A stretch of 64,000 bases of DNA from Methanobacteriota archaeon. GTDB lineage: Archaea > Thermoplasmatota > Thermoplasmata > SG8-5 > JAGLSY01. The stretch spans positions 192,997 through 256,996 of the forward strand of contig JAEHCQ010000004.1 of assembly GCA_020696385.1 (NCBI GenBank). Direction: 5' to 3'. The notes under the pieces are model-generated. The model was given only the letters and a program-made list of their open reading frames with translations, was not told the DNA's origin and ran no database searches. The position numbers and the translations under genes were made by a program. Shown here in pieces: positions 1 to 64,000 of this stretch. The number at the start of each line of letters is the position of its first letter. Within the stretch, counting starts at the first letter, position 1.

Positions 1-2
1 AG

Positions 3-650
3 TATTACTGGGTAATGGCCGCCCTTGGAGTGGTGGGCATGATCTACGGCGCTCTCATATGTCTCGCGCAGGTTGACCTGAAGAAAATGATCGCTTATTC
101 CAGTATCAGTCACATGGGATTCGTCCTGCTGGGCGCATCCACTCTCAATCTGATAGGCGTGGCTGGTGGAATTTACCAGATGTTCAGTCATGGTATTGTA
201 ACTGCTGTTCTTTTCATGATGTGCGGTGTCATCCATCACAAGACTGGAACAAGGGATATTCCAAAGCTGCAAGGCTTGATAACCAAAATGCCTCAAGCAT
301 CCTTCATCCTTATTGTGGGATTCCTTGCATCACTTGGTCTCCCGGGTCTGAATGGTTTCGTCAGCGAGCTCATGGTCTTCGTTGGAGCCTATGAAGCATA
401 TTCCATCCTCATAGTCGTGCCTTTGATAACACTGGCCATAGGAGCCGCTTACTATATCTGGACAATGCAGAGAATACTCATGGGCGACTTCAATAAAAAG
501 TTGGGAAATGTCACAGACCTTGAGAAATATGAATTGATACCATTGGCAATACTGGTGGTGTTCATCGTGTTCCTCGGTTTCTATCCAAACCCACTGCTTG
601 ATGTGATCTATCCTGCAGCCGAGGCAGTTCTGGGAGGTGTTGTAATATGA
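3..650 (+). CDS. nuoM: NADH:quinone oxidoreductase / Fpo-like subunit M, first copy (5'-truncated by window edge)
   Basis: Frame is open from base 3. DLKKMIAYSSISHMG, HG..TAVLF, LGLPGLNGFVSE and FYPNPLL align end-to-end with the C-terminal half of the next ORF; no NuoL-type C-terminal extension. Confidence 0.85.
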   Translation, partial: YYWVMAALGVVGMIYGALICLAQVDLKKMIAYSSISHMGFVLLGASTLNLIGVAGGIYQMFSHGIVTAVLFMMCGVIHHKTGTRDIPKLQGLITKMPQASFILIVGFLASLGLPGLNGFVSELMVFVGAYEAYSILIVVPLITLAIGAAYYIWTMQRILMGDFNKKLGNVTDLEKYELIPLAILVVFIVFLGFYPNPLLDVIYPAAEAVLGGVVI

Positions 651-2092
651 TACCATATCTATCTTTGATATTACTGATAACACTGTTGGGATCCGTCCTG
701 ACATATCTATTGGGCAAGAATGACAAAACTGCCAAGCTGGTAGCCATAATCTTCTCCATCATACCACTGGTCATATCCATCGTGATGTGGGCGACAATGG
801 ATTTCAATCTATTGGACTTCCAGTTCGTGGAGGATATCCCATGGATAAGCCAATTGGGAATATCATACACACTTGGTGTGGATGGATTGAGCTTCCCAAT
901 GGTCCTATTAGCAACAATACTGGTACCACTGGCTCTCATATTCTCTTGGGATGTCAAACACAAGGTGAGGGAGTTCTTCGCTCTGATGCTTATGCTGGAA
1001 GTTGCCATGATCGGTGTGTTCGTATCACTGGACATGTTCCTCTTCTTCATATTCTGGGAAGTTGGGCTTGTTCCAATGTACTTCCTCATATCAGTATGGG
1101 GAGGCCCAAGGAAGAAATACGCTTCTGTCAAGTTCTTCCTTTTCACCCAGGCAGCGAGTATACTTGTTCTGATGGGCATAGTGGCCATATACTTCGAGAT
1201 CGGCTCTTTCAGCCTTATCGACGCTCTGGCAAATGCAGGCTCCATGGCAAGGGCGGTTCAGATACCGATATTCCTCGGCTTCCTGATCGGTTTCGGTGCC
1301 AAGATGCCTATTGTACCATTACACACTTGGCTTCCAGATGCGCATGTTGAAGCTCCAACTGGAGGCAGCGTCATACTGGCGGGTGTCCTTCTGAAGATGG
1401 GAGGATATGGTTTGATAAGGTTTGGTATTCAACTGATGCCCGAGGCAAGGGAATATTTCATGCCTCTAATGGCCGCCATCGGTGTCATAAGTATGATCTA
1501 CGGAGCCATGCTCTGTCTGGCACAAACCGATTTCAAGCGTCTGATAGCGTATTCCAGTGTGAGCCACATGGGTCTTGTTCTTCTTGGTATCGCGACCATG
1601 ACGATGAATGGACTTAGCGGTGCTATCTTCCAGATGTTCGCACATGGTTTGGTATCCGGTGGTCTATTCATGATGGCCGGTGTCCTGCTTCACAAGACAG
1701 GTACCAGGGATATCAGGGTCCTCCGTGGTCTTGCACCAAAGATACCTCTTACGGCAGTTGCTCTGATCACCCTTTCAATGGCATCACTTGGACTTCCAGG
1801 TCTTGTTAGCTTCATAACAGAGGTTTTCATATTCGTGGGAACCTACGAGGCCTTCGGCCTCTGGGTATTCGTTCCACTGATAGCCGCTGTGCTTACAGCC
1901 GCCTATTATCTGTGGATGCTCCAGAAGGTTGTTTTCGGACCATACAATAAGAAGTTGGGCGATCATCTACATGACCTGTACAGCTATGAGCTCATACCTT
2001 TGGCAGTATTGATCTTCTTAATAGTGCTATTCGGAATATATCCAGCAGCGGTGATTAACATGATAACAGCCTTTTCAGGAGGGATAGTATGA
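647..2092 (+). CDS. nuoM: Complex I / Fpo-like subunit M, second copy
   Basis: LGVDGLS, FFIFWE, KMPIVPLHTWLPDAHVEAPTGGSVILAGVLLKMGGYG motifs; ATGA overlap with upstream gene. Confidence 0.95.
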   Translation: MIPYLSLILLITLLGSVLTYLLGKNDKTAKLVAIIFSIIPLVISIVMWATMDFNLLDFQFVEDIPWISQLGISYTLGVDGLSFPMVLLATILVPLALIFSWDVKHKVREFFALMLMLEVAMIGVFVSLDMFLFFIFWEVGLVPMYFLISVWGGPRKKYASVKFFLFTQAASILVLMGIVAIYFEIGSFSLIDALANAGSMARAVQIPIFLGFLIGFGAKMPIVPLHTWLPDAHVEAPTGGSVILAGVLLKMGGYGLIRFGIQLMPEAREYFMPLMAAIGVISMIYGAMLCLAQTDFKRLIAYSSVSHMGLVLLGIATMTMNGLSGAIFQMFAHGLVSGGLFMMAGVLLHKTGTRDIRVLRGLAPKIPLTAVALITLSMASLGLPGLVSFITEVFIFVGTYEAFGLWVFVPLIAAVLTAAYYLWMLQKVVFGPYNKKLGDHLHDLYSYELIPLAVLIFLIVLFGIYPAAVINMITAFSGGIV

Positions 2093-3558
2093 ATTATCTG
2101 ATATTACTTCCACAGATGATACTCGTGGCTATAGCCATGCTGATACCGGCCATTGACCTTTACGGCAAGGACAAAGCACGTATCTTGCCTTACCTGGCCT
2201 CAGGTGCTTTGGGAATTTCCCTACTGTTCCTGGCAATATTCACAGGCATCATTCCGCTTGAGATATTCGATATCACCATACCCACATCATTGTTCGGTGG
2301 AATGCTGGTCATAGACAGGTTCGCGCTATTCCTTCAATTACTGTTCGGAACGGTCACTCTTTTCGTAGTGATGGCATCATCCACCTACATCAAGAAGAAC
2401 GAGCGCAACCAGGGCGAGTATTATTCCCTGCTTCTGATCGCGACAGTCGGTATGATGGTCGTGGCAATGGCCAATGATCTGATAACATTGTTCATCGGTC
2501 TTGAGATCGCCAGTATATCATCATACGCACTTGCGGGCTTCAGAAAGAACGACAAAAAGAGTGCGGAAGCCGCGATGAAATACTTCATCATCGGTGCTCT
2601 GTCCTCGTCTATCGTTCTGTATGGAATATCATTGTTCTATGGATTGACTGGAACAACAGATCTTGCTCAGTTCGGAACTGCATTGTCAAACCTGAACTCA
2701 GGCCAGGATGGTCTGCTTGCAATGGCCACGATATTCCTCATCGCGGGATTCAGCTTCAAGGTCGCAGCAGCTCCATTCCATATGTGGGCTCCAGATGTCT
2801 ACCAGGGTGCGCCAACAACCATAACCACCTTCCTGGCCGCAGGGTCGAAGAAGATGGGATTCGCAGCCTTGTTCAAGGTCTTCCTTTTTGGTCTTATCTC
2901 ATTCAAGGCCGATTGGGCAATTGCTTTTGGAGTGATGGCAGCTCTTACCATGACAATTGGTAATCTCGCGGCATTGAAGCAACAGGACCTGAAGAGGATG
3001 CTCGCTTACTCGAGTATCGCACAGGCGGGTTACATAATGATGGCTCTGGCAGTTGCCACCCAGTATGCATTGGGCGGCGCATTGTTCCACATACTCACAC
3101 ACGCCTTCATGAAAACAGGTGCTTTCATAATCGTGGCAATGTTATCCGTCATGCTCATTGGCTCCAGGGTGGAGGATCTACGCGGTCTGAGGATCAAATC
3201 TCCGATCACGGCTTTCTGTATGGCGATAATGATGTTGTCATTGGCCGGAATTCCGCCTCTGGCAGGTTTCGCCTCCAAGTTCGTGCTGTTCTCCAGTGCG
3301 ATCGATGCTGGCGGCTGGCTTATCTGGCTTGCTGTGATAGCTGTCATAAACAGCGCTATCTCCCTGTACTACTATGCGAGGGTCCTGAAGGAGATGTACG
3401 TCCTGCCAACTGGAAAGAACAAGCCGATAAGGATGAAGGAACCACTGGCGATGTTGATACCTATTGTATTGGCAACGGCAGCCGTGATAATAATCGGTCT
3501 GTACCCCGCGCCTTTCGTGGATGCGGCAATGGACGCGGCAAGAGCTTTGATTCCATGA
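2089..3558 (+). CDS. nuoN: Complex I / Fpo-like subunit N
   Basis: SAEAAMKYFIIG, FKVAAAPFHMWAPDVYQGAP, KRMLAYSSIAQAGY, SLAGIPPLAGF. Confidence 0.95.
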   Translation: MNYLILLPQMILVAIAMLIPAIDLYGKDKARILPYLASGALGISLLFLAIFTGIIPLEIFDITIPTSLFGGMLVIDRFALFLQLLFGTVTLFVVMASSTYIKKNERNQGEYYSLLLIATVGMMVVAMANDLITLFIGLEIASISSYALAGFRKNDKKSAEAAMKYFIIGALSSSIVLYGISLFYGLTGTTDLAQFGTALSNLNSGQDGLLAMATIFLIAGFSFKVAAAPFHMWAPDVYQGAPTTITTFLAAGSKKMGFAALFKVFLFGLISFKADWAIAFGVMAALTMTIGNLAALKQQDLKRMLAYSSIAQAGYIMMALAVATQYALGGALFHILTHAFMKTGAFIIVAMLSVMLIGSRVEDLRGLRIKSPITAFCMAIMMLSLAGIPPLAGFASKFVLFSSAIDAGGWLIWLAVIAVINSAISLYYYARVLKEMYVLPTGKNKPIRMKEPLAMLIPIVLATAAVIIIGLYPAPFVDAAMDAARALIP

Positions 3559-3616
3559 TGATATGGAATCCCTGATGCCATAAAAGAAAACGAGATGAAG
3601 CAGGAAAGCAGTGAAA

Positions 3617-3660
3617 GGGGCATGGTTGAACATGCCCCACTTTTCCCTTTTTAGTTTTTA
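3617..3660 (+). terminator. Putative terminator of the nuo operon
   Basis: GGGGCATG-gttgaa-CATGCCCC stem followed by T-rich tract TTTTCCCTTTTTAGTTTTT. Confidence 0.65.
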
Positions 3661-3769
3661 GATATGGTTATGTTATACATCACTCTCCCACCACCTTGCG
3701 GTTCTCCCATCTCGAATATTATTGAATGAATCACCCCCTATCTTGATTGTGTAAAATTGTGCTCAATTT

Positions 3770-3845
3770 ATTGATAATAATTATCATTATTTTTACAAAT
3801 TAATCATTCATTTATTAACTAATGCTCAATAAAGTTTATATCTCA
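3770..3845 (+). promoter_or_regulatory. Candidate promoter region of the hdr-flx operon
   Basis: AT-rich spacer; AAAG-TTTATAT (BRE/TATA-like) at 3831-3841; palindrome TGATAA-taa-TTATCA at 3772-3786. Confidence 0.4.
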
Positions 3846-3984
3846 AAGTTTCTTTACCGCCCTTTATAGCTATACAATATATATTATACAAAAGAATGAA
3901 ATGAATTATATATCGTATATGGCCCAAGTTTGGAATCGCCGTACGTATGAATATCAAACTTGGGATACGGGAGGCACGATATCG

Positions 3985-4539
3985 ATGACAGTTACTGATA
4001 AGAACAATGTCAAAAGTGATGAGATCATTACCGCGGATCAGCTCGATCTAAATTTCAAGTACGAGGTGGCCGAGGAGATAGGTGGCGAAGGAATTCTACA
4101 ATGTTTTCAATGCGGCACCTGCACGGCCACATGTCCAGTTCGTAAATTCGATCCAGACTTCAATGTGAGGAGAGTTATTCGTCTCACATTGCTCGGAGCC
4201 AAAGAGAAGGTCCTTACCAGTGACTTTGTCTGGATGTGTTCCACCTGTTATTCATGTTACGAGCTGTGCCCACAGAATGTCAAGATAACTGATGTCATGA
4301 CAGCTCTGAAGAACCTGGCCGTTAAGAATGGCCATGCTCATCCGAATGTCAAGGTCCACATTCCGATCCTGGAAGAGTTCGGTCACCTTGGTGAGATAAC
4401 TGAATTCGAGAACACTATCAGGGAGAAGCACGGTCTCCACGAGATCGTCCAGAACCCAGATAAGGTCAAACTTATCTTCGAGAAGCGCAAGTTGAAGCTC
4501 TTCATGGAAGGCAAGCTCAAAGATGAAGGAGGTGTGTGA
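3985..4539 (+). CDS. hdrC: Heterodisulfide reductase subunit C
   Basis: CFQCGTCTATCP and WMCSTCYSCYELCP; start moved to ATG 3985 after GGGAGG. Confidence 0.93.
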   Translation: MTVTDKNNVKSDEIITADQLDLNFKYEVAEEIGGEGILQCFQCGTCTATCPVRKFDPDFNVRRVIRLTLLGAKEKVLTSDFVWMCSTCYSCYELCPQNVKITDVMTALKNLAVKNGHAHPNVKVHIPILEEFGHLGEITEFENTIREKHGLHEIVQNPDKVKLIFEKRKLKLFMEGKLKDEGGV

Positions 4540-5418
4540 ATGGATTACCTACTCTACACCGGATGTACTGTTCCTTTGAGGGCGGTTGGATATGAAGTGG
4601 CTGCGATCAAGGTCGGAAAGGCATTGGGAGTCAACCTACTCCCAATGGAGGAATTCACCTGCTGCGGCTACCCGATAACATTCCTTGACAATGACAGTTC
4701 CATGGCTCTGGCAGTTCTGAATATCTGCCTTGCTGAGGAGAAGGGATTGAACATCGCGACATTATGCAATTCATGCACCGGTAATTTGACAAAGGCGAAT
4801 TACCGGATGAAGACCGAGGAGAAGTTCAGAAACAGGATCAATGAGCTCATCAGCCCGACTGGCCACCAATGGAAAGGAACTATCGAGATCAAACATTTCG
4901 CCAGGATCCTTTACGAGGATGTCGGAGAGGAAAAGATGAAAGCCAGAGTGACAAAAAGCCTGGCCGGCAGCAATATCGCTCCCATGTATGGCTGCCATTA
5001 TCTGAAACCTTCCAAGATCTATGATGGCTTTGATCATCCAGATCATCCAAAGTCCATGGAAACACTTATTGAGGCAACAGGCGCGAAACCAGTTGAATAT
5101 GTTGAGAAGACCCTTTGTTGCGGAGGTCCAATATTGGCACTTGGAGAGGAGATGCCAATGAACATGTCCCAGCGCATACTGGACGGTATGAAGAGAGAGA
5201 AGGCGGATGTCGCCGTCGTGGTGTGTCCCTTCTGCAATGTGATGATGGGTGAGTATCAATCCACCATCGGTGATAAGGCCGGGACAGAGTATGGAATACC
5301 CACTTTCTACATGCCACAGATAATCGGTCTGGCATTTGGTTTCACACCAAAGGAACTTGGCCTGAAAAAGAAACAGGTCAAGAAAGCATTTGGCGATATT
5401 TTAGAGGAGGTTGAATAA
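4540..5418 (+). CDS. hdrB: Heterodisulfide reductase subunit B
   Basis: Two CCG domains: YTGC/TCCG/CNSC and YGCH/LCCGG/CPFC. Confidence 0.93.
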   Translation: MDYLLYTGCTVPLRAVGYEVAAIKVGKALGVNLLPMEEFTCCGYPITFLDNDSSMALAVLNICLAEEKGLNIATLCNSCTGNLTKANYRMKTEEKFRNRINELISPTGHQWKGTIEIKHFARILYEDVGEEKMKARVTKSLAGSNIAPMYGCHYLKPSKIYDGFDHPDHPKSMETLIEATGAKPVEYVEKTLCCGGPILALGEEMPMNMSQRILDGMKREKADVAVVVCPFCNVMMGEYQSTIGDKAGTEYGIPTFYMPQIIGLAFGFTPKELGLKKKQVKKAFGDILEEVE

Positions 5419-8400
5419 TGACGGCTGACAAGAAAGGAGTTATGGTCATAGGAGGAGGTATTGGAGGTATTCAATCAGCTCTTGACCTGGCAGATTCTGG
5501 AGTGAATGTTTATCTGGTCGAGAAAGGCCCATCAGTTGGTGGCCGAATGGCCCAGCTGGACAAGACCTTCCCGACAAATGATTGTTCCATGTGTATCCTG
5601 TCGCCAAAGTTGGTCGCAGCATCCAGACACCCGAAGATCAATTTGTTGACAATGTCCGAAGTGAAGAAACTGGAAGGCGATCCAGGAAACTTCAAGGCTA
5701 CAATTATCACCCATCCGAGATACATCGACATTAGCAAGTGTGTTGGTTGTGGTGACTGCGCGGAGGTTTGCCCCATCGAAATGTCAAATGAGTTCGATGC
5801 TGGAACCGCCACGAGGGGAGCGACATACATTCCGTTCCCACAGGCCACTCCACTCAAATATTCAATTACAAGACACGGTACTCCACCTTGTGAGGCCGAG
5901 TGCCCAGCTGGAGTTCACGTTCAGGGTTATGTCGCACTTATTGCCAAGGGCAAGTACATGGAAGCTCTAGAGCTTCATAGGGAGTTCAACCCACTACCGA
6001 TAATCTGCGGCAGGGTTTGTCCACATACCTGTGAGAGCGTGTGTAACCGTGCGGAAGTGGATGAGCCGATCGCGATCGCTCATCTAAAGAGATTCATGGC
6101 AGCTTATGAGATGGATAATAGGGACGGACCTGTCGAGCCTTTCGACCAGACTGATGGCAAGACCATTGCCATCATTGGTTCAGGTCCTGCTGGATTGACA
6201 GCCGCTTATTACCTGGCCAGACACGGCCATAAGCCAACCATTTACGAAGCACTGCCAGTTGCTGGCGGTATGCTGAGAGTTGGTATCCCCGAGTACAGAT
6301 TACCAAGAGACTTACTCCAGGCTGAGATAGATTACATCAAGGCCAAGGGAGTGGACATCCAGCTTAATAAGAGGCTTGGAACTGACATAATGCTGGATAA
6401 TCTCAAAAGAGATTATGATGCAGTGTTCCTGGCTATAGGCTCTCATGTCTCAAAATCCATGAGAGTGACAGCGGAGGACACGCCAGGTGTAATTCCTGGT
6501 GTGGATTTCCTGCGTGATGTCAATCTGGGCAAGGAAGTTCAGCTTGGAAACAAGGTCGCCGTCGTTGGTGGCGGAGATGTCGCTATCGATGCTGTAAGGG
6601 TCGCTCACCGTCTGGGAAAAGAAGCCTTCATGATCTACAGAAGGACCAGGAACGAGATGCCCGCTCACGAAACTGAGATCGTCGATACCGAGGAAGAGGG
6701 TATCGAGATCAAATTCCTCACACAGCCTGTGAGAGTTGTCGAGACAGGCGGGAAGGTATCTGGTATCGAGTGCGTTCGTATGGAATTGGGAGAGCCAGAT
6801 GACAGCGGAAGGCGCAGACCAGTTCCGGTCGAAGGTTCTGAATTCATCATCGAAGTTGATAATATTATCCCAGCTATTGGCCAGGATTCCGATGTCGAGT
6901 ACCTCAAACAGGCAGGTATCAGTACGACGGATTGGAAGACCATCGTCGCATGTGAAGAAACCTACATGACCAGTGATGAAGGTGTGTTTGCTGCCGGAGA
7001 TGCAGTATCTGGCCCATGGACAGTTGTAGGTGCGGTTGGCGGAGCGAAGAAAGCCGCCGATGCTATCAATTCTTACCTCATTGGCGAGGATTTCCCGATG
7101 GAGTGCAAGCTCCAGGATGTCATCACTTTCGAGGATCTGATGCTGGAGAAAAAGCTGGAATCAGCCCCAAGAGCATGTGTTGACACTTTAGATGTCAAAC
7201 AGAGGGAATGCAATTTCAAGGAAGTTGTAGGCCAGCTTACGGAAGCACAGGCAGTTGCCGAGGCAGAGCGATGCTTAGCCTGTGGTGGTTGCTCGGGTTG
7301 CTGGCAATGTATCGGGGCTTGTGAAGCAGATGCTATAGATTTCTCACAGGAAGAGATCGAGCAGGAAGTGGATATCGGCTCTATCGTCGTTGCCACGGGA
7401 TTCGATCTAATCGATGCTGGCTTTAGGCCAGAGTACAATTATGAGAACTTTGACAATGTGATAACAGGTATCGAGTTTGAGAGATACCTGAGTGCATCCG
7501 GACCTACCAGCGGTCATCTTATCAGACCAAAGGATCACAAGCCTCCCAAGAAGATTGCCTTCATCCAGTGCGTGGGATCTAGGGATGAGCATTATGGATG
7601 CGCGTACTGTTCCAGAGTTTGCTGTATGTACGCGATCAAGGAAGCCATGCTGATCCGGGGCCATGACAAGGATGTTGAAGACATTACAATTTTCTTCATG
7701 GACATAAGGGCCTTTGGAAAAGGCTTTGAGCAATATTATGAGCGTGCGAAGGATGAGAACATAAACTTCTCAAGATCCAGGCCATCTCATTTCATAGAAG
7801 ATCCCGAGACTGGGGATGTATTGATCCAGACCGAAGATACAGAAACTGGTGAGATCAGCGAGTACCGAGCTGACCTCGTAGTTCTATCCTCAGCCATGGT
7901 GCCATCCAAAGGAACTGATGAACTGGCTGAGAAGCTGGGTGTGGAATTGAACGAGTCCGGTTTCTTCAAGGAAGGCGAGACTGACAATATCCCATTAGAA
8001 ACGACCAGGCCAGGAATTTATTCCTGCGGTTGCTCGTCAGGGCCTAAGGATATTCCAGATACTGTATCTCAAGCATCTGGAGCCGCCGCCAAAGCTGGCG
8101 AATGGGTGAAGGATTATAGGGCCGCGCCCGAGAAGAAGGATATCCCTCAAGTTGATGCATATGGCAAGCCCAGGATCGGTGTGTTCATCTGTCACTGTGG
8201 TCTGAACATCGGAGGAACTATCGATGTGGTGGATGTTGCCAAGTATGCGAAAGAACTTCCATATGTCGAGTACACTGATGCAAATGTTTACACTTGCTCG
8301 GAGAACACTCAGGGCGAGATCCAGGATCTCATACACAGTGAGAAACTGAACAGAGTGGTAATTGCTTCTTGCAGTCCACGAACCCACGAGCCTATTTTCA

Positions 8401-9863
8401 GACAGATGTGTGCTGAAGCAGGACTGAATCCATATCTATTCGAGATGGTGAACATACGTGACCAGGGGTCATGGGTTCATTTGAATGAGCCCGAGGCAGC
8501 GACCGCGAAGGCAAAGTCCTTGGTCGCGGCCGCAGTTGCCAAGTCCAGATTCCTGAAGCCATTGGTGGCTAGCGAACTGGAAGTGAACCATGACGCGCTC
8601 GTCATCGGTGGTGGAGTATCTGGACTCACAGCAGCCATAAGCCTGGCATCTTTAGGATTCGAGGTTAGCCTTGTGGAGAAGACCGACAAGCTCGGTGGAG
8701 CCTTGCTGGACAAAGGTATGCTCATACCCTCTAATGTTGAAGCTGTCGACATGGTGGCCGATCTGATAAAGAAGGCCGAGGACAAGGGAGTGAAGTTCTT
8801 CAAAGAGACCGAACTCACGGACTTGGAAGGCTTTGTTGGAAACTTCAGGGTCAAAGCCATGCAGAAGGGAACTGAGGAACTTGATTTCGAGATCGGAGCC
8901 ATTATACTGGCTATAGGTGCGAAGCTCTATGAGCCTACGAAGGGCGAGTTCGGTTACGGCCTGCATCCAAATGTAATAACCAATCAGGACCTGGAAGAAC
9001 TCATGATGAAGCACCAGGGCGACAAGCTCATGCTCAATGGAAAAGAGCTGAAGCGCGTTGCCATGATACACTGTGTTGGCTCTCGTGACAAGGAAGGTTT
9101 CAAGGACTGCTCCAGATACTGCTGCCAAGTGACGCTCAAGCAGATAGACGAATTGAGGGCTCTGGGTATCGATACCGTGGATTACAACCGGGACATACGT
9201 GCTTTCAGCAAGGGAGCGGAAGAATTGTATAGGAAGACCAGAGAGGATGGTACAATGTACATGCGCTACACTCCTGAAGAACTTCCGGAGATCATTCCGG
9301 ATGGCGATGGTGTGAAGATCAGAGCTTACGACACTCTGGTCGGAGCGACTGTCGAGTTGCCATTTGACGCCGTTGTCCTGTCAGTGGGAATGAGAGCTCA
9401 TGAGCTTGATGTTAAACATTTGAGAAGCCTGATGAAAGTTCCAATGGGCGCGGATGGTTTCTTCTTAGAAAGCCATCCGAAGCTGGGACCTGTTGAGACC
9501 AATACCGCTGGTATCTATCTTTGTGGAACCGCTCAGTTCCCCAAGGACGTGGTCGATACCATCGCTCAGTCATATGGAGCAGCCGCCAAGGCAGCCACAG
9601 TTCTGTCCAAGGACAAGCTCCTGGGTGTTGCCCAGATATCCAGTGTCGATCCAGAATTATGCATAGGTTGTGAGACCTGTATCGATATCTGTCCTTACAA
9701 TGCCATCGAGAAGGAGAAGGGCAAGGCCAAGGTATTGGAAGCCGTTTGTAAGGGTTGCGGATCATGCGCGGCGGCTTGCAGGAACGGTGCGATACAGCAG
9801 GCTGGCTTCAGGGATGAGTACATCGTTACTATGATCGACAATGCTCTAGAGGAGGTGGAATAG
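5418..9863 (+). CDS. hdrA: Large HdrA (HdrL-type) with inserted GltD/NfnB-like NAD(P)/FAD oxidoreductase and duplicated HdrA modules
   Basis: GGRMAQLDKTFPTNDCSMCI start; PPCEAECPAG...ICGRVCPHTCESVCNR, GSGPAG, GGGDVAID insert; YCSRVCCMY; RIGVFICHCG; CSRYCC; C-terminal ferredoxin. Confidence 0.92.
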   Translation: MTADKKGVMVIGGGIGGIQSALDLADSGVNVYLVEKGPSVGGRMAQLDKTFPTNDCSMCILSPKLVAASRHPKINLLTMSEVKKLEGDPGNFKATIITHPRYIDISKCVGCGDCAEVCPIEMSNEFDAGTATRGATYIPFPQATPLKYSITRHGTPPCEAECPAGVHVQGYVALIAKGKYMEALELHREFNPLPIICGRVCPHTCESVCNRAEVDEPIAIAHLKRFMAAYEMDNRDGPVEPFDQTDGKTIAIIGSGPAGLTAAYYLARHGHKPTIYEALPVAGGMLRVGIPEYRLPRDLLQAEIDYIKAKGVDIQLNKRLGTDIMLDNLKRDYDAVFLAIGSHVSKSMRVTAEDTPGVIPGVDFLRDVNLGKEVQLGNKVAVVGGGDVAIDAVRVAHRLGKEAFMIYRRTRNEMPAHETEIVDTEEEGIEIKFLTQPVRVVETGGKVSGIECVRMELGEPDDSGRRRPVPVEGSEFIIEVDNIIPAIGQDSDVEYLKQAGISTTDWKTIVACEETYMTSDEGVFAAGDAVSGPWTVVGAVGGAKKAADAINSYLIGEDFPMECKLQDVITFEDLMLEKKLESAPRACVDTLDVKQRECNFKEVVGQLTEAQAVAEAERCLACGGCSGCWQCIGACEADAIDFSQEEIEQEVDIGSIVVATGFDLIDAGFRPEYNYENFDNVITGIEFERYLSASGPTSGHLIRPKDHKPPKKIAFIQCVGSRDEHYGCAYCSRVCCMYAIKEAMLIRGHDKDVEDITIFFMDIRAFGKGFEQYYERAKDENINFSRSRPSHFIEDPETGDVLIQTEDTETGEISEYRADLVVLSSAMVPSKGTDELAEKLGVELNESGFFKEGETDNIPLETTRPGIYSCGCSSGPKDIPDTVSQASGAAAKAGEWVKDYRAAPEKKDIPQVDAYGKPRIGVFICHCGLNIGGTIDVVDVAKYAKELPYVEYTDANVYTCSENTQGEIQDLIHSEKLNRVVIASCSPRTHEPIFRQMCAEAGLNPYLFEMVNIRDQGSWVHLNEPEAATAKAKSLVAAAVAKSRFLKPLVASELEVNHDALVIGGGVSGLTAAISLASLGFEVSLVEKTDKLGGALLDKGMLIPSNVEAVDMVADLIKKAEDKGVKFFKETELTDLEGFVGNFRVKAMQKGTEELDFEIGAIILAIGAKLYEPTKGEFGYGLHPNVITNQDLEELMMKHQGDKLMLNGKELKRVAMIHCVGSRDKEGFKDCSRYCCQVTLKQIDELRALGIDTVDYNRDIRAFSKGAEELYRKTREDGTMYMRYTPEELPEIIPDGDGVKIRAYDTLVGATVELPFDAVVLSVGMRAHELDVKHLRSLMKVPMGADGFFLESHPKLGPVETNTAGIYLCGTAQFPKDVVDTIAQSYGAAAKAATVLSKDKLLGVAQISSVDPELCIGCETCIDICPYNAIEKEKGKAKVLEAVCKGCGSCAAACRNGAIQQAGFRDEYIVTMIDNALEEVE

Positions 9864-10310
9864 ATGACTGACAATAATGAGAACAATGAGAATTTCGAAC
9901 CAAAGATAATCGCCTTCCTCTGTACTTGGTGTTCATACGCAGGTGCGGATCTGGCAGGCTCGGCAAGGATACAGTACCCGACCAATGTGAAGATAATCAA
10001 GGTCATGTGCTCGAGCAGGATCAATCCACTCTTTGTACTGAGAGCTTTCAGGAAGGGAGCGGACGGTGTTCTTGTTTCAGGATGCCATCCTGGAGATTGC
10101 CACTATCTGACTGGTAATTACTTCACCAGGCGTAGACTTATCTTATTCAAGAAACAGCTGGAATGGGTAGGAATTGACCCTCGCAGATTTCACATGAGCT
10201 GGGTGTCCGCATCCGAAGGCCAGGGCTGGGCCGATGTGGTGAATAAAGTTATAGACGATGTCAAGGAGCTTGGTCCTCAGGATGAGATGAAAAGGAAGGT
10301 GGTTGAATGA
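9864..10310 (+). CDS. flxD: MvhD-like [2Fe-2S] subunit (FlxD)
   Basis: FLCTWCSYAGADLAG, VMCSSR, GCHPGDCHY. Confidence 0.9.
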   Translation: MTDNNENNENFEPKIIAFLCTWCSYAGADLAGSARIQYPTNVKIIKVMCSSRINPLFVLRAFRKGADGVLVSGCHPGDCHYLTGNYFTRRRLILFKKQLEWVGIDPRRFHMSWVSASEGQGWADVVNKVIDDVKELGPQDEMKRKVVE

Positions 10311-10365
10311 ATTCGTTATCACTCATCATTCAACTCGACACCTCCAAATTTATGGAGGTGTTGTC

Positions 10366-11406
10366 ATGAGCAATGACCAACTGAGAAAAATAGCCAGCAC
10401 CCTTCTCGCCGAAGGCAAGGTCAAATATTTCCTGGGTAATGTTAGAGGAGCTGATGGCTTTTCCTCAAAACCCACAACTGCCCGAACACCAGAAGAGGCA
10501 AATGAGTTCGTTTGGGATCCATCATGTGTCAATAATATGGCATCCTACCTACATGAGGATAAAAAGAGAATTCTCAAGAGAGGCGAAGAGCCAGACACAA
10601 GACCCATTGGCATATTTGTCAAGGGCTGTGACAGCCGCTCTGTCGCCCTGAATATTCAGGAACACATCTTCGAGAGGGAGCAAATTTACATCGTTGGAGC
10701 GACATGCGAAGGCGTGGTTGATGTTCCAAAGTTGAAGAAGGCCTGGATGAAGAGAGGACTTCCAGTGGCCGCGACCAACACCCTCCAACTTTCCATCGTG
10801 GGCAATGAGGTGATTGCCAGCTTTGATGGGAAACAGGAAAAGTTCGCAAAGGACGATGTCATCATGCAGAGGTGCAAGGTGTGCAGATACCCGAATCCGG
10901 TCATCCACGATGAGCTCATTGGTGAGCAGGTGGAACCAAAGCCCGATGCTTATCCAGACTTGGAGGAGATGGAAGCCATGTCCCCGGCGGAGAGATGGGC
11001 CTTCTGGACCGATCAATTCAGCAATTGTGTCAGATGCCTGGCATGCCGAAATGTATGCCCCGCTTGTTATTGTAGAGAATGCTCTGTACAAAGAAGCAAT
11101 CCGGCTTTTGGACCAAGAACAACGCCGACCGAGAAGATGGCCAAGGCACAGTTCTCGAACAAGACACCGACAAAGGAGGACAATTTCAACTTCCACATGT
11201 CCAGGATGTACCACATGACTGGTAGATGTACCAATTGTGGTGAATGCAACCGTGTTTGTCCAGTCGGGATACCACTCAGGCTTCTGACCAGGAAAATGGA
11301 CAAGGATGTCAGAGAGACATATGACCATGAATCTGGCCTGGATACCGAGCCAAAGAATCTCCTTGCGGAGTATCGTGATGATGATCCAGAGGGGGGTTTC
11401 CTATGA
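10366..11406 (+). CDS. flxC: FlxC-like 4Fe-4S protein (FrhB/FdhB-related)
   Basis: KGCDSR, CVRCLACRNVCPACYC, GRCTNCGECNRVCP; position after mvhD; ATG 10366 follows GGAGGTG (in-frame TTG at 10303 is an alternative start). Confidence 0.8.
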   Translation: MSNDQLRKIASTLLAEGKVKYFLGNVRGADGFSSKPTTARTPEEANEFVWDPSCVNNMASYLHEDKKRILKRGEEPDTRPIGIFVKGCDSRSVALNIQEHIFEREQIYIVGATCEGVVDVPKLKKAWMKRGLPVAATNTLQLSIVGNEVIASFDGKQEKFAKDDVIMQRCKVCRYPNPVIHDELIGEQVEPKPDAYPDLEEMEAMSPAERWAFWTDQFSNCVRCLACRNVCPACYCRECSVQRSNPAFGPRTTPTEKMAKAQFSNKTPTKEDNFNFHMSRMYHMTGRCTNCGECNRVCPVGIPLRLLTRKMDKDVRETYDHESGLDTEPKNLLAEYRDDDPEGGFL

Positions 11407-12440
11407 CGACCTACAAGATATCCAAGGATAAGATGAATGAATTGCTTAGCAGTATCAAGGGCTATGACGTTTATGTCCCTACTGAATTGGGAGACAAGTT
11501 CCAATTCAAGGTCATGAAGGATGCTGGAGATGCCAAACTGGGATATTCCCAATCTGCCAAGCCTCCAAAGGATGTGATCTTCCCACAGAATGAAGTTCTC
11601 ATGAATTACAAGATCCAGCCCAATGGCTTCGATGTTGATCAGGTGATAGACTCGATCGGTAAGTTCGTGATATTCGGAATTCGGAATTGTGATTCACGCG
11701 CTCTGAAGTATCTGGACACTCAAATGCTCAATGGCAAGTATGTCGATCCTTACTATGCGAAGAGGCGTGAGAACACAACGGTTGTAGGACTGGCGTGCAA
11801 CACCCCGCTTTACAACTGCTTCTGCAAATCCGTAGGAGCTGGCCCTCATCATAAAGAGGGGCACGATGTCCACCTCACGGAGCTGGATGATGGCTACCTT
11901 GTCGAGATAATCACCGACAAGGGAAAGGAGTTGCTCGCCAATTCCATGTCTTTATTGGCTGGATCATCCGATGCCGATGCCTCAAAACAGGCCGAGCTCA
12001 AACAGGCCTGTGAAGCGAAGTTTGTCAGAAAGCTCGATATCAAAGGCAATGACAAGAGAATGCTTGATATCTTCGAATCCGACTACTGGCGTGATGTTTC
12101 AGACGGTTGTATCGGCTGTGGAATATGCACATTATTGTGCCCGACATGTTTCTGCTTCGATATCCAGGATATCGGAAGCCGAAAAGAAGGCCAGAGGGTT
12201 CGAGTATGGGACTCGTGCCAATATCCAGAGTATACCATGCACGCTTCCAGCCACAATCCAAGACCGGGCAAGAAGGAGAGGCAGAGGCAGAGATTCTTCC
12301 ACAAGTACGTTTACAGCTACAAGAACAATCAGATGTTAGGCTGTGTGGGCTGTGGAAGGTGCATCAACCAGTGCCCGACCCAGATTGATATAATTGATGT
12401 AATTGAAGGAGTTAAGAATGTGAAGGAGGTGGATCAATGA
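11403..12440 (+). CDS. flxB: FlxB / AsrA-like 4Fe-4S dicluster protein
   Basis: FGIRNCD, CIGCGICTLLCPTCFCF, RVRVWDSC, CVGCGRCINQCP. Confidence 0.85.
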   Translation: MTTYKISKDKMNELLSSIKGYDVYVPTELGDKFQFKVMKDAGDAKLGYSQSAKPPKDVIFPQNEVLMNYKIQPNGFDVDQVIDSIGKFVIFGIRNCDSRALKYLDTQMLNGKYVDPYYAKRRENTTVVGLACNTPLYNCFCKSVGAGPHHKEGHDVHLTELDDGYLVEIITDKGKELLANSMSLLAGSSDADASKQAELKQACEAKFVRKLDIKGNDKRMLDIFESDYWRDVSDGCIGCGICTLLCPTCFCFDIQDIGSRKEGQRVRVWDSCQYPEYTMHASSHNPRPGKKERQRQRFFHKYVYSYKNNQMLGCVGCGRCINQCPTQIDIIDVIEGVKNVKEVDQ

Positions 12441-12492
12441 GCGACTGTAAGAAGCGCATTGATAACTCCGACTTGAAAAGGAGGAGTTCACA

Positions 12493-13422
12493 ATGAGTGA
12501 TAATCCATACGAACCAATGCCAGCAAGGGTGATCGGCGTATCCATGGAAGCCGGAGGAATCAGGCCGGTGAAGAAGATACAGGTGGCTTTCGTAAACGAA
12601 GAGGATAAGAACAATTTCAAGAACGTGCCAGGCAACTGCGCGATCCTTTCCATGATCGGCCAGGGTGAGAGCATGATATCCATCACCTCACCGCCAACGG
12701 AGAAGGACTTCCTCGAGTTCGCTATCATGAAGGTCGGAGTCGTTACAACCGCACTCCATGAACTTGAAGTGGGCGATATCGTGGGTGTACGCGGACCATA
12801 CGGCAACGCCTTCCCCATAGACGATTGGAAGGGCAAGGATATAGTCATAATAGGAGCCGGAATTGGAATGGCTCCTATCAGGTCGATATACAATTACATC
12901 CTGCACCCGGACAATCGCAAGGACTTCGGAAAGGTGACATTGATGTACGGAGCCAGAACACCGAATGATCTTTCTTTCAAGAAGGAATTGTTTGAGTATG
13001 AGGATCAAGCAGATCCAGATGTGTTCCTCTGCATCGACTGGAAATTCGGACCCAATGGCATGATGGACGAGGACGCACAGGAAGGATGGCCCAGGATCAA
13101 TATGAAAGATGCTGGCGCGACCGTGATCCCGCCAGGTCAGACACGATTCACATGCTTCGTGCCACAGTTGGTGGAGATGATCAAACCAAGCCCGGAAAAT
13201 ACCATCGCCATCACTTGCGGACCACCAATTGCGATAAAGTTCATAACTCAGAACTTGTCCAAGCTCGGATTCGATGATGAGCAGATATTCACCACCATGG
13301 AGAACAGGATGAAATGCGGTATCGGCAAATGTGGCCGATGCAATATCGGTGACGTGTTCGTTTGCGTTGATGGGCCAGTGTTCAACTACAAGCAGGTGAA
13401 AGAACTACTGCCGGAATATTAG
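12493..13422 (+). CDS. flxA: FlxA / AsrB / PyrK-like FAD- and NAD-binding [2Fe-2S] subunit
   Basis: RGPYGNAF, GAGIGMAPIRS, CGPP, MKCGIGKCGRCNIG...VCVDGPVF. Confidence 0.88.
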   Translation: MSDNPYEPMPARVIGVSMEAGGIRPVKKIQVAFVNEEDKNNFKNVPGNCAILSMIGQGESMISITSPPTEKDFLEFAIMKVGVVTTALHELEVGDIVGVRGPYGNAFPIDDWKGKDIVIIGAGIGMAPIRSIYNYILHPDNRKDFGKVTLMYGARTPNDLSFKKELFEYEDQADPDVFLCIDWKFGPNGMMDEDAQEGWPRINMKDAGATVIPPGQTRFTCFVPQLVEMIKPSPENTIAITCGPPIAIKFITQNLSKLGFDDEQIFTTMENRMKCGIGKCGRCNIGDVFVCVDGPVFNYKQVKELLPEY

Positions 13423-13468
13423 AACGACCAGGTCTCTTACCTGGAAGTTCTAAAACTGGGGTGGGACT

Positions 13469-13675
13469 CTATTGTAAACCTGAAGAAGAAGAACCTGCTG
13501 TAAAGCTGAAAAGTGCTCCAACAGTCATCAAAGTAATTCCTATTATGAACAATAGCTCCCCAGTGTGCAATAGAAGTTTTTCATATTTCTGACTCCGTCG
13601 AGATCTATAAATCATTAGTAGACCAGCTATCAGAAATATCGGCGAATAGTAAAAATAAATCATATGATCTTCCAT
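13469..13675 (-). CDS. Small hypothetical membrane protein (2 TM)
   Basis: 68-aa ORF with two hydrophobic segments; GAGG upstream on the minus strand. Confidence 0.45.
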   Translation of the reverse strand: MEDHMIYFYYSPIFLIAGLLMIYRSRRSQKYEKLLLHTGELLFIIGITLMTVGALFSFTAGSSSSGLQ

Positions 13676-13843
13676 GTGAACCTCTCTGCTTGCCTAAGTC
13701 TCCTAAATGCTGCACAAATATATATACCCACCCCATTCAATCGATATGCCCCCCACCCAGCTCCTCTCTGGCTCGCCCCTTCCCCCGCTCACCTGCTCGG
13801 AGCTGTCGCTACTTATTGAAACTATGAAGAATGGATAGTTTAA

Positions 13844-14287
13844 TCAATACTTCGAAGGACACCCTATCTGCATACTCCAAGACTCGATAGTGTACACACC
13901 ATCAACTTCCTTGAAATCGCCTTTCAGAACAACAATGGCATTATTGGTGAATCCATCTGGGAAGGCTGTTGTATGATTGGCATGAATGAAAGTAATATTA
14001 TCGCCTTCGTCCACCAGTGTGAACTCATCAGATGAGACATTCCAATCCCTCACAATGCCCTTGATACTTATCTCCTTGTCAAGGTATTTGGCTGTGTCAT
14101 CAGCCACCTGGTGCACCTCGTATATCTCTTCTGGCACCATGCCCCAGAGTAGGATGCCGACGACGACAACGACGACGACGATGAAAACACCGAGCTTGAT
14201 CTGCTTCTCGGTGATCTTCTTCTTCGGCTTCGCTTCTGTCTTCACTTCAGGATCAATTACCTTCTCCTGAATCTCGGTTTCGTCCAT
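13844..14287 (-). CDS. ccmE: Heme chaperone CcmE (CxxxY variant)
   Basis: N-terminal TM, OB-fold-like body, terminal GCPSKY; last gene of the ccm run. Confidence 0.88.
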   Translation of the reverse strand: MDETEIQEKVIDPEVKTEAKPKKKITEKQIKLGVFIVVVVVVVGILLWGMVPEEIYEVHQVADDTAKYLDKEISIKGIVRDWNVSSDEFTLVDEGDNITFIHANHTTAFPDGFTNNAIVVLKGDFKEVDGVYTIESWSMQIGCPSKY

Positions 14288-14417
14288 CCATAACCTCCTT
14301 CAGCATTTTCATTTCCCTTCCTAATTTTCTCTGGTCAAGCATTAATTTGACCAGATAAGCGAAGGTCAGTCCCCAAATTATCGAGTATCCAATGTACATG
14401 TAAGTTATATCATCCAT
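14253..14417 (-). CDS. ccmD: CcmD-like small membrane protein (54 aa, below ORF-track cutoff)
   Basis: Hand translation MDDITYMYIGYSIIWGLTFAYLVKLMLDQRKLGREMKMLKEVMDGRNRDSGEGN: one aromatic TM then a charged helix; overlaps ccmC stop and ccmE start; AGGTGA upstream. Confidence 0.75.
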   Translation of the reverse strand: MDDITYMYIGYSIIWGLTFAYLVKLMLDQRKLGREMKMLKEVMDGRNRDSGEGN

Positions 14418-15102
14418 CCAAGTCACCTATCTCTTGCTTTATTTCTTCTAATTCTTCTTTTGTAATTTCAAGATCGGTCTTCATCATCAAGATCCCCAGG
14501 TAAAGGAATGTGAAGGCGAATACCGCTGTTACCAGTGTCTGCACCATCGTCGTCTGCAAGCTCCCGCCTTCGGAAGCGATCACCGTGGGATGGAACTGCG
14601 TCCATATCCTATTGGCTGCGAAGCTCAGGGGGATGCATAGGAAGCCGATTATCCCGAAAACAGCGCTGATCCTGGCCCTTGCCTTACCGGGATCGCTGTT
14701 GGACCTTAGAGCGAGGTAAGCGATGAATACGAGCCATAGGACCATGGTCATGAATAATTTCATATCATCCCATATCCAGAAGACGCCCCAAACACCCTTG
14801 GCCCATAATGCGCCAGTGATGATGGCCGCGGTACAGAAGACCACGCCGATCTCGGCTGACGAGTAAGCCAATATATCGTATTTCATATTGTTTGTTTTCA
14901 GATACAACAGACTGCCAAGTAGAGTGATGCCAAATGCGAGGTATGAGACCCAGGCCGATGCGACATGGAAATAGAATATTCGCTGAACATCGCCCATTGT
15001 ATCATGGGTCGGAGCCCAAAGGAAGGCCATGTACAATCCTGTGAATGTCAGGGCCGCGGAGGCCAGTAACATAATAATTGTTAAAATATTCTTCTTTGTC
15101 AT
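14410..15102 (-). CDS. ccmC: Heme exporter protein CcmC
   Basis: QRIFYFHVASAW, TGALWAKGVWGVFWIWDD (WWD domain), HP. Confidence 0.92.
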   Translation of the reverse strand: MTKKNILTIIMLLASAALTFTGLYMAFLWAPTHDTMGDVQRIFYFHVASAWVSYLAFGITLLGSLLYLKTNNMKYDILAYSSAEIGVVFCTAAIITGALWAKGVWGVFWIWDDMKLFMTMVLWLVFIAYLALRSNSDPGKARARISAVFGIIGFLCIPLSFAANRIWTQFHPTVIASEGGSLQTTMVQTLVTAVFAFTFLYLGILMMKTDLEITKEELEEIKQEIGDLDG

Positions 15103-15103
15103 G

Positions 15104-15823
15104 TCATTCCTCAATTATGTAATCTATCATCAGGTAACCGCTGGCTACAAAGATTATATCGAATGCCAATATAAGCTTTATCCCATTGGAAAGATCTGCT
15201 AAGACCGCTCCATCGAATATCTGGAAGGTGGCTTCCACAGATGTCATGATGACCGTGAAGAGCAGGATGGGTATGAGCAGGACTGGGAGCATGACCTGGC
15301 TCTGCGACAAGTTTGCCGATATGGCCGAGATCAGATTTCCCAGGGCTGTGAAGCCGATGGTTCCCAGTACGATGATGCCCAACAACAATACCATGTCTGG
15401 CATTGGTTGGGCGAAGAAGGCGAAGAATACCACTGTTGAAAAGAGATTCAATCCCAATATTATAATGAAGGTCGCCAGGAACTTGCCGAAGTAGATGGAA
15501 GAAGCGGATATCGGAGCCAGCATCAATCCTTCCTTCGTTCCCTGCTCCACCTCTCTCTGGTAAATAGGAGCCAGTGCGAACATCCCGCTGAAGAAGAAAG
15601 TGATCCACAAGATCGGAGACGCCAGTTCGGTCTCCGAGAAATCTATGAACTTAAATATGAACCTGAAGGAAGCCAGTATCATCAATGAAAGAATGAGCAT
15701 GGAATTGATCATCTGCTTGTTCCTGAATTCTATCCTCAGCTCTTTCAGGAATATCGCACGGGTGGCACTAATCAGAATCCCTCCTTTTCGAACCTCTCGA
15801 TTCCCTCGAGCTTTTGAATACAA
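15104..15823 (-). CDS. ccmB: Heme exporter permease CcmB (true start probably near CTG 15775)
   Basis: KELRIEFR, REVEQGTKEGLMLAP, IYFGK, MLPVLLIP; the only SD-like GGAGGG lies just before ATT/CTG codons. Confidence 0.88.
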   Translation of the reverse strand: MYSKARGNREVRKGGILISATRAIFLKELRIEFRNKQMINSMLILSLMILASFRFIFKFIDFSETELASPILWITFFFSGMFALAPIYQREVEQGTKEGLMLAPISASSIYFGKFLATFIIILGLNLFSTVVFFAFFAQPMPDMVLLLGIIVLGTIGFTALGNLISAISANLSQSQVMLPVLLIPILLFTVIMTSVEATFQIFDGAVLADLSNGIKLILAFDIIFVASGYLMIDYIIEE

Positions 15824-15931
15824 TCACTTCGTTCTCGCATTCAAAGTCGGGCTTTCGTATGTGGGGGCTCTGCCCACACATATGAAACTTCGAATACTGT
15901 TCGAAGTTCCCAATGCGCTCCTTGCAGTCGC

Positions 15932-16660
15932 TCATTGATTCTCACCTCCCAGTATCTCCTTGTATTTGGATAGGAATTCCCCTGTATCTGTATTATCATC
16001 AGCTATGATCTTTCCTTTGGATAGGATGCCTCTTCGCGTGGCTATCTCCATTCCTTTTTCAAGGTCATGAGTGATCATGAAGAATGTCACACCTTCTTGA
16101 TTCATTTTCTTGATGACCTTGTTCAGCATGGCCTGGGCATTCAGATCAAGACCGGAATACGGCTCATCCAGGAAAACAAGATCCGGCGAGTGGAGAAGGG
16201 TTCTGGCCAATGCCAGCCTCTGCTTCATCCCCCTGGAGAAGGAGCCCACCTTGTCGAATGATCTATGATAGAGTTCCACCATCTTCAGCATCTCTTCAAT
16301 CCTTTTCTCCTTGTTAGGTATGGAATAAAGGTCTGCGAAGAAATCTAAATTCTCGCTGGCCGTGAGATCCCTGTAAAGATATGGCTCGTGGGACATGAAC
16401 CCTATTTTTCTTCGAATATCTCTGAGGTCATCATCACTGTTCATGCCAAAGTGAGTGATTTCTCCTTTGTCCGAGTGTATGAGGGTGGCCAGTATCTTGA
16501 CCAGGGTGGTCTTGCCGACACCATTGGAACCAAAGAGGACATAAATATCTCCCTTGTGAAGATCCAGATCCAGGCCATTGAGCACGTTCTTCTTTCCGAA
16601 GCTTCTTCGAATGCCCTTGGCCTTGAGAATTACATCTGCCATTGATATGATGGAATTCAT
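15932..16660 (-). CDS. ccmA: Heme exporter ATP-binding protein CcmA
   Basis: GSNGVGKTT, FSRGMKQR, LDEPYSGLD; directly upstream of ccmB/C. Confidence 0.88.
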   Translation of the reverse strand: MNSIISMADVILKAKGIRRSFGKKNVLNGLDLDLHKGDIYVLFGSNGVGKTTLVKILATLIHSDKGEITHFGMNSDDDLRDIRRKIGFMSHEPYLYRDLTASENLDFFADLYSIPNKEKRIEEMLKMVELYHRSFDKVGSFSRGMKQRLALARTLLHSPDLVFLDEPYSGLDLNAQAMLNKVIKKMNQEGVTFFMITHDLEKGMEIATRRGILSKGKIIADDNTDTGEFLSKYKEILGGENQ

Positions 16661-16688
16661 TGTTATTATTAAAACCTTCTAAAAAGAA

Positions 16689-17393
16689 TCATCTTCTGGG
16701 ATCTTCCCCGAACATATCGATGTCCTTGAGTTCGTCAGGGTGATGGTGTTTCATCTGTTTACGGGTCATCTTTCCCGTGAGCCAGGTCATCTGCATTGGA
16801 TCATCTGGTAGGAAATGCACATTGTAAAAGTGAGATATTATAACGACCAGTGTGGCGACGAAGGCCTCGTAGAAATGCATAACTCCGGCTAGATTCACCC
16901 AGCCAAAGGGAATGAATTCCAATGCTTGGAATGGGAACCATAGGATGAAACCAGTTATTCCCATGACCAATATACCCCAGACAACACCCCAGTATTCCAA
17001 TTTCTCCTTCCAGATATATCTATCCCAGGATGGCATTTCGCCAAAACCAAAGAGGGCTTTGAAGTATTGGATCAATTCTCTAACATCTCTTTTGCTGATC
17101 ATCATCTTGTGCTTCATGAGGGATTTTATGTTTTTGTGATTGATCAAAAGATTGAATACGTGGTAAACCCCAAGAAGAACCATCAAAAGACCGGACCAAT
17201 GGTGTATTTGTGTTCTCCACCACCATCCGCCCATGAGCTCCACGAGGAGTTTCGCCCACCAGGTTTCTGGGAAGCTTAGAGGGAAACCTGTGACTATCTG
17301 GGCTACGAACGTACCTAGCAGTACGATATGCTGGATACGGGTGTTCTTACCCCATCGCAGGTATTCTTTTTGATCATTCTCTTCGCTTTCCAT
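16689..17393 (-). CDS. Di-heme cytochrome b (FdnI/HydC-like) membrane subunit
   Basis: RIQH..., IHHWSG, EKLEYWGVVWG, MHFYEAFVA...SHFYNVH, WLTGKM: four-TM cytochrome b pattern. Confidence 0.85.
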   Translation of the reverse strand: MESEENDQKEYLRWGKNTRIQHIVLLGTFVAQIVTGFPLSFPETWWAKLLVELMGGWWWRTQIHHWSGLLMVLLGVYHVFNLLINHKNIKSLMKHKMMISKRDVRELIQYFKALFGFGEMPSWDRYIWKEKLEYWGVVWGILVMGITGFILWFPFQALEFIPFGWVNLAGVMHFYEAFVATLVVIISHFYNVHFLPDDPMQMTWLTGKMTRKQMKHHHPDELKDIDMFGEDPRR

Positions 17394-18599
17394 TTATTCA
17401 CCTCCCTCTTCAGTTTCACTTTCTTCTTTCTTTGCTTTCCACTTGTTCACTGTTCTTCCAACTATTTTTCCCCAGCCATAGTTCTCAAGGAACATGAGTC
17501 CGATCAGTCCGCCCATCATGCCAAGGATCGCTAATTTGTATATCATTGGAATAAGTTCTATGAGGTTGAGGCCAAAGATGTAGTAAACCTCTTCCCTCTC
17601 TCCCATTGATCCCTCATAATGTACATGTCCCTGCGCAACCAATTCCAGGTCCAGCTCGTTACCGTGGCATTCCTTACTGCTGGATCCTCCTGAACATGTA
17701 TCCGCAATATTACTTGAGTGGACAATTGAATCTGGATCTGAAACTGGTTTGATGCCATGCACACCGTGGCAGTCTGGACAGGATGCCACGATCTCTCCAC
17801 CAAACACCACATAAGCCCCATGATATGAATCCTGGAAGCTGTAAAATTTGGATGAGTGGCAATTGCCGCATGTGTCCGGGCTGTTCAATGTGTAAACTGG
17901 TGATTCTGGATTATTATGCTTTTCAATATGATGGATACCATGACAATCCGTGCAGGTATTGGCCACAATGGTCTCTCCATCTTCATTCAAGATATATCCA
18001 TTATGGATACTGGTCTTGAACTCTGCAGATTCGTTTGCATGGCATCCTCCACATATTTTCAGGATATCCTCTCTTTCTGGTAATCCAATGAAATTACCGC
18101 TCATTGCATCCACATCATTGTTTGGATCACCACCATGGCAATCCGCACAGGTAGTTCCGGCTTCCTTGTGGGTGCTGGAGAACCAGTCATTACCTGCCAT
18201 TGTGTAGTTAATGCCCGCATGGCAGTCCGCACAGGTGATATCAACTGGAATATGACTCACATTCCAGTCATCATTAAAAGTAGCTGCCATTTTATCAGGA
18301 TGGCAATCTGAACAATACATTTCATAATCCATGTGGCTGGGCCACCATTCATCACTGTGTATTGTGATGTCAGCACCTTCTATGTCACTGTGACATTCCA
18401 GACAGCTTAGGCCTGCAACTGGTGTAACATCCTCATATGTGAATTCTAGATCGGGCTCATGATATTCCAGCATGTCTTTATTGACATTTTGGATATCTAT
18501 GTAAATGTAAAGCAGGAGTGAAATAACACAGACCAAATACAATATCCATGCATAATTTCTAATGAACCCCTTGATGCCGGATCGTGTAGCCATCCTCAT
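17394..18599 (-). CDS. Membrane-anchored nonaheme cytochrome c (CbcL-like c domain)
   Basis: 8 CxxCH plus one CX8CH (CSGGSSSKECH); N- and C-terminal TM; abuts the cytochrome b gene. Confidence 0.88.
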   Translation of the reverse strand: MRMATRSGIKGFIRNYAWILYLVCVISLLLYIYIDIQNVNKDMLEYHEPDLEFTYEDVTPVAGLSCLECHSDIEGADITIHSDEWWPSHMDYEMYCSDCHPDKMAATFNDDWNVSHIPVDITCADCHAGINYTMAGNDWFSSTHKEAGTTCADCHGGDPNNDVDAMSGNFIGLPEREDILKICGGCHANESAEFKTSIHNGYILNEDGETIVANTCTDCHGIHHIEKHNNPESPVYTLNSPDTCGNCHSSKFYSFQDSYHGAYVVFGGEIVASCPDCHGVHGIKPVSDPDSIVHSSNIADTCSGGSSSKECHGNELDLELVAQGHVHYEGSMGEREEVYYIFGLNLIELIPMIYKLAILGMMGGLIGLMFLENYGWGKIVGRTVNKWKAKKEESETEEGGE

Positions 18600-19414
18600 T
18601 TACCTCCCGATCTTGATGTGAATCTAATAGCAATGGCGACCATTGAGATCAAAGCCAGGATCGTCAAGAACCCAGGGGCTGGCAATAGCTTATCATGCTC
18701 TTCATATACATCTTCTTCCAGATCATATATGCCCAGATCCTCTAGTAGGTCTTTAGGTGGCTCATCCACGAAGATAAAAGTGGAGCCCGTTGCTGTGCCT
18801 TCAGAATATTCTGCCTCTATGATGGCCTTATGAGTTCCTGCCACAGGAGCGACCTCGAATATCACATATCGCATTTCTTCCTTCAGAATAGTGATACTCT
18901 TTAGGGTCTGTAGGACCTCACCGTCTATAATGAGTGATACATTGACATCTCTCGCATTGCCATTTCCTGTATTGTTCACATAAGCGTAAACGAACATCTT
19001 CTGCCCCTCATAGGTGTCCTTGGCAGATCTGTTAACATTAGTTATGATCAGGTGAGCTATGCGAGGAGATGGTATGGATGTGGCATCCCCTGGGTTTGAA
19101 GCATTCTCTATCTCATTCCTATTAGGGTAACCATCATCATCCGAATCAAGGTGACCAATGGCGCTGATCGCACCAGCGGCATCGGATACATGATCGGTCT
19201 CGGCTTCGAAATCCACACCATATGGATTAAGCCCTGCAAAATCTCCTGGTGGATGGCATACATCACAATCCCCCTTGAGATCGCCTTCGATATAAGACCC
19301 GTAAGAACTATAGCCAGATGAGATAAAACAGGTAACTAGTAGAAGAGTTATGAATACCGGGATGAGCAGGGCTATCTTGATCGATCTCGCCCTCCATCTC
19401 CTTGGTCCTTCCAT
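18596..19414 (-). CDS. Surface monoheme cytochrome with CARDB-like domain and PGF-CTERM anchor
   Basis: Signal peptide, CDVCH, DSDDDGYPN..E Ca-binding-like repeat, VNNTGNGNA..VNVSL Ig-like segment, APGF + TM + basic tail; start moved to ATG 19414. Confidence 0.75.
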   Translation of the reverse strand: MEGPRRWRARSIKIALLIPVFITLLLVTCFISSGYSSYGSYIEGDLKGDCDVCHPPGDFAGLNPYGVDFEAETDHVSDAAGAISAIGHLDSDDDGYPNRNEIENASNPGDATSIPSPRIAHLIITNVNRSAKDTYEGQKMFVYAYVNNTGNGNARDVNVSLIIDGEVLQTLKSITILKEEMRYVIFEVAPVAGTHKAIIEAEYSEGTATGSTFIFVDEPPKDLLEDLGIYDLEEDVYEEHDKLLPAPGFLTILALISMVAIAIRFTSRSGGK

Positions 19415-19507
19415 GGTATTCACGCTCTGTTTATTTCTTGATTTTATTTCCTGACTATATGATGTAATATTTATACATGTTCTAAACAATAGTTAACACT
19501 TATTTGC

Positions 19508-21046
19508 TTAGTGCTGCTCCTTACCAGCATGCTTCTTTTTGTATTCTTTCGCCCGTTCCTTAAAGGCCTTGTCTTCGGGCATGATCATTTTTACCGCAGC
19601 CATTGCCCCCATTCCAATATCCATCGCTATTTTTGGGATCGGAATACCCTGTTTTGTTATTCCTTCAATGGACTTTCCTGGATTCATTATATCATGAGGA
19701 TCCAGAACTGTTTTGATATCGAACATGAGCTCGGCGGCTTCTCCTCTTATCTTTGGCAAATTGCCTGCAAATAATAATCCGAGACCAAGAGGACGACCCC
19801 CATGTTCGAAGCCGATATCTCCCAGCTTCTTCGGGAATGCCAGGCTCGTTGTGCCTTTGATGAGTTTCTTATCATCGAATATGAAATATGGTAGGAATGC
19901 GACTGTGTTTCTGTCCGTCACCATTCCAATAATGGACGCTTCCATTCCCATATTGTCAACAAGCTCATATGTGTCCCTGACCACATGGGGGAATTTATTG
20001 AGTGGGGCGACTATCTCACCAAGTGCCGCGCTCAGGCCGACCTCTCTTGGTCTGAACTCATAGGCTCTCTCATTCCATTCATGCTCTGCTATGGAATCAC
20101 TCATTTTTTTGCCCTCGAATTGGGCATTGAGATCATCCAGAACATCTTCCTCAACCTTCACGGATTCTACTGTTCCTTCAAGTGCGATGTTTATCAAAGC
20201 CCCCTTCCCGGGAGTGTGCTTACCCATCATGTCAAGGAATTGAACATGGATCTCATCGACAAAGGAAATGTTCAGTGGCCTGATCTTGCTTCTGGTCACG
20301 GCTCTGATAAATGGAAATGCCTTTGCCAGTGTGTCAAATTGGTAAGATGTTGGTCTTAGGATCTCAGGAGCTGGCTCGGCCATCAAAGTTACTTTGGTTA
20401 TTATCCCCAAGGTTCCCTCACTTCCAACGAAAAGCCCATTGAGATTGTATCCCGCACTGTGGTCAGAAACTCCACTGAAGCCAGTCTCTATAATTCGGCC
20501 ATCTGGCAGAACGACCTCCATGCTCCTTATATTGTGGCCTACTGATCCATATTTGTAACATCCTATGCCCACACCACCGGTATTGATCCATCCGCCCACT
20601 GTGGCCGCGTACATACTTGAAGGATAGGAAACTACGAACAATCCTCTTTTCAAGGCAATGTCATAGACTTTCTTCCAAACAGCTCCAGCTTCGACAACGA
20701 TCTCGAGGTTCTCCTGATCTACATTGATGACCCTGTCCATTGAAGAGATGTCAATTACTATTCCACCCTGGCTTGGTATCGCTCCTCCAAATCCCCAGGT
20801 CGCCGCTCCTCGTGGTATTACAGGAATGTCGTGTTTTATGGCCACTTTCACGATCTGGGACACTTCCTCCGCACTCTTTGGTCTGATAACAGCATCCGGC
20901 ATGGTATTGAATGCCAGACCTACCTCTTTTGGCAATGGTGCCAGATCATGACTGTACAGTATCTTTTCGGTCTCCGTGATCTTCACCCTATTTGGGCCAA
21001 CTATCTTTACAAGGCTCTCGAATATCTCAACATTGTCCCTTGTCAT
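19508..21046 (-). CDS. FAD-binding oxidoreductase, GlcD / D-lactate dehydrogenase family
   Basis: PDAVIRP, IPRGAAT, ATVGGWINTGG, VGSEGTLGIITK, LDPHDIMNPGK. Confidence 0.85.
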   Translation of the reverse strand: MTRDNVEIFESLVKIVGPNRVKITETEKILYSHDLAPLPKEVGLAFNTMPDAVIRPKSAEEVSQIVKVAIKHDIPVIPRGAATWGFGGAIPSQGGIVIDISSMDRVINVDQENLEIVVEAGAVWKKVYDIALKRGLFVVSYPSSMYAATVGGWINTGGVGIGCYKYGSVGHNIRSMEVVLPDGRIIETGFSGVSDHSAGYNLNGLFVGSEGTLGIITKVTLMAEPAPEILRPTSYQFDTLAKAFPFIRAVTRSKIRPLNISFVDEIHVQFLDMMGKHTPGKGALINIALEGTVESVKVEEDVLDDLNAQFEGKKMSDSIAEHEWNERAYEFRPREVGLSAALGEIVAPLNKFPHVVRDTYELVDNMGMEASIIGMVTDRNTVAFLPYFIFDDKKLIKGTTSLAFPKKLGDIGFEHGGRPLGLGLLFAGNLPKIRGEAAELMFDIKTVLDPHDIMNPGKSIEGITKQGIPIPKIAMDIGMGAMAAVKMIMPEDKAFKERAKEYKKKHAGKEQH

Positions 21047-21810
21047 GCTACAACCTCATTTGTAATTTCATTATCTTGTTTTTGTTCCACGGCCACGGTG
21101 GTTTCTTCGACCGCTTCAACTTCTTCTATTTCAACTGGCGGATCTTGATAAAGACGTCCAGTCAATTCCCTGTACCACAGATAATGGTATTTTCTAACAT
21201 ACCATTCCGGTAGTGTTCCAGTGACAAAATATGCTCTGAACTTGACCTTGTCTCTCTTTCTTAAGTGAAGGGAACCTCTGTAGAAAACGAACCATATCAG
21301 GAATATTCCCATGATGATATGGATCAAAAATCCATACTCATGCAGGAATGATATCTGCATTATTCCTGCCGTGATGCCCAGAACACCCACCTTGAAGATG
21401 AAAGCGATGTAAGAAAGTCTTTGATGGCCTTGATATTTCCCATGGCTTCCCATTTCTTCTCTTGGGGCCAGGAACATGAGGAAAAGGAAGGTGTGAATGA
21501 CACCCTTGATCTCTTTTGCAGGGTTCTTGGGTAGGATCTCAACTTCTTTACGCCCTATATTCAATATAACATGTAGAAGACCAACACCCAGAAGGCCAAT
21601 GGCAGAATACATGTGGATATCTATCATCCATGAGAAGTGCGGGATCTCATTCAGTATTCCGCCGTATATATCTAATTCATGGAACAGGAATTCCTTGAAC
21701 AATATACCTCCCGAAATGACAACTCCAGCAAGGAGAACTAACACTAGCCAGTTGATGGCGACCGCATCCTTCCCGAAGATCTTGATCTCCTCTTTTTTCT
21801 CTCTCATCAT
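21043..21810 (-). CDS. Cytochrome b-like membrane protein
   Basis: Four TM with IHMY, LHV, GKYQGHQRLSY, IHI and ..TGTLP..Y....H pattern resembling FdnI family; first heme-ligand His appears replaced (INW). Confidence 0.7.
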   Translation of the reverse strand: MMREKKEEIKIFGKDAVAINWLVLVLLAGVVISGGILFKEFLFHELDIYGGILNEIPHFSWMIDIHMYSAIGLLGVGLLHVILNIGRKEVEILPKNPAKEIKGVIHTFLFLMFLAPREEMGSHGKYQGHQRLSYIAFIFKVGVLGITAGIMQISFLHEYGFLIHIIMGIFLIWFVFYRGSLHLRKRDKVKFRAYFVTGTLPEWYVRKYHYLWYRELTGRLYQDPPVEIEEVEAVEETTVAVEQKQDNEITNEVVA

Positions 21811-21818
21811 CTACCTCT

Positions 21819-23168
21819 CTATGGCTCAGTGTGTATCATGGTCAGGTCTGAATGACATCCACATCCATCTGTTGTCTCATCATGGAATGGTGGTATGCCG
21901 ATGTGGCATCCATTACACCTGTCCCAATCCACGCTTATGGTGCCATGTTCTCCATGGCAGTTAATACAATCCTGGGCCAGGTGGTATCCCTCGCCCAGCT
22001 GCTCTATTTCGTCCGAATGGCATTCGGAACAGAATGAATTGTAGATCATGAATGATGTCTCAAATGGAATATTCTGTGGGTCGTGGGCACCAGTGACATG
22101 ACAGGTCATGCAATCATCATACGGTGCAGTTGCTTGATGTGGGATATTATCACTGTCATGGCAATCACTGCATTCTGGACTGTATTTGTGATCCGTGTGA
22201 CATTCTGGACATCCATCCTCCCATCCGTGGGCCGAATCCGAACTTATTAGTTTATCATAGGTCTCATAATGACAATCCGAGCAGAAGGATGAGTTTACCT
22301 TGAAGATCCCATGCTCTTGAACTATCTCATAAGGAACACGAGCATCTTCTGGATGCAGCCTATCATGGCAGAACATACAGTTATCCATGACCGTTCTGTG
22401 GCCGATAAACTCTGGCTGCGTGTGGCAATCTCCCATTCCACATGTTCTATCCCTGTGGAGGTCGATCTCCTCCGAGCTAAGGTCATGACAGGTTGGGCAT
22501 GCGAATCTTGTGAATCCGATACCATTCATCCTCTGGTCATGGCAATCTACACATGTTTCCTGCGATTCCAACTCGGAGAAATCATCGCCATTCTCAGTTA
22601 GTGGATGCCAGATCAATTGAGTTGGCCAGATGGTCGTGCCATCTTGATCTGTGATATGTGTCTCACCCCTGGGTACTGGAGCCAATATTTTCCAATCCAG
22701 ATCATCATGACAGCCTTTCAGACAATTCTCAGCAGGCACGAATCCATGAAGATTATCAGGATCATAATTATCCAATATCAAATAGACAAGATCCTTGGTC
22801 CCATCAATGGTAACGGCCTCTACCTGGCCAATAATTCCTTCTCCGGTATGACAATCAACACATAGAACTTCTTTCTCCAGATGAGATATCATGATCGAAT
22901 TGTTCTGAGGGTTCAGGTAACTATCATAGTATGGAACCATTGGATGACAGGTAAGTCCGCAAAATTCTGGCTCTTTGTGATAATCAATGAGTATCCACGA
23001 GCCCAATATTATAGCACCCAGTATTATTAGAAGAGAGAAGACATAAGCGATTCCCTTGATATTGATCTTATTACCCCGAAATCTTTTCAGCATATACATT
23101 ATGGCGAATGACCATGCTCCAGTTATCACGAAGAACAGTATGAATCCGATCAAGACTTCCTTCAGCAC
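21819..23168 (-). CDS. Membrane-anchored multiheme cytochrome c with NapC/NirT-like N-terminus (about 15 hemes)
   Basis: Two N-terminal TM, PEFCGLTCHPM; 11 CxxCH plus CGLTCH, CLKGCH, CGMGDCH and CGCH. Confidence 0.88.
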   Translation of the reverse strand: MLKEVLIGFILFFVITGAWSFAIMYMLKRFRGNKINIKGIAYVFSLLIILGAIILGSWILIDYHKEPEFCGLTCHPMVPYYDSYLNPQNNSIMISHLEKEVLCVDCHTGEGIIGQVEAVTIDGTKDLVYLILDNYDPDNLHGFVPAENCLKGCHDDLDWKILAPVPRGETHITDQDGTTIWPTQLIWHPLTENGDDFSELESQETCVDCHDQRMNGIGFTRFACPTCHDLSSEEIDLHRDRTCGMGDCHTQPEFIGHRTVMDNCMFCHDRLHPEDARVPYEIVQEHGIFKVNSSFCSDCHYETYDKLISSDSAHGWEDGCPECHTDHKYSPECSDCHDSDNIPHQATAPYDDCMTCHVTGAHDPQNIPFETSFMIYNSFCSECHSDEIEQLGEGYHLAQDCINCHGEHGTISVDWDRCNGCHIGIPPFHDETTDGCGCHSDLTMIHTEP

Positions 23169-23539
23169 TTATCTCACCTATCTCTCACTTGCCAAGTAGG
23201 CATTCGAGGTCATACTTTAACAATATATATGGTTTATGTATAGTTTTACCATAATAATTTGCTAATCTTGCTCATATTCTTATGGTTTGCTTAGTGCGGA
23301 CATCAAAGCGCAGAGTCATAATCACAAAAAAGGCTTGCCAATCTTTATCCACACCCAGTACAACGAATACAATGAGCGAGCAGACCTGGCGAGTTTTTCT
23401 TGTTCACCCCTCTTTTTCTTTTTTAGATGCGCGGTTTTGCGCATCTATTTTATCAAACACATAGAATGGGTTTGATTCAGGAGCCAGGCCAGTACAGCGA
23501 GGTGTAAAAAGAAAAAAATTGGGAAGAAAAGGCTTACTG

Positions 23540-23700
23540 AATTTGTACCACGCCCCAATGTCGCAACCTTTGGTTTGCGGATAAGGGGCGATATATCAAG
23601 ATTATGACAATGGTACAAATTATGTAAGGGCTCAATCTTCTTGCTGTTAAATCAAAAAACAGCAAGAAATGTCCCACCCTTTAGGGTTGGGAGCCCTCAC
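23540..23700 (+). mobile_element. Structured palindromic element, possible IS200/IS605-family end remnant (MITE/PATE-like)
   Basis: Nested inverted repeats ending in GAAATGTCCCACCCTTTAGGGTTGGGAGCCCTCAC, resembling the hairpin+TCAC right end of tnpB elements; no transposase nearby. Confidence 0.45.
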
Positions 23701-23753
23701 TTGGGAATAATTTTATATCCCAACCCTGGATTGACCACTCTGGAGCCTGATCG

Positions 23754-25457
23754 ATGAACTCGCCATCCATTACCAAAAATAGAACCATTCTGACCATCGT
23801 TACAGTCTCACTTCTATTTTCATTATTATTTCCCATGGTTACCTCCGCACAGGATTATGCTTGTCCTGTTGCCGAGCCAGGTTTGGGTATGATATCTTAC
23901 CACGAGCTCATGTTCTTCCAGGGTGATGATCCCAATACGCAAGAGCTGGAGCCAGTTTCTCTTATAAAGGTAAATGACAAGACAAGGTGGATAGTTCCAT
24001 GGAATGCGACCTATGTTTATGTCTCAATTCCAGAAGGCTCGTCCAATGTGGATATCACAAATATCGAATATGATGGCATGGCGTTTGTTCCTGGTAGATA
24101 TAACCTTCCTGATGGCACCATGCCTCCACAATATTCCCTGGTCACTGAAGGAGGCTCAGCTGGCTCCTACAAATGGTATCTTTCGGATGAAGCATCTCGC
24201 CACACCACGGTTGCAGCGCTCTACAATTCTTCAGGACTCACTGAGATATCGGATAATGGAACTGGAATGACAAATATTGATGAATGGGACTTCTCTCAGG
24301 ATTCGATGAAGTTGGCTGGTGGTATCTCTTCAGCCAACTACACTTCTAAGGTGGAGCATCTCGGTCACGATATCGTCTCCGTTAATGTAAGCCTGAACAC
24401 GACATCCAACCAGGACAATATCACTTTTCTCATATCAGAGAATGATGGTGAAAACTGGACCGAGGTGGAGCTTGGAACCCGATTAGATCTACCTGCAATA
24501 GCCAGTGATATGAGGTTCATGATCCAGATGTCCCAGGATATCGGCCTGAACAATACTCCGGAGATCAATGACTTTTCGATGGTCATTGAATATGTTCCGG
24601 ATAATATCGACCTCTGGCTGGAAACAAAATATGATATTGATGTTCCGGCAGATGGCATTGAATTCTCCATACATCTCACTTACGATATGCCAGATATGCC
24701 CATCTATTATGTCGGATACTTTGATGAGGACATTCAATTTGGATTCAGTGGCTTTGAAGCCACTCAAACGACCTTCGAATCCCTGCCTGGCAAGGTGGTT
24801 TACATGACCATGGGAGAGGAACATGGTGATCATCTATCCTTTTCCGTTCGAATGCCCGCCTCTGGTGAGCTATCCATGTCAGCCTCGGTGATCATAGTTA
24901 TTCTATTCGTGGTATTGACAATGGGTATTGTGGGCTTCTACCTGCGTAAATATACATCATCTGGCAGCCAGGATAAGATCGAGAAGGATGATAAGTCTTC
25001 AATAAGCGAGGATGATGATGAGGCATCTGGATCTTCAGCAAAGGATATCACTGAAGAAAAGCCAGATATCACGGACATCATCCGCAGGAAAAAGATCCTG
25101 GAGCAAACCATCGCCAGGCTGGACAATGAGGTCAGCTCCGGCTTGATCGGAACCAGTGCGGCAGAACGCATGAAAGCATCTTATCATGAAGAACTGGATG
25201 AGATAAACAGCCAGTTGGAAGAAAATGATGATGACGATGCTTCATCTGCTGATAAATCTGCTGATAATATTCCTGAAGCCGTATCTGCTGAGCTTGAGGA
25301 TCTCTCATCCCAGAAATCCGAGGCCATAAATAAACTGAAAGACCTGGATCAGAGGCTGGAGAATGGAGAGGTATCGGATGAAGAGCATGCGATCCTGAAG
25401 GCCAGTTACAAGAAGCAGGCCATTGATATCATGAAGAAAATGGATTCAATTGAATAA
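23754..25457 (+). CDS. Hypothetical single-pass surface protein with duplicated CcmI-like cytoplasmic helical motif
   Basis: Signal peptide, beta-rich ectodomain, TM, then LKDLDQRLENGEVSDEEHAILKASYKKQA-type motif twice; paralog of 42362..43834; precedes ccmF. Confidence 0.7.
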   Translation: MNSPSITKNRTILTIVTVSLLFSLLFPMVTSAQDYACPVAEPGLGMISYHELMFFQGDDPNTQELEPVSLIKVNDKTRWIVPWNATYVYVSIPEGSSNVDITNIEYDGMAFVPGRYNLPDGTMPPQYSLVTEGGSAGSYKWYLSDEASRHTTVAALYNSSGLTEISDNGTGMTNIDEWDFSQDSMKLAGGISSANYTSKVEHLGHDIVSVNVSLNTTSNQDNITFLISENDGENWTEVELGTRLDLPAIASDMRFMIQMSQDIGLNNTPEINDFSMVIEYVPDNIDLWLETKYDIDVPADGIEFSIHLTYDMPDMPIYYVGYFDEDIQFGFSGFEATQTTFESLPGKVVYMTMGEEHGDHLSFSVRMPASGELSMSASVIIVILFVVLTMGIVGFYLRKYTSSGSQDKIEKDDKSSISEDDDEASGSSAKDITEEKPDITDIIRRKKILEQTIARLDNEVSSGLIGTSAAERMKASYHEELDEINSQLEENDDDDASSADKSADNIPEAVSAELEDLSSQKSEAINKLKDLDQRLENGEVSDEEHAILKASYKKQAIDIMKKMDSIE

Positions 25458-25563
25458 TTGGATAAATTGTTTATAAATAATTTGATCAGATTATGGACGA
25501 ATACACCCATAATCTGATTTTTCATGTGAAAATTATATATATTCGGCCAAACTGCCCATATCA

Positions 25564-27672
25564 ATGGAATTCGGTAATGCCTTGGTGAACATCAGTCTTG
25601 TTCTTTCTATTATTGGTATAATTCTATCAATACTCAGAATAAAGACCAAGCAGGACAATCTCGAGCAATATGCCCGGATGGTGTCATTATTCCTTTTTAT
25701 CACCATATCCGCCACCCTGCTTTATCTGTATATCCTATTCATCACTTCAGACCTTTCCGTATTGTATGTATGGACCTACACAGATAGTTCATATTCACTC
25801 GTCTACAAGCTCTCTGGTGTTCTGGCAGGTATGGACGGCTCACTCCTGTTCTGGATATGGCTGGTCATCCTCCCATGGTTCTATGAGGAGATGAAAGCCA
25901 TAAAAAAGCCAAAGGATACCGATCTTATGGATTGGACAAGGGTATTTCTCTTTGGTGTTCTGGCAGTTCTTTTATTGATCCTGTCCGCCCACGAGATATT
26001 CTCCCTTACGCCACCGGAATACCTGAGCTTCAGACCCGATGGAAATGGTCTGAATCCGATCCTTCAGACCTTCCTCATGGCCATTCATCCGCCAATTGTC
26101 TTCGTTGCCTATGGCTTTTTCGCCATGCCCTTTGCAGCTGGTCTGGCCTTCCTCGTTACAGGCAATACTAAATGGACCGACCTTTGCATAAACTGGAGCA
26201 GAATAGGCTGGTTCTTCCTGACACTGGGAATTGGCATTGGGGCCTTATGGGCGTATGTCGTTCTTGGCTGGGGGGGCTATTGGGGATGGGATCCGGTCGA
26301 AACATCTTCGTTATTGCCATGGATAATGCTCACTGGCTTCTTGCACGTGCAGTTGATGTACAGGCGTAAAAAAGACTATCCGATATTGGCTCCAGTTCTC
26401 GGAGTTTTCAGCTTCATACTGGTGATATTCGCCACCTTCGCCACCAGGGCTGGTGGCCTATGGGTGTCTGTTCATACCTTTGGACAGGCTGATGTCAGTA
26501 TCGATGCTTTTACAAGGTTCAAGAATATCATGGCAGAAAGTGATACCGTACCCTATTATTTCGCCATGATGGTCGGTATGCTGATCTTGGTCGCGATACT
26601 GGTGATCTACAGGCAGAGAAAGATGAAGCCCAGCCAACCTGAAGAAGAGAAGTCTTACAGTTTATCCGAATTGATAAATGATGATATCCTAATGTTGGGA
26701 ACATCCTTCTTGCTTATTCTTTTAACAGCAGTCACAATGCTCATCCTTGTCAGGGGCATAAATGGCCTGGCTCCTGAGAATTTTGATGGCCCTGTGGGTA
26801 TTTTGACATTGGTCCTGATACTCATCATGGTCCTCTGTGTCAGTTGGAGGGTACTTGGAAAGAAACTCATCACCCAGCTTTTACTTGCAACGATCATGAT
26901 ATCTGCCATTGTCATGGCCATCTATCCCGATAACCTGATCGCGGCTGGAGCCTTCCCGATCCTAATCACGGCTCTCGTGGTGATATCTTATTCAATTATC
27001 AAGAAATTCAACCCAAAGAATCCATGGCGATCGATGAAATCGATCTCCGCTCACCTCATTCATCTGGCAGTGATCCTTCTTGTGATCGGTTATGTGGGCA
27101 GTAGCTTCATGGACTCTGAGCAAAGTGTGACGATCCATATCGGAGAAGAAGTGGAAGCCATGGGATACTCCTTCGAGGTGGTAGGAACCGAGCCAGCAGA
27201 TGATTACATATATGTGAACATGAACATCTACAAGGATGGTAATTTCATTGGTAAAGCGAGGCCTGGAATATCCATAATAGATGATACCAGTAGATCCGAA
27301 ATATATGTGGAGGACACCTTGCTGGAAGATATCTATCTCATCTATGATTTCAATGCAGATTCGTACGAACATGGAGCTGTAGATATCGTGGTGAAGATAC
27401 TGCCTCTGATGAAATTCCTGTGGGGTGGAATGTGGCTGATGTCCATTGGCATCATATTGCGTGTCACATTGGAGATATTCTTGCCAGGAAAGCGGAAAAC
27501 ATCAGGCGAAAGATCCGACAAGGATGATGAGGTTGATGAAGAGTCAGATGATCGACTCTATGATAAGGAACCAACCGAGACCAAGGATGAAGCCGGGTCA
27601 TCTGATATCAAAGACGATGATTACTACGAGGCCATGCTGGAGGCCGAGTTGGATGGAACAGACCGTGAATGA
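25564..27672 (+). CDS. ccmF: Cytochrome c heme lyase CcmF
   Basis: GSLLFW, GLNPILQ...HPP, WAYVVLGWGGYWGWDPVE, SVHTF, HLIH. Confidence 0.95.
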   Translation: MEFGNALVNISLVLSIIGIILSILRIKTKQDNLEQYARMVSLFLFITISATLLYLYILFITSDLSVLYVWTYTDSSYSLVYKLSGVLAGMDGSLLFWIWLVILPWFYEEMKAIKKPKDTDLMDWTRVFLFGVLAVLLLILSAHEIFSLTPPEYLSFRPDGNGLNPILQTFLMAIHPPIVFVAYGFFAMPFAAGLAFLVTGNTKWTDLCINWSRIGWFFLTLGIGIGALWAYVVLGWGGYWGWDPVETSSLLPWIMLTGFLHVQLMYRRKKDYPILAPVLGVFSFILVIFATFATRAGGLWVSVHTFGQADVSIDAFTRFKNIMAESDTVPYYFAMMVGMLILVAILVIYRQRKMKPSQPEEEKSYSLSELINDDILMLGTSFLLILLTAVTMLILVRGINGLAPENFDGPVGILTLVLILIMVLCVSWRVLGKKLITQLLLATIMISAIVMAIYPDNLIAAGAFPILITALVVISYSIIKKFNPKNPWRSMKSISAHLIHLAVILLVIGYVGSSFMDSEQSVTIHIGEEVEAMGYSFEVVGTEPADDYIYVNMNIYKDGNFIGKARPGISIIDDTSRSEIYVEDTLLEDIYLIYDFNADSYEHGAVDIVVKILPLMKFLWGGMWLMSIGIILRVTLEIFLPGKRKTSGERSDKDDEVDEESDDRLYDKEPTETKDEAGSSDIKDDDYYEAMLEAELDGTDRE

Positions 27673-27727
27673 TCTATCGATTTCTTAACCCTCTCTGAAC
27701 TCTCTGAAATATGAATGATCCAGCTAT

Positions 27728-27768
27728 ATCTATTCTATCATATTCTATCTATTCTATCTATTCTATGA
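27728..27768. repeat. Short tandem repeat (TATTCTATC) x ~4
   Basis: tattctatc-a-tattctatc-tattctatc-tattctatg. Confidence 0.7.
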
Positions 27769-27896
27769 TATATCATACATATGATCATAATTCCATGATC
27801 AATAACAATATCTATTCTAATCGATATTCCTTAATATAAGATTGATAATGTGGGCTGATAGTGATCAAATAATCATCCGGCATATGAGTTGATACT

Positions 27897-29195
27897 ATGG
27901 GAAAGGATAAAAAACCCGAGACAAAGAAACCCAAATCAAAGGTACCCGATCTGGTCAAGAACAAGGCACCTTATCTTGATGACCTGACCGCCTGCATGCA
28001 GTGTGGTTACTGTCAATCTGTTTGCCCGGTCTATGAAGAGGGTAAGTGGGAATCCCTTTCACCCAGAGGCAAATTATTCCTGATGAAGGACCTCACAAGC
28101 AAGAACAGTGCACTTCAGAGATTATTTGGAAAGAAGATCACTAACAAGATCACTGGCTCTGTTGAAATAGATCATGAAGAGTTCATGAATGCCATTTATA
28201 GATGCACACTCTGTAGTCGATGTGAAACAGTCTGTCATGTTGAAATCGAATTCCACGAATACTGGGATCACCTCCGTGAATGGATGGTGAAGAATGGAAT
28301 CAAGCCTCCGGAAAACACTATCAACATGTACAATGACATTGCCAATACTGATTTTAATAATCCCTTCAAAGAGACAAAGGACAAGAGGGATGAGTGGTAC
28401 AGGGATGATTATCCTGACCTGCCAGCTACTGCGGAAGTGGTATACTATATTGGATGTATGACCTCATTTTACGAGTATCAGGTTCTGCTGAACACCATGA
28501 AGATCTTCACGAAGGCCGGAGTGAACTTCACCACCCTTGGACAGGAAGAGGTTTGCTGTAGTGCGATAAATGTCATGACTGGCCAGACCGAAAATTTCAA
28601 GGATATTGCCAAGCGCAATGTCGACGCTATCAAGAAGAGAGGGGCAAAGAGAGTTGTGACTGGATGTCCAGGATGCTTCCGCGCCCTCAGAAAATATAAG
28701 AAATTCGTTGATTATGATTTCGAGATCATTCACACGATCGATCTGTTACACGAGGTCGTCACCCAGGGCAAACTGGAGTGGAAGAAGGATTTCAAATCAA
28801 AGCAATTGCCAGTCATCTACCACGACCCTTGCGAACTGGGTCGGATACTGGAGTTCGAGGACAAACCCCGATACGATCAGCCAAGAGAGATATTATTGGC
28901 TGTTCCAGGTATCGACGAGGTTCTGGAGTTCCCCACCAATAAGCTGGATAGCGCGTGCTGTGGTGGAGGCGGGGGTCTTAAAGCCACAGATTATGACCTG
29001 AGCTCCCAGATAGCTCTGAAGAAGGTGGAGGCCGCCATCGAGATCGGAGCCAAGACCATTGTGTCCACATGCCCCAACTGTAAGAATCAGATAGGGATTG
29101 CGGTTGAATTGAAGAAGGCCGAGCTGAAGAAGCAGGGCGAGAAGTTCAAGATGAACGTGATGGATGTTACTGACGTAGTTTCCAAATCCATTTGA
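27897..29195 (+). CDS. HdrD/GlcF-like Fe-S oxidoreductase (2x4Fe-4S plus two CCG domains)
   Basis: CMQCGYCQSVCP, CTLCSRCETVCH, YYIGC/VCCS/CPGC, YHDPC/ACCGGGG/CPNC. Confidence 0.88.
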   Translation: MGKDKKPETKKPKSKVPDLVKNKAPYLDDLTACMQCGYCQSVCPVYEEGKWESLSPRGKLFLMKDLTSKNSALQRLFGKKITNKITGSVEIDHEEFMNAIYRCTLCSRCETVCHVEIEFHEYWDHLREWMVKNGIKPPENTINMYNDIANTDFNNPFKETKDKRDEWYRDDYPDLPATAEVVYYIGCMTSFYEYQVLLNTMKIFTKAGVNFTTLGQEEVCCSAINVMTGQTENFKDIAKRNVDAIKKRGAKRVVTGCPGCFRALRKYKKFVDYDFEIIHTIDLLHEVVTQGKLEWKKDFKSKQLPVIYHDPCELGRILEFEDKPRYDQPREILLAVPGIDEVLEFPTNKLDSACCGGGGGLKATDYDLSSQIALKKVEAAIEIGAKTIVSTCPNCKNQIGIAVELKKAELKKQGEKFKMNVMDVTDVVSKSI

Positions 29196-30205
29196 TCGGT
29201 GGTCCGATAATGGTTAAACTGTTCCGCCTTGGAGATATTTTTTGGGAAGATACTCAATTGATATACCATGCACTGGCTAATCTCAATATCGAGGCACTGG
29301 TCCTTGATTCTCCAAAAGAGGAGTATGTTTGCCTTGGCTTTCATCAGAACCCGGATGATGAGCTGGATCTGGAGTATTGTAAGCAGAATGATATTGGAAT
29401 ATTCCGAAGGGAGATCGGCGGTGGCTCGGTCTGGCTGGACAATCGCCAAGTATTCTACAATATCATATTGAGAAAGGATAACCCGATTGTACCAAGGCTG
29501 ACACAGAACTATTTCTCCAAATTCCTCCAGCCAGTTGTTTCCGTATGCAGGAATCTGGGCATGGAAGCTGAGTTCATGCCCATCTGCGATATTCTGGCCA
29601 GTGGCAGGAAGTTCTCCGGGAATGGAGGAGGGGAAATCGGCGAATGCAAGGTGATCGCCGGCGGTCTTCTTCTGGATTTTGAATTTGATAAGATGGTCAA
29701 TATCATGAACCTCAATTCCTCAATGAAGAGTCATTTCAGGGAGAGCATGGATAATAATCTGACAACTATACGGAATGAGATCGGCCAGATCCCACCAAAA
29801 GATGAGATATTTGATGGTCTCATCAGGGAATTCGAGGATATTCTGGGCCCCTTCGAAATATCGTCCATCACCCCGGAGATCCGTGCGGAGATGGATCGTT
29901 TGAGATCCCATTACTTTTCAGATAAATGGATGCTCCAGAGAGGGGTGAACAATCTTGGCAGGGAGATCAAGGTCAGGGAAGGATATTACATCCTGGGTGT
30001 GGATGTGAACTTCAAGGGCGATGATCACCATCTTGCCATATTCTCGGAAGATGGCCAGGTCAGTGAATTGAAGATAACTGGCGATGAAGTTCCGGCTCGA
30101 ATTGATGATCAAATAGAACTAGAAAATAGATTGTCCAATATTATCAAAATGGACTATGATCAAAGAAAAATAATAAATGCGATTAATGACATGATATACC
30201 TGTAA
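29192..30205 (+). CDS. Lipoate-protein ligase family protein
   Basis: RREIGGGSVWLD, DILASGRKFSGNGG; ATG at 29210 is a likely start. Confidence 0.85.
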   Translation: MIGGPIMVKLFRLGDIFWEDTQLIYHALANLNIEALVLDSPKEEYVCLGFHQNPDDELDLEYCKQNDIGIFRREIGGGSVWLDNRQVFYNIILRKDNPIVPRLTQNYFSKFLQPVVSVCRNLGMEAEFMPICDILASGRKFSGNGGGEIGECKVIAGGLLLDFEFDKMVNIMNLNSSMKSHFRESMDNNLTTIRNEIGQIPPKDEIFDGLIREFEDILGPFEISSITPEIRAEMDRLRSHYFSDKWMLQRGVNNLGREIKVREGYYILGVDVNFKGDDHHLAIFSEDGQVSELKITGDEVPARIDDQIELENRLSNIIKMDYDQRKIINAINDMIYL

Positions 30206-30276
30206 CAGTCCAAATTTGACATTCGGTATATACGGTGATCTGGAATGTCAAATCTGGTTCGTAGGGAGGCTGAAAC

Positions 30277-30708
30277 ATGCTGGTTATAAATGACATGAAA
30301 TTCCCACTTGACAGGAAATATTACACGAAGAATGGAGCCCATATGTGGCTCACTGAAGATAATGGCCAGATAAAGCTGGGTCTGGATGCTTTCGCCTCGG
30401 AGATGGCAGGCTTCCTCACATTCTTTGCAGTGACCTCGGAAGAACCAGATGCTGGAGAGGCCATTGGCAGTTTTGAATCCGCCAAGTTCGTCAGCCGTTT
30501 TTACTCCCCGATTAGTGGAAAGATCGTGGAGGTCAATAAGGCCGCGATGGCCAATCCCAAGCTGATCAATGACGATCCCTATTCCGCATGGATAGTGTCC
30601 ATCGAGCCACGTGATATCTCCGAACTGGATTCCGAGTTCATCATAGAGGGCGAGGAAAAGGTCAGCCAATGGATACACGAGGAACTGAGAAAGATAGAGG
30701 AGGAATGA
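30277..30708 (+). CDS. GcvH-like lipoate-binding protein (LbpA-type)
   Basis: HMW, GSFESAKFVSRFYSPISGKIVEVN, INDDPY; lipoylation Lys intact. Confidence 0.88.
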   Translation: MLVINDMKFPLDRKYYTKNGAHMWLTEDNGQIKLGLDAFASEMAGFLTFFAVTSEEPDAGEAIGSFESAKFVSRFYSPISGKIVEVNKAAMANPKLINDDPYSAWIVSIEPRDISELDSEFIIEGEEKVSQWIHEELRKIEEE

Positions 30709-31748
30709 CATTCATGGAAAGTCCCGGATTCGTTAGGATAAGTACTGCAGCCGCCATGACCCTGAAGCTTGTTCCTGGCAAGTTCAATAGAGGCGAAAAG
30801 TTAGGATGCCTTAATCTTCTTATTCATTATGATGAAGGATGTAGGGCGAATTGCAGTTATTGTGGTCTTTCCGATACAAGGGATGCGGTGACCGAGGATC
30901 CATCTTCAGATACCTTTATCAGAGTGGACTGGCCGCTTGTGGAAATTGATGATATAATCCGCAGGGCGAATGAACACGCACCTCATCTTCAAAGGGTGTG
31001 TGTTTCCATGATCACCCATAACAAGTCATTTGATGATATGATATCCATCATGAAGAAGTTCAAGGAAGAGACAGACCTGAGCATAAGTGGCCTGATCGCT
31101 CCCACCATGATGATGGATATTGACAGTGCGTTTAAGATAAAAAAGGCAGGAGCTGACATGATCGGTGTCGCGATAGACGCAGCAACTCCGGAACTATTTG
31201 ATGAAATGAGGGGCAGTGGTGTGATGGGCCCACACAGTTGGGATCATTATTGGGAGGTGCTGGATTGGTGTGTGGATGTATTCGGAAAGGGAATGGTCGG
31301 CATCCATATCATCGTGGGCCTTGGGGAGACGGAAGAAGAAATGATATCCGTCATCCAGAAGGCGCAGGACAAGGGAGCCAAGACACATCTTTTCTCCTTC
31401 TTCCCAGAGGGCGGAAGCTCCATGAGTAAATGGCTCCAACCTTCATATGGCAGGTACAGGAGGGTGCAATTGGCCAGATACATAATCAATGAAGAGATAT
31501 CTGATATGGATCAGATGAAATTCGATAGTGAGGGCCAATTAATAGATTTCGGTATCAATATCAACCCAATAGTGAATGAGGGAATTGCCTTCATGACCTC
31601 CGGATGTTCTGGAAGTGATGGCATGGTGGCCTGTAATCGTCCGTATGGAAATGAAAGGCCTTCCAATCCAATTCGCAATTACGCTTTCATACCTGAGGAA
31701 AGGGATGTCAAGCAGATATGGTCGCAGATATTTGATTACACTGAATAA
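30705..31748 (+). CDS. lipS2: Radical SAM lipoyl synthase of LipS1/LipS2 type (TxGC...CNRP subunit, likely LipS2)
   Basis: CRANCSYC plus C-terminal MTSGCSG...ACNRPYGN; lies between lipoate carrier and ligase; numbering recalled from the Thermococcus enzymes. Confidence 0.75.
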   Translation: MTFMESPGFVRISTAAAMTLKLVPGKFNRGEKLGCLNLLIHYDEGCRANCSYCGLSDTRDAVTEDPSSDTFIRVDWPLVEIDDIIRRANEHAPHLQRVCVSMITHNKSFDDMISIMKKFKEETDLSISGLIAPTMMMDIDSAFKIKKAGADMIGVAIDAATPELFDEMRGSGVMGPHSWDHYWEVLDWCVDVFGKGMVGIHIIVGLGETEEEMISVIQKAQDKGAKTHLFSFFPEGGSSMSKWLQPSYGRYRRVQLARYIINEEISDMDQMKFDSEGQLIDFGININPIVNEGIAFMTSGCSGSDGMVACNRPYGNERPSNPIRNYAFIPEERDVKQIWSQIFDYTE

Positions 31749-31783
31749 GAGATCGATCCAGCCAATATTCAACAGGTAATAAA

Positions 31784-33337
31784 ATGAAAAAACTCACCTT
31801 ACTGGACACCGGTATGATGACCGCGGCCCAGAACATCGCACTTGATGATATCCTTCTCCAATTACGAAATGAGGATGAGATACCCGACACACTGCGGCTT
31901 CTTCAATTCAAGCCGCATTCCGTGCTTGTCGGATACCATCAGAGCATTGAGCAAGAGGTGAGGATTGAATTTTGTCAACAAAATTCGATCGATATCAACC
32001 GCCGGATAACTGGCGGGGGCACTATTTATCTTGATGAGCCTCAGATCGGATGGGAATTGATAGCATCCAGGTGGGACTCGGACATTCCGAAGGACATTGA
32101 CAAATTGTATGCCAAGGTTTCCGAAGGCGCTGTCCAGGGTTTGAAGAACCTGGGCGTGGAAGCGGAGTTCCGACCTCGGAATGATATCGAGGTCGATGGA
32201 AAGAAAATATCTGGCACTGGCGGTTCTTTCGAAGGCAATGCTTTCTTTTTCCAGGGAACATTACTGACGGATTTCGATGTCGAGACCATGATCAGGGCTT
32301 TGATGATCCCCATGGAGAAACTGAAGGCCAAGGAGCTGGAATCCGCAAAAGAAAGAGTGACATGCCTCAAGTGGGAACTTGACGAACTTCCATCGATCCA
32401 GACCATTAAGGAAGCCATTGTCAGGGGTTTTGCCGATGTCTTCGATGTGGAGATCGAAGAAAGAGAACTAACAGCACTGGAACTTCAGATGTTGGAAGAG
32501 AATACATCTAAATTCGAAAAGCCGGATTGGATATACGGCATAAGGAGGCCGGTGGAATCGCGCCAGGTCATCCGTTCCATATACAAGGCACCTGGAGGCT
32601 TGATACGCTCCAGCTTGATCGTGGACATTCCGAACAAGAGGATCCAGGCGGCTCTCATAACAGGTGATTTCTTCATCTTCCCCAATAGGATAGTTCTGGA
32701 CTTGGAAGCGTGCTTGAAAGACGCTTCCTTGGAACCGGACAAACTCACGGCTATAATCCGTGAGTTCTTCGATTCTAGGAAAGTGGAAATGCCAGGTATC
32801 CTGCCAGATGATTTTGTAAAGGCGATTCTAAAGGCAGTGCAGAAGCTGGAATACCTGTACATCGGCATTCCATTGGAGCATATCAATAAAGTATTCAGGG
32901 TGTGTGATCCTCCAATGAGCCTGAAGGATTGCAAGACAATTCTACTTCCATACTGCGCGAAATTACAAAAATGTGGATATCGACGAAAAAATGACTGCGC
33001 GGAATGTGGCGAATGCGACACCGGGGATGCCTACACACTGGCGAAACAACTCGGCATGGAGCCCATAACGATAATCAGTTTCGAGGACCTCATAGAGAAT
33101 CTGAACAGGATGAAAGCCGAGGGGGCCAGTATGTTCCTCGGAAGTTGTTGCGAGGCCTTCTATGAGAAGCATCTGGAGGATTTCGAAGAAGTCGGTTTGC
33201 CAGGCTTCCTAATAGACATAGACAGCACAACCTGCTATGATCTGGGAAGGGAGCAGGACGCATACGTGGGCGACTTCGAGAATGAGACCGACCTGAGGTT
33301 GGAGCTCATTAAAATGATTCTGAAGAAGATGGGATGA
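31784..33337 (+). CDS. Lipoate-protein ligase sLpl(AB)-like with Cys-rich (DUF116-like) C-terminal domain
   Basis: RRITGGGTIYLD, NDIEVDGKKISGTGG, KAPGGLIR, ITGDFF; PYCAK...CAECGEC, GSCC, TTCY tail. Confidence 0.85.
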   Translation: MKKLTLLDTGMMTAAQNIALDDILLQLRNEDEIPDTLRLLQFKPHSVLVGYHQSIEQEVRIEFCQQNSIDINRRITGGGTIYLDEPQIGWELIASRWDSDIPKDIDKLYAKVSEGAVQGLKNLGVEAEFRPRNDIEVDGKKISGTGGSFEGNAFFFQGTLLTDFDVETMIRALMIPMEKLKAKELESAKERVTCLKWELDELPSIQTIKEAIVRGFADVFDVEIEERELTALELQMLEENTSKFEKPDWIYGIRRPVESRQVIRSIYKAPGGLIRSSLIVDIPNKRIQAALITGDFFIFPNRIVLDLEACLKDASLEPDKLTAIIREFFDSRKVEMPGILPDDFVKAILKAVQKLEYLYIGIPLEHINKVFRVCDPPMSLKDCKTILLPYCAKLQKCGYRRKNDCAECGECDTGDAYTLAKQLGMEPITIISFEDLIENLNRMKAEGASMFLGSCCEAFYEKHLEDFEEVGLPGFLIDIDSTTCYDLGREQDAYVGDFENETDLRLELIKMILKKMG

Positions 33338-33358
33338 TTCGCAGCTCATCACGATGGC

Positions 33359-34399
33359 CTAACCTCTACTAGCCAGAAACTTCAATCTCTTGACATATTT
33401 ATCCGCCTTCTCCGGGCTAGCCAAATTATCTTCTATAAAACCAATGTCTCTCAGGCCAAGCAAACCCGCGGCTTCCAGTTTCTCATCGTAAGCCTTTGCA
33501 AGATCTATCTCACTATTTCCCATGTGCTCGAAGGTGATCTCCGCGGCTATCTGGCCGGACCTCATAGCGTAATAAATTCCCTCGCCAGTTCCAGGATAGA
33601 CAAAGCCGCCAGCATCCCCTGTTAAGAGTATCCTGCCGCAGGATAGTGTTTGGAGTGGGCCGGACATCGGTATGGAATGCGCTTCTTTTTTCAACAATAC
33701 GCCATCCTCCACCTTTGGGGCGACAAGCGGATTGTTAATGAACAATTCTATCATCCCCCAGATGTCTGGCTTTCTATCGGAAAGAATGCCGATACCAACC
33801 TTCACTCCGCCCTTCATGGGGCTGATCCAGCCATATCCGTATTCCATGAGATAATACACTTCGAACCAGTTGCCGATCCTGTCATCGACCAAGTCCTCAT
33901 CCAGGCCGAACTCGTATTGGGCGGATATCGCTATCTTATCGATCTGCGTATCGCATATCCTCCTGGCCACGGATGCAGTTCCTTCTGCTCCGATCACATA
34001 CCTGGCCTTGACATCTCCGCTTCTACCCTTGAGCAAATAATGATCATCCATATCCTCGATCTCAAAGATATGGCTGTTGACAACGGGATTTTTCAGATCC
34101 TTGATAAGGAATTCATCGAACTTATCTCTTTGAACGATGCACCCAGGCTCTGGAAATGATGATTCCACAATATCCTTGGAGGGACCGAATACCCTGTATC
34201 CTTTCAGTGGTCTTTCTATGACATCCTCCGGAATGTCCAAAAGTGAATGGATCTTGGGAGAAAGCACTCCGGCGCATGGCTTGTTCCTGGGGAATTCCGC
34301 TCTGTCCAGTATTATGTAATTCGCTCCGAGCTCTTCGAGCTTCCTCGCGGCCATCGCACCTGCGGGCCCCGCGCCCACAATTGCAATATCATGTATCAT
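33359..34399 (-). CDS. Geranylgeranyl-reductase-family flavoprotein (LipT-like by context)
   Basis: GAGPAG, FPRNKPCAG, GYGWISP, GDAGGFVYPGTGEGIYYA; inside the lipoate cluster; start moved to ATG 34399. Confidence 0.8.
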   Translation of the reverse strand: MIHDIAIVGAGPAGAMAARKLEELGANYIILDRAEFPRNKPCAGVLSPKIHSLLDIPEDVIERPLKGYRVFGPSKDIVESSFPEPGCIVQRDKFDEFLIKDLKNPVVNSHIFEIEDMDDHYLLKGRSGDVKARYVIGAEGTASVARRICDTQIDKIAISAQYEFGLDEDLVDDRIGNWFEVYYLMEYGYGWISPMKGGVKVGIGILSDRKPDIWGMIELFINNPLVAPKVEDGVLLKKEAHSIPMSGPLQTLSCGRILLTGDAGGFVYPGTGEGIYYAMRSGQIAAEITFEHMGNSEIDLAKAYDEKLEAAGLLGLRDIGFIEDNLASPEKADKYVKRLKFLASRG

Positions 34400-34500
34400 C
34401 AATATACTTGAGTGTAATATTGGATATAAATTTTGGGTATGGTATGGGGGCGAAATGGGAAAAACTTTAAACAATATCCATCCATCCGAGGAATGTTATA

Positions 34501-35478
34501 ATGCACAGCACTGACACAGAGAACATCAGGACCCTGCGAAATAGGGATCTGCCCTGGCTTCTGGAGAAAGCCTGGAATCTGCGAACTGCAGAATTTCCCA
34601 ATGAGCTTGTCATCTCATCACCTGGAGCCAAGACATACATCACTGACCATCACAGGAACAAGAAGAACACTTTTGTCAATGTCAGTGTGACTGGTACAGA
34701 TTGCGCTCTTAGCTGCGAGCATTGCAATAAGACACTTCTCGAGACCATGGAATCCGTCAAGACCCCTGAGGAATTGAAAGCTCTGGGAGACAACCTTGTA
34801 TCGAAAGGTTGTCAGGGATTATTATTGAGCGGAGGGGCTGACAAGAATGGCGAGGTTCCTATACTCGGATATGGAGATGCGATAAAACACCTGAAAAGCC
34901 TGGGATTGAAGATACTCGTGCACTCCGGCCTGGCAACAAAAGAAACAGCCCGGATGTTGAAGGAATCCGGGGTTGATCAGGTCCTGCTGGATGTCATAGG
35001 TTCGGAGTCCACTCTTAGAGAGGTTTATCATCTTGACAAGACACCGGATGATGTTTACAATTCCCTGAAAGCCCTGGTAGATGAGGGACTGAATGTGGTA
35101 CCTCATATTCTCGTGGGTCTTCATTATGGAAGGATCGATGGGGAATTCAATGCCCTCGAGATGATAATGAGAGCCGGCGTCAAGCACATTGTGATAATCG
35201 TGCTCATGCCCAAGAGTGGTACACCCATGGAGAACTCGCCCACACCTTCGGCCATTGATATTGGCAAGATCATCGCTGTTGGCCGTATCCTCAACCCAAA
35301 GGCCAAGATAACTTTGGGATGTGCCAGACCTGCTGGTGATGATAAGCTGATGATGGAAAAATATGCAATTCAGGGCGGGGTAAATGGCATCGCGTATGCG
35401 ACGGATGAAGCAATGGACATTGCGGAAGAGCTGAATTTAACTCTAAAATTCAGCGATACGTGCTGCTCTTTGCTATAA
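34501..35478 (+). CDS. lipS1: Radical SAM lipoyl synthase of LipS1/LipS2 type (GCAR + CC subunit, likely LipS1)
   Basis: SVTGTDCALSCEHC, VPHILVGLHYG, LGCARP, terminal TCCS. Confidence 0.75.
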   Translation: MHSTDTENIRTLRNRDLPWLLEKAWNLRTAEFPNELVISSPGAKTYITDHHRNKKNTFVNVSVTGTDCALSCEHCNKTLLETMESVKTPEELKALGDNLVSKGCQGLLLSGGADKNGEVPILGYGDAIKHLKSLGLKILVHSGLATKETARMLKESGVDQVLLDVIGSESTLREVYHLDKTPDDVYNSLKALVDEGLNVVPHILVGLHYGRIDGEFNALEMIMRAGVKHIVIIVLMPKSGTPMENSPTPSAIDIGKIIAVGRILNPKAKITLGCARPAGDDKLMMEKYAIQGGVNGIAYATDEAMDIAEELNLTLKFSDTCCSLL

Positions 35479-35508
35479 ATTTATTTTTTGAAGATTTGGT
35501 TGATTATT

Positions 35509-35934
35509 TCAATCCTTGATCTTCAGCTCGAACTCAAGTGGAAAATTAACAGCATTCGTAACAGTACAATGCGCCCGAGCCAGATCGAACACTTTCTCTA
35601 TCTTTTCCTTGTCCGCTCCTTCTGTCCAAACGGATAACTTCATGCTTCCGGCAACCACACGTTCCTGGCCTTCGACGAAATCTGTTTCGGTCTTCACGTC
35701 AACCGAGATGTCACTGACATGTATCCTGGATTTGTGGGCTGAATAAAGGAATGTGGTCATCAGACAGGAGCCCATTGCGGAGGAGAATATCTCCAGGGGC
35801 GCGGGAGCTGTGTTCGTTCCAAAAAGACCCTTGGGCTTGTCGCATGCGATCTCCATGCCTCTGATCAGGGAAGTTGTCTTCAGACCGCCTTCCCACATTA
35901 CCTTTGCTCTTGCCTCGCTCTTTCCGCCTGCCAT
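35509..35934 (-). CDS. OsmC family protein
   Basis: DKPKGLFGTNTAPAPLE, GSC and HCTVTN two-Cys pattern; start moved to ATG 35934. Confidence 0.85.
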   Translation of the reverse strand: MAGGKSEARAKVMWEGGLKTTSLIRGMEIACDKPKGLFGTNTAPAPLEIFSSAMGSCLMTTFLYSAHKSRIHVSDISVDVKTETDFVEGQERVVAGSMKLSVWTEGADKEKIEKVFDLARAHCTVTNAVNFPLEFELKIKD

Positions 35935-36058
35935 TAGATCCAACTCCTTTCCTACTGGTAATGTTCTAAGCCTGTATGATATATAATTATTACTGCTGAA
36001 TATTTGATCTTCCAAACTGGCAAATATTTAATATCGAATTGGCCATTCCTGCAAATAC

Positions 36059-36757
36059 ATGAAAAGAACTCCCATCCAGAAATTCTATTTCGATATCTCA
36101 AAGAGATACGAGATCGTCAATACCTGCATCACCATGGGTCTTGATAAGCCATGGCGCAGAAGGGCCGCCAAGGCCGCGTCCTCTCAGGGTGGTAAGATGT
36201 GGCTGGACATGTGCTGTGGAACTGGCGATATGTCTGCGGACCTGAACCAGCACATTGGCCAGGATACAAGATTGGTGATGGCGGATTTCTCACAGGAAAT
36301 GATGGATATTGCCAATAACAAGCCTGGGCTGGAGGACAAGGACAAGACCCTGGCCGATGCCTTCAATTTGCCTTTCAAGGACAATTCTTTCGACCTGGTG
36401 ACAATATCCTTCGCCACCAGGAACCTGAACCTTGGCCAGAGTGGTCTGGTTAAGGCCTTTTCGGAGTTCAACAGGGTATTGAAGCCAAATGGAAAGCTGG
36501 TCAATATCGAAACAAGCCAGCCCAAGTCGAAGTTTGTAAAGTCCATGTTCCATCTTTATGTCGGGACGATCATCAAACCCATTGGCTATGTTTTCACAGG
36601 CGACAAGACCAGCTACACTTTCCTGGCTTCTTCTATAACCAATTTCCTTGACCCGGAATCTTTCAATGAAGTATTGACCAGATCTGGTTTTTCAGACATG
36701 ACCTTCGAACCTCTTTTGTTCGGAGCCATTTCCATTCATACCGCTAATAGTCAATGA
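36059..36757 (+). CDS. menG: Demethylmenaquinone methyltransferase (MenG/UbiE)
   Basis: YE..N...TMGLDKPWRR, LDMCCGTGD, LPFKDNSFD, RVLKPNG, Y.FLASSI. Confidence 0.85.
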   Translation: MKRTPIQKFYFDISKRYEIVNTCITMGLDKPWRRRAAKAASSQGGKMWLDMCCGTGDMSADLNQHIGQDTRLVMADFSQEMMDIANNKPGLEDKDKTLADAFNLPFKDNSFDLVTISFATRNLNLGQSGLVKAFSEFNRVLKPNGKLVNIETSQPKSKFVKSMFHLYVGTIIKPIGYVFTGDKTSYTFLASSITNFLDPESFNEVLTRSGFSDMTFEPLLFGAISIHTANSQ

Positions 36758-36846
36758 GATATCATTGGTCTTAAAGGGCGATAAGTTCATCTACATTACT
36801 TAACGATAACAAAAGGTAAATATTCTATTTGCATATTCGAGTCCAT

Positions 36847-37494
36847 ATGGGTTCGAAAGTCACCACTTCCATTCGATCAATAATGTTCACTGTGATCATC
36901 ACCGCATTTCTGCTCACAATAGCCCTAGGTCATGCCAGTGGCGATGATGATGGTAAAGGCGATCTGGATGATGATTGTGTTGGTTGTCATTCGGATGGTG
37001 GTAGCGGAACTGTTTCTATCAGTTCCGAGTTTGATACTTTCGAGGCTGGTCAGGATGTTATAATATCCATTCCGGTCAATATGGATTCCAGTGATTCGGA
37101 TGCCATGATGCCTGGTGTGATGATATTGTCAGGAGCTGGATCCAATGTTAAGGGCGATGGCTGGACCATATCCTCTGATCCAAATGGCAATGCACTGCCA
37201 ATGAACTATAATGAGATGTCTGGCATATCTGGTGAGACTGAATTTCAATGGACTCTGGTGGCACCTGAAACACCAGGAGATTACTCGGTTTTCGCAAGAC
37301 TCATCTACGATGACGGCGGGGCCAAATTCTTAGAGACTGAGGCCCTTTCCTTCACAATAACAGAGGCCTCATCAGTTGCATCAGACACTGATACAACCGA
37401 TGAGAGACCAGACCAAACACCCAAAGCTTTAAGTTTTGGAATATTGGTCGGCATTGTGGGAATAATGATAATAACAATACTGAGGCGTAGATAA
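36847..37494 (+). CDS. Secreted monoheme cytochrome c with C-terminal membrane anchor
   Basis: Signal peptide, single CVGCH, beta-rich FQWTLVAP segment, TM + RRR tail. Confidence 0.7.
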   Translation: MGSKVTTSIRSIMFTVIITAFLLTIALGHASGDDDGKGDLDDDCVGCHSDGGSGTVSISSEFDTFEAGQDVIISIPVNMDSSDSDAMMPGVMILSGAGSNVKGDGWTISSDPNGNALPMNYNEMSGISGETEFQWTLVAPETPGDYSVFARLIYDDGGAKFLETEALSFTITEASSVASDTDTTDERPDQTPKALSFGILVGIVGIMIITILRRR

Positions 37495-38579
37495 TGGCTG
37501 GCGAAGGAACTCCAAAGAATGCGGGCAAGTCTGCAGGTTTAGTTGGAATGCTGGTGCTAATCGCAGTTATGGCGATCGCGGTGATCATTGTACTTGCTTC
37601 CTATTCCGTATACACTGATTTTGTTGGCGAGGAAGTTCCTGTTCTCCATGTGGAAGTGAAATTAAGTGATGGAGAATATGATGACAATGCTGATAGATGG
37701 ATAACCCAGACACAATCCTATGCTCCATATATCAAAGACTTGGGCAGTGATGTCGATGTTTCATTATTGTATGTGGATGCTCTGGACGCCCCAGCTGACG
37801 GGACATTCCTTCTTGGTGAAAGGCCCGTTGTAGTGATATATGCTTTCAATATGGATGATAATTGGAAGACTGGTAAGGCCTCTACAAAGTACATTGGCTC
37901 TGGCGATTACACATTCAATATAACTTTCCCATATACTCCCGAAACAGGTGATCTCATAAAGGTCGTTATTGAAGTTGCCTATGATAAGGATGTATATCCG
38001 AATGAGGACGTGTATCCGCTCTTCAATTCCGATAGATCCAGTGTTATTTATCATTGGGGAGTGCCCAATATGGATTCTGGCTCTGACATAATTGCCAATT
38101 CCGAGTTTGACCGTGAAACAATAGAGATATCTGATCACGCTGTTGAGAGTTATAGATGGTTCATGGAATCGGGAGATGGAAATATAGCCTTTGGATCGCC
38201 TGACAAGGCCATGACCTCTATAAGTGCTGATGTAGATGGTACTTATGTGATCGCTATTGAGGCAACAGATGATCTGGGCAACTTGGGCTATGATAGTTTC
38301 ATTCTAATATGGGATACTACTGCACCTGATGTGGATGTGGGTTTGGATGTAATTAGTAACTCCACAATAACCAAAACAGCTACGGTCAGTGATACTAATG
38401 GCATATCGAATTATACATGGGAAAGAGTATCCGGCCCGGGCTATGTATCATTTAGTTCGCCATACGCTCCAATTACCGATATAGATGCATCAGTTCGTGG
38501 TAATTATACTGTACAATTAAGCATCATTGACAGTGCAGGGAATGTGGCCGTTGATGAGTTCGATTGGGTCTTCGAATAA
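37494..38579 (+). CDS. Hypothetical membrane-anchored protein with PKD/Ig-like repeats
   Basis: N-terminal TM; two Y.W....G.G...F.SP...T...A...G.Y...L...D..GN...D.F repeats. Confidence 0.65.
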   Translation: MAGEGTPKNAGKSAGLVGMLVLIAVMAIAVIIVLASYSVYTDFVGEEVPVLHVEVKLSDGEYDDNADRWITQTQSYAPYIKDLGSDVDVSLLYVDALDAPADGTFLLGERPVVVIYAFNMDDNWKTGKASTKYIGSGDYTFNITFPYTPETGDLIKVVIEVAYDKDVYPNEDVYPLFNSDRSSVIYHWGVPNMDSGSDIIANSEFDRETIEISDHAVESYRWFMESGDGNIAFGSPDKAMTSISADVDGTYVIAIEATDDLGNLGYDSFILIWDTTAPDVDVGLDVISNSTITKTATVSDTNGISNYTWERVSGPGYVSFSSPYAPITDIDASVRGNYTVQLSIIDSAGNVAVDEFDWVFE

Positions 38580-38764
38580 GTATTTTAATAGGCTTAGTAT
38601 ATAAAGAAAATACCTGACATATTACCTACTATATAAAAGAAATACTCAATACTATTAACAATATTTATATACCATGGCTCTAATTATCATCCAATCTTGA
38701 AAACAGATCGAACCAGAGAGAAAACTCTCCGATAATTCTCGGGGTGAAGTAAAGAGGTGAATAA

Positions 38765-39388
38765 ATGAAAAACAGAACATTAGTTCTAGCAGTATCAGTA
38801 CTGTGCGTGGGAATAATGATCATGCCGTATACGGTATCATTGTTTAGCACCCAGCACGACTGGAAGGCCGGAGCTGACGTGAATTGTATGACCTGCCACA
38901 CGGATATAACAGAACCAGGCGCATCATACATGCACGGCAGCATGACCTCTGGAACAGCACAGGAATACTGTACATCTTGCCATCAGTTAGGCACACCAGG
39001 ATCCGGTGACGGTGTCACTGGTGACGGTGGCTTTGATGACGAGCATGCAGCAGTTTCCGTTGAGTGTTTGGATTGTCACGAGACATCCCAGAGTGCAGGC
39101 GCTATTTCAGACGTATGGTACAGTGGCACAGGAGCTGAGGATGCTCTGGCAAACAAGGCTTTCATAAACAATGCAACAGAAGCCCACAGCAACATGACTG
39201 GAACGGCATCACTTGATGAGGGAGCATGGGCATCGGATTACCTTGCTGGTAACAACGAGGCCTGTATCGCATGTCACACAAATGTGACACTCGAGACATA
39301 CCTTACCGTGACCGCTCAGACACTGAACATCACTGCTAGTGAGAACATATGGGGCAACTGGACTGTAACCTTTACAGCCAAGCCATAA
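38765..39388 (+). CDS. Tetraheme cytochrome c, archaeal extracellular cytochrome nanowire (ECN)-like subunit
   Basis: Signal peptide ending P.TVSLF..QH.W; CMTCH, CTSCH, EHAA...CLDCH, EAH...NEACIACHT; no anchor; strong GAGGTGA SD. Confidence 0.75.
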   Translation: MKNRTLVLAVSVLCVGIMIMPYTVSLFSTQHDWKAGADVNCMTCHTDITEPGASYMHGSMTSGTAQEYCTSCHQLGTPGSGDGVTGDGGFDDEHAAVSVECLDCHETSQSAGAISDVWYSGTGAEDALANKAFINNATEAHSNMTGTASLDEGAWASDYLAGNNEACIACHTNVTLETYLTVTAQTLNITASENIWGNWTVTFTAKP

Positions 39389-39405
39389 GCCATAATATAA
39401 AGAAT

Positions 39406-39445
39406 AAAGAAGAAGGCTTGACCTTCTTCTTTCCTTTTCCTTTTT
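39406..39445 (+). terminator. Terminator after the tetraheme gene
   Basis: AAAGAAGAAGG-cttga-CCTTCTTCTTT stem followed by CCTTTTCCTTTTT. Confidence 0.65.
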
Positions 39446-39476
39446 GACAATTACTTTTTGATTAACTTTTATACCT

Positions 39477-40346
39477 GTGAAGGCTAATGGAAAAAATATC
39501 ATGATGGTGAAAAAAGAAAAACAAAAACTGGATGAAAAAGGCCAGACCAATCTGAGGAACAATATATTCTTTGTAGCCTCATCATTAATGATAGTAGCTA
39601 CCATAATCCTTCAAAATCCCTTGATCGTTTTCTCTCTTTTCCTTTTGACGGTACTTCATCTATTGCACCATTCCAAAGCAAATGGCAATGAAGCACCCAA
39701 GTCATTCTTCAAAAGCCTGATAGATTATAGAAAGAGAAAAAAGTTAGAGCGTCTCACACAGAATAGAATGACACTCATAAGGCAGAAATTCTATCGCCCT
39801 CGCAATCTCATTCTATTTGTCCCTCTTATAATATGTATAATAGTATTGTATCTATTTCTTTCACATACTATATTCTTTGCAGTTGTGACCTCTGATAGTA
39901 TGAGACCGACCTTCAAAACCGGCGATCTCCTGCTTATGCAGGGGAAAGGCTACACACTCGATGATGAAGATATAATAATGTTCACCACCCCGGAAATACA
40001 GGAGCTGGTCATTCACAGAGTGGATGATATTGAAGATGATGGCGGAATATTGACAAGAGGAGATGCGACCAACCATACGGATAATTGGGTCATTGAGAAA
40101 GATAATGTCCAGGCGGAAGTATTGGAATTCAATGGCAACCCCGTAGTACTAAAGAACACAGGCTGGTATTTCATTGATAATGCACCAGAGGATTCCGCGG
40201 TCTTTTCCGATGAACTGCAATTCACATCATTGATGATGATGACCCTGAAGGAAATAGGAATGGTGATGTTCATAGCTGCAATATTCATGTATCTATTGCT
40301 CACAGCGAGAGATATAAGATTTGCCTCGGCTACCAGGAGAAAATGA
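39477..40346 (+). CDS. Signal peptidase I (S26, archaeal/SipW-like)
   Basis: AVVTSDSMRPTFKTGDL (Ser), LVIHRV (His), TRGDA...D.W. Confidence 0.88.
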   Translation: MKANGKNIMMVKKEKQKLDEKGQTNLRNNIFFVASSLMIVATIILQNPLIVFSLFLLTVLHLLHHSKANGNEAPKSFFKSLIDYRKRKKLERLTQNRMTLIRQKFYRPRNLILFVPLIICIIVLYLFLSHTIFFAVVTSDSMRPTFKTGDLLLMQGKGYTLDDEDIIMFTTPEIQELVIHRVDDIEDDGGILTRGDATNHTDNWVIEKDNVQAEVLEFNGNPVVLKNTGWYFIDNAPEDSAVFSDELQFTSLMMMTLKEIGMVMFIAAIFMYLLLTARDIRFASATRRK

Positions 40347-40364
40347 TTGGCAAATGTTTAATAA

Positions 40365-42359
40365 TTGAAAATTATGATTGGTCAGGAAGCTACTATGAAA
40401 AACACGGATAAGATCGAGGGATTCAAAACATTATTGAGGGGCCGTGACGGCCTTTGGGAGTGTATGGAGAATCTGGATGATGGCGATATATCCAATTCCG
40501 TAGAATGCTTTGATATTTTCATTAAGAACAACCCTGATGATATAGATGGCCACATAGGAAAGGCATTGGCCATTTATGAGACTGGCAGGTGGGAAGATGC
40601 CATTAAGGCTCTGACTGAGGGTCTGAAGCTGGATCCTACATATGAACTGGGTCTTTTGATCCGGGCAGAAATGCTAAGGGCGAATGGAAAGCAGGAATTC
40701 GCCTTGAAATTCTATGATAAATTATTATCGATAGCACCTTCAGATGAGAATTATATAGCAAATAGGGTCGAAATACTCAAGGAACTTGGCCAATACGAAG
40801 AAGCTGAGCAGCCAATTGAGGAAATAGATCAACCTGTAGAGGAAGTTGATCGACCTGATGATGAAGCAGAGATACCTGCTCAGTCAGTTGAGCCAGATGC
40901 AGGCGATTGGGATGCCGGTGCGATCGGTGGCGAATCACAAGACGAATCCTTTGTTACCGAACAGCCAGAGGCCATAGAATCAGATTCTGAAGCTTCTTCT
41001 GATGAGGATCCACTTACCGAAAAGGTCATGATGTTCAGAGGGATGAAAGTAACTAGATCATCCGAGTCAACCTTTGAAACAGCTGATGAAGAAGAGACCT
41101 TGAAGGTGATAAAGACCAAAAAAGAGGATGTAAAAAGAACATCCACTCCACATGACAAATGTCCAAAATGCGGTTTCATGAAAGCCGAGACAGAGGCATG
41201 CCCCTTCTGCTCCATAGATGATGACCTCGCGGCTATCGAAGGAGGGGAGATATCCACCGAAGACTTTGTAGGTGAATTGGCTGATACCGATAGCCTTGAC
41301 GATCTGGATCTGGCAGAGCTGGACAAGTTAAGTGCTGAGGAAGAGATAATTGAAGAAAGTCTCCACTTCGAAGAGGATCTGGAGGAATTGGAGGAAATGG
41401 TCTGTGAGAGCTGTGGTGGTATTCTTGATTCATCAAGTGAGTTCTGCAATTCATGTGGCGTAGTGCATGATGATAAGGTCATGTACATGAGGGGGACCAA
41501 AGTCTCCAAGGTATCGACCGACGATAAGCCCATCCTCAATAATTATGAAGAAGATAGATGGTCTTCTTTTGTAGACAAGACAAGATCCGAAAAGAGCCGT
41601 AGTGTAAATATCATCGGAGTTTTCTCTATAATATCTATCGCCATATATCTGATATTCCTGTCCATGTTGGAATTATATGACAGCATATTCGTTGAATTTG
41701 ATTCAATATCTTTCTTCCCGAATATCATCATCTTTTTACTGGGCTTTGGAGCCCTGTATGGTGGAGTGAACATTGCCAGAAACTCCATTGTCTTTGATCA
41801 TTTCCTTGACTCTATCTTCGAGACCGAGGTATATCCTAGATTGGAACCCGCTCTTGAGGAGGTCGCGCAGGTGCAGGCTCGTCTGGAGAACATCGAGGAA
41901 AGGATAGACCGTATGAACCTGAACATCGCTAGGTCCAAGCAGTACCCATCAGCCGCCGAGTTCCCGGCAGTTGCGATATCCAACAGAATATCATCCTTCC
42001 TCAAGATGGTGATCGTGACCAATATAACGATTGGAATAATGATATATGTAATTCTTTATCCTGGTAGCTACGTGCCCTATATCTTCACCATAATGTTCAT
42101 GCTATGGTGGGGTGTCATTACAGATGATTATAAACTATGGAAGAATGCGATATCATGGGCCTGGGCTATCATTCCTATATTTGCTGTACCTTTCATGTCC
42201 ATATTCCTTTATGTCGTCATACCAATTGGCTCCCTTATCGGGCTTGTTGGCGGCTTCCTCATGATATACACCTATGCTTACTTCGCCTGGGTTAGATATT
42301 ATGTCGAAGGAAAACTCCCATTTGACCTATATGAAGCCCAACTTGAAGAGGAAGAATAA
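40365..42359 (+). CDS. TPR + acidic linker + zinc-ribbon + multi-pass membrane protein
   Basis: N-terminal TPR-like helices, CPKC..CPFC and CESC..CNSC, coiled coil between TM groups; ATG 40395 is a likely start. Confidence 0.7.
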   Translation: MKIMIGQEATMKNTDKIEGFKTLLRGRDGLWECMENLDDGDISNSVECFDIFIKNNPDDIDGHIGKALAIYETGRWEDAIKALTEGLKLDPTYELGLLIRAEMLRANGKQEFALKFYDKLLSIAPSDENYIANRVEILKELGQYEEAEQPIEEIDQPVEEVDRPDDEAEIPAQSVEPDAGDWDAGAIGGESQDESFVTEQPEAIESDSEASSDEDPLTEKVMMFRGMKVTRSSESTFETADEEETLKVIKTKKEDVKRTSTPHDKCPKCGFMKAETEACPFCSIDDDLAAIEGGEISTEDFVGELADTDSLDDLDLAELDKLSAEEEIIEESLHFEEDLEELEEMVCESCGGILDSSSEFCNSCGVVHDDKVMYMRGTKVSKVSTDDKPILNNYEEDRWSSFVDKTRSEKSRSVNIIGVFSIISIAIYLIFLSMLELYDSIFVEFDSISFFPNIIIFLLGFGALYGGVNIARNSIVFDHFLDSIFETEVYPRLEPALEEVAQVQARLENIEERIDRMNLNIARSKQYPSAAEFPAVAISNRISSFLKMVIVTNITIGIMIYVILYPGSYVPYIFTIMFMLWWGVITDDYKLWKNAISWAWAIIPIFAVPFMSIFLYVVIPIGSLIGLVGGFLMIYTYAYFAWVRYYVEGKLPFDLYEAQLEEEE

Positions 42360-42361
42360 TA

Positions 42362-43834
42362 ATGACCAGTTTATCATCTATATGTGAGGATCATCTTGGA
42401 TGTTCCTCATTACCAAAACCCCTTGCCGTTCTATTATTATCATTAATATTTCTCATGCTGATCGGTTTGCCAACAGCAGCACAGGAAGACCCCCCCATGA
42501 ATGCGACTGGTTACAATCATTGGCTGGAGATCATGCAGGGTGATATACCGGATTCCGAGCAGGTGGAAGCTGATAATATGCTACTGGTCCATGATACCAT
42601 GTTCTACGTGGTCCCATGGTATGAGTCCCGGGTTTACATGAGCATTCCAAATGGCGCGGAGGTCGTGTATATACTCGATGTTCACAACCTGTTCAATAAT
42701 GGTTCATGGGGTCAGTCCGAGTATGTGGATTGGTACTATTGGGAATTCGAACAGGGTGCTGATAGAGATATGTACGCCTTCGTGGAGCATGATTCAAGTG
42801 CTGTTTTTTCCCAGGGTGATTATGATGCAACTCTGTTCGATATCAATGACAATGGAACATCACTGAAGTCAAACATCACATATGGCGAGTACACGTCACT
42901 CAGCATCACCAATTCCGAGATCGTGAACTTCACATCCGCCAGTCCTATTTTCAATTCCAACTCGAGTAATGTGACCTTTCAGTTATCCAATGATAATGGA
43001 ACAACATGGATCGCATGTGGTAGTGGTGAGACTATAGATTTCACAACCAGTGGTAATGAGCTGAAATATCGGGCTATCTTATCAGATAATCCAGTCACCC
43101 AGCCGGATATTTCCAATATCACCATAGAATATTCATACACACCCCAGTCCACCATCATCGCCCTCAGATCTGAATATGTGATATTCAGCGAGACCGATCC
43201 CCTCAGTTTCAATATGCAGAAACAGCTTATGTACGATATAAGCGATGTCAATATCCTATTCTATCATGACCCTGGCTTTGAACCCGGATCCGATAATATC
43301 ACATGGATGCAACATTATGAGATAAATCCCGCGATGCTTGAAGCATTTGAAAAGCCTGGCAAGGAGGTTCATATAGGCTCGGCGACACCCGGTCTTCTGA
43401 TCTCTATGTCACTTGTGGAGGGACATGGAGATGATGCCGCTGGTCCCAATTATTACCTCTATTCCATCATAGCTGTTATAATAATAATTTCATTGATGGG
43501 CATTTACCTGTCAAGGAAAGACTCTGACCTGGAAGGTGATGACTTGAAAGATACAAGTTCATCCGAGACCCTGGAAGATGGCGAACCATCCGAAGATGAG
43601 GCTGATAAGGACGATGACATAGAGAAAGCGGAAGTGCCAGAAAACGAGGACACTGAAGCATTTGTGGAAGTCAATGATGATTTTTCAACTCAGAAAGAGA
43701 ACATCCTGAAGGCCATCAAGAAGCTCGATGCTGACCTGGAAAGCGGTGACATATCAAAGGATGTCCATACCGAGCTCAAAGCCAATTACAAGAAGGAAGC
43801 GGTTAGGGTAATGAAGGAACTGGATAAGCAGTGA
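42362..43834 (+). CDS. Hypothetical single-pass surface protein with CcmI-like C-terminal motif (paralog of 23754..25457)
   Basis: Shared VPW...VY.SIP.G, S.D.G..W, TP.I..I.IEY blocks; tail IKKLDADLESGDISKDVHTELKANYKKEA. Confidence 0.7.
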   Translation: MTSLSSICEDHLGCSSLPKPLAVLLLSLIFLMLIGLPTAAQEDPPMNATGYNHWLEIMQGDIPDSEQVEADNMLLVHDTMFYVVPWYESRVYMSIPNGAEVVYILDVHNLFNNGSWGQSEYVDWYYWEFEQGADRDMYAFVEHDSSAVFSQGDYDATLFDINDNGTSLKSNITYGEYTSLSITNSEIVNFTSASPIFNSNSSNVTFQLSNDNGTTWIACGSGETIDFTTSGNELKYRAILSDNPVTQPDISNITIEYSYTPQSTIIALRSEYVIFSETDPLSFNMQKQLMYDISDVNILFYHDPGFEPGSDNITWMQHYEINPAMLEAFEKPGKEVHIGSATPGLLISMSLVEGHGDDAAGPNYYLYSIIAVIIIISLMGIYLSRKDSDLEGDDLKDTSSSETLEDGEPSEDEADKDDDIEKAEVPENEDTEAFVEVNDDFSTQKENILKAIKKLDADLESGDISKDVHTELKANYKKEAVRVMKELDKQ

Positions 43835-43911
43835 TATCTATTGATCTGATCTATGATAAATTCAATGATATTCAATTATTTGATAATTAATTCTAAATTG
43901 ATAATTTAAGA

Positions 43912-46900
43912 TCAAGAGCCGAAATCTGTCTTATGACATTCCCAATTTGGATATGTATTGGCTGTTCCTGATGGATTAGCTCCAGGATAAAGCCAAGTCC
44001 TTGGAGTCCCAGAAACAAAGATCGAGTAATATCCATTTGCATGCGCGCCAGTGCCGTACATCTCATTATCCGCTCTGGATGGTAAGAAGTGGCATGTCCT
44101 ACATGGAACTTCGCCATTCTCTGTGAAGTCACCATCATTATCGAAGTCCCACATATCTCCTTCCTCAGCATCCTGATGAGCTCCAGTTGTATGCGGATAA
44201 GAACCAGGATGATCCACACCTGTGGTTCCTTCAACATACATCTCGATCCTGGATCCATGGCAGTTACCACATCCAACCGCTGGATTATCCCAGTCTGCTG
44301 TTGCACCTGCCCAGTTGCCCCAACTATTATCCACTCCAGCCACACCTCCTGAATTATCATCCACAGCATTACTGTGGCACCATGTGTTCGTGCAGGTCTG
44401 TGTTGCCGCAGTATATGTGGGGTTGGTCCCTCCCCAGTTGAATTGATCCGAGATGGATGCTGGATCAACTGCTGTGTATACCTGTGTGGTCATATCCACA
44501 TGCTGGCTTGTTCCATAAGTACCAAGACCAGCGGTCGGTGGAGTATTGTAATGGCATTCTGAGCAATCATAATCATACCATGCGAAGTAAACATCCCACC
44601 ATGGTCCGCCATCGTAATTCGTGATGCCGGCCCCATCGCCCCATGTTGTGCCTGCGCTTATTGCATCATATTGGAGAACCCAGTGATCTGCCGTGAGTTG
44701 CTCATCCGTGGCTATGGTAAGCAATGTAGTGCCGCCATTAGTACTCTCTATGATGATGGTCTCCTTGAAACCGCCTCTTCCATCATAATTGCCATCATGA
44801 TCGGCATCCATGTATGCCACCCGGTCAACCGCGTTCGCATTGGATTGGATGTGCTTCCAGGTTCCAGATGGTCCAGCTCCTGTGTACAGTCTTTCTCCTT
44901 GCTCCCAGTAGGTTCCGTCGCCATCCATGTCGAAGCATATGGATTCCTGATAATCGTAAGCATTATCACCGTTAGCATCTGCCCACCAGACATCATCTGT
45001 GGCAACAAAGCGAGTTATATCTGCCAGACCTGGAGTGATAATCTCATCTGGTGAACCAACACCATTCAAACGTCCTGGATCAAGCAGGTAAACGCCGTCA
45101 TTATCGCTTATGACGGCCTCATTCGCATCATATGCTCCATCTCCGTCATTGTCGATGTATGCCAGGTTTCGCGTCGCGCCCCACGCGCCTCCAAAGTTAC
45201 GCGTGTGCTTCAGATGGCTGGCACTGTTTCCAGTGACAGTGCCGCCCAGCTCTCTGTCGGCTCCATCATTGTAATTCGGCATACCGTGGCAATCGCCGCA
45301 GGTCATGGCTGTTAATGAGTTCCATGCGGGAGTGGTGAAGTATATGTCTCCAGCTCCCCCGATATCATATCCATTGCTGTGACAGTAGATATTGTCACAG
45401 GTGTCATCACCATTGTAGGCTGGAGTTACACCACTACTACCGCCATATGTGCCAATGCCAGCGGGGTCGAACAGTACATCCACCTTTCCATCAACGTGAA
45501 GGGTGCTTCCATATGTTGTGTCGGTCCAGCCAGCGGCCGAGGTCCCTGCCACATAATGACATTCTGAACAATTGAAATCATACCAGGGGTCTGCATCTGG
45601 TATGTTATTGCTCGTATGCCTTCTGTGAGCGTAAGATGTCATTGGTATATCGTGGCAATCCCCACACCCTACATTATCCGCGAGCCAATCCGGTGTCACG
45701 CCAGGTGAGAATCCACTGGCATTACCATCACTGTGGCAGTATGTATTGGCGCATAGTGAATTGCTGGTCGCATTGTAGGTCGGTGAAAGTGCATTGGCAT
45801 ATGTCGCTATGCCGACCGTGGATGGAGCGGTTGTATTGAACCTCACCTGCAATGTTCCATCTCCATGCTCGGCTGTTCCATAGGTGTTGTCATACCATCC
45901 ATCTTGATCTCCAGCTGAATTGAAATGACATTGCGAACAATTGTAATCGTAATCTGGAATACTCCAATCAACAACGATATGCTTCACGTGTTGGTAGGAA
46001 TCTGCACCACAGTCTATTCCACCTGGGTGACATGCTCCGCCCCATTCCCTGCCATCTGGATGGCAATTCGCATCATTGACATCACAGGTTCCATATGAGG
46101 CATCGCCTTCTAAAAGTGAACCGGTATTGTCTGGGTATAGATTGGCCGTGGTGATATAAGCGTCAAAGTCACCAGTGAAATCGAAACTGATCTGTCCGTC
46201 AATGTGGGAGAAGGTATTGTCCCCTGGTAAGTATAGGCCAGTCTGCAGATGGCATTCACTGCATATCATATTCGCCCTGGCTGGATTGAGATGTCCAGTA
46301 TGGCTTCCTGTCTCTATTGGGGTTGTATCTGCCCATTCTCCGCCGTGGCATAGATCACAGGCCGCGGTAGTGGCATCTCCCCAGTTGGGAAGCCATGGAG
46401 TTATGGTAGCATCATCATCAGTAACAGCATCATGGCAATAAACATCACATGTATTTCCTGAAACATAATTGACCATGGTCCAGCCCCATTCGGTATTGGT
46501 CTGAAGACCAGGTGGGAATCCCGCGCCTGCATTGTCCCACCATGCTACATCGAAATCACCATCGACGTGGCTTGCGGTCCCATAGGTGCCGTCGGTGGAT
46601 GGACTGCCCGCAACGCTGTCCCAGTGGCATTCTCCGCAACGATAAACCTCTGCCTCCGCATGTTCTGGATGATTATTGGTCAAAGGCTTATTGCCCACGG
46701 TATTGTCTCCGTGGCAGCTACCGCCACCACCCGCACTGCAATAACTGGTCGCAGCATTATCCCACACAGGAGTTGGATCCTTCGCATTGCCATCTACACC
46801 ATCGGTCGGGTCGTGGCAGAAGATATCTGAACAGGTGTCAGTTCCGCTATTCCAAACTCCGGTGAAGGCGGCATTACCGAACTGTAATGCCAGTCCGGTT

Positions 46901-49900
46901 GCAGTGTTATTGAAAACGACCTGAACTTGCCCATCAACATGCTGTGATGTTCCATAAGTTGTGTCATACCAGCCAGAGCCAGCACCTGAACTTCCGGCCA
47001 CGAAATGACATTCTGAACAATTGAAGGTGTATGGAGATCCATTGCTATGCTTCGGATGGCTGGATGTTGTTGGTGCCATGTCGTGGCAGTCTCCACATGC
47101 GACACCTGGTGTGTCCCATTCAGGGGAGGCCGCGTTCCATGAGAAGCTAGCGGGGTATCCATCGCTGTGACAGTATGTGTTGTCACATTCCATATTGGTT
47201 GTCGTGTTGTAGGCTGGTGCCAGGTTATTGGCATATGTCGCAATACCGACTGTGGAAGGAGCGGTGGTATTGAACCTCACCTGCAATGTGCCGTCTCCAT
47301 GCTCGGCTGTTCCATAGGTGGTGTCGTACCATCCATCCTGGTCTCCAGCCGAATTGAAATGACATTGTGAGCAATTGTAATCGTAATCCGGTATGTTCCA
47401 GTCTGCAGCCATGTGTTTGCCATGCTCATTGGAGTCTGCACCGCATAGTATTCCGCTTGGGTGGCATTCTGCAGTTGGGTTATGTCCCTCTGTGGGATCA
47501 AATGGATAATTGTGCTTATAATGGCAGCTTGAAGAAGTACAGTCATCACGGCCACTCACGACCCATGATGTGGAAGTTCCATGGGTGGGTGGTGTTTCTC
47601 TGGGATCTGTAGCATCCACAACACCATTGTCAACAAGATGACATCCTCCAACTCCCATGTCTTGGTCGCCACATCCCTGGATACTGCTTCCTCCGAAGAG
47701 CTGGGCGCCATCATCTGTATCATCTGGTTTCAGTAAATGATCTGGATGGCAGTCCACACACTCCACGGTCCCGTCTGCATCGATAAGGGTGCTGGTGGTG
47801 TGCTTCGCACCATCATTGGTGAAGCTCGTGAAGATGTCCTTCATCCACGGTGTGCTGGCATCCTGATATGGAACTCTCGAGTCCAGATCCGAGTAATGGC
47901 ATACCACGTCGCAGAAGGCATTGTCCACATTGGTGTCCGCAGCCGCTGCATATGTTGTCCAGTCTATATCGACAACATGAGGGATATCATGCGGATACCA
48001 TGGCTCTACTGCCGTGTCATGGCAATCCTCGCAATGTGTGTAATCGTAATTTGATATTGATTCATTAAGATGGTTGATGTATTTTCCGCTTCCAAAGGGA
48101 ACTGGATTGGTTCCAGTATCATCATGGCAGTCGGCACAACTGCTGACAACTCTTGGGTATACCTGTTCGAAGGCCGTTGTGGATGTATTCCACACATTGA
48201 CGGTTTGATCTGGCTCTGTCCAAACTTGGATTATGAGGCCGGAACCGGGTGCAGATGAGAAATCATGCCACATGATATGTATCTCATCAATTGAAACTGT
48301 GTCCTGCTGTACGGCGTCCCCTGAGTTCGTGTCAATGACATTCAGGTATATCGGGCCGGACATCACGGGAATTGATGCGGAATATGCGGTCAATGCGACA
48401 TTGTTTACCGTTATCACAGGAGTATAAGGTCCTCCCTGAATTGTAGAATATCCGATATCGAAATCATCATCACCGGCTGCGCGGCTGGCATTGACCAGTA
48501 ATGTGAGATCGTCCGCTCCAGCGGGTATGGACTCTGTTCGCCAGATATGTTCGAGCGAGTAAGTGCCTCCGACTGATTCGATCCATTGAATTCTTATTCT
48601 TTCAATGGTAACATCATCCGCCTGGCTATCAACAGCATTATCATCCACCACTCTGAGGTAAAGAACACCGGAAGTAGCTCCCGGGAAGTTCCAGTTGTAT
48701 GAAGTGAGTGTATCTGAGTTGATGGTTATCGTGGTCGGATTGTATGTCGCATCATCCGTGGACCATTCTATGGTGAATGTATCATCGGAGCCAGTATTGT
48801 AATTTCCCTCGACATAAAGTGTCAGGGTCGTCGCTCCCGCAGGTATATTGTCCGTGCGCCAACGATGCTCCAGCGAGGCCGTGACAGGATTGCTGACAAG
48901 ATGCTGTATTCGAACAATATCAATGACAACGCTATCCGCCTGGCTGTCTGCTCCATTATTGTCCACAACACTCAGATAAAGAACACCAGATGTTGCTGCT
49001 GGGAAGTTCCATGAATAGGTGGCCATGGCATTGGTATTTATGGTTATTGTCGTTGGATTATAAGTCACATCATCAGTTGACCAGTATATCGTGAATGTAT
49101 CGTCAGAGCCAACTGGATTGTACTGCGCATCCACGAAGAGTGTGAGAGTATCTGCTCCTGGGGCTATATTGTCCGTTCGCCATCTATGCTCGAGGCTGGC
49201 AACAACTGGAATGTTCTCATACCATTCCAGGCGAATTGTATCTATCTGGCAGGTGGTGAGTAATGCATCTCCTGTATTGTCATCTATTATCTGGATGTAA
49301 AGAACACCGATCTCGCCCAGTGGGAAAGTGAATGGCGCGTAGGTGGTCATCGCGACATTGTTTATGTTTATGCCAGTATCCACATATGATATATCATCAT
49401 TTGACCAGAACACACTGAACACATCATCCCCTGGAGCTGTTGATAATGCTCTCACATAAAGATTGAGAGCGGTGTAGCCAGCCGGAATGCTGTCCGTTGT
49501 CCATTTGTGCTCCAGTGAAGGAGCTCCTCCAGCAGTGGTCACAATGACCTTGATGTAATCGAATGATACCGCATCGCCTCCTCCTCCATCATTGTTCTGG
49601 AATCTGACGTCCAGGGTGGATATCTGAGCCAGAGTGGTCACACCCTGGGCAAAGAGATTGTATTGTGCAGTGAGATCCACTTGTCCATTTGTTGGCGTTA
49701 TGCCTGTGGTTGCCTGTGCTCCACCATTCAGTGCCCAAGTGATGGCATTTGATCCAGTGTATCCTCCTTCAACAGAGTATTGGACCTCCAACATGACTCC
49801 GGTCACAGTTCCGCTCATTCCACCAGTGTTGAAGGCATCCATGAAAAGGATCCTGTTCTTATCAACAGTGTACCAGCCATCACCTGCTGCTACCGCACCC

Positions 49901-51654
49901 GGAGAGGCTCCTGCAGTATCATCTGCATTGATCTCGTTTATGAGCTCTGTTGTGGTGTCTGTTCCGCCCACGACACTGGCGAATGCATCTCCACCAACTC
50001 CGCTAGCCGCGACTTCCTGTATGGTCTCGATATCTCCCACAGCGGGGTTTTCATCAATATTCTGCCAGTATGGTGGACCTGCTGTACCGCCCACAGTTCC
50101 TTCAACCGCGATATCGGATGCAACCGTGTAATTGGCCCAAACATCACCGCCAGTAGTCGCCTCAGTTATGGTCTGCGTAAGCCCATCTGATGGATCGATC
50201 TCGTCAATATTGGTGTAAGTGTTGGTGACCGTTCCATGATTAGCCGCATTTAGCTGATCCAGGTCCACTGTGTAATTGGAATAGACATCACCGCCAGAAG
50301 TGATCTCGGTGATGGTTTCAATAAGCCCATCAGCCGGGTTGATCTCATCAATGTTCAGATAACCATTGGCTGCAGGTACGACAGTTCCGTGAACAGCCGC
50401 ATTTGGCTGATCCAAGTCCACTGTATAATTTGCATAATTATTCGCTCCACCAGCGACCTCCTGTATGGTCTGTACTCCAGCTCCATGAGTGTTTGCCTCT
50501 GTTCCTGCAACAGTGCCGTGATTGGCAGCATCCACAGGATCCAGATCCGTGGTGTAATTGGCCCAGGTGTCAACTCCTCCACCACTTCCAACAGGGTCAA
50601 GCCAGTTATATCCACTGTGACATCCCCAGCACAGATCTCCTTCTTTCTGATGGGACATGCCAGTTGCGGTTGTTATCTCATTGAAGATCGTGGTCATATT
50701 TGCGGAAACATGTGTGTCACCACGATCATGGCAGCCATTTAATCGATTCGCACAGGTGATGTTCTTGGCCGCGTGATATTCAGTATCCGCAACCTCCTGG
50801 CTATCAACATGGCAGGAGTCGCACGCTGTGTTCATAAGATGAGTCAGATTGCTCGGTTGTGTCGCTGTATGGTGACCACCGCTGTCGCCCAATCTGGACG
50901 CCACGACATCATTGTGGCACCCACTAACTCCATCTCCACAGCTCACATCATTTACACCAATGTATGTATGGGATTCGCCGGTCTTTGTCCATGTGTATGT
51001 GTTCTCATGCGTTGAAGTGCTGGTCTCCACATTCGTGATCGCGTAGTTCACATCTACAGTGAAATTGTAAAAATCCGGGCGTAAGAAGGTCACGTTCACA
51101 TCGAAGCCAGTATGACAAACGATACAGGCCTCATTAGGTCCTCTGTTGTATATGCTGTTTGGTGCATTGCTGAATAATTCACTGTGTGCTTCAGTAGCGT
51201 AGCTGATATTGGTTGCAACTGTGGGATGACAGCTAATACAAGTAGGCAATGTGGCCGCGTGTTCGTCCCCATACTCCGCAGTAACATCCTGATGACAATC
51301 TGGACATGTCATTCCCTCATGTGGCTCAATACCTGGCGTCCCCAGCATGTTCGTGAACTCCTGGCTAACATCCGCATGGCAATCATCACACGCCTTTCCC
51401 GAGTTCCAATCATGCTGATCAGAAAATAATGAGACTGTAACTGCTCCAATAGATATGGCGGCTATGGCCAGTATCATCATCAAAAGCAGAGCCTTCTTCG
51501 ATACCAATATAGACGGAGTAGAGGTGAACGACTTCGCCGCAGTGGTACTAATAGATGAATCTGCACCCGGGCCGCCCCCGACCTCCGGGTTCATATCTGG
51601 CTGACTATCAATGTCAGGTCCATTTTCTATATCCATTGCCATGTTGATCAGCAA
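43912..51654 (-). CDS. Giant multiheme cytochrome c (2580 aa; 22 CxxCH plus about 13 CX3-9CH)
   Basis: Manual motif count; N-terminal ECN-like modules, heme-free beta-sandwich region, repeated CxxxxCH...CxxCH (Geobacter-type) units; exact start uncertain (ATG 51642 or 51636). Confidence 0.92.
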   Translation of the reverse strand: MLINMAMDIENGPDIDSQPDMNPEVGGGPGADSSISTTAAKSFTSTPSILVSKKALLLMMILAIAAISIGAVTVSLFSDQHDWNSGKACDDCHADVSQEFTNMLGTPGIEPHEGMTCPDCHQDVTAEYGDEHAATLPTCISCHPTVATNISYATEAHSELFSNAPNSIYNRGPNEACIVCHTGFDVNVTFLRPDFYNFTVDVNYAITNVETSTSTHENTYTWTKTGESHTYIGVNDVSCGDGVSGCHNDVVASRLGDSGGHHTATQPSNLTHLMNTACDSCHVDSQEVADTEYHAAKNITCANRLNGCHDRGDTHVSANMTTIFNEITTATGMSHQKEGDLCWGCHSGYNWLDPVGSGGGVDTWANYTTDLDPVDAANHGTVAGTEANTHGAGVQTIQEVAGGANNYANYTVDLDQPNAAVHGTVVPAANGYLNIDEINPADGLIETITEITSGGDVYSNYTVDLDQLNAANHGTVTNTYTNIDEIDPSDGLTQTITEATTGGDVWANYTVASDIAVEGTVGGTAGPPYWQNIDENPAVGDIETIQEVAASGVGGDAFASVVGGTDTTTELINEINADDTAGASPGAVAAGDGWYTVDKNRILFMDAFNTGGMSGTVTGVMLEVQYSVEGGYTGSNAITWALNGGAQATTGITPTNGQVDLTAQYNLFAQGVTTLAQISTLDVRFQNNDGGGGDAVSFDYIKVIVTTAGGAPSLEHKWTTDSIPAGYTALNLYVRALSTAPGDDVFSVFWSNDDISYVDTGININNVAMTTYAPFTFPLGEIGVLYIQIIDDNTGDALLTTCQIDTIRLEWYENIPVVASLEHRWRTDNIAPGADTLTLFVDAQYNPVGSDDTFTIYWSTDDVTYNPTTITINTNAMATYSWNFPAATSGVLYLSVVDNNGADSQADSVVIDIVRIQHLVSNPVTASLEHRWRTDNIPAGATTLTLYVEGNYNTGSDDTFTIEWSTDDATYNPTTITINSDTLTSYNWNFPGATSGVLYLRVVDDNAVDSQADDVTIERIRIQWIESVGGTYSLEHIWRTESIPAGADDLTLLVNASRAAGDDDFDIGYSTIQGGPYTPVITVNNVALTAYSASIPVMSGPIYLNVIDTNSGDAVQQDTVSIDEIHIMWHDFSSAPGSGLIIQVWTEPDQTVNVWNTSTTAFEQVYPRVVSSCADCHDDTGTNPVPFGSGKYINHLNESISNYDYTHCEDCHDTAVEPWYPHDIPHVVDIDWTTYAAAADTNVDNAFCDVVCHYSDLDSRVPYQDASTPWMKDIFTSFTNDGAKHTTSTLIDADGTVECVDCHPDHLLKPDDTDDGAQLFGGSSIQGCGDQDMGVGGCHLVDNGVVDATDPRETPPTHGTSTSWVVSGRDDCTSSSCHYKHNYPFDPTEGHNPTAECHPSGILCGADSNEHGKHMAADWNIPDYDYNCSQCHFNSAGDQDGWYDTTYGTAEHGDGTLQVRFNTTAPSTVGIATYANNLAPAYNTTTNMECDNTYCHSDGYPASFSWNAASPEWDTPGVACGDCHDMAPTTSSHPKHSNGSPYTFNCSECHFVAGSSGAGSGWYDTTYGTSQHVDGQVQVVFNNTATGLALQFGNAAFTGVWNSGTDTCSDIFCHDPTDGVDGNAKDPTPVWDNAATSYCSAGGGGSCHGDNTVGNKPLTNNHPEHAEAEVYRCGECHWDSVAGSPSTDGTYGTASHVDGDFDVAWWDNAGAGFPPGLQTNTEWGWTMVNYVSGNTCDVYCHDAVTDDDATITPWLPNWGDATTAACDLCHGGEWADTTPIETGSHTGHLNPARANMICSECHLQTGLYLPGDNTFSHIDGQISFDFTGDFDAYITTANLYPDNTGSLLEGDASYGTCDVNDANCHPDGREWGGACHPGGIDCGADSYQHVKHIVVDWSIPDYDYNCSQCHFNSAGDQDGWYDNTYGTAEHGDGTLQVRFNTTAPSTVGIATYANALSPTYNATSNSLCANTYCHSDGNASGFSPGVTPDWLADNVGCGDCHDIPMTSYAHRRHTSNNIPDADPWYDFNCSECHYVAGTSAAGWTDTTYGSTLHVDGKVDVLFDPAGIGTYGGSSGVTPAYNGDDTCDNIYCHSNGYDIGGAGDIYFTTPAWNSLTAMTCGDCHGMPNYNDGADRELGGTVTGNSASHLKHTRNFGGAWGATRNLAYIDNDGDGAYDANEAVISDNDGVYLLDPGRLNGVGSPDEIITPGLADITRFVATDDVWWADANGDNAYDYQESICFDMDGDGTYWEQGERLYTGAGPSGTWKHIQSNANAVDRVAYMDADHDGNYDGRGGFKETIIIESTNGGTTLLTIATDEQLTADHWVLQYDAISAGTTWGDGAGITNYDGGPWWDVYFAWYDYDCSECHYNTPPTAGLGTYGTSQHVDMTTQVYTAVDPASISDQFNWGGTNPTYTAATQTCTNTWCHSNAVDDNSGGVAGVDNSWGNWAGATADWDNPAVGCGNCHGSRIEMYVEGTTGVDHPGSYPHTTGAHQDAEEGDMWDFDNDGDFTENGEVPCRTCHFLPSRADNEMYGTGAHANGYYSIFVSGTPRTWLYPGANPSGTANTYPNWECHKTDFGS

Positions 51655-51824
51655 ATTTTGATAGCTATACAGGTAGTTATACTATCGTTATATTAAACAG
51701 TATATGCACCCTATTTAATATAATAGTTGCGGGCTTATTTTCAATAAGCCAGATTATGCGAGAAAATACACAACCGAAAGGCATATAATACTCCAAGATA
51801 TGTCCTCTTATTGGAGAAAGTCTC

Positions 51825-52256
51825 ATGCAAATTGAAGAGTACACATTTCCGGATGACCTGTATTTCCACAAGGAACACTACTGGGCGAGAGTAGAAGGCG
51901 ACGTTGTAGTTATTGGCGTTAGCGATTTTGCACAGAAGCTGGCAGGAACAATTAAAAGAGTGGTCACACTGGAAGAAGACGATGAGATCGTCCGCGACAA
52001 GCCAATCGGTACATTGTCTAGCGGAAAATGGACAGGAAAATTATACGCACCAGTTAGTGGTGAGATAGTTGAGGTAAATGAGGAGATCGAGGATGAGCCA
52101 AACCTTATCAACGACGATCCTTACGGAGAAGGCTGGGTCATAAAAGTAGAACCTAGCGACCTTGACGGTGACCTTGCACAGCTGATGAAGCCAGGCCCAG
52201 AATTCGAGGTCTGGATGAAGAAAGAGATCGAAGAGAAGAAAGCTTTGGTAAAGTAA
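51825..52256 (+). CDS. Second GcvH-like lipoate-binding protein
   Basis: EHYWARVEG, GVSDFAQ, GTLSSGKWTGKLYAPVSG, INDDPYGEGW. Confidence 0.9.
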   Translation: MQIEEYTFPDDLYFHKEHYWARVEGDVVVIGVSDFAQKLAGTIKRVVTLEEDDEIVRDKPIGTLSSGKWTGKLYAPVSGEIVEVNEEIEDEPNLINDDPYGEGWVIKVEPSDLDGDLAQLMKPGPEFEVWMKKEIEEKKALVK

Positions 52257-52319
52257 GCCGAAGGCGTCTTCATAAGTAAGCCGAAGGTGTCTTAATAAGT
52301 AAGCCGAAGGCGTCTTCAC
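52251..52319 (+). repeat. 3 x 23-bp tandem repeat AAGTAAGCCGAAGGYGTCTTMAY
   Basis: Units at 52251, 52274 and 52297; the first contains the gcvH stop codon. Confidence 0.9.
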
Positions 52320-52647
52320 GATCTTTGCGTTGTTAGTATTGTCATATAGTGTAGCGTGAAGCTTGAAGCTTGCGTATAAATCCGCAGGCTTTTAAAAGAC
52401 CCCGCCCCTGCTTTGATCGGGGCAGGGTTTGATTTGACTCCTCGCTCTCTTAATGCGAGGAGTTTATTTTCTTACTGGCACATCGCAACTGTCAACCACT
52501 GAGATATAGAATATAAAACCCCGACCTGCTGAATATTCTATGAATCATCCAGACGGGGCATGCTCGAATTTTTCTGCATATATATTGTTGTAAATATGCT
52601 CTGTAGAAATTTTGCTCTGTAAAAATAAGCAATGCTGAGAACACACC

Positions 52648-53730
52648 TCAGCGTTTGAAGATCGGCTTGCAGTTCACAGCTCGATTCATTCTGTCTGGTC
52701 CCAATAATCTCATCGACATTTCCAGAGTCCAGTTCCTCTTGAAGGCCTTGTCCGCCATCCTCTTTGTATCCAGAGCATTGTCCAGCTCTGGGCCGACATT
52801 CAACCTCCACTCCTCCTCATATTTCTCAAGAGGTGTGTTGTCCTTGAAATGTTCGGATATGACATTGCCAGCGATCCTGCCGCATATCATGGATATCGGT
52901 ATGCCGCCTCCATTTGTCGCCATCACCTGTCCAGCCGCATCCCCGACTATCATGACATTACCCTTGACAGTTTTCGGGATGGGCCCTGATATTGGAACAA
53001 ATCCCGCACTTAGCTGCTCGATCTTTCCCAGGCCTCGGACCTTGAGGAATTTGTCAAGCATCTTCCTCAATGACACATTCCCTGTCTTCTGAATGCCAAG
53101 GCCGACATTCGCTCCGTCGCCCTTTGGGATCACCCAGGCATATCCGCCAGGGGCTATTGTGCCGAAGAACATCTCCACGATCGGCTCGAAATCCCCGGAT
53201 ACCTGTCCGAGCATGCAGGGGCACAGGACATGCTCGACCTGCATTCCCGCGGATCTGGCAACATTGGATTTGAAACCATCTGCTCCGACAACTATCTTTG
53301 CTTTTATGCTTCCTTTATCGGTCTCGACGATGTCGCCCTTCAGGGACTTGAACTTCGTCCCTGTTCGGAGCTCTGCTCCCGCCTCTGTCGCCTTGCTGGC
53401 CAGATGTTTGTCGAAGTATCTTCTATCAACTGTGAATCCTTCAAAATCAATATCATATTTCCGGTTCTTCGGTGATACGAACCGGATCTTCTCCGTCTTC
53501 ATCTTGATAAGCCTGTCATCGATATTGAAAAGCTCTGATTGATCCTTGACACGGGGTATGATCCTTTGCATTTCCTTGGTGGATGGTATGAATTCCCCGC
53601 ATTGAACAGGCTCCCCAACCGCCTTTCTCTGGTCGATGATTATCACATTCAAACCAGACTTGGCTGCATAATGCGCTGTTGAACTTCCAGCAGGCCCGGC
53701 TCCGATAACTGCGACATCGAATTCTTCCAT
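52648..53730 (-). CDS. Geranylgeranyl / prenyl reductase
   Basis: GAGPAGS, GEPVQCGE, APGGYAWVIPKG, GDAAGQV...GGGI. Confidence 0.9.
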   Translation of the reverse strand: MEEFDVAVIGAGPAGSSTAHYAAKSGLNVIIIDQRKAVGEPVQCGEFIPSTKEMQRIIPRVKDQSELFNIDDRLIKMKTEKIRFVSPKNRKYDIDFEGFTVDRRYFDKHLASKATEAGAELRTGTKFKSLKGDIVETDKGSIKAKIVVGADGFKSNVARSAGMQVEHVLCPCMLGQVSGDFEPIVEMFFGTIAPGGYAWVIPKGDGANVGLGIQKTGNVSLRKMLDKFLKVRGLGKIEQLSAGFVPISGPIPKTVKGNVMIVGDAAGQVMATNGGGIPISMICGRIAGNVISEHFKDNTPLEKYEEEWRLNVGPELDNALDTKRMADKAFKRNWTLEMSMRLLGPDRMNRAVNCKPIFKR

Positions 53731-53760
53731 TTTCAATCACTCTGTTCTCGTTAATGATCA

Positions 53761-54732
53761 TCAATGATTTCTGTCCACTGCGAAATCGGACAGTGCCAAT
53801 AGCTTGTCCCACTCTTCAGTTCTGGTATTAATCTGCTCCAATGCATCCCTCGCCTTGTTACCATATACCACGGATAGACTGTTGGCATAATCAATTGAGC
53901 CAACAGCTTTCATTATCCTGATGGCCTCCATTATGTCATCATTGGAGTTCTCATTATTTGTTATGACCTTCTTCATATGGTCATTGTCCGAACCTTCGGA
54001 ATTATTAAGTGCATGAATGGAAAGGATGGTCATTTTACCCTCGTTCAGATCATTCCCTATGGCCTTGCCAGTATTGCTCTTCGAGCCCACCACATCGAGG
54101 ACATCATCCATTATCTGGAAACCGATGCCCATATTGAGCCCGTAATCGCTCAATAGCTCGGTGTCCTTCTCGGAAGCACCAGCCATGAGCCCTCCGGCCT
54201 TTGAACTGGCAGAAATGGGCCCCGCGGTTTTCTGCTCGATGATATTGAGATAATCCTGCTCTGAAAGCTTGACATTCTGGATATTCTGGGATTGTATGAT
54301 CTCACCAATCGCCTGTGATATGCAGGCTCCTGTGATGGTGTCCCTGATCTCCTTATTGTATTCGCTGAGCAATTCGAAAGCTTTGACAAAGAGATAATCA
54401 CCTGTTAAAAGTGCCGCGCTGGTTCCGAACTTCACATGGGCTGTCTGTATGCCTCTTCTCACCACACTTCTGTCATTGATATCATCATGTATCAATGTCC
54501 CTGTGTGGATGAGCTCCATGGATGCCGCCAGGGGAACCGCACTTTGGATGTCTGTGCCGTTCAGGGCCTTGTAGGCGGACAGCATGACAGCTGGCCTGAT
54601 CCTCTTGCCACCTGAATCTATCACGTGGTGGGATACCTTCTCGATAATGGCAATACCACAGTTGATATTGTCGTTAATGATATCATCTACGAGTTTCATT
54701 TCCTCGGATGAGTATAATTCAACGTCCATCAT
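53761..54732 (-). CDS. Polyprenyl diphosphate synthase (probably long-chain)
   Basis: GGKRIRP, HTGTLIHDDIND..RRG, KT, FQIMDDVLD. Confidence 0.92.
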   Translation of the reverse strand: MMDVELYSSEEMKLVDDIINDNINCGIAIIEKVSHHVIDSGGKRIRPAVMLSAYKALNGTDIQSAVPLAASMELIHTGTLIHDDINDRSVVRRGIQTAHVKFGTSAALLTGDYLFVKAFELLSEYNKEIRDTITGACISQAIGEIIQSQNIQNVKLSEQDYLNIIEQKTAGPISASSKAGGLMAGASEKDTELLSDYGLNMGIGFQIMDDVLDVVGSKSNTGKAIGNDLNEGKMTILSIHALNNSEGSDNDHMKKVITNNENSNDDIMEAIRIMKAVGSIDYANSLSVVYGNKARDALEQINTRTEEWDKLLALSDFAVDRNH

Positions 54733-54903
54733 AGCTTTCGAGTGCAGATTATTGATATTCTATATAAAGAGTTCTCACAAATAGTCAATATTATAATCGG
54801 ATAAATTAAGTCTGAAGTGGGTGATAATTGAAGAATATAGGTGATGATGGGGGATATGAACATTTAATTGCTCGAAATGTGAATGAAGGATAAAACAATT
54901 CAT

Positions 54904-55140
54904 TCACATTTCGAGAGTTGCCTTATGGATAACTTTCTGGGCTTTATCTTCCTCAAAGAACATCTTGATGGCTTTAAGAACATGCTTTTGCAGAACTATG
55001 CCCATCATCTTCTCATCGATATTATCTTCATTGAACCCAAGATCCTTGAGTCCTTTTTTCAGGAACATGCCGGCCATGTCTTGATGAACACCATTTGATA
55101 TCAGGGAGGCTTTTACATTTTCATAAATTATATTTCCCAT
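54904..55140 (-). CDS. Small hypothetical protein downstream of nuoD
   Basis: 78-aa ORF starting 16 bp after the nuoD stop, with plausible helical composition. Confidence 0.55.
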   Translation of the reverse strand: MGNIIYENVKASLISNGVHQDMAGMFLKKGLKDLGFNEDNIDEKMMGIVLQKHVLKAIKMFFEEDKAQKVIHKATLEM

Positions 55141-55156
55141 TCATCCGCCCCATTAT

Positions 55157-56245
55157 CTACCTGTCAGTTTCACCAATACAGACATCGATGCTTCCCATTA
55201 TCGAGGGCACATCCGCGATCCTGTTGCCGATAAGTATGGTTGGTGCGGCCGAGATATTGATGAATGCCGGGCTCTTGATATCCACTCTGTATGGCTTATC
55301 TGTACCATTGCCTATCATGTGCATGGATGAGTCGCCTCTTGGATCTGCTGTTCTGGTGAACACCTCTGATCCTTTTGGAGCTGTTTTAGGAACCTTCTGA
55401 GCCATGATGGGGCCAGCTGGCATGTCCTTAAGAGCCTGCTTGATTATGTTCATGCTCTCTCTCATCTCATTCATTCTCACACGGTATCTGGAATAGCAGT
55501 CGCCTCTCTTCTCGACGCAAATGGCGAAATCAAGCTTATCATAAACAAGGTATGGATCATGCCTTCTCAGATCATATGGAACTCCACTGGCACGAAGATT
55601 TGGACCAGTGACTCCCAGGTCAATAGCATCGCCGGGTTTCAATACACCGACCTCCATCGTCCTCATGAGGATCATGTCATTGTCATCCATCATGCCCTCG
55701 TATTCGAGTAATTTCTCCTCAAGAACAGCTATCTGCTTGAGGGTTTCCTCCTCGAATCTGTCAGGGGTGTCATTCCTCACTCCGCCGATCCTCGTGTAAT
55801 CGTACATGAGCCTTCCACCGGAGATCATCTGCATGAGATCCATGAATAATTCACGCTCTCTCATCGGATAAAGGAACATTGTCAATATCCCAAGGTCGGC
55901 AGCGTATGCCGCTAGCCAAAGAAGATGGTTGATGATCCTCTGTATCTCCAATGTGATAACTCTGATATATTGCGCCCTCTCAGGAGCCACAACACCCATG
56001 AGATCCTCTACTGTGAAAACATAAAGCGAACTCCAGGAATGTGCCGAACCATAGCAAAGCCTGTCTGCCAGAGGTATGCTCTGAGGAAAGGTACGGTTCT
56101 CCATGATCTTCTCGATCCCACGGTGAAGGTATCCCACTTCAGGTATTGCATCTGTTATGGTCTCACCGTCGATCTTGACCTTCAATGTCCATAGTCCATG
56201 GGTCATCGGATGTTGCGGACCCATGTTCACCCACATCTCTGCCAT
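55157..56245 (-). CDS. nuoD: Complex I / Fpo-like subunit D
   Basis: NMGPQHPMTHG, GYLHRGIEK, RLCY, IGETDR; no NiFe CxxC pairs. Confidence 0.93.
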   Translation of the reverse strand: MAEMWVNMGPQHPMTHGLWTLKVKIDGETITDAIPEVGYLHRGIEKIMENRTFPQSIPLADRLCYGSAHSWSSLYVFTVEDLMGVVAPERAQYIRVITLEIQRIINHLLWLAAYAADLGILTMFLYPMRERELFMDLMQMISGGRLMYDYTRIGGVRNDTPDRFEEETLKQIAVLEEKLLEYEGMMDDNDMILMRTMEVGVLKPGDAIDLGVTGPNLRASGVPYDLRRHDPYLVYDKLDFAICVEKRGDCYSRYRVRMNEMRESMNIIKQALKDMPAGPIMAQKVPKTAPKGSEVFTRTADPRGDSSMHMIGNGTDKPYRVDIKSPAFINISAAPTILIGNRIADVPSIMGSIDVCIGETDR

Positions 56246-56246
56246 A

Positions 56247-56894
56247 TTATTCAGACCTCCTGCATTCTGCTTGCCATTTTTCAGGCTTATCATTTAATTT
56301 GTAATTCTTCCTCAATGGGAAGAAATCAGCATCGTCCCTCAGCATTATCCTTCTGAGGTCTGGATGGTTCTCGAAATTGATGCCGAACATATCGTATATT
56401 TCCCTTTCATACCAGTTCGCCGCGCGCCATACTCCACAGACCGTGTGGACACTGGGATCATTCTTTGGCAAGGATACGGTGAATACCAAAACTGGTGCGT
56501 GGCTTAGTGAAAAGAGCATGTAGGTGACATCGAAACCAGTTCTTCTGTCTACCCCTGAAATAAAACTCACGCCTTTGTAGTCCATTTCATTCTTCAATAT
56601 ATTGCAGGTCTCGATCAATTTCTCTGCCGATACCTTGAACTCAATCCTTCTGGGCAGTGTGATCTTCATATCCTCTATGTCTGGGAACCTGTCCTTTAAC
56701 ATCTGAAGGACAGTTTGCTCGTCAGTCATCCCGATCATCAGTTTATGTTCGAGCTCATTTATGTCGAACAGCTCTGCCTTATTTTTGGATGACTGCTTTT
56801 GATTGTTGGTTTCTGGAGCCTTTTGATTACGGATGGGTGGCTGGCCTTGTCCGATGATCTCTGGTGCTTCTGGCTGCTCATGCTCATTCATCAA
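56247..56894 (-). CDS. nuoC: Complex I subunit C
   Basis: ANWYEREIYDMFGINFENHPDLRRI...FPLRK. Confidence 0.92.
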   Translation of the reverse strand: MMNEHEQPEAPEIIGQGQPPIRNQKAPETNNQKQSSKNKAELFDINELEHKLMIGMTDEQTVLQMLKDRFPDIEDMKITLPRRIEFKVSAEKLIETCNILKNEMDYKGVSFISGVDRRTGFDVTYMLFSLSHAPVLVFTVSLPKNDPSVHTVCGVWRAANWYEREIYDMFGINFENHPDLRRIMLRDDADFFPLRKNYKLNDKPEKWQAECRRSE

Positions 56895-57477
56895 TTACCA
56901 CCTCTTCATCAAGATTGAACATGCCCTGCTTATTCGCCTTGATCATCTCTTGGAACTTGAATAGGCCATCAAAGAAGGCCTCCGGTCTTGGAGGGCATCC
57001 AGCTATGTAAATGTCAACTTTCATTATCTTGTCAACGCCTTCAATGATATTGTACGATTCCCAGAAAGGCCCTCCGCTTATGGAGCATTCGCCCATCGCC
57101 ATTACCCATTTTGGCTCTGGCATCTGTTCATAAAGTGTGACGAGCTTCTTTGCCAGCTTGAAGCTGACTGGCCCATTGACAATTAGCATATCGCACTGCC
57201 TGGGGCTTGACCTTGGAAGAACTCCGAACCTTTCCATATCGAATCTTGGTCCGAAGGTCGCCATCGGGCTCTCCAGTGCGCAGCATGCGATACCGAAATG
57301 AAGGGGATAGATAGAATTCCTCTGGGCCCAGTTGAAGAAGTCGGTCGTGACATAGTTCACAACCTTGTCTATCTTACTATTCTTGAGAAATCTTTTGGTG
57401 ATATCATCGAACCAGTCCAGAAAATCCTCGGAGTTCAGCATTGCGACGGTCGCGTCGCCAGTATCGCCTATATCCAA
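56884..57477 (-). CDS. nuoB: Complex I subunit B
   Basis: FGIACCALE, RSSPRQCD, QMPEPKWV, AGCPPRPE. Confidence 0.95.
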   Translation of the reverse strand: MDIGDTGDATVAMLNSEDFLDWFDDITKRFLKNSKIDKVVNYVTTDFFNWAQRNSIYPLHFGIACCALESPMATFGPRFDMERFGVLPRSSPRQCDMLIVNGPVSFKLAKKLVTLYEQMPEPKWVMAMGECSISGGPFWESYNIIEGVDKIMKVDIYIAGCPPRPEAFFDGLFKFQEMIKANKQGMFNLDEEVVIDE

Positions 57478-57827
57478 ATTTTCGCCTCCTTTTTAAGCGC
57501 GTACATCAATCCAAGCGAAAGAATTCCGATGAATATGAGTATGGATATCGAGCTTTTGATATCCATTCCCTGGAACACCACTGCCCAGATCATCAAGAAC
57601 ACGACCACGATATCGAATACGACAAAGATGATAGCGAACATGTAGTATTGGAAGTGGAACTGTATCTTCGCTTCACCTACTGGTATCGATCCGCACTCGT
57701 ACGTAGTATCTTTTATCTTGGTCAATTTGGTTGGTCTGAAATACCTGTTTAGGAAAAACACTGCCGCTGGGAATATCAGGCCTACTATCGCGAACACAAA
57801 CACTGGGAAGTAATCTTCTGACAGCAT
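57468..57827 (-). CDS. nuoA: Complex I subunit A
   Basis: TTYECGSIP, YYMFAIIFVVFDI; start moved to ATG 57827. Confidence 0.92.
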   Translation of the reverse strand: MLSEDYFPVFVFAIVGLIFPAAVFFLNRYFRPTKLTKIKDTTYECGSIPVGEAKIQFHFQYYMFAIIFVVFDIVVVFLMIWAVVFQGMDIKSSISILIFIGILSLGLMYALKKEAKIWI

Positions 57828-57977
57828 AGGAATCGAAAGTAGATATTCATACAAGATATAAAGGTTACTCTGGATAATTATACAATATAATACAAACCTA
57901 TAGGAATTTGTAGCATTTACATTAATTTCCATTTGATCGAGAAAAAAGCAAAGTTCATAATCATTAAAGCCCCTGTC

Positions 57978-58556
57978 ATGTCGATGAAAAAGAACAGATG
58001 CTCATGGGCAGAATCCCCTCCAATCTATGTCGAATACCATGATACAGAATGGGGTGTGCCATTGAGAGATGATGACAAGCTCTTCGAGTTCCTGGTTCTC
58101 GAAGGCATGCAGGCTGGCCTCAGCTGGCTGATGGTCCTCAACAAACGAGAAAATTTCCGCAAGGCCTTCGATGGTTTTGATCCGAGAAAGGTGGCCGTCT
58201 ATGACCAAAAGAAGATAGACGAGCTCTTACAGGATGCTGGCATAATTCGAAATAAGCTGAAGGTGAATGCCACCGTGACGAATGCGCAGGCCTTTCTGAG
58301 AATCCAGAAGGAGTTCGGCTCCTTCAGCGATTATATGTGGAAATTCGTTGGCGGGCAGCCAATTATCAATCACTGGAAAGAGCTCAGGGAGATACCCGCA
58401 AAGACGGAGCTGGCCGAGACAATAAGCAAAGACTTGAAAAAGAGAGGGTTCAAGTTTGTGGGACCAACCGTGGTCTATTCGCATATGCAGGCTACTGGTA
58501 TGGTTAATGACCATCTTGTTGATTGCTTTAGATGGGCTGAGGTTCAAGGTCTTTAG
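57978..58556 (+). CDS. tag: DNA-3-methyladenine glycosylase I
   Basis: RCSW, YHDTEWGVP, LEGMQAGLSW, IIRNKLK, FVGPT, NDHLVDC. Confidence 0.95.
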   Translation: MSMKKNRCSWAESPPIYVEYHDTEWGVPLRDDDKLFEFLVLEGMQAGLSWLMVLNKRENFRKAFDGFDPRKVAVYDQKKIDELLQDAGIIRNKLKVNATVTNAQAFLRIQKEFGSFSDYMWKFVGGQPIINHWKELREIPAKTELAETISKDLKKRGFKFVGPTVVYSHMQATGMVNDHLVDCFRWAEVQGL

Positions 58557-58743
58557 GTCACGAGATCATCATGATGCTCAATGCCAATAATAGCAGATTG
58601 TAATATTTAAATGTGCATTTAAACTCACATCTAAATAACAATATATCATTTGCATTGCCCAATTTTATATAACATCATCTTCATTGAAATATTGATATCC
58701 AATTAATATTCAGATCATATCTGATTATCGGGAGGAAGTATAC

Positions 58744-59991
58744 ATGATAATATTAGCTAAATTTTATCCGAAGTACGGGATCAATAGATTATGGAATGAG
58801 CTTGCATCTGAACGAAAGAACCTTTATCTTGAAGGTGTGAAGCCTATAACTGCTTTTACAGTGGAAGGCAAAGGGTGTGTGTGCATGATGCTGGATATAA
58901 GTTCCTTAGATGCATTTCAGGATAAATTTCTCAATGAATTGAATAAAGTGATATCACTTAGGAAGACCGAGACCGTTCCACTTATGTCACCTCTCTTTTT
59001 CCCTGTAAGAGAGGGGGTTGATTATACCTTGGATCGATATGTTGCCAGCCTGGAGATCGCACCCGAGAAATATGATGAGGTTTACAATAAGATCCTTGAT
59101 ACGAAGTTCACCAATGATACGTATGCCCGCTGGATGTCCTATTCTCTTGGAAAGGAGGATATCATCCTGTTCATGTTCTCTGATGATCGTGAATCCACAA
59201 ATGAGTTCATCAATAAGAACATAGAATCCATAGGCGGTGTCAAGACCATTGAGATCGAGCGGATATTCGACTTCATGCCCATGTTATCCACTGAAGCTTT
59301 CAGAGAATTGAAGGCTCCTTTCATGTACTCTCATCCACCGGGCTATAATGGGAAACTTTTGGATCCAGAGCTTCATCAAAGATACATGGAGGAAAATGCA
59401 TCAATGATATCCATTGTCCGGATGATGCCAAAAGGCTCTCTGAAAAAACTTTGGAAAGAGATCGAACTGGATATTGATCGATTCAATTCCAATGGGATAA
59501 AGCCCATATTCGCCACTCAATCGGAGGGCAGGTCCCATGTTTCTGTCATCTTCGAGCTTTCTAATTTCGAGGTCCTTAAGAGATTCCTGGTCGAGAACGT
59601 GCATACGCTGGAGAATGTAAGGCAGACAATGACGGTCCCATTGCTTAAGCCAATGTACTTCCCTCTTCCTGAAAGTCACCCCTCAAATATGGAAAGGTAC
59701 CTGATATCTATTAGGGCTGACCCACAAAAGATTTCTCAGATAAGGGGCAAATTGGAGAGCATGACCGTTCCCGGATCCTTGTACCAGACCTTTTTATCAT
59801 ATTCTATGGGAGAATTTGATATTTTCTCATCAGTACTTGCTGATTCCAGGGAAACTGTACAAAAATATGCTGAGGAGACCTTTGACAATATGGACGGTAT
59901 GATCCATTACAATATAACAAGCCAGCAGGAAATTCTTCCATTGGCATCAAAGGAAGAACGGATACAGCATAAAAATCAATTTGACAAATAG
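58744..59991 (+). CDS. Hypothetical protein with two-fold internal repeat (Lrp/AsnC ligand-binding-like folds)
   Basis: Halves share LW.E...GVKPI/GIKPI, TVPL..P..FP, RY, SYSLG/SYSMG. Confidence 0.65.
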   Translation: MIILAKFYPKYGINRLWNELASERKNLYLEGVKPITAFTVEGKGCVCMMLDISSLDAFQDKFLNELNKVISLRKTETVPLMSPLFFPVREGVDYTLDRYVASLEIAPEKYDEVYNKILDTKFTNDTYARWMSYSLGKEDIILFMFSDDRESTNEFINKNIESIGGVKTIEIERIFDFMPMLSTEAFRELKAPFMYSHPPGYNGKLLDPELHQRYMEENASMISIVRMMPKGSLKKLWKEIELDIDRFNSNGIKPIFATQSEGRSHVSVIFELSNFEVLKRFLVENVHTLENVRQTMTVPLLKPMYFPLPESHPSNMERYLISIRADPQKISQIRGKLESMTVPGSLYQTFLSYSMGEFDIFSSVLADSRETVQKYAEETFDNMDGMIHYNITSQQEILPLASKEERIQHKNQFDK

Positions 59992-59997
59992 TTGGAT

Positions 59998-60047
59998 ATC
60001 TCATGTTGGTGCAAGGTACTTTTTCACCAACATGAGATCCCGTTTTT
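59998..60047. terminator. Hairpin between convergent genes (possible bidirectional terminator)
   Basis: Perfect 14-bp stem ATCTCATGTTGGTG / CACCAACATGAGAT followed by TTTTT. Confidence 0.65.
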
Positions 60048-60060
60048 AAATAGGTTTAGC

Positions 60061-60537
60061 TCAATCGCAAGATGAGCATGACGAGCATGAATGGCATGCT
60101 TCTGTAGCTTCATCCGAGATGCTGACGACCTTCAACTTGAAGTTCAGCTTCTTGCCAGCCAGCGGGTGGTTGACATCGATCTTGACCTTCTCATCTGTTA
60201 TCTCGACAATTGTGGCTGTGAATGGCTGACCATTGTCAGATGTTACAGCGACCTTCTGACCAACTGTGAGCTGGTCAGCTTCTGGAACCTCTTCTTTTGG
60301 GAAATCTATGACCATGTCATCCCTTGGCTCTCCATAAGCTTCTGCAGCTGGAATGGATATCTCTTTTTCCACATCGAGATCCATTTCCTTAATAGCATTC
60401 TCAAAGCCGGGAATCACTTGCTGGCTACCCAATTGGAATTCCAGTGGCTCTCCGCCCTCGGTACTGTCAAATACAGTTCCGTCATCCAGTGTTCCTACGT
60501 ATTCTATCTTCACGAATTTACCATCTTCAATAGGCAT
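60061..60537 (-). CDS. slyD: FKBP-type peptidyl-prolyl isomerase (SlyD-like)
   Basis: YVGTLDDGTVFDS, VIPGFE, AYG, DVNHPLAGKKLNF, Cys/His tail; start ATG 60537 after GGAG. Confidence 0.92.
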   Translation of the reverse strand: MPIEDGKFVKIEYVGTLDDGTVFDSTEGGEPLEFQLGSQQVIPGFENAIKEMDLDVEKEISIPAAEAYGEPRDDMVIDFPKEEVPEADQLTVGQKVAVTSDNGQPFTATIVEITDEKVKIDVNHPLAGKKLNFKLKVVSISDEATEACHSCSSCSSCD

Positions 60538-60652
60538 ATCAATTACTCCTTGCCGGGCTATTATCAGGTCATATAAGTAATTGTAGGGTGATATGTTTGG
60601 AATAATATTATGAACAATAGGTTTAAAGCATTGTTCTTCCATCAATGTTTCA

Positions 60653-61678
60653 ATGACCGAACCTCCCCGGCAGGCAAAGAAAGCCACCATTACATCCAAT
60701 AATATCACTGTCAGGTATGGGAAGATATTGGCTCTGAATGATTTTACAGTAAAGGTTCCATCTGGCATAGTTGGATTGCTTGGGCCCAATGGGGCTGGGA
60801 AGAGCACTTTCATCAAGGCATTGCTGGGTCTTTTGAGGCCGGTTAATGGTTCCATGACAATAGCTGGTCACGATCCCACTGATGACATGAGCGCGGTCAG
60901 GGACATGATCGGTTACATGCCGGAACACGATTGCCTTATCGAAAGCCTCAATGCCGTGAACCTTGTCACTTACATGGGCCAGATATCTGGAATGCTGAAA
61001 AAAGATGCGATCCCCAGGAGCCACGAAGTTCTTGATTTCGTGGGCATAGGCGAAGAGAGATATCGTGACATATCATCATATTCAACTGGCATGAAACAGC
61101 GCGTGAAATTAGCGCAGGCGATAGTTCACGACCCTGCCATACTTTTCCTGGATGAGCCCACCAATGGGATGGATCCCCAGGGCAGGGTGGAAATGATGGA
61201 ATTAATAAAGAAAATAAGTGATTCTGACAAATCCATCATGGTGTCCACCCACATACTGGATGATCTCGAGAGGGTGAGCGATCATATCTTGATAATCAAT
61301 AATGGTCATCTTGTGACCCAGGGGAAGATCGATGAACTTCTGGCCATGAAGGAAGGGCAGAAGATGGTCAAGGCCATAGGCCGACCATCCGAACTTGATG
61401 TTTTCCTCACATCACTGAAAAAAGCCTTCGAGATCAGGTCGGCCAGCATCGAGGGAGGCCAGGCTGCCATCGTCCTGATCAACAAGGACGATGGGAATTA
61501 CATTTTCAAAATAGGCCAGGAAAGCCAGGTGCAGATCCGAGCTTATTATCCAGAGCGGGCCAGCCTGGAGGATGTGTTCATCGGCACTCTTGACATTGAC
61601 AATGCTGTTGAAGCTGAAAAGGCTGATGCCGCTAGCTCTGCAAATGAGATCGAAGGGGGTGAGCCAGGTGTCAATTGA
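60653..61678 (+). CDS. ABC transporter ATP-binding protein
   Basis: GPNGAGKS, YSTGMKQR, LDEPTNG, STH. Confidence 0.92.
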   Translation: MTEPPRQAKKATITSNNITVRYGKILALNDFTVKVPSGIVGLLGPNGAGKSTFIKALLGLLRPVNGSMTIAGHDPTDDMSAVRDMIGYMPEHDCLIESLNAVNLVTYMGQISGMLKKDAIPRSHEVLDFVGIGEERYRDISSYSTGMKQRVKLAQAIVHDPAILFLDEPTNGMDPQGRVEMMELIKKISDSDKSIMVSTHILDDLERVSDHILIINNGHLVTQGKIDELLAMKEGQKMVKAIGRPSELDVFLTSLKKAFEIRSASIEGGQAAIVLINKDDGNYIFKIGQESQVQIRAYYPERASLEDVFIGTLDIDNAVEAEKADAASSANEIEGGEPGVN

Positions 61679-62489
61679 CCCAATAAGGTACAAGCCCTGG
61701 ACTGGTGAGAGGTCCAATCATTTTCAAAGGATATTCGTGATATCCAAGACTTTCTTCATGCAGAAGCTGAAGTCAAAATGGATATTGTTACTTTTGATAT
61801 TGGGCATATTCATTTCCGTCGTATTCCCCATATTCATGTATTCGATGACCCCTCATGAAGGTCTGGATAAAGCAGTGATGGCTGAGCAAATGCACACTGA
61901 GGTTCTCTTCATCTTCACCCTATTATTGGTGGTGATGATCTGCTCGGATACCATATCTGAAGATCTGCGGAGCAATTCTTTCGTTCTCTACTTTTCAAGA
62001 GCCATACGTACGGATAGTTACCTTATCGGCAAGATGGGAGGGGCTTTCCTCACATTATCCACCTACACTCTGATACCCCCGGTGATACTGGCTCTTGCTA
62101 TTACAGCTACACAATCTGGAGATGATTATCTTGCCAGTTTTGGAGTGATCGGTATCACGATAGTTGCTGGCATCATCAATACATTCTTTTTCATTCCTTT
62201 CGGATTATTGATATCCTCGCTGACCAAAAGAAAATCCTATGCGGCTGTTGGCACTTTCATGATAATATTCATCCTCATGATAATCAGTGGGATATTCATG
62301 GGATTCGATACAGACTGGGTATTGTTGGATCCAAGCCGTATACTCTATTATTTCCACGAGGTTCTTTACGGATTTGACTTGCCGAGTCATGTGAATGGTG
62401 GAGGTCTGGCCGCGGTATTCACTGGTTTCATGACCATTCCTCTCGCACTGGTATATATCAGGATACACCTGAAGGCGGTGGGTAAATGA
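61668..62489 (+). CDS. ABC-2 type permease
   Basis: Six TM, ISEDLRSNSFVLYFSRAI...YLIGK; GTG start at 61668. Confidence 0.85.
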   Translation: MSIDPIRYKPWTGERSNHFQRIFVISKTFFMQKLKSKWILLLLILGIFISVVFPIFMYSMTPHEGLDKAVMAEQMHTEVLFIFTLLLVVMICSDTISEDLRSNSFVLYFSRAIRTDSYLIGKMGGAFLTLSTYTLIPPVILALAITATQSGDDYLASFGVIGITIVAGIINTFFFIPFGLLISSLTKRKSYAAVGTFMIIFILMIISGIFMGFDTDWVLLDPSRILYYFHEVLYGFDLPSHVNGGGLAAVFTGFMTIPLALVYIRIHLKAVGK

Positions 62490-63520
62490 ACAATGGCCAT
62501 CAGAACCCACAACAGCCCCCACAGGCAATGGCACAACCTCCCCCGCCACATCAGGATGCTCAATTCCAGCAACCGATGCAGCCACAAGGCCCACCTCCTG
62601 TGATCAATACCATCAATCTGTGCAAGTGGTACGGGAATGTCATCGGTCTGAACAATTTCAATGTCCAGATCGGAGATGGGATCACCGGAATTGTCGGCCC
62701 CAATGGAGCCGGCAAGAGCACGCTGTTCAAACTGATAATCGGCTCCATAAAGTCAAATGCTGGCTATCTCGGCGTCATGGGTCAAACACCCTGGGGAAAT
62801 ACGAAACAACTTGCCCACATTGGCTTCTGCCCGGATTACGATTTCCTGCCGCTTAACATGACTGGCCGCGAGTATCTGGAATTCATGGGCGGTCTCCATG
62901 CAATGGAAAAAGATCATTTGAAAACCCGGATCGCGGAACTCGCCAGTATCGTGAATATGGAGAAGGATATGGACCGGGATATGGGTGGTTACAGCAAGGG
63001 TATGAAACAGAGGCTGAAGATCGCCGGAGCCTTGATCCATAATCCGAAATTACTTCTTCTGGACGAGCCACTGAGCGGGACAGACCCGATCGTCAGAAGG
63101 GACATCATCAATCTTGTAAAGAAACTGCACAAGGAACACGGCCATAATATCATTGTAAGTTCCCACGTGCTGCATGAGATCGAGCGCATGACCAGTGACA
63201 TTGTTCTAATTTACAAAGGAAGGGCAGTGGCTTCCGGCGAGATATCCGAGATCCGTGCTCTAATAGACCAGCATCCTCATAATATCGTTCTCGAAGGTAA
63301 GAACATAGGTGGCCTGGCCAAATCACTTCTGGACCAGCCATACACGGTCTCCGTGGGCTATAATGAGGGTAGGGAATCCATAACCGTCCGGGTGACTCAG
63401 CCGGACGAGTTCTTCGAATCCATGCCAGCTCTTCTGGAAAATTCAGACTGCAAAATAGACAAGATGTTCTCCATGGATGACAATCTGGAGTCGATCTTCA
63501 AGTATCTGGTGGGGTGGTAA
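62486..63520 (+). CDS. ABC transporter ATP-binding protein
   Basis: GPNGAGKS, YSKGMKQR, LDEPLSG, SSH; Q/P-rich leader. Confidence 0.92.
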   Translation: MNNGHQNPQQPPQAMAQPPPPHQDAQFQQPMQPQGPPPVINTINLCKWYGNVIGLNNFNVQIGDGITGIVGPNGAGKSTLFKLIIGSIKSNAGYLGVMGQTPWGNTKQLAHIGFCPDYDFLPLNMTGREYLEFMGGLHAMEKDHLKTRIAELASIVNMEKDMDRDMGGYSKGMKQRLKIAGALIHNPKLLLLDEPLSGTDPIVRRDIINLVKKLHKEHGHNIIVSSHVLHEIERMTSDIVLIYKGRAVASGEISEIRALIDQHPHNIVLEGKNIGGLAKSLLDQPYTVSVGYNEGRESITVRVTQPDEFFESMPALLENSDCKIDKMFSMDDNLESIFKYLVGW

Positions 63521-63521
63521 T

Positions 63522-64000
63522 TTGGATATTGACCTGAAAGCTATTTATTCCGGATTATACGCTATAATCAAGTACTCGACCAAGAAGATCCTGTTCAAAA
63601 AGCAATGGATCATCACCCTTCTGATAGTGATACTCATGGGCTTCGTTATGGGATATGCAGGTTCGCAGGATTGGATCGATTCCGAGATACTGGATAGTGG
63701 TATGGAGCTGATGGACCTGCTCATATTATCCTTTGTACTTCCGATAATATCCATGATATATGGTGCTTCCCTCTTGCGGAACGAGATCGAGGACAAGTCC
63801 ATCACCCAGGTGATAATCGCGCCACTGGACAGGGCGATCTCCTATCTGGGTTATTACATCTCCCTGGTCCTATCACTTTCCCTGATAATGGCAGTTGTGT
63901 GTGTTGTTGGTTGGCTGGCCTTTTTCGGCCAGCTGGGTGTCGATGGTGATGCCGCTGGAATTCTCGGCACCATGATCGTCCTGACCACGATCGGCTCAGC
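63522..64000 (+). CDS. ABC-2 type permease (3'-truncated by window edge)
   Basis: TTG start; hand translation MDIDLKAIYSGLYAIIKYSTKKILFKKQW...LRNEIEDKSITQVIIAPLDR; open to the window end. Confidence 0.8.
   Translation, partial: MDIDLKAIYSGLYAIIKYSTKKILFKKQWIITLLIVILMGFVMGYAGSQDWIDSEILDSGMELMDLLILSFVLPIISMIYGASLLRNEIEDKSITQVIIAPLDRAISYLGYYISLVLSLSLIMAVVCVVGWLAFFGQLGVDGDAAGILGTMIVLTTIGS

What the first reader, a model, noticed from the sequence alone, without database searches (positions are those of the whole stretch)
1..57827. Whole-chain extracellular electron transfer island in a probable Thermoplasmatota archaeon
Seen: about 58 kb carrying Flx-Hdr, an Fpo-like 2M complex without NuoEFG, MenG, a prenyl synthase and reductase, two cytochrome b/multiheme c pairs, two surface monoheme cytochromes, an ECN-like tetraheme, a ~35-heme giant and Ccm. 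Known: such parts underlie metal reduction or interspecies electron transfer in Geobacter, Archaeoglobi and ANME. Inference: the genes encode a continuous path NADH/ferredoxin -> menaquinone -> cytochrome wire in a lineage not usually regarded as electroactive.
Basis: partly seen in the sequence, partly recalled or inferred. Interest (0 to 1): 0.9.

Follow-up and report, generated by a model that had tools for sequence, protein, structure and literature searches.

The report
Electron-export gene island in a Thermoplasmata archaeon
An uncultured, non-methanogenic Thermoplasmata archaeon keeps all its multiheme cytochromes, their maturation genes, a relative of a known archaeal cytochrome nanowire and a proton-pumping complex in one gene neighbourhood, which probably lets it pass respiratory electrons to minerals or partner cells.

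Summary
All four ORFs in the 2.28-Mb genome with four or more CxxCH motifs lie in the window, together with CcmABCE and CcmF. The window also carries two cytochrome b/multiheme pairs, two monoheme surface proteins, a Flx-Hdr-like set and a MenG/UbiE methyltransferase. An 11-subunit Fpo-like complex has two NuoM and a 23-residue insertion in NuoL.

The tetraheme is a true homologue of the Archaeoglobus veneficus nanowire AvECN (PDB 8E5G, profile E 6.6e-21). The giant cytochrome has 30 haem motifs, not about 35. The same gene order in a second species' 248-kb contig argues against a chimera. Named relatives are Thermoplasmata MAGs, and no MCR was found.

Corrections:
- 29.2–35.5 kb is a LipS1/LipS2 lipoate-assembly cluster.
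- No quinone head-group pathway was found, so the menaquinone step is inferred only.
- The nuo genes are split, and nuoHIJKL lies upstream of the window.

New points:
- The nanowire gene sits in a conserved cassette with an archaeal-type signal peptidase I. That peptidase reached the family cut-off only in nanowire-bearing relatives (5 of 5, against 0 of 20).
- The giant cytochrome begins with a nanowire-like module.

Outward extracellular electron transfer is the best reading (about 0.55). Expression and haem loading are untested.

The parts
3..650 (+). C-terminal part of the first NuoM (507 aa; the gene starts upstream at G000:C44:192123)
   Evidence: Pfam Proton_antipo_M. The full gene scores TIGR01972 547.4 bits against a cut-off of 263.8.
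647..2092 (+). Second NuoM (481 aa), 53% identical to the first
   Evidence: TIGR01972 539.7 bits. BLASTP between the two M genes gives 53% identity.
2089..3558 (+). NuoN
   Evidence: TIGR01770 407.8 bits against a cut-off of 332.6.
3901..5418 (+). HdrC-like (Fer4_8) and HdrB-like (CCG domains)
   Evidence: Pfam.
5418..9863 (+). 1481-aa HdrA2-like flavoprotein with a GltD-like NAD(P)-binding insert (residues about 144-655)
   Evidence: NF040770 1028.9 bits (cut-off 1100). PRK12771 593 bits. Pfam.
9864..13422 (+). MvhD/FlxD-like, two Fe-S proteins (FlxC/FlxB-like, one HydB/AsrA-like) and a FlxA-like NAD(P)/FAD/2Fe-2S protein
   Evidence: Pfam FlpD, Fer4_22, NAD_binding_1 and DHODB_Fe-S_bind. 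NCBIfam ShyB/HydB- and HydG/AsrB-like hits, all below cut-offs.
13844..16660 (-). CcmE (C-terminal CPSKY), CcmC, CcmB, CcmA
   Evidence: Pfam. The CcmE C-terminus was read. The archaeal CxxxY/no-CcmH variant is recalled (Allen et al. 2006); one search showed only that paper's title and that CcmH homologues were found solely in Ferroglobus placidus (PMC4429474).
16689..17393 (-). Cytochrome b, FdnI/HydC type, 4 TM helices
   Evidence: PF01292 E 2.7e-11. TIGR01583 below cut-off. TM scan.
17394..18599 (-). Octahaem c cytochrome with N- and C-terminal TM segments
   Evidence: 8 CxxCH. Cytochrome_C7 and c3_2. Only marginal NrfA similarity in PDB.
18596..19489 (-). Monohaem surface protein with a CARDB domain and a PGF-CTERM-like tail
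   Evidence: 1 CxxCH. CARDB. The C-terminus reads PAPGF, then a TM segment, then a basic tail. Archaeosortase A is present in the genome.
19508..21046 (-). GlcD-like FAD-linked 2-hydroxyacid oxidoreductase; its start overlaps the stop of the upstream membrane protein
   Evidence: Pfam FAD_binding_4 and FAD-oxidase_C. TIGR00387 below cut-off. Coordinates.
21043..21810 (-). Divergent cytochrome b561-like membrane protein
   Evidence: BLASTP to the cytochrome b at 16689 gives E 2e-6. In the ESM Atlas, 25 of 30 hits are PF01292 clusters, score 0.90. No Pfam family over cut-off.
21819..23168 (-). 14-motif c cytochrome (11 CxxCH and 3 CX3-4CH) with a membrane-anchored NrfH/NapC-like head
   Evidence: TIGR03153 46.6 bits on residues 45-161, below the 134 cut-off.
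23754..25457 (+). Unknown secreted/TM protein, paralogue of 42362-43834
   Evidence: No Pfam or NCBIfam family. tblastn paralogy.
25564..27672 (+). CcmF
   Evidence: Pfam Cytochrom_C_asm and CcmF_C.
27897..29195 (+). HdrD/TmcB/DsrK-like CCG iron-sulfur protein
   Evidence: Pfam CCG and Fer4_8. NCBIfam TfrB, TmcB, HmcF and DsrK hits, all below cut-offs.
29192..35478 (.). Lipoate assembly cluster: LplA-like, GcvH-like, LipS2, LplA-DUF116, a GGR-family flavoprotein, LipS1. Probably not part of the electron path.
   Evidence: LipS1 235.4 bits against 230. LipS2 229.8 against 270 (best hit)..
36059..36757 (+). MenG/UbiE-family quinone C-methyltransferase
   Evidence: PF01209 163.9 bits. TIGR01934 193.5 against 158.35.
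36829..38579 (+). Monohaem protein with a C-terminal TM anchor, and a PKD-domain protein; the first two genes of the conserved nanowire cassette
   Evidence: Conserved next to the nanowire gene in G016 and G207.
38765..39388 (+). AvECN-type tetrahaem nanowire subunit homologue (207 aa)
   Evidence: phmmer to PDB 8e5g_A gives 2.4e-12. A profile of 19 homologues gives 6.6e-21 over positions 6-194 of 203. 8E5G is AvECN (PMC12954529).
39477..40346 (+). Archaeal/ER-type signal peptidase I (SipW-like)
   Evidence: TIGR02228 67.4 bits against 51.85. Over cut-off in 5 of 25 genomes, the same 5 that carry the nanowire gene.
40365..42359 (+). TPR, Cys-pair and multi-TM membrane protein of the cassette
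   Evidence: Pfam TPR. TM scan. Co-occurs with the peptidase in 7 of 8 metagenome loci.
42362..43834 (+). Unknown secreted/TM protein with an acidic coiled-coil tail
   Evidence: No family found. Conserved in G016.
43912..51654 (-). Giant c cytochrome (2580 aa ORF; 2576 aa in the public gene call). It has a nanowire-like tetrahaem head, a haem-free region of tandem repeats of about 105 aa, then a CxxxxCH/CxxCH array.
   Evidence: 30 motifs. Pfam GSu_C4xC__C2xCH. Head homology E 4.9e-15 and alignment A2. Repeats.
51825..52256 (+). Second GcvH-like lipoyl carrier
   Evidence: PF01597 122 bits.
52648..54732 (-). GGR-family reductase and trans-polyprenyl diphosphate synthase (candidate quinone side-chain genes)
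   Evidence: The residues before the first DDxxD motif are small, and paralogues exist elsewhere in the genome.
55157..57932 (-). NuoD, NuoC, NuoB, NuoA, convergent with nuoH-N
   Evidence: Pfam.

Best explanation
The region encodes the respiratory electron-export system of a non-methanogenic Thermoplasmata archaeon.

Proposed flow (inferred from families and gene order):
1. Cytoplasmic modules feed electrons in. These are a Flx-Hdr-like NAD(P)H/ferredoxin/disulfide complex, a GlcD-like dehydrogenase and an HdrD-like CCG protein.
2. An 11-subunit, NuoEFG-less Fpo-like complex with an extra NuoM pump oxidises a low-potential donor, probably ferredoxin. It reduces a membrane carrier and pumps protons.
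3. Two membrane modules carry electrons to the outer face. One is an FdnI-type cytochrome b with an octahaem. The other is a cytochrome b-like protein with an NrfH-headed 14-haem cytochrome.
4. Anchored monohaem proteins, a 30-haem surface cytochrome and a polymerising AvECN-type tetrahaem carry them on to Fe(III)/Mn(IV) minerals, humics or a partner cell.
5. CcmABCEF loads the haems.

Shown here: presence, family membership, co-location, conservation and patchy distribution of the genes.
Inferred: direction of flow, identity of the membrane carrier, filament formation and the acceptor.
For: - All 4 of 4 ORFs with four or more CxxCH lie here, next to the Ccm genes.
- The tetrahaem is homologous to a solved archaeal nanowire, with all four CxxCH aligned and 3 invariant plus 1 nearly invariant non-motif His, candidate distal ligands.
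- Both large cytochromes and both b-type proteins have membrane or secretion signals. One monohaem protein has a PGF-CTERM-like tail, and archaeosortase A is present.
- In this 94.5%-complete genome no other terminal reductase family was found among those searched: no COX1, cytochrome bd or molybdopterin oxidoreductase, and no MCR.
- A two-M complex with a lengthened NuoL fits a large driving force such as ferredoxin to a quinone-level carrier.
- The Hdr/Flx, Ccm, cytochrome, MenG and prenyl genes stay clustered, though in a different order, in G016 from another family of the order.
- CcmF, the nanowire gene and the peptidase are found together in genus g1 and in G016, and none of the three was found in most other relatives searched.
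- The layout parallels the published ANME model: cytochrome b/multihaem oxidoreductase, small cytochromes and a giant surface cytochrome (PMC9012536, passages read).
Against: - No quinone head-group pathway was found. PF02621 gave no match, the best MenB-like hit is 135 bits against a cut-off of 342.7, and only MenG/UbiE, two UbiA-family genes and a polyprenyl synthase are present.
- There is no expression, haem or physiology evidence.
- Pfam reported only cytochrome families on the giant cytochrome and no S-layer domain. Its surface location rests on repeats shared with other giant surface proteins.
- The structure model of the tetrahaem was poor (pLDDT 52), so fold identity with AvECN rests on sequence alone.
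- The genome has two [NiFe] hydrogenases, so fermentation with H2 release may be the main electron sink.
- Part of the stretch (lipoate assembly, OsmC) is unrelated housekeeping.
Confidence: 0.55

Rival explanations
1. Same hardware, but quinone-independent. A Tmc/Hmc/DsrMK-like transmembrane wire links a cytoplasmic thiol/disulfide couple, or the GlcD-like dehydrogenase, directly to the extracellular cytochromes through the two b-type membrane proteins. In this reading Flx-Hdr makes the reduced thiol and the HdrD-like protein re-oxidises it.
For: - No quinone ring pathway was found.
- The CCG protein's NCBIfam hits include TmcB, HmcF and DsrK.
- The GlcD-like gene overlaps the stop of the b-type membrane gene, and the order 14-haem / b-like / GlcD-like is kept in G016.
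- Elsewhere in the genome GlcD-like and HdrD-like genes are adjacent pairs.
- Hdr genes travel with Ccm genes in G016.
Against: - MenG/UbiE scores above its subfamily cut-off.
- A polyprenyl synthase with small residues before the first DDxxD motif sits next to a GGR-family reductase.
- The 14-haem protein has an NrfH/NapC-type head, which in known systems oxidises quinol (the family role is recalled).
- A complex-I-type enzyme normally needs a lipophilic acceptor.
- All TmcB/HmcF/DsrK scores are far below cut-offs.
Confidence: 0.2
2. Electron uptake rather than export. The cytochromes take electrons from Fe(II), a cathode-like mineral or a syntrophic partner. The two-M complex then runs in reverse to make reduced ferredoxin.
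For: - Two-M complexes have been proposed to run in reverse in Nitrospira and 'Ca. Manganitrophaceae' (PMC9040806, passages read).
- Multihaem conduits are reversible in principle (general knowledge).
Against: Reverse flow needs a proton motive force generated by a higher-potential acceptor. No haem-copper oxidase, cytochrome bd or molybdopterin reductase was found in the 94.5%-complete genome.
Confidence: 0.1
3. The cytochromes reduce a soluble or colloidal acceptor at the cell surface, such as polysulfide/S0, chelated Fe(III), humics or nitrogen oxides. There is no long-range wire, and the tetrahaem acts as a monomeric shuttle.
For: - Filament formation is not shown for this protein.
- The AvECN-like family is large (309 representative clusters at E <= 1e-3), and few members have been studied.
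Against: - The motif scan for C-x(2-4)-C-H found only His-ending haem motifs. Lys-ending (CxxCK) motifs were not searched for.
- Only marginal similarity to NrfA or octahaem enzymes was found.
- The N-terminal segment and all candidate haem ligands are conserved with the filament-forming AvECN.
Confidence: 0.1

Closest known systems
AvECN, the extracellular cytochrome nanowire of Archaeoglobus veneficus (PDB 8E5G; Baquero et al. 2023, paper not held, identity of the entry taken from PMC12954529)
   Same: Significant sequence homology over nearly the whole protein. Four aligned CxxCH motifs. A conserved N-terminal hydrophobic segment followed by an LF-x-x-QH-x-W-type motif.
   Different: The protein is shorter (207 against 262 aa) and comes from a mesophile-like Thermoplasmata MAG. 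Filament formation is untested. Here it lies in a cassette with a signal peptidase I and a giant cytochrome carrying the same head. I could not check whether AvECN's own locus has these.
ANME-2/3 electron-export model: Mco (VhtC cytochrome b with a 7- or 11-haem cytochrome), small cytochromes and giant S-layer cytochromes (Chadwick et al. 2022, PMC9012536)
   Same: Cytochrome b next to a multihaem cytochrome. A cytochrome of about 30 hemes with a large haem-free surface-type domain. A dedicated Ccm system. An Fpo-type complex and Hdr complexes as inputs (compared).
   Different: No MCR was found. Pfam reported only cytochrome families on the giant cytochrome and no S-layer domain; it has repeats of about 105 aa instead. 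The b-type proteins are FdnI/b561-like. The carrier is unknown, whereas ANME use methanophenazine.
Geobacter inner-membrane quinol oxidases CbcL (b-type plus multihaem c) and ImcH/CymA-type NapC/NirT proteins, and the Geobacter CxxxxCH/CxxCH giant cytochromes (roles recalled, not read here)
   Same: An FdnI-type b cytochrome paired with a multihaem c. An NrfH/NapC-like head on the 14-haem protein. The giant carries the Pfam GSu_C4xC__C2xCH repeat and is 25% identical to Geobacter and Nitrospirae proteins.
   Different: Separate genes rather than one polypeptide. No outer membrane or porin. Archaeal anchors (PGF-CTERM-like, N-terminal TM).
2M complex I (Chadwick et al. 2018, as summarised in PMC9040806)
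   Same: A second NuoM and an insertion of similar length (23 against 26 residues) in the C-terminal amphipathic region of NuoL.
   Different: The backbone is an archaeal Fpo-like enzyme without NuoEFG. The operon is split into nuoABCD and nuoHIJKLMMN, convergent and 52 kb apart. NuoI carries four Fer4 motifs.
Bacillus subtilis tapA-sipW-tasA fibre operon (PMC9245690)
   Same: A fibre subunit gene lies next to a dedicated ER/archaeal-type signal peptidase I and a second secreted protein that may anchor or start the fibre. SipW is the second-best NCBIfam hit of the peptidase.
   Different: The fibre subunit here is a cytochrome, not a jelly-roll protein. The analogy is one of gene organisation only.
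Desulfovibrio FlxABCD-HdrABC (recalled from Ramos et al. 2015, not read here)
   Same: HdrA, B, C plus MvhD-like FlxD, HydB-like Fe-S proteins and a HydG-like NAD(P)H flavoprotein in one operon.
   Different: The gene order is reversed. HdrA is fused to a GltD-like NAD(P)-binding module (1481 aa). The thiol/disulfide substrate is unknown, and DsrC and CoM/CoB synthesis were not searched for.

Membership tests
AvECN-type cytochrome nanowire subunit | Sequence homology to the solved subunit | tested here: met
   phmmer 2.4e-12. Profile 6.6e-21 over positions 6-194 of 203.
AvECN-type cytochrome nanowire subunit | Four CxxCH with four further conserved His as candidate distal ligands | tested here: met
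   In 19 homologues H31, H94 and H141 are invariant, H57 is at least 90% conserved, and all four CxxCH are invariant.
AvECN-type cytochrome nanowire subunit | Same fold | tested here: inconclusive
   The AlphaFold2 model had mean pLDDT 52.4, so no fold search was run.
AvECN-type cytochrome nanowire subunit | Polymerises into an extracellular filament | not testable with these tools
   Needs cryo-EM of appendages.
2M complex I | Two NuoM genes besides NuoL and NuoN | tested here: met
   TIGR01972 547.4 and 539.7 bits. NuoL NF005141 642.6 bits. NuoN TIGR01770 407.8 bits.
2M complex I | Insertion of about 26 residues in the NuoL lateral helix | tested here: met
   A 23-residue insertion before the last TM helix relative to 3 of 3 single-M homologues aligned. 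The criterion is taken from PMC9040806.
Ferredoxin-dependent Fpo-like complex (11 subunits, no NuoEFG) | NuoA, B, C, D, H, I, J, K, L, M, N present with no NuoE/F/G beside them | tested here: met
   NuoF-like domains occur only in proteins of about 1065 aa on C47 and C22. FpoF/FpoO were not searched for.
Archaeal System I cytochrome c maturation | CcmA, B, C, E, F with a CxxxY-type CcmE | tested here: met
   CcmE ends in CPSKY. CcmH was not searched for. The CxxxY/no-CcmH definition is recalled from Allen et al. 2006; one search showed only that paper's title.
Menaquinone biosynthesis | A head-group pathway (futalosine MqnA/D or classical MenB) plus MenA and MenG | tested here: not met
   PF02621 gave 0 matches. 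The best MenB hit is 135.4 bits against 342.7. MenG/UbiE is present. Two UbiA-family genes have unassigned function. The genome is 94.5% complete.
Cytochrome b / multihaem quinol:cytochrome c oxidoreductase (Mco/CbcL-like) | A b-type membrane cytochrome encoded next to a multihaem c cytochrome | tested here: met
   The pair at 16689-18599 is clear. For the pair at 21043-23168 the b-type assignment is lead-level only.
ANME-type S-layer multihaem cytochrome | S-layer (DUF1608) domain inside the cytochrome | tested here: not met
   Pfam reports only three cytochrome families on the giant protein. The haem-free part is a different repeat.
FlxABCD-HdrABC | All seven subunit types in one cluster | tested here: met
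   Domain-level assignments. All equivalog scores are below cut-offs, so orthology is not shown.
LipS1/LipS2 lipoate assembly | Both radical-SAM lipoyl synthase halves with a ligase and a lipoyl carrier | tested here: met
   LipS1 235.4 against 230. LipS2 229.8 against 270 (below cut-off but the best hit). Two LplA-type genes and GcvH.
Fibre operon with a dedicated signal peptidase (TapA-SipW-TasA-like organisation) | The peptidase is adjacent to the fibre gene and distributed with it | tested here: met
   Adjacent in G000, G001, G002, G016 and G207. TIGR02228 is over cut-off in 5 of 5 nanowire-positive and 0 of 20 nanowire-negative relatives. 8 of 20 evaluable metagenome loci have it. Cleavage itself is not testable here.

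The most novel reading that the evidence does not exclude
AvECN-type cytochrome nanowires may have their own assembly cassette. It would comprise a SipW-like signal peptidase I, a TPR/multi-TM membrane protein and a second, larger cytochrome with the same processed N-terminal head.

The peptidase would cut both precursors just before a conserved LF-x-x-QH-x-W segment. The larger cytochrome, here the 30-haem giant, could then join one end of the filament as its base or mineral-contacting tip. That would give a genetic handle on how cytochrome wires are started, anchored and terminated, which a 2025 preprint calls unanswered (10.1101/2025.10.22.684050).
Probability: 0.3. Interest if true: 0.8.

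Novelty: new variant of a known kind. Interest (0 to 1): 0.62.

Why it matters
Cytochrome-based electron export in archaea is documented mainly for Archaeoglobi, ANME/Methanoperedens, some Methanosarcina and Pyrobaculum. A 2015 survey found c cytochromes in Thermoplasmata only in two single-cell genomes (PMC4429474).

This locus would add a non-methanogenic sediment lineage of Thermoplasmata, related to the Methanomassiliicoccales, to the candidate metal reducers or electric syntrophs.

It also offers a compact, conserved gene set for testing how archaeal cytochrome wires are processed and anchored. The set comprises the nanowire subunit, a co-distributed signal peptidase, a membrane TPR protein and a nanowire-headed giant cytochrome. 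In addition it shows a two-M, lengthened-NuoL variant of the archaeal Fpo-like complex.

Tried and rejected
- **Structure route.** The AlphaFold2 model of the tetrahaem from 19 sequences was poor (pLDDT 52.4), so no fold search was run.
- **Complex prediction** (nanowire subunit with the giant's head and 4 hemes): no answer. It is not used as evidence either way.
- **The look-up of sequencing runs** on 36800-44000: no run was listed and no RNA holder was listed.
- **Recent-transfer test by composition.** The six 10-kb windows covering the window region (C44 190001-249999) rank at the 26th to 71st percentile of 218 windows for tetranucleotide distance. This gives no sign of recent import and cannot exclude an old one.
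- **16S rRNA.** None is present in the assembly.
- **Enzyme role for the octahaem.** Only marginal NrfA similarity was found (best E 1.3e-4 over about 58 residues), so this was rejected.
- **Sulfur-oxidising sHdr/LbpA reading of the lipoate genes.** It was considered and set aside. HdrA here is the large HdrA2/GltD type with MvhD and Flx partners, a glycine-cleavage T protein exists, and no E2 was found. Ordinary glycine cleavage is enough to explain the lipoate genes.
- **Housekeeping role for the peptidase.** It is the only TIGR02228 match in the genome. However, the family was also not found over cut-off in 20 of 20 nanowire-negative relatives. The general signal peptidase of this order therefore seems to escape the model, and the gene here travels with the nanowire gene.
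- **Literature.** Searches found no description of this locus. Baquero et al. 2023 is not held, so I could not see whether Thermoplasmata homologues or the peptidase neighbourhood are mentioned there. Supplements were not requested.

Full report
**What is in the window.** Six-frame ORFs, a motif count and Pfam/NCBIfam scans give a dense map of about 52 genes. Left to right:
- Two NuoM genes and NuoN (3-3558, +).
- A Flx-Hdr-like operon (3901-13422, +). It holds HdrC, HdrB, a 1481-aa HdrA2-like protein with a GltD-like NAD(P)-binding insert, MvhD, two Fe-S proteins and a HydG/AsrB-like flavoprotein.
- A run of ten minus-strand genes from 23168 down to 13844. It encodes a 14-motif cytochrome, a b-like membrane protein, a GlcD-like flavoenzyme and a monohaem CARDB protein. 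An octahaem, an FdnI-type cytochrome b and CcmA, B, C, E follow.
- An unknown secreted protein, CcmF and an HdrD-like CCG protein (23754-29195, +).
- A lipoate-assembly cluster (29192-35478), OsmC, and MenG/UbiE (36059-36757).
- A cassette of a monohaem protein, a PKD protein, a tetrahaem, signal peptidase I, a TPR membrane protein and an unknown protein (36829-43834, +).
- A 2580-aa cytochrome (43912-51654, -).
- GcvH, a GGR-family reductase, a polyprenyl synthase, and NuoD, C, B, A (55157-57932, -).
- To the right lie a Tag glycosylase, an AsnC-type regulator and ABC transporters.

**Is it more than chance, and is the contig sound?**
- The window is G000:C44:192997-256996, the end of a 257-kb contig. 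The genome has 2.28 Mb in 50 contigs, 94.5% completeness and 0.39% contamination.
- Among all ORFs of at least 80 aa on contigs over 2 kb, the four with four or more CxxCH are all in the window. The next best has two.
- A second species of the same genus (G002) has a 248,019-bp contig, the length of the record titled 'Methanobacteriota archaeon'. On it, 47 of 52 window proteins lie in the same order at 48-99% identity. This argues against a chimeric assembly.
- The 10-kb windows across the region rank at the 26th to 71st percentile of 218 genome windows for tetranucleotide distance.

**Who is it?**
- NuoD is 97% identical to a MAG titled 'Methanobacteriota archaeon' and 86% to a 'Thermoplasmata archaeon'. 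It is 52-58% identical to two 'Methanomassiliicoccales' MAGs.
- Named homologues of the tetrahaem and of the giant cytochrome are Thermoplasmata.
- No MCR alpha domain was found and no 16S gene is assembled.
The order could not be named.

**The complex-I-type enzyme.**
- NuoH, a 255-aa NuoI with four Fer4 motifs, NuoJ, NuoK and a 650-aa NuoL lie just upstream of the window.
- The next three genes are NuoM (507 aa), NuoM (481 aa) and NuoN. The two M genes are 53% identical.
- Three homologous operons have L-M-N with a single M: two Methanomassiliicoccales MAGs and one Bacteroidales MAG.
- Against all three, NuoL here has a 23-residue insertion just before the last transmembrane helix. This matches the criterion for '2M' complexes as summarised in PMC9040806.
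- No NuoE/F/G lies beside the genes.
- The operon is split. nuoABCD is on the opposite strand, 52 kb away and convergent. A class relative (G207) has nuoABCDHIJKL contiguous.
- NuoD of G207 is 54% identical. The best matches in the sister genus and in two genomes of the same order are only 35-38%. In the sister genus the match lies in an Mbh-like cluster. The enzyme itself is thus patchily distributed.

**Cytochromes and their maturation.**
- The giant has 22 CxxCH and 8 CX3-4CH motifs. It has one N-terminal TM segment and a haem-free stretch (about residues 343-1172).
- That stretch consists of tandem repeats of about 105 residues. The repeats are shared with other giant PKD/CARDB surface proteins of related archaea.
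- Its C-terminal array belongs to the Geobacter CxxxxCH/CxxCH repeat family.
- The 14-motif protein has two N-terminal TM segments and an NrfH/NapC-like head, with a score below cut-off.
- The membrane protein next to it resembles the FdnI-type cytochrome b of the other pair (BLASTP 2e-6). In the ESM Atlas 25 of 30 hits are PF01292 clusters.
- One monohaem protein ends in PAPGF, a TM segment and a basic tail. The genome encodes archaeosortase A.
- CcmE ends in CPSKY. This is the archaeal CxxxY variant as I recall it from Allen et al. 2006; one search showed only that paper's title in PMC4429474.

**The nanowire homologue and its cassette.**
- The 207-aa tetrahaem matches PDB 8e5g_A at 2.4e-12. 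A profile of 19 homologues matches at 6.6e-21.
- 8E5G is AvECN, the Archaeoglobus veneficus nanowire (PMC12954529).
- All four CxxCH align. Three further His are invariant and one is nearly so.
- A search of 1.84 billion representatives finds 309 clusters at E <= 1e-3.
- Of the 147 newly fetched, 117 are at most 300 aa, and 80 of these have exactly four CxxCH. The other 30 are longer proteins with 4-27 CxxCH;'s table most of them match the profile from their first residues.
- 122 of the 147 have QH-x-[W/F/Y] within the first 90 residues. 109 have small residues in a -3/-1 pattern a few positions upstream. This points to signal peptidase I cleavage just before a conserved N-terminal segment bearing a candidate haem ligand.
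- The same profile hits the N-terminus of the giant cytochrome at E 4.9e-15. The alignment shows the same hydrophobic segment, the same VS/LF-x-x-QHDW junction, four CxxCH and three of the four extra His.
- The gene after the tetrahaem is an archaeal-type signal peptidase I (TIGR02228 67.4 bits against 51.85; SipW is the second-best hit).
- In 25 genomes of the genus, family, order and class, this family is over cut-off in 5. These are exactly the 5 in which the nanowire profile was found. It is over cut-off in 0 of the other 20.
- These are only two or three independent lineages, so the count overstates independence. A further class relative, G207, has the same cassette.
- Among 80 metagenome loci with distant family members (about 30% identity), 20 have at least 3 kb downstream. 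Of these, 8 carry a homologous peptidase on the same strand, 6 of them within 200 bp. 7 also carry the TPR membrane protein.
- In 5 of the 8, an ORF of 348-529 codons with the nanowire-like head lies beside the peptidase.
- This organisation recalls tapA-sipW-tasA of Bacillus (PMC9245690).
- A 2025 preprint states that secretion, initiation and termination of cytochrome wires are unresolved. It found no tip candidate in OmcE operons.

**Distribution.**
- CcmF is found in 9 of 41 relatives at E <= 0.001 (8 of them with over 200 bits). It occurs in 4 of 4 genomes of the genus but was not found in the one sister-genus genome. It was found in 1 of 17 other genomes of the order.
- The nanowire profile is found in 7 of 401 class genomes, one of them weakly.
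- G016, from another family of the order, keeps nearly all island genes in pieces. Some arrangements differ: Hdr lies next to Ccm, and FlxA next to the prenyl genes.
- In the sister genus, synteny ends right after GatD, where nuoH begins here.
- Gain and loss cannot be told apart with these data.

**What the chain lacks.**
- No MqnA/D family was found, and MenB-like hits are well below cut-off. Two UbiA-family genes have unknown role.
- MenG/UbiE is above its subfamily cut-off.
- The polyprenyl synthase has small residues before the first DDxxD motif. From memory this marks long-chain enzymes. A paralogue exists elsewhere in the genome.
- The carrier is therefore unknown.
- A Tmc/Hmc-like route through the HdrD-like protein or the GlcD-like enzyme is a live alternative. 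The CCG protein's below-cut-off hits include TmcB, HmcF and DsrK.
- No COX1, cytochrome bd or molybdopterin enzyme was found. Two [NiFe] hydrogenases are present.

**Not part of the path.**
- 29192-35478 encodes LplA-type ligases, GcvH, LipS2, a GGR-family flavoprotein and LipS1.
- A glycine-cleavage T protein and a third GcvH lie elsewhere in the genome.

**Literature.**
- Four searches and passages from nine papers gave no description of this locus.
- Kletzin et al. 2015 found c cytochromes in Thermoplasmata only in single-cell genomes (abstract and passages).
- Gulay et al. 2023 place Thermoplasmata sequences in an MtrA-like tree (passage).
- A 2026 meta-analysis lists Thermoplasmata among iron-cycling taxa (table).
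- Zinke et al. do not discuss multihaem cytochromes in clades basal to the Methanomassiliicoccales (passages).
- Baquero et al. 2023 and all supplements could not be seen.

**Verdict.** The most likely function is outward extracellular electron transfer. The membrane carrier, expression and filament formation remain open. The co-distributed signal peptidase and the nanowire-headed giant cytochrome are the new, testable points.

Noticed in passing
G000:C44:188646-189413 (L008:15647-16414), upstream of the window: NuoI is 255 aa and carries four Fer4 motifs instead of two. The extra di-cluster domain may be the docking or entry site for ferredoxin in this NuoEFG-less complex.
   Followed up: no
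window 1-3558 and 55157-57932; L043 (G207:C85): The nuo operon is split between nuoD and nuoH. nuoABCD is inverted and lies 52 kb away, so the cytochrome, Hdr and lipoate genes sit between the halves. A class relative has nuoABCDHIJKL contiguous.
   Followed up: partly
window 5418-9863: HdrA is fused with a GltD/NfnB-like NAD(P)-binding module (1481 aa). Separate paralogues of both halves exist on C48, C22, C47 and C11.
   Followed up: no
window 48200-50600 (residues about 400-1130 of the giant cytochrome): Tandem repeats of about 105 residues with no Pfam family. They are shared with giant PKD/CARDB/'choice-of-anchor J' surface proteins of related archaea. This is an undescribed surface-protein repeat.
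   Followed up: partly
window 23754-25457 and 42362-43834: Two paralogous proteins of no known family. Each has a signal peptide, an extracellular domain, one TM helix and an acidic coiled-coil tail with a conserved C-terminal motif. One sits beside CcmF and the other inside the nanowire cassette. They evolve fast: 48% and 71% identity to G002, where neighbours are around 90%.
   Followed up: partly
window 31784-33337: An LplA-type catalytic domain is fused to DUF116 (517 aa) within the LipS1/LipS2 cluster. Two GcvH-like genes are in the window and a third is on C47.
   Followed up: no
relatives G004-G024: The archaeal signal peptidase I model TIGR02228 is not met over cut-off in 20 of 20 nanowire-negative relatives, several of them 91-97% complete. 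The general signal peptidase of this order is therefore either very divergent or of another type.
   Followed up: no
G002:C28, about 217050-219725 and 241840-246500: The sister species has extra DNA relative to the window at two points: about 2.7 kb between the LipS1 and OsmC genes, and about 4.6 kb between nuoA and the tag glycosylase gene. The content was not examined.
   Followed up: no
window 60061-60855 (-): A 264-aa ORF lies antisense to and overlapping the ABC-transporter ATPase gene at 60653-61678. It is probably a shadow ORF and was not scanned.
   Followed up: no
G000:C47:36437-47639: Two [NiFe] hydrogenase large-subunit genes lie next to a 1065-aa NuoF-like fusion protein. This is a possible soluble NAD(P)- or ferredoxin-linked hydrogenase module that competes with the cytochrome route for electrons.
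   Followed up: no

Follow-up and report, generated by a model that had tools for sequence, protein, structure and literature searches.

Genes and features of the locus

The stretch of DNA under study (the window) comprises 64,000 nt of contig JAEHCQ010000004.1, positions 192,997-256,996, in assembly GCA_020696385.1 of a Methanobacteriota archaeon belonging to the Thermoplasmata. It encodes a small tetrahaem c-type cytochrome, an archaeal-type signal peptidase I and a polytopic membrane protein in succession, together with further secreted and multihaem proteins. The features, with coordinates counted within the window, are as follows.

36829..37494, + strand: monohaem (CVGCH) protein, 221 aa, with a signal and a C-terminal transmembrane segment (NF041895 'choice-of-anchor V', 36.1 bits against a cut-off of 42)
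37494..38579, + strand: N-terminally anchored protein with PKD-like domains, 361 aa (PF22352, E 2.8e-13)
38753..38760, + strand: Shine-Dalgarno-like sequence AGAGGTGA, 4 nt ahead of the ATG (5 nt spacing when counted from GAGGTG)
38765..39388, + strand: tetrahaem c-type cytochrome, AvECN-family homologue, 207 aa (open reading frame, match to 8e5g_A, conserved haem sites)
38765..38839, + strand: predicted Sec signal peptide, residues 1-25, with putative cleavage after Ser25 (P21-Y-T23-V-S25 / L26-F27; hydropathy and conservation)
39406..39446, + strand: terminator-like hairpin of 11 pairs (39406-39432), then a T-rich tract, in the intergenic region that separates cytochrome and peptidase
39477..40346, + strand: archaeal-type signal peptidase I (S26), 289 aa, of an ECN-cytochrome-linked subfamily (TIGR02228 and catalytic boxes)
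40365..42359, + strand: fusion of cytoplasmic TPR repeats, zinc ribbons and a C-terminal polytopic membrane domain, 664 aa (Pfam, hydropathy)
41565..42359, + strand: membrane domain of the 664-aa fusion, homologous to a stand-alone membrane protein beside the peptidase in other archaea
42362..43834, + strand: 490-aa protein with an N-terminal signal or transmembrane segment, an external domain with 10 sequons, a second transmembrane segment and an acidic tail (hydropathy)
43912..51654, - strand: giant multihaem cytochrome, 2580 aa, with 22 CxxCH and 8 wider-spaced sites (open reading frame, motif counts)
51010..51492, - strand: N-terminal signal and ECN-like tetrahaem module of the 2580-aa cytochrome, with a TVSLF-x-x-QHDW site (match and translation)

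An earlier note on this DNA had described the tetrahaem gene as having a strong Shine-Dalgarno sequence and its own terminator; a Shine-Dalgarno-like sequence and a terminator-like hairpin were found. AGAGGTGA lies upstream of the ATG, and GAGGTG or AAGGTG precedes the start in all five orthologous loci compared. The 11-pair hairpin and T-rich run stand 3' of the gene; a comparable hairpin and T-tract follow the tetrahaem gene in three related loci (L004, L005 and L007), and a hairpin with a T-run occurs in an ANME-1 locus (L013). Our scan returned 3 terminator-like sites, against 1.3 +/- 1.1 in shuffled sequences.

The 207-aa protein contains four CxxCH sites (C41, C69, C101 and C167) and a total of eight histidines, at residues 31, 45, 57, 73, 94, 105, 141 and 171. 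Four of these belong to the motifs and four are spare, which matches the need of four bis-His haems. Across 67 diverse relatives, no variation is seen at the four CxxCH sites or at the spare H31, H94 and H141, and at least 90% keep H57. The motifs quoted in the earlier note are all present, namely TVSLFSTQHDW (23-33), EHAA (93-96), EAH (139-141) and NEACIACHT (164-172), and where it mentioned several N-x-T sequons we counted six N-x-S/T sequons, at N3, N136, N143, N173, N188 and N198. Hydropathy gives a single hydrophobic segment, residues 6-24, so that the description of the protein as anchorless is correct for the C-terminus but not for the N-terminus, which has a helix that we read as a cleaved signal.

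Upstream of the tetrahaem gene, the 221-aa monohaem protein and the 361-aa PKD-like protein are conserved in L004, L005, L006 and L008. Just upstream and syntenic are the menaquinone-type genes ubiE and one for a radical SAM protein with a BATS domain. The 490-aa protein is conserved in L004, L005 and L007 and belongs to no Pfam or NCBIfam family (Pfam searched to E <= 10). Elsewhere in the cluster, secreted proteins carry signal peptides of the ordinary kind. A Ccm system is encoded within the 64-kb window, as are a cytochrome b561 beside an 8-haem protein and a transmembrane-anchored 11-haem protein; the b561 with its 8-haem neighbour and the 11-haem protein are candidates for quinol oxidation. 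McrA was not found in the genome.

Relationship to AvECN

The tetrahaem protein is homologous to AvECN, the subunit of an extracellular cytochrome filament reportedly described by Baquero et al. in Cell in 2023. From motif patterns, the earlier note had guessed at membership in this family of ECN nanowires, and database searches agree with the guess. In a phmmer search of the PDB, residues 6-181 matched 8e5g_A with E 2.4e-12, the next match having E 0.2, while a profile of 19 relatives matched the same chain with E 6.6e-21 over positions 6-194 of 203. This chain was the sole significant PDB match; all others, in the single-sequence and profile searches alike, had E values of at least 0.03, and neither search yielded a match to PcECN (8E5F). 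A review identifies 8E5G as AvECN, the filament subunit of Archaeoglobus veneficus (PMC12954529).

The two proteins have four CxxCH motifs and four distal histidines in identical order, the counterparts lying in QH, AH, EAHAA and EAH in the alignment, and they share the N-terminal stretch P-x-T-x-S-L-F-x-x-Q-H-x-W and the sequence N-E-A-C-I-A-C-H-T at the fourth haem site. They differ in length, with 262 residues in AvECN and 207 here. The alignment ends at chain residue 216 of 262, nothing in the tetrahaem protein corresponds to the final 45 or so residues of AvECN, and identity in structural alignments is 24-25%. Moreover, AvECN, whose filament has been solved, comes from the Archaeoglobi, and the tetrahaem protein, a putative filament subunit, from the Thermoplasmata.

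Structural comparison led to the same protein. The AF2 model of the tetrahaem is haem-less and mediocre (pLDDT 68.8); a model built from the 19 sequences of the shallow alignment A1 reached pLDDT 52.4 and was not used for structure searches. With the better model, Foldseek ranked 8e5g at the top (E 0.099, TM 0.39; next E 3.6), and VIA aligned 132 residues to it with Z 5.1 and an rmsd of 6.5 A, making it the sole chain of 48,161 with Z of at least 2. Such likeness to ECN structures, which the earlier note proposed to look for, is directed to 8E5G alone in the VIA comparison and is moderate, both values falling below the usual significance levels. A complex prediction with two copies of residues 26-207 and four haems gave ipSAE 0.00 in both runs, with an uncertain partner fold, and counts neither for nor against binding.

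Other four-haem homologues of AvECN have been named on similar evidence, and we set them beside the 207-aa tetrahaem by description. According to the parts of the sources on which we draw, MmcX of 'Ca. Serpentinarchaeum aceticum' Met12 was recognised by AF2 superposition, is expressed in situ at about ten-fold over the median and, when produced in Shewanella, supports the uptake of electrons (PMC11176372). ECN-Mv, from 'Ca. Methanoperedens vercellensis', has 29% identity to AvECN with E 3e-12 (PMC13748539). The MmcX clade is given in the same portion of PMC11176372 as ANME-1, ANME-2, ANME-2d, Syntropharchaeales and Archaeoglobales, the Thermoplasmata not being among them.

The 2580-aa cytochrome of the window bears a related module, positions 51220-51492 matching tetrahaem residues 5-107 with E 1.1e-8 and 37% identity. 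Five open reading frames in the genome have at least two haem sites and two of them have the special N-terminal site; genome-wide, the SLF..QHDW motif occurs in the 207-aa tetrahaem and the 2580-aa cytochrome alone. The ECN-like module and its N-terminal site also head 5-, 6-, 8- and 9-haem proteins, so that the module is not restricted to filament subunits.

N-terminal site and signal peptidase

At the N-terminus of the tetrahaem protein, residues 6-24 are hydrophobic, the n-region is basic, and P(-5), T(-3) and S(-1) form the pattern of the putative site; M20, P21 and T23 are invariant among 19 close relatives. The more general pattern P-x-[TAS]-x-[SAT]-x-[FYL]-x-x-x-H is present in 126 of 170 family proteins, with T in 104, A in 18 and S in 4 of the 126 at position -3, and S in 81, A in 39 and T in 6 at position -1. 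Sec signals are carried by cytochrome nanowires (PMC12337348), and the conserved P-x-T-x-S/L-F-x-x-Q-H site likely marks the point at which the tetrahaem precursor is cleaved.

The S26 peptidase reported directly after the tetrahaem gene is a 289-aa open reading frame (39477-40346) that scores 67.4 bits against the NCBIfam model for archaeal signal peptidase I, TIGR02228, which has a cut-off of 51.85. Its Pfam scores are at or just over threshold (PF10502, 22.9 bits against 22.9; PF00717, 24.6 against 23.3). Invariant in nine sequences are S141-M142-x-P144, G149-D150, H180-R181, G195-D196-A197 and D202, which we take to be the catalytic serine in S-M-x-P, a histidine in H-R that replaces the bacterial lysine, and the G-D-x...D box. 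Three hydrophobic segments were found, at 39-57, 111-129 and 252-270. The start is ambiguous and may be GTG 39477 or ATG 39501/39504, the latter two agreeing with database entries of 281 and 280 aa.

Whether this peptidase is dedicated to the cytochrome, as the earlier note supposed, depends on the sense of the word. Synteny, phyletic co-occurrence and a distinct subfamily favour the claim, but no second S24/S26 peptidase was found in the genome (94.5% complete), TIGR02228, PF10502 and PF00717 giving one match each, so the enzyme may also be the cell's general signal peptidase. It is thus dedicated in that it travels with the cytochrome cluster, not in being additional to a general enzyme. The comparison with SipW fails in the strict sense, since the match to the SipW model NF046067 is weak, at 37.9 bits where its cut-off is 190, and a housekeeping S26 paralogue was not found. 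In a looser sense the systems are alike: the peptidase lies in an operon beside its presumed substrate and is inherited with it, and in both SipW-TasA of Bacillus and TafD/TafG-Tafi of haloarchaea a filament cluster likewise has its own signal peptidase. The haloarchaeal system places an archaeal/ER-type S26 enzyme and an accessory membrane protein in the operon of a filament-type subunit (PMC12337348). The substrate there is a jelly-roll pilin, whereas here it would be a cytochrome, and the Pfam search (including E <= 10) gave no DUF5305-like match among the cluster neighbours of the peptidase.

Co-inheritance of the cytochrome, peptidase and membrane protein

L004, L005, L007 and L008 retain the succession of tetrahaem, peptidase and membrane protein, with tetrahaem proteins 54-89% identical. 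Of 61 relatives, five have the tetrahaem and exactly those five have the membrane domain, and TIGR02228 matches within the order are confined to the same five of 22 genomes; these counts represent few independent lineages, with two genera in the order, where the whole Ccm/cytochrome island co-varies. The other 17 genomes of the order (59-94% complete) gave no TIGR02228 match and, for PF10502, one weak match alone (16.5 bits, G019). None of tetrahaem, peptidase and membrane domain was found in 8 further relatives that have Ccm.

Outside the order, in a related-loci search made with the narrower alignment A3, 7 contigs, from ANME-1, Syntrophoarchaeum, Methanosarcinales and other Halobacteriota, were found to carry a peptidase of the subfamily within an AvECN-like cytochrome cluster, and the membrane protein adjoins the peptidase in 5 of these 7 loci. 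Five genomes with AvECN-like loci have a subfamily peptidase scoring 179-198 bits, and two of the five also have a second S26 enzyme, at 49-61 bits. An iterated local HMM of the peptidase gave no more copies in the 83 loci scanned. In none of the 34 loci labelled Archaeoglob- or Geoglobus did the flanking sequence examined around the ECN gene contain the peptidase, so adjacency is not a rule for the ECN family. The peptidase is not a chance neighbour of the tetrahaem gene.

The 664-aa fusion that follows the peptidase, and keeps that position in the four syntenic loci, has four transmembrane-like hydropathy peaks. Pfam at E <= 10 gave nothing credible for its membrane domain. Homologues of the domain were found with E 5e-24 to 3e-32 in five loci (L069, L073, L077, L083 and L090), and it adjoins the peptidase in L092 and L095. 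In alignment A5, W181, W182 and W198 (A5 numbering) are invariant and about six helices can be counted by eye.

A comparable pair has been described before. In the part of Chadwick 2022 (PMC9012536) on which we draw, a signal peptidase and an unannotated '8x TMH' membrane protein are encoded together in multihaem clusters of ANME, Syntrophoarchaeum, Geoglobus and Ferroglobus, the peptidase and the '8x TMH' protein are lost together with the cytochromes, and homologues of the membrane protein were not found outside those groups. Homologues of our peptidase and membrane domain adjoin each other in loci of ANME-1 and Methanosarcinales, in agreement with that system. Here, however, the domain occurs in the Thermoplasmata and is fused to TPR and zinc-ribbon domains, and the likeness to the '8x TMH' gene is one of description, with eight helices there against about six by eye, or four hydropathy peaks, here.

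Alternative explanations

It is possible, if somewhat doubtful, that the tetrahaem protein is secreted and processed without polymerising and serves as a monomeric or S-layer-space carrier between the 8- and 11-haem cytochromes and the 2580-aa cytochrome. The missing last approximately 45 residues of AvECN would suit such a carrier, as would the presence of the ECN-like module at the start of the 2580-aa cytochrome and of proteins with 5, 6, 8 and 9 haems, and a recent paper describes the physiological roles of archaeal ECN filaments as unresolved (Nat Commun 2026, PMC13748539). On the other hand, the one structure solved in the family is that of a filament, and the Shine-Dalgarno and terminator layout suits a bulk structural product. 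An insulated wire would also fit the ratio of about 45 residues to each haem, the five sequons that are conserved and the conserved beta-hairpin at the C-terminus; soluble tetrahaem cytochromes are smaller. Were the N-terminal helix left uncleaved, the protein might instead be a membrane-anchored tetrahaem quinol dehydrogenase like NapC, NirT or CymA, passing electrons from menaquinol to other cytochromes. Its size of about 200 aa, single N-terminal helix and four haems fit that description, PF03264 matches with E 1.9e-4, a homologue is entered in one source as 'nitrate/TMAO reductase-like tetraheme cytochrome c subunit', and ubiE and the radical SAM/BATS gene lie in synteny just upstream. We nevertheless hold this to be very improbable, since significant homology goes to AvECN instead. 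The PF03264 match reaches 21.6 bits, less than the cut-off of 24.1, and covers residues 56-111 alone; the NrfH model TIGR03153 scores 21.7 bits against 134.2; and no NrfH- or CymA-type chain appeared among the 48,161 searched, an absent match being weak evidence. The end of the helix has the conserved Pro(-5), Thr(-3) and Ser(-1) of a typical signal peptidase I site, His-His ligands are conserved for all four haems, and the b561 with the 8-haem protein and the transmembrane-anchored 11-haem protein are better candidates for quinol oxidation.

The peptidase could likewise be read as a general signal peptidase I whose position beside the cytochrome has no functional meaning. It is the sole S24/S26 match in a 94.5%-complete genome, and signal peptides of the ordinary kind occur on further secreted proteins of the cluster. 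Yet 17 genomes of the same order, 59-94% complete, have no TIGR02228 match, so that the lineage manages without this peptidase. Its exact co-occurrence with the tetrahaem and the membrane partner, the presence of its closest distant relatives in ECN-type cytochrome clusters of other phyla, and the coexistence of such relatives with a weaker-scoring second S26 enzyme in two of five genomes all make a purely general role unlikely.

Proposed mechanism and significance

On balance, we think it probable that the locus encodes an AvECN-family cytochrome that is secreted, probably N-glycosylated and cut by the neighbouring peptidase, and that most likely forms wires or provides an extracellular electron link. 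The precursor would be exported by Sec and loaded with four haems by the Ccm system, whose genes also lie in the window. The S26 peptidase, of the Ser141/His180/Asp type and encoded 89 nt downstream, would then cut after Ser25, probably in partnership with the adjacent polytopic membrane protein that is here fused to TPR and zinc-ribbon domains. Such a cut would leave His31, a haem ligand, as the sixth residue of the mature chain. By homology to AvECN, the mature protein would most likely stack head-to-tail as a haem wire, or at least act as an extracellular link. We infer a path that may run from menaquinone through the b561 with its 8-haem protein and/or the 11-haem cytochrome to the tetrahaem, then to the 2580-aa cytochrome and an external acceptor or donor.

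A bolder extension, which we put forward tentatively and consider rather unlikely, is that the N-terminal signal, the S26 peptidase and the membrane partner act together as a system devoted to sorting and assembling cytochromes with the ECN module, analogous to SipW/TasA or to sortase-type systems. It would have two clients here, the 207-aa wire subunit and the 2580-aa cytochrome, the latter joining as a cap or a cell-proximal base. If this were true, the trio would supply the missing apparatus by which archaeal cytochrome nanowires are matured and launched.

The observations of the earlier note are confirmed and its interpretation, a highly expressed filament subunit with a dedicated processing enzyme, is partly supported. 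High expression would be in keeping with the Shine-Dalgarno and terminator features and with the level reported for the relative MmcX. The link between peptidase and cytochrome is already known for ANME from the part of Chadwick 2022 cited above (PMC9012536), and the ECN homologues MmcX and ECN-Mv are known as well. What is new is a member of the Thermoplasmata with an AvECN-type cytochrome and a full respiratory and Ccm island. The locus is a compact and clean case, having one peptidase, one membrane partner and two open reading frames with the special N-terminal site. The tetrahaem is a putative wire subunit, and a trio common to distant archaea may offer a concrete lead on how electron-carrying cytochromes are matured.

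The tetraheme gene and its family

The earlier note had described a small tetraheme gene with flanking signals and an adjoining S26 peptidase, and open reading frame, motif and HMM data confirm this observation. The features concerned are as follows.

38753-38760, + strand: AGAGGTGA, read from the sequence ahead of the tetraheme gene
38765..39388, + strand: tetraheme cytochrome, 207 aa, from the translated window
39406-39432, + strand: hairpin of 11 pairs with a T-rich tail, 3' of the tetraheme stop codon, from a hairpin scan
39477..40346, + strand: signal peptidase I of archaeal type (67.4 bits with TIGR02228, whose cut-off is 51.85)
40365..42359, + strand: 664-aa TPR/zinc-ribbon fusion with a C-terminal membrane domain (the membrane partner)

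The tetraheme has a single hydrophobic segment (residues 6-24) preceded by MKNR, CxxCH sites at C41, C69, C101, and C167, five N-x-S/T sequons past the signal (N136, N143, N173, N188, and N198), and no C-terminal anchor in its 207-aa sequence. Its histidines number only eight (31, 45, 57, 73, 94, 105, 141, and 171), which matches exactly the eight needed by four bis-His hemes. A similar hairpin and T-tract follow the tetraheme gene in the related loci L004, L005, and L007, the stem sequence differing in L005. A hairpin and T-run likewise trail the gene of ANME-1 locus L013 that resembles AvECN, the tetraheme subunit of the Archaeoglobus veneficus extracellular cytochrome filament.

Judged by homology, the tetraheme gene is a real AvECN-family gene, and the earlier note had correctly recognized it as a member of the archaeal family of extracellular cytochrome nanowires (ECN). 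Among all PDB sequences the sole significant match is 8e5g_A (E 2.4e-12, query residues 6-181), the next best reaching E 0.2 in this single-sequence search, and with a profile of 19 close relatives the match improves to E 6.6e-21. Entry 8E5G is reported as the A. veneficus filament AvECN (PMC12954529). Neither the PDB sequence search nor the profile search matched PcECN (8E5F). AvECN is the longer of the two proteins, and the profile alignment stops at residue 216 of its 262-residue chain. A HMMER search of 1.84 billion representatives returned 309 relatives with a threshold of E <= 1e-3, a number that falls to 169 with E <= 1e-10. Across 67 diverse relatives all four CxxCH sites, H31, H94, and H141 are invariant, and conservation reaches at least 90% at P21, Q30, H57, and T172.

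In the Foldseek comparison with ECN structures that had been suggested, 8e5g ranked first, at E 0.099 and TM 0.39 with a model folded without heme, and the runner-up reached E 3.6. This model, built with 67 sequences, had a pLDDT of 68.8, compared with 52.4 from 19 sequences, a weakness expected of a heme protein folded without heme. VIA-align gave Z 5.1 and an rmsd of 6.5 A over 132 aligned residues, and in a search independent of Foldseek 8e5g_A was the sole chain with Z >= 2 among 48,161 representative chains. The likeness of the predicted model to 8e5g is consistent with the homology and is no independent proof of fold.

The putative cleavage site

Conservation at the end of the tetraheme signal peptide is unusually strong for such a region; M20, P21, and T23 are invariant in close relatives, and V24 and L26 nearly so. 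The motif P-x-[TAS]-x-[SAT]-[LKTVMI]-[FYL]-x-x-x-H occurs in the first 90 residues of 126 of the 170 family proteins retrieved, with its proline at residue 21 or 22 in 79 of them; many of the other 44 proteins are fragments or one-residue variants. Among the 126, position -3 is T in 104, A in 18, and S in 4; position -1 is S in 81, A in 39, and T in 6; and position +2 is F in 110, Y in 12, and L in 4. The classical signal peptidase I pattern has small residues at -3 and -1 and a helix breaker at -5. The tetraheme is predicted to be cut after Ser25; the new N-terminus would then lie six residues away from His31. In its own genome the SLF-x-x-QHDW site is confined to two ORFs, the tetraheme and the 2580-aa giant cytochrome.

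Co-inheritance of the tetraheme, peptidase, and membrane partner

Database gene calls start the peptidase at ATG 39501 or 39504 (281 and 280 aa). Nine aligned peptidases of its subfamily share invariant S141-M142-x-P144, G149-D150, H180-R181, G195-D196-A197, and D202, the Ser/His/Asp box pattern of S26 enzymes. Across the class, S26 signal peptidase I is undetected in most genomes (TIGR02228 has matches in just 14 of 61 and PF10502 in 11 of 61, own genome included); both searches do score in archaeal control genomes.

Loci L004, L005, L007, and L008, from other Thermoplasmata and Methanomassiliicoccales-labelled MAGs, retain the gene order (monoheme protein, PKD protein, tetraheme, peptidase, TPR/membrane protein, and 490-aa protein; the giant cytochrome lies on the opposite strand), with tetraheme identity of 54-89%; locus L006 stops within the tetraheme. 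We surveyed 61 genomes, namely its own and 60 relatives, of which 22 belong to the same order. The tetraheme is present in five (G000-G003 and G016), and the membrane domain in exactly the same five. Among the 22 same-order genomes TIGR02228 is found solely in these five, and the PF10502 search agrees, apart from one additional match of 16.5 bits in G019. The 17 same-order genomes without the three genes are 59-94% complete. Cytochrome maturation (Ccm, PF01578) was detected in 13 of the 61 genomes, and the eight outside the five gave no match to the tetraheme, TIGR02228, PF10502, or the membrane domain, so the pattern is not merely one of cytochrome presence. Within the order, however, Ccm varies together with the entire island, and the five positive genomes represent two genera only, which implies few independent events.

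A more distant scan covered 78 AvECN-like loci, from the best 80 of 223 confirmed matches, and five Thermoplasmata loci. Local phmmer and HMM searches of these loci found 12 ORFs of the peptidase subfamily, four in Thermoplasmata and eight (L013, L069, L072, L073, L077, L078, L083, and L090) on seven contigs labelled ANME-1/Methanophagales, Syntrophoarchaeum, Methanosarcinales, Halobacteriota, or 'Halobacteria'. In the distant operons the peptidase sits amid 3- to 9-heme proteins, nearly all starting L-P-x-T-x-S-L-F-x-G-Q-H-x-W, and a membrane-domain homologue of 270-330 aa lies near it in L069, L073, L077, L083, and L090. None of the 34 Archaeoglob- or Geoglobus-labelled loci had the peptidase in the fetched flanks. 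We then searched five whole genomes with AvECN-like loci lacking a nearby peptidase, four labelled Archaeoglobaceae or Archaeoglobales and one 'uncultured archaeon'. Each held one full-length subfamily peptidase (179-198 bits), two held a second S26 protein of only 49-61 bits, and in two of the five the membrane protein adjoins the subfamily peptidase, as judged from flanks of only 1.5 kb.

The peptidase is a distinct paralogue associated with ECN-type cytochromes; in some cases its gene shares their operon, and in others it lies apart from them in the genome. Synteny, the phyletic pattern, the Ccm contrast, the distant loci, and the Archaeoglobi genomes all point to it as part of the cytochrome system, and a cluster-specific enzyme is supported by synteny, phyletic co-occurrence, and subfamily membership.

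The cytochrome and respiratory island

The window forms an island of cytochrome and respiratory genes, with four of the genome's five ORFs that have at least two CxxCH sites.

14410-16660, - strand: ccmC, ccmB, and ccmA
16689-17393, - strand: cytochrome b561-type protein, directly adjoining the 8-heme cytochrome
17394-18599, - strand: 8-heme cytochrome
21819-23168, - strand: 11-heme cytochrome with two N-terminal helices
25564-27672: CcmF
43912..51654, - strand: giant cytochrome, 2580 aa, with 22 CxxCH sites, 8 wider-spaced sites, and 24 sequons
55157-57932: Nuo/Fpo-type subunits
Also in the island: HdrD-like CCG protein and FAD-linked oxidase; polyprenyl synthase and geranylgeranyl reductase

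The giant cytochrome is headed by a complete ECN-like tetraheme module with the same TVSLF-x-x-QHDW site as the tetraheme; window positions 51220-51492 match tetraheme residues 5-107 at E 1.1e-8, and the remainder, through N-E-A-C-I-V-C-H-T, is legible in translation. In relatives the same module also stands first in open frames that range from 246 to 2598 aa, many of them on short contigs. The membrane partner has an N-terminal extension of about 400 aa (40365-41560, +) that combines TPR repeats with an acidic linker and two CxxC pairs resembling zinc ribbons; it is missing from the stand-alone ANME and Archaeoglobi homologues and may serve as a module for docking or regulation in the cytoplasm.

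Two conserved genes lie upstream (36829-38579, +). One encodes a 221-aa monoheme protein that has a C-terminal helix and matches 'choice-of-anchor V' below threshold, the other an anchored protein of 361 aa containing PKD-like domains. Both are syntenic in L004, L005, L006, and L008 and were unseen in the ANME loci, save one marginal PKD361 match (E 7e-06) in L038. Directly upstream again (34501-36757) are genes for a BATS-domain radical SAM protein, an OsmC-like protein, and a methyltransferase of ubiE type; the three keep their synteny with the cytochrome cluster in L004-L006, which hints at a menaquinone link. A 1481-aa fusion (5418-9863, +) of pyridine-nucleotide-disulphide oxidoreductase, FAD-binding, and 4Fe-4S domains is followed by further ferredoxin-like genes. 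McrA (PF02249) had no match in the 94.5% complete genome, and the Thermoplasmata host appears non-methanogenic.

Relation to previous work

Chadwick 2022 (PMC9012536) describes multiheme-cytochrome clusters of ANME-2a, ANME-2b, ANME-3, and ANME-1 that encode a signal peptidase together with an integral membrane protein lacking annotation ('8x TMH'). That paper reports the membrane-protein gene from Syntrophoarchaeum, Argoarchaeum, Geoglobus, and Ferroglobus too, proposes cytochrome-maturation roles, and found no '8x TMH' homologues in other organisms. The AvECN homologue MmcX is reported to be expressed in situ about ten-fold above the median and to rescue the electron uptake of a Shewanella mutant (Suzuki 2024, PMC11176372), and a 2026 Methanoperedens paper describes ECN-Mv, a 29%-identical homologue (PMC13748539). 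Haloarchaeal Tafi clusters are reported to encode a signal peptidase of their own, TafD, along with the helper TafG (PMC12337348). A 2025 preprint treats the secretion and assembly of nanowires as still unanswered. Novelty is limited to five points, and Baquero 2023 may already treat gene neighbourhoods: an AvECN-type cluster in a Thermoplasmata host, a membrane partner fused to cytoplasmic TPR and zinc-ribbon domains, the short 207-aa form of the subunit, a 2580-aa cytochrome headed by an ECN module, and a quantified cleavage-site motif.

Proposed role of the tetraheme

Since the peptidase gives the only S24/S26 match found in its own genome, it might be purely a housekeeping enzyme whose position beside the tetraheme is meaningless, a view made improbable by the phyletic distribution and the subfamily data. 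That the tetraheme is an uncleaved NapC/CymA-like quinol dehydrogenase is very improbable, as its PF03264 score falls under the cut-off and the window holds better quinol-oxidase candidates. It could conceivably be a processed carrier that does not polymerise, an outcome we consider possible if somewhat doubtful.

We lean slightly toward the whole reading of an exported, Ccm-hemylated, peptidase-cut, N-glycosylated AvECN-like wire subunit, or at least an outer electron link. The precursor would be exported by Sec, its hemes would be joined by the local Ccm system, and the cluster's own peptidase, probably with the membrane partner, would cut at S25|L26. Outside the cell, the N-glycosylated product would then serve as a wire subunit like AvECN or, at a minimum, connect the membrane cytochromes with the giant cytochrome as an outer link.

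Follow-up and report, generated by a model that had tools for sequence, protein, structure and literature searches.

Recursive insertion of a domain into members of its own family has been described for Si3 of the cyanobacterial RNA polymerase beta' subunit. In the published accounts, domains SBHM-2 to -5 of Si3 include chain segments that lie far apart in sequence (PMC10895346), and the insertion is reported to be recursive over six levels (PMC13114784). Si3 forms a 150 Å rod in a loop of a large enzyme. The insert considered here lies in P0001, a multi-haem cytochrome, and is built from a short element (A) and a longer one (B) that together make up the domain AB. It resembles Si3 in having a small beta domain family inserted in itself, with outer copies that are discontinuous in sequence. 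The two differ in fold (a ten-strand CBM-like jelly roll for AB, SBHM for Si3), the likeness being architectural and not one of family, and in host (a multi-haem cytochrome and giant archaeal surface proteins for AB, RNA polymerase for Si3); the Si3 structure is experimental, whereas we infer the AB nest. Only AB, of the two, has depths of 0 to 4 among close orthologues, branching, and an exchangeable innermost domain. Same-family recursive insertion is already known from Si3; here the variant is new, its fold family has no name, and the setting differs.

Three further comparisons are useful. In whole-length alignment AB matches CBM29, CBM16, CBM4, CBM61 and MAM modules (Z about 10-11, rmsd about 3 Å), at 5-14% identity and with no Pfam match above threshold, a likeness of fold from which no function follows. 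In ordinary single-level domain insertion (A1-B-A2) a guest sits in a host loop, and P0011, P0006 and P0065, relatives of the present insert, are plain cases of this; in the P0001 insert the host family would repeatedly be its own guest. Finally, outer-surface cytochromes of the MtrC/OmcA type combine haem modules with non-haem beta domains as extracellular electron carriers, and P0001 is a protein of similar make-up, but the beta domains of MtrC are sequential and not nested, unlike the P0001 insert.

The host cytochrome and the insertion site

The window (the whole stretch of 64,000 nucleotides that was analysed) encodes P0001, which is a multi-haem cytochrome c by its 30 CxnCH motifs and by profile matches above the cut-offs to PF14522 (52.5 bits, cut-off 24.8), PF09698 (45.3, cut-off 21.7) and PF14537 (27.9, cut-off 25). 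Its database twin, P0002, starts four codons later, and the closest of its named relatives carry annotations as MAG proteins from Thermoplasmata or Thermoplasmatota. P0001 is probably extracellular, with a membrane anchor, and from the sequence its hydrophobic residues 52-78 are the likely anchor. The parts of the gene are as follows, all on the minus strand and with all coordinates verified through translation (residues are those of P0001).

43912..51654, minus strand: multi-haem cytochrome gene, product P0001, 2580 aa (ORF translation)
51421..51501, minus strand: N-terminal hydrophobic stretch, residues 52-78, putative membrane anchor (sequence reading)
50617..51390, minus strand: N-terminal haem module, residues 89-346, with 6 CxxCH motifs (motif scan)
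50566..50616, minus strand: upstream flank SGYNWLDPVGSGGGVDT, residues 347-363, collinear with the unbroken P0160 linker
50434..50565, minus strand: A1, residues 364-407, proposed strands 1-3 of the outermost split jelly roll, proposed partner B4
50281..50433, minus strand: A2, residues 408-458, proposed partner B3
50137..50280, minus strand: A3, residues 459-506, proposed partner B2
49987..50136, minus strand: A4, residues 507-556, innermost A, proposed partner B1
49519..49986, minus strand: core or tip domain, residues 557-712, intact jelly roll
49198..49518, minus strand: B1, residues 713-819, proposed strands 4-10 of the innermost split jelly roll
48877..49197, minus strand: B2, residues 820-926
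48556..48876, minus strand: B3, residues 927-1033
48259..48555, minus strand: B4, residues 1034-1132, outermost B
48139..48258, minus strand: downstream flank ...GSGLIIQVWTEPDQTVNVWN..., residues 1133-1172, collinear with the unbroken P0160 linker
44089..48138, minus strand: C-terminal haem region, residues 1173-2522, with 24 CxnCH motifs (motif scan)

An earlier note on this DNA had described a haem-free stretch of repeats inside a giant cytochrome, and the motif scan agrees, with no CxnCH motif between residues 346 and 1173. The haem-free stretch thus delimited (residues 347-1172, 826 residues) is probably an insertion into the linker that joins haem 6 to haem 7. In P0160, a more distant cytochrome, both flanks are contiguous and there is no insert at the same site; with this one protein as its basis, the haem chain would be unbroken by the insert. 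Just after the insert, PF22113 scores 27.7 bits in P0005 and 23.8 bits in P0014, two related cytochromes, below the cut-off of 30, and it has no match in P0001 at E up to 1.

Layout of the insert

The order of elements in residues 347-1172 of P0001 is A1-A4, a single core of 156 aa, and B1-B4. Layout by MAFFT and family HMMs thereby bears out the order given in the earlier note, AAAA-core-BBBB and not (AB)4. The starts that the note gave for the A copies (50571, 50440, 50290, 50145) lie close to those measured (50565, 50433, 50280, 50136), and for the B copies 49518, 49197 and 48876 were matched exactly and 48559 became 48555. Pairwise identity between copies is 45-71% for A and 42-68% for B. 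Scores of the window copies against the family HMMs are 35-47 bits for A, with E from 1e-10 to 2e-14, and 93-117 bits for B, with E from 1e-28 to 4e-36. Reversed sequences, as control, reached at most 5.4 bits with the A model and 10.0 with the B model. A six-frame scan found no further A, B or core elements elsewhere in the window. Self-BLASTP of the insert region gave no off-diagonal pairs, the repeats being seen instead by MAFFT and HMMs.

Among the copies, A2 and A3 share 71% protein and 71.8% DNA identity, and B2 and B3 share 68% protein and 72.3% DNA identity, so that divergence at the DNA level is equal for the two pairs. By these identities A2 appears to be a recent duplicate of A3, and B3 of B2.

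A and B as probable parts of one jelly roll

The proposal that A and B are halves of one jelly-roll domain implies that joined forms should occur, and a search for contiguous A and B recovered them. A and B are directly joined in at least 16 proteins, P0139 for example. HMMs built from the window copies only find B in the joined proteins at E 1e-9 to 1e-17 and, in three of them, also A (E 2e-4 to 8e-4), directly preceding B. The AlphaFold2 model of P0139 has pLDDT >90 over residues 30-175, with A supplying the strands at 28-38, 42-44 and 58-61 and B seven strands. Compared with full CBM chains (VIA), residues 26-175 of this model align over 119-139 residues with Z 10-10.9; the matches include CBM29 1wcu (Z 10.7, 121 residues, chain 2-140 of 149) and CBM16 2zew (Z 10.1, chain 1-146 of 146), and Foldseek agrees with VIA on the CBM likeness. 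Contiguous AB is accordingly modelled as a single ten-strand, CBM-like, two-sheet jelly roll in which A provides strands 1-3 and B strands 4-10. Of Pfam families, F5/8 type C reaches 15.8 bits in P0139 and 15.3 in P0149, both below the cut-off of 28.2, and is without a match in P0001.

For the insert itself, AlphaFold2 on residues 355-1145 (21-row alignment, 3 recycles) gave a mean pLDDT of 68.7 and a pTM of 0.34. In that model the core and the four B copies fold, at pLDDT about 70-95, with no contribution from A, and all four A copies are unstructured (pLDDT 30-40). The result is weak because the alignment held few or no correct rows over A2-A4. The insert is a hard case for predictors, in that AlphaFold2 with a shallow alignment kept the C-terminal halves and dropped the N-terminal ones.

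This model bears on a different view of the insert, by which A and B form two independent tandem arrays, A a short repeat or linker and B a complete seven-strand sandwich, with equal counts arising by coincidence or co-amplification. B1-B4 were indeed folded confidently with A as coil, and B3 by itself aligns, at Z 8.2, with portions of sugar-binding domains of known structure. The modelled B copies are about 95-100-residue parts of larger jelly rolls, and in the joined form A belongs to the one confidently modelled domain and is aligned to the first CBM strands. Conservation among orthologues is similar for A and B (A1 0.66-0.71, B4 0.63-0.84), which also speaks against independent arrays, as do two findings from the relatives: counts of A and B are equal across proteins and cores, and A is packed with B in the ESM Atlas model of P0065. 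Two independent arrays are therefore considered very unlikely.

Relatives of the insert

It had been suggested that homologues with n A and n B copies should be sought, and equal counts were found at n = 1, 2, 3 and 4, around different cores. Balanced strings have depth 1 in P0011 and P0006, depth 2 in P0005, P0014 and P0018, depth 3 in P0004 and depth 4 in the window protein, and P0003 has a branched string with 10A/10B. Orthologous cytochromes of P0001 span depths 1, 2, 3 and 4. The two other B-bearing genes of the same genome are both balanced, one reading AAcBB and the other AcB plus AAcBB (c, core). By automatic parse, 43 of the 73 proteins with any A or B were balanced; the other 30 appear by eye to be fragments or to have divergent A copies, the completeness of database proteins being uncheckable here. 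In P0153 and P0060 a core is followed by an A match without B, which the balanced grammar leaves unexplained.

Guest cores differ among the relatives (Cleaved_Adhesin in P0006, LTD in P0003, plus others), and among orthologues tips are swapped and depth is variable. The insert site is constant, always the A/B junction, in the loop between strands 3 and 4, in keeping with the idea that each copy is inserted in the same loop. An outer A and outer B flank a contiguous AB in P0130, P0076 and P0062, and the family alignment puts the additional 100 residues of P0130 precisely where A meets B. In the window and in the balanced relatives the outer copies are discontinuous in sequence, and N-halves are matched in number by C-halves, in bracket order.

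P0065, a one-level relative, has A at 294-330, a window-type core at 344-475 and B at 480-583. In its ESM Atlas model A and B are packed together around the core in a single chain. An ESM Atlas structural cluster that matches the AB of P0139 (TM 0.94, 147 residues aligned) also aligns with P0065 over 145 residues, spanning 291-580, which gives an indirect view of an N-half paired with its C-half. Together with homology to contiguous AB, the P0065 model is what supports such a sandwich for the window's own A and B copies.

Pairing of A and B halves

Equal A and B counts alone fit nested and first-in-first-out pairing alike. As the fold of the window protein left the A copies unplaced, the pairing A1-B4, A2-B3, A3-B2 and A4-B1 rests on unit homology and parsimony. 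By unit homology, 8 of 11 clear mappings are nested and 3 of 11 first-in-first-out, and to that extent the nested pairing previously proposed stands; the AlphaFold2 model of the window, lacking any A-B pairing, does not reproduce it. The A of P0011, a one-level cytochrome, is closest to window A1 (0.58, against <=0.47 for the other A copies), and its B is closest to window B4 (0.68, against <=0.53 for the other B copies). Of the mappings that started from P0011 and P0010, with the cytochromes P0001, P0004, P0005 and P0014 as targets, 7 of 7 favoured nested pairing. In P0004, P0008 and P0009 the innermost pair brings an A4-like half and a B1-like half together.

A and B could also complement one another without a nest inside one molecule, either first-in-first-out (A1-B1 to A4-B4), with neighbouring domains in a row, or between molecules, where one chain's A array would complete the B array of the next to give swapped dimers or a surface lattice. 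The balanced counts suit the first-in-first-out form equally well, the three discordant mappings favour it, and the window model showed no A-B pairing inside one chain. A mirror-tree style test had too little power to decide: nested scored above parallel in 9 of 12 blocks, yet for the window the nested permutation came only 8th among 24. Set against this are the seven uniformly nested P0011 and P0010 mappings and also P0130, P0076 and P0062, in which the inner A runs straight into the inner B and leaves only the outer A and outer B to pair. One-level units must likewise pair across their core, as P0065 does within one chain in its Atlas model. First-in-first-out pairing would, moreover, require linkers of 3-8 residues to join opposite poles of neighbouring domains, with the core closing a ring. 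Complementation outside an intramolecular nest is thus judged unlikely, and nesting is well supported by the comparison with relatives. A complex prediction for window A1 (alignment residues 5-53) and B4 (5-110), made without controls and with the fold of the partner uncertain, scored 0.08 where the mark is 0.32, and it speaks on binding in neither direction. When whole proteins were aligned with the short A3 segment, the result was mostly misaligned and was left out.

A proposed nested stalk and its implications

The insert is most likely four copies of a domain resembling sugar-binding modules, each split around the next, with an intact tip inside. In full, and with good confidence, we propose that nested AB domains interrupt the linker from haem 6 to haem 7 and form an out-and-back stalk with a tip. 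AB would be one domain family whose strand 3-strand 4 loop can host a further domain, and four such domains would be split into A (about 45 aa) and B (about 105 aa), each in the loop of its predecessor. The chain would run out through A1-A4, reach the tip at residues 557-712 and return through B1-B4, the halves pairing as A4-B1, A3-B2, A2-B3 and A1-B4 in what is presumably an elongated stalk. The ends of the insert would meet at one point, and therefore the two haem modules could stay adjacent. A variable binding tip might in this way be held off the haem body, for a mineral, a polymer or a partner surface. This suggests how a giant archaeal cytochrome could bear a long adhesion arm with its haem wire uninterrupted, and it names a concrete tip domain, with mineral, polymer or partner cell as ligand candidates.

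More tentatively, and at somewhat under even chances, AB may be a self-hosting "bracket" domain and part of an archaeal stalk kit, with A+B cassettes moved by recombination between paralogues. Its strand 3-strand 4 loop would then take any compact guest, AB included, and give stalks adjustable in length, branchable and with exchangeable tips, both in surface proteins and in the haem chain of extracellular cytochromes. Cassettes would be added or swapped through recombination among the paralogues of one genome, an exchange that would explain the depth series 0-4 as well as the equal divergence within A2/A3 and within B2/B3.

The Russian-doll architecture of the insert is rare, deep self-insertion having been documented so far mainly for Si3. 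For a jelly-roll family it was not found in the literature searched on nested or recursive insertion and on jelly-roll and CBM modules, and such an insert is absent from the titles and abstract openings of literature on multihaem cytochromes of Thermoplasmat- taxa and extracellular electron transfer. A second, unrelated fold, if nested, would make Russian-doll folding a repeatable route to rigid out-and-back stalks, and this holds especially because depth is variable, branching is present and tips are exchangeable. For protein engineering, AB would offer a natural host scaffold, its loop accepting entire domains to a depth of four.

The tip domain

The core (residues 557-712) is a member of a widespread family, although it has no Pfam match here. 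MAFFT aligned contiguous AB rows with the core, and the third HMM iteration of B reached 148 proteins, as though the core might be an intact member of the AB family; that idea was dropped when hhalign returned a probability of 0.08% and E 0.64. Since hhalign detects no similarity between core and AB, only the general fold is claimed as common to both. The core resembles the BcsB carbohydrate-binding domain, the furin P domain, MAM and Eph ligand-binding domains, all at Z 8-8.8.

Repeat arrays in the haem-free stretch

The insert lies within a multi-haem cytochrome, to whose product the residue numbers here refer. A motif scan of the whole 2580-aa protein gave 30 CxnCH haem motifs, 6 in residues 89-346 and 24 in 1173-2522, with none from residue 347 to 1172, and Pfam matches in the protein are to cytochrome families only (PF14522, PF09698, PF14537).

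Features of the cytochrome gene and its insert
Window 43912-51654, minus strand: multi-haem cytochrome gene, 2580 aa (ORF translation)
Residues 364-407: short repeat A1 (alignment)
Residues 408-458: short repeat A2 (alignment)
Residues 459-506: short repeat A3 (alignment)
Residues 507-556: short repeat A4 (alignment)
Residues 557-712, window 49519-49986, minus strand: core (tip) domain, 156 aa
Residues 713-819: long repeat B1 (alignment)
Residues 820-926: long repeat B2 (alignment)
Residues 927-1033: long repeat B3 (alignment)
Residues 1034-1132: long repeat B4 (alignment)

The order AAAA-core-BBBB, first read from the sequence in an earlier note, was borne out, and its repeat coordinates all agree with these to within a few bases. 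Copies are 45-71% identical among A and 42-68% among B, and family HMMs score each A at 35-47 bits and each B at 93-117 bits, against maxima of 5.4 bits (A) and 10.0 bits (B) in reversed-sequence controls; the repeats are real. An N-Y-T sequon opens every A copy (WANYTT, ANYTVD, SNYTVD, ANYTVA; window 50136-50565, minus strand), which the archaeal nested relatives share and the contiguous AB domains of bacteria lack; N-glycosylation may take place there, or the residues may merely belong to strand 1.

A and B as probable halves of one jelly roll

Residues 350-1150 were searched against 1.84 billion representative proteins, giving 174 matches at E <= 0.001, of which the best 150, with those from a word-indexed search, made a collection of 159 proteins. 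Joined A and B, which the earlier note had proposed to look for, occur in at least 16 of these with a gap of 0-11 residues (e.g., P0139, P0149, P0126, P0110 and P0045). HMMs built from the window's four copies alone detected B in contiguous proteins (E 1e-9 to 1e-17) and A directly upstream of B in three of them (E 2e-4 to 8e-4), with A scores reaching 28-57 bits after HMM iteration. In an AlphaFold2 model of the contiguous relative P0139 (17-row alignment), pLDDT is >90 at residues 30-175; of its ten strands, A contributes three (28-38, 42-44, 58-61) and B the other seven. Residues 26-175 superpose (Foldseek, VIA-align) on complete carbohydrate-binding modules and MAM/reelin-type jelly rolls, including CBM29 1wcu (Z 10.7, rmsd 2.8 A, 121 residues aligned, chain 2-140 of 149) and CBM16 2zew (Z 10.1, chain 1-146 of 146), and the ESM Atlas's own P0139 model matches, over residues 26-174, domains in many bacterial clusters (best TM 0.94). 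Contiguous AB is thus modelled as one ten-strand domain aligned to whole CBMs, which argues that B alone is seven of the ten predicted jelly-roll strands. Pfam has no family for the AB domain; F5/8 type C scores 15.8 bits, below its cut-off of 28.2.

The window's own insert (residues 355-1145) was also modelled with AlphaFold2, using 21 rows and 3 recycles (mean pLDDT 68.7, pTM 0.34). No A-B nest was built; model residues 1-198, where A1-A4 all lie, are strandless at pLDDT 30-40. Because there were almost no correct alignment rows over A2-A4, this prediction is treated as a failed test and not as a refutation of nesting. The core (model 198-354; pLDDT ~90-97) is a complete jelly roll by VIA, matching BcsB, the furin P domain, MAM and the Eph ligand-binding domain (Z 8.0-8.8, 113-133 residues aligned). 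That B might fold as a complete domain alone, which the earlier note took to speak against nesting, finds some favour in the modelling of B1-B4 without A (pLDDT ~65-95), but B3 alone (model 568-671) covers just 94-98 residues of larger sugar-binding domains (VIA).

Self-insertion and bracket order

In P0130, P0076 and P0062, an outer A and outer B flank a contiguous AB (inner gap 2-17 residues), and the extra domain of P0130 sits exactly at the A/B junction of the family alignment; these are AB domains inserted in AB, with partner halves unambiguous. A one-level counterpart with the window's core type is P0065 (by HMM, A 294-330, core 344-475, B 480-583). The Atlas cluster that matches P0139 AB at TM 0.94 also aligns 145 residues of the Atlas P0065 model, approximately as many as A and B have together, over a span of 290 (first and last residues 291 and 580); normalised to the query (306 residues), TM reaches 0.44 where 0.47 would be the maximum. 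Since the tool gives first and last aligned residues only, we infer from these lengths that A and B pack together with the core skipped, and P0065 provides indirect structural support for a one-level nest.

The insert in every nested relative comes directly after the last part of A (...I.E..GG) and ahead of the SLEHxW that opens B, in the strand 3-strand 4 loop (residues 62-72 in P0139), and guest domains include the window's core family, Cleaved_Adhesin in P0006, lamin-tail in P0003 (precomputed Pfam) and others. Equal A and B counts in homologues, as nesting had been expected to give, were found at one each (P0011, P0006, P0010 and others), two (P0005, P0014, P0018, P0008, P0009), three (P0004) and four (the window). 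P0003 has the strings AAAAcBBBAcBB, AcB and AAAcBBAcBB in succession (c, core), its 10 A and 10 B being properly bracketed and branched.

An automatic parse (A >=6 bits, B >=11 bits, competing core model) gave balanced strings in 43 of 73 proteins, the window's protein P0001 and its database twin P0002 both being counted. By inspection, the remaining 30 are mostly records that start or stop within the array (P0007, P0015, P0032, P0077, P0021, P0025, P0030, P0071, P0055, P0119, P0135, P0113, P0128, P0148, P0068, P0123); in others, A-like or B-like segments have diverged too far for the HMM to detect (P0037, P0038, P0039, P0140, P0022, P0047, P0114, P0105, P0042, P0144, P0152), P0003 was unbalanced because the loose threshold let in one weak, spurious B, and P0153 and P0060, with a core and then an A match, fit none of these groups. 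Among the 73 there is no clear counter-example, the completeness of database records being uncertain.

B-domain genes number only three in the genome to which the window belongs (2.28 Mb, 94% complete), and all are balanced. The other two encode giant surface proteins, P0009 (contig C11; AAcBB) and a 2893-aa open frame on contig C22 (AcB, then AAcBB), the latter also containing FG-GAP-like repeats and, at ~residues 540-700, GMTNGLTNGLGRTN repeated in a long tandem array.

Which A pairs with which B

Nested (last-in-first-out: A1-B4, A2-B3, A3-B2, A4-B1) and first-in-first-out pairing are equally compatible with balanced strings, and unit homology was therefore tested, with 53 units of unambiguous pairing (one-level or contiguous) mapped onto multi-level blocks and mappings accepted at >=50% identity and a >=8-point margin in both halves. 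Eight of 11 mappings were nested, including all 7 in which P0011 or P0010 was mapped to a cytochrome (P0001, P0004, P0005, P0014); P0011 A is closest to window A1 (0.58 vs <=0.47 for others) and its B to window B4 (0.68 vs <=0.53). The three first-in-first-out mappings came from more distant surface proteins, whose B is generally like the B4 type. In P0004, P0008 and P0009, an A4-like half (0.57-0.65) and a B1-like half (0.66-0.78) both adjoin the core. P0009 is a paralogue from the window's own genome, and its B shares 73% DNA identity with B1 over 315 nt. Divergence of A2/A3 and B2/B3 in DNA is equal (71.8% identity over 170 nt vs 72.3% over 278 nt), which a single duplication of an A+B unit would be expected to give. 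In a mirror-tree style test, nested pairing did better than parallel pairing in 9 of 12 blocks; in the window, nested pairing ranked 8th of 24.

Insertion within the haem chain

Only four other proteins are related to the N-terminal haem module at comparable length. Three, P0004 (77% identity), P0011 (72%) and P0005 (63%), carry the insert at the same site with different tips, at depths 3, 1 and 2, respectively. The fourth, P0160 (35%), lacks it there, having between CWGCH and the next CxxCH a 42-residue linker, SGYDWVDAGTG-ISILVETERNYNVTVWN..., collinear with the window's two flanks, SGYNWLDPVGSGG... and ...GSGLIIQVWTEPDQTVNVWN, which argues that the stalk is a loop insertion whose ends would meet. 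In sequence order, the contiguous flanks in P0160 fit the uninterrupted haem arrangement earlier suggested. P0160 has another haem-free region (~505-1650, between CTDCH at 500 and CSLCH at 1651), with five weak B-like HMM matches (9-24 bits) and, by eye, ~six A-like segments, a core and ~six B-like segments; it may be a deeper, more divergent nest in a different loop.

Putative role and precedent

The insert is proposed to be a display stalk because of its out-and-back topology, a depth that differs from one orthologue to another, and tips that are exchangeable and in paralogous surface proteins include recognised adhesin-type domains. By analogy with Si3, an insertion in cyanobacterial RNA polymerase described as having eight SBHM domains, four discontinuous, and a length of 150 A (PMC10895346), the stalk would be elongated. 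Same-family recursive insertion is already known; a 2026 ECOD-domain survey describes Si3 as a six-level nested architecture and most insertions as single-level (PMC13114784). In the main texts of open-access papers and preprints, no such nesting was found described in a jelly-roll/CBM-like family or within a cytochrome.

Core family and gene surroundings

The core family (window 49519-49986, minus strand) is a widespread one, present in 106 of the 159 proteins collected; it often makes up a small protein of its own, ~230 aa long and with a signal-like N-terminus (P0044, P0051, P0054). Pfam gave nothing over the core, either in the window protein beyond cytochrome families at E <= 1 or in the relatives P0017 and P0027 at E <= 0.1.

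The nearest named relatives of the cytochrome are MAG proteins annotated Thermoplasmata or Thermoplasmatota, which makes a host from that archaeal group probable, and hydrophobic residues 52-78 suggest a putative membrane anchor. The genes next to it, downstream of its start (window 52648-56293, minus strand), have archaeal lipid and respiratory functions and encode a geranylgeranyl-reductase-like flavoprotein, a polyprenyl synthetase and a complex-I 49-kDa (NuoD-like) subunit. The eight ORFs scanned nearby included none for cytochrome maturation. In translation, the C-terminal haem region contains a long near-identical duplication (residues ~1390-1530 vs ~1870-2010; window ~45700-47500, minus strand), reading ...DWxIPDYDYNCSQCHFNSAGDQDGWYDxTYGTAEHGDGTLQVRFNTTAPSTVGIATYAN..., which points to a haem module duplicated recently. 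A second, smaller haem-free stretch (residues ~2125-2360; window ~44570-45290, minus strand), between CGDCH (2119) and CSECH (2364), is rich in DxDxDG-like motifs (DNDGDGAYD, DANGDNAYD, DMDGDGTY, DADHDGNYD) reminiscent of calcium-binding repeats.
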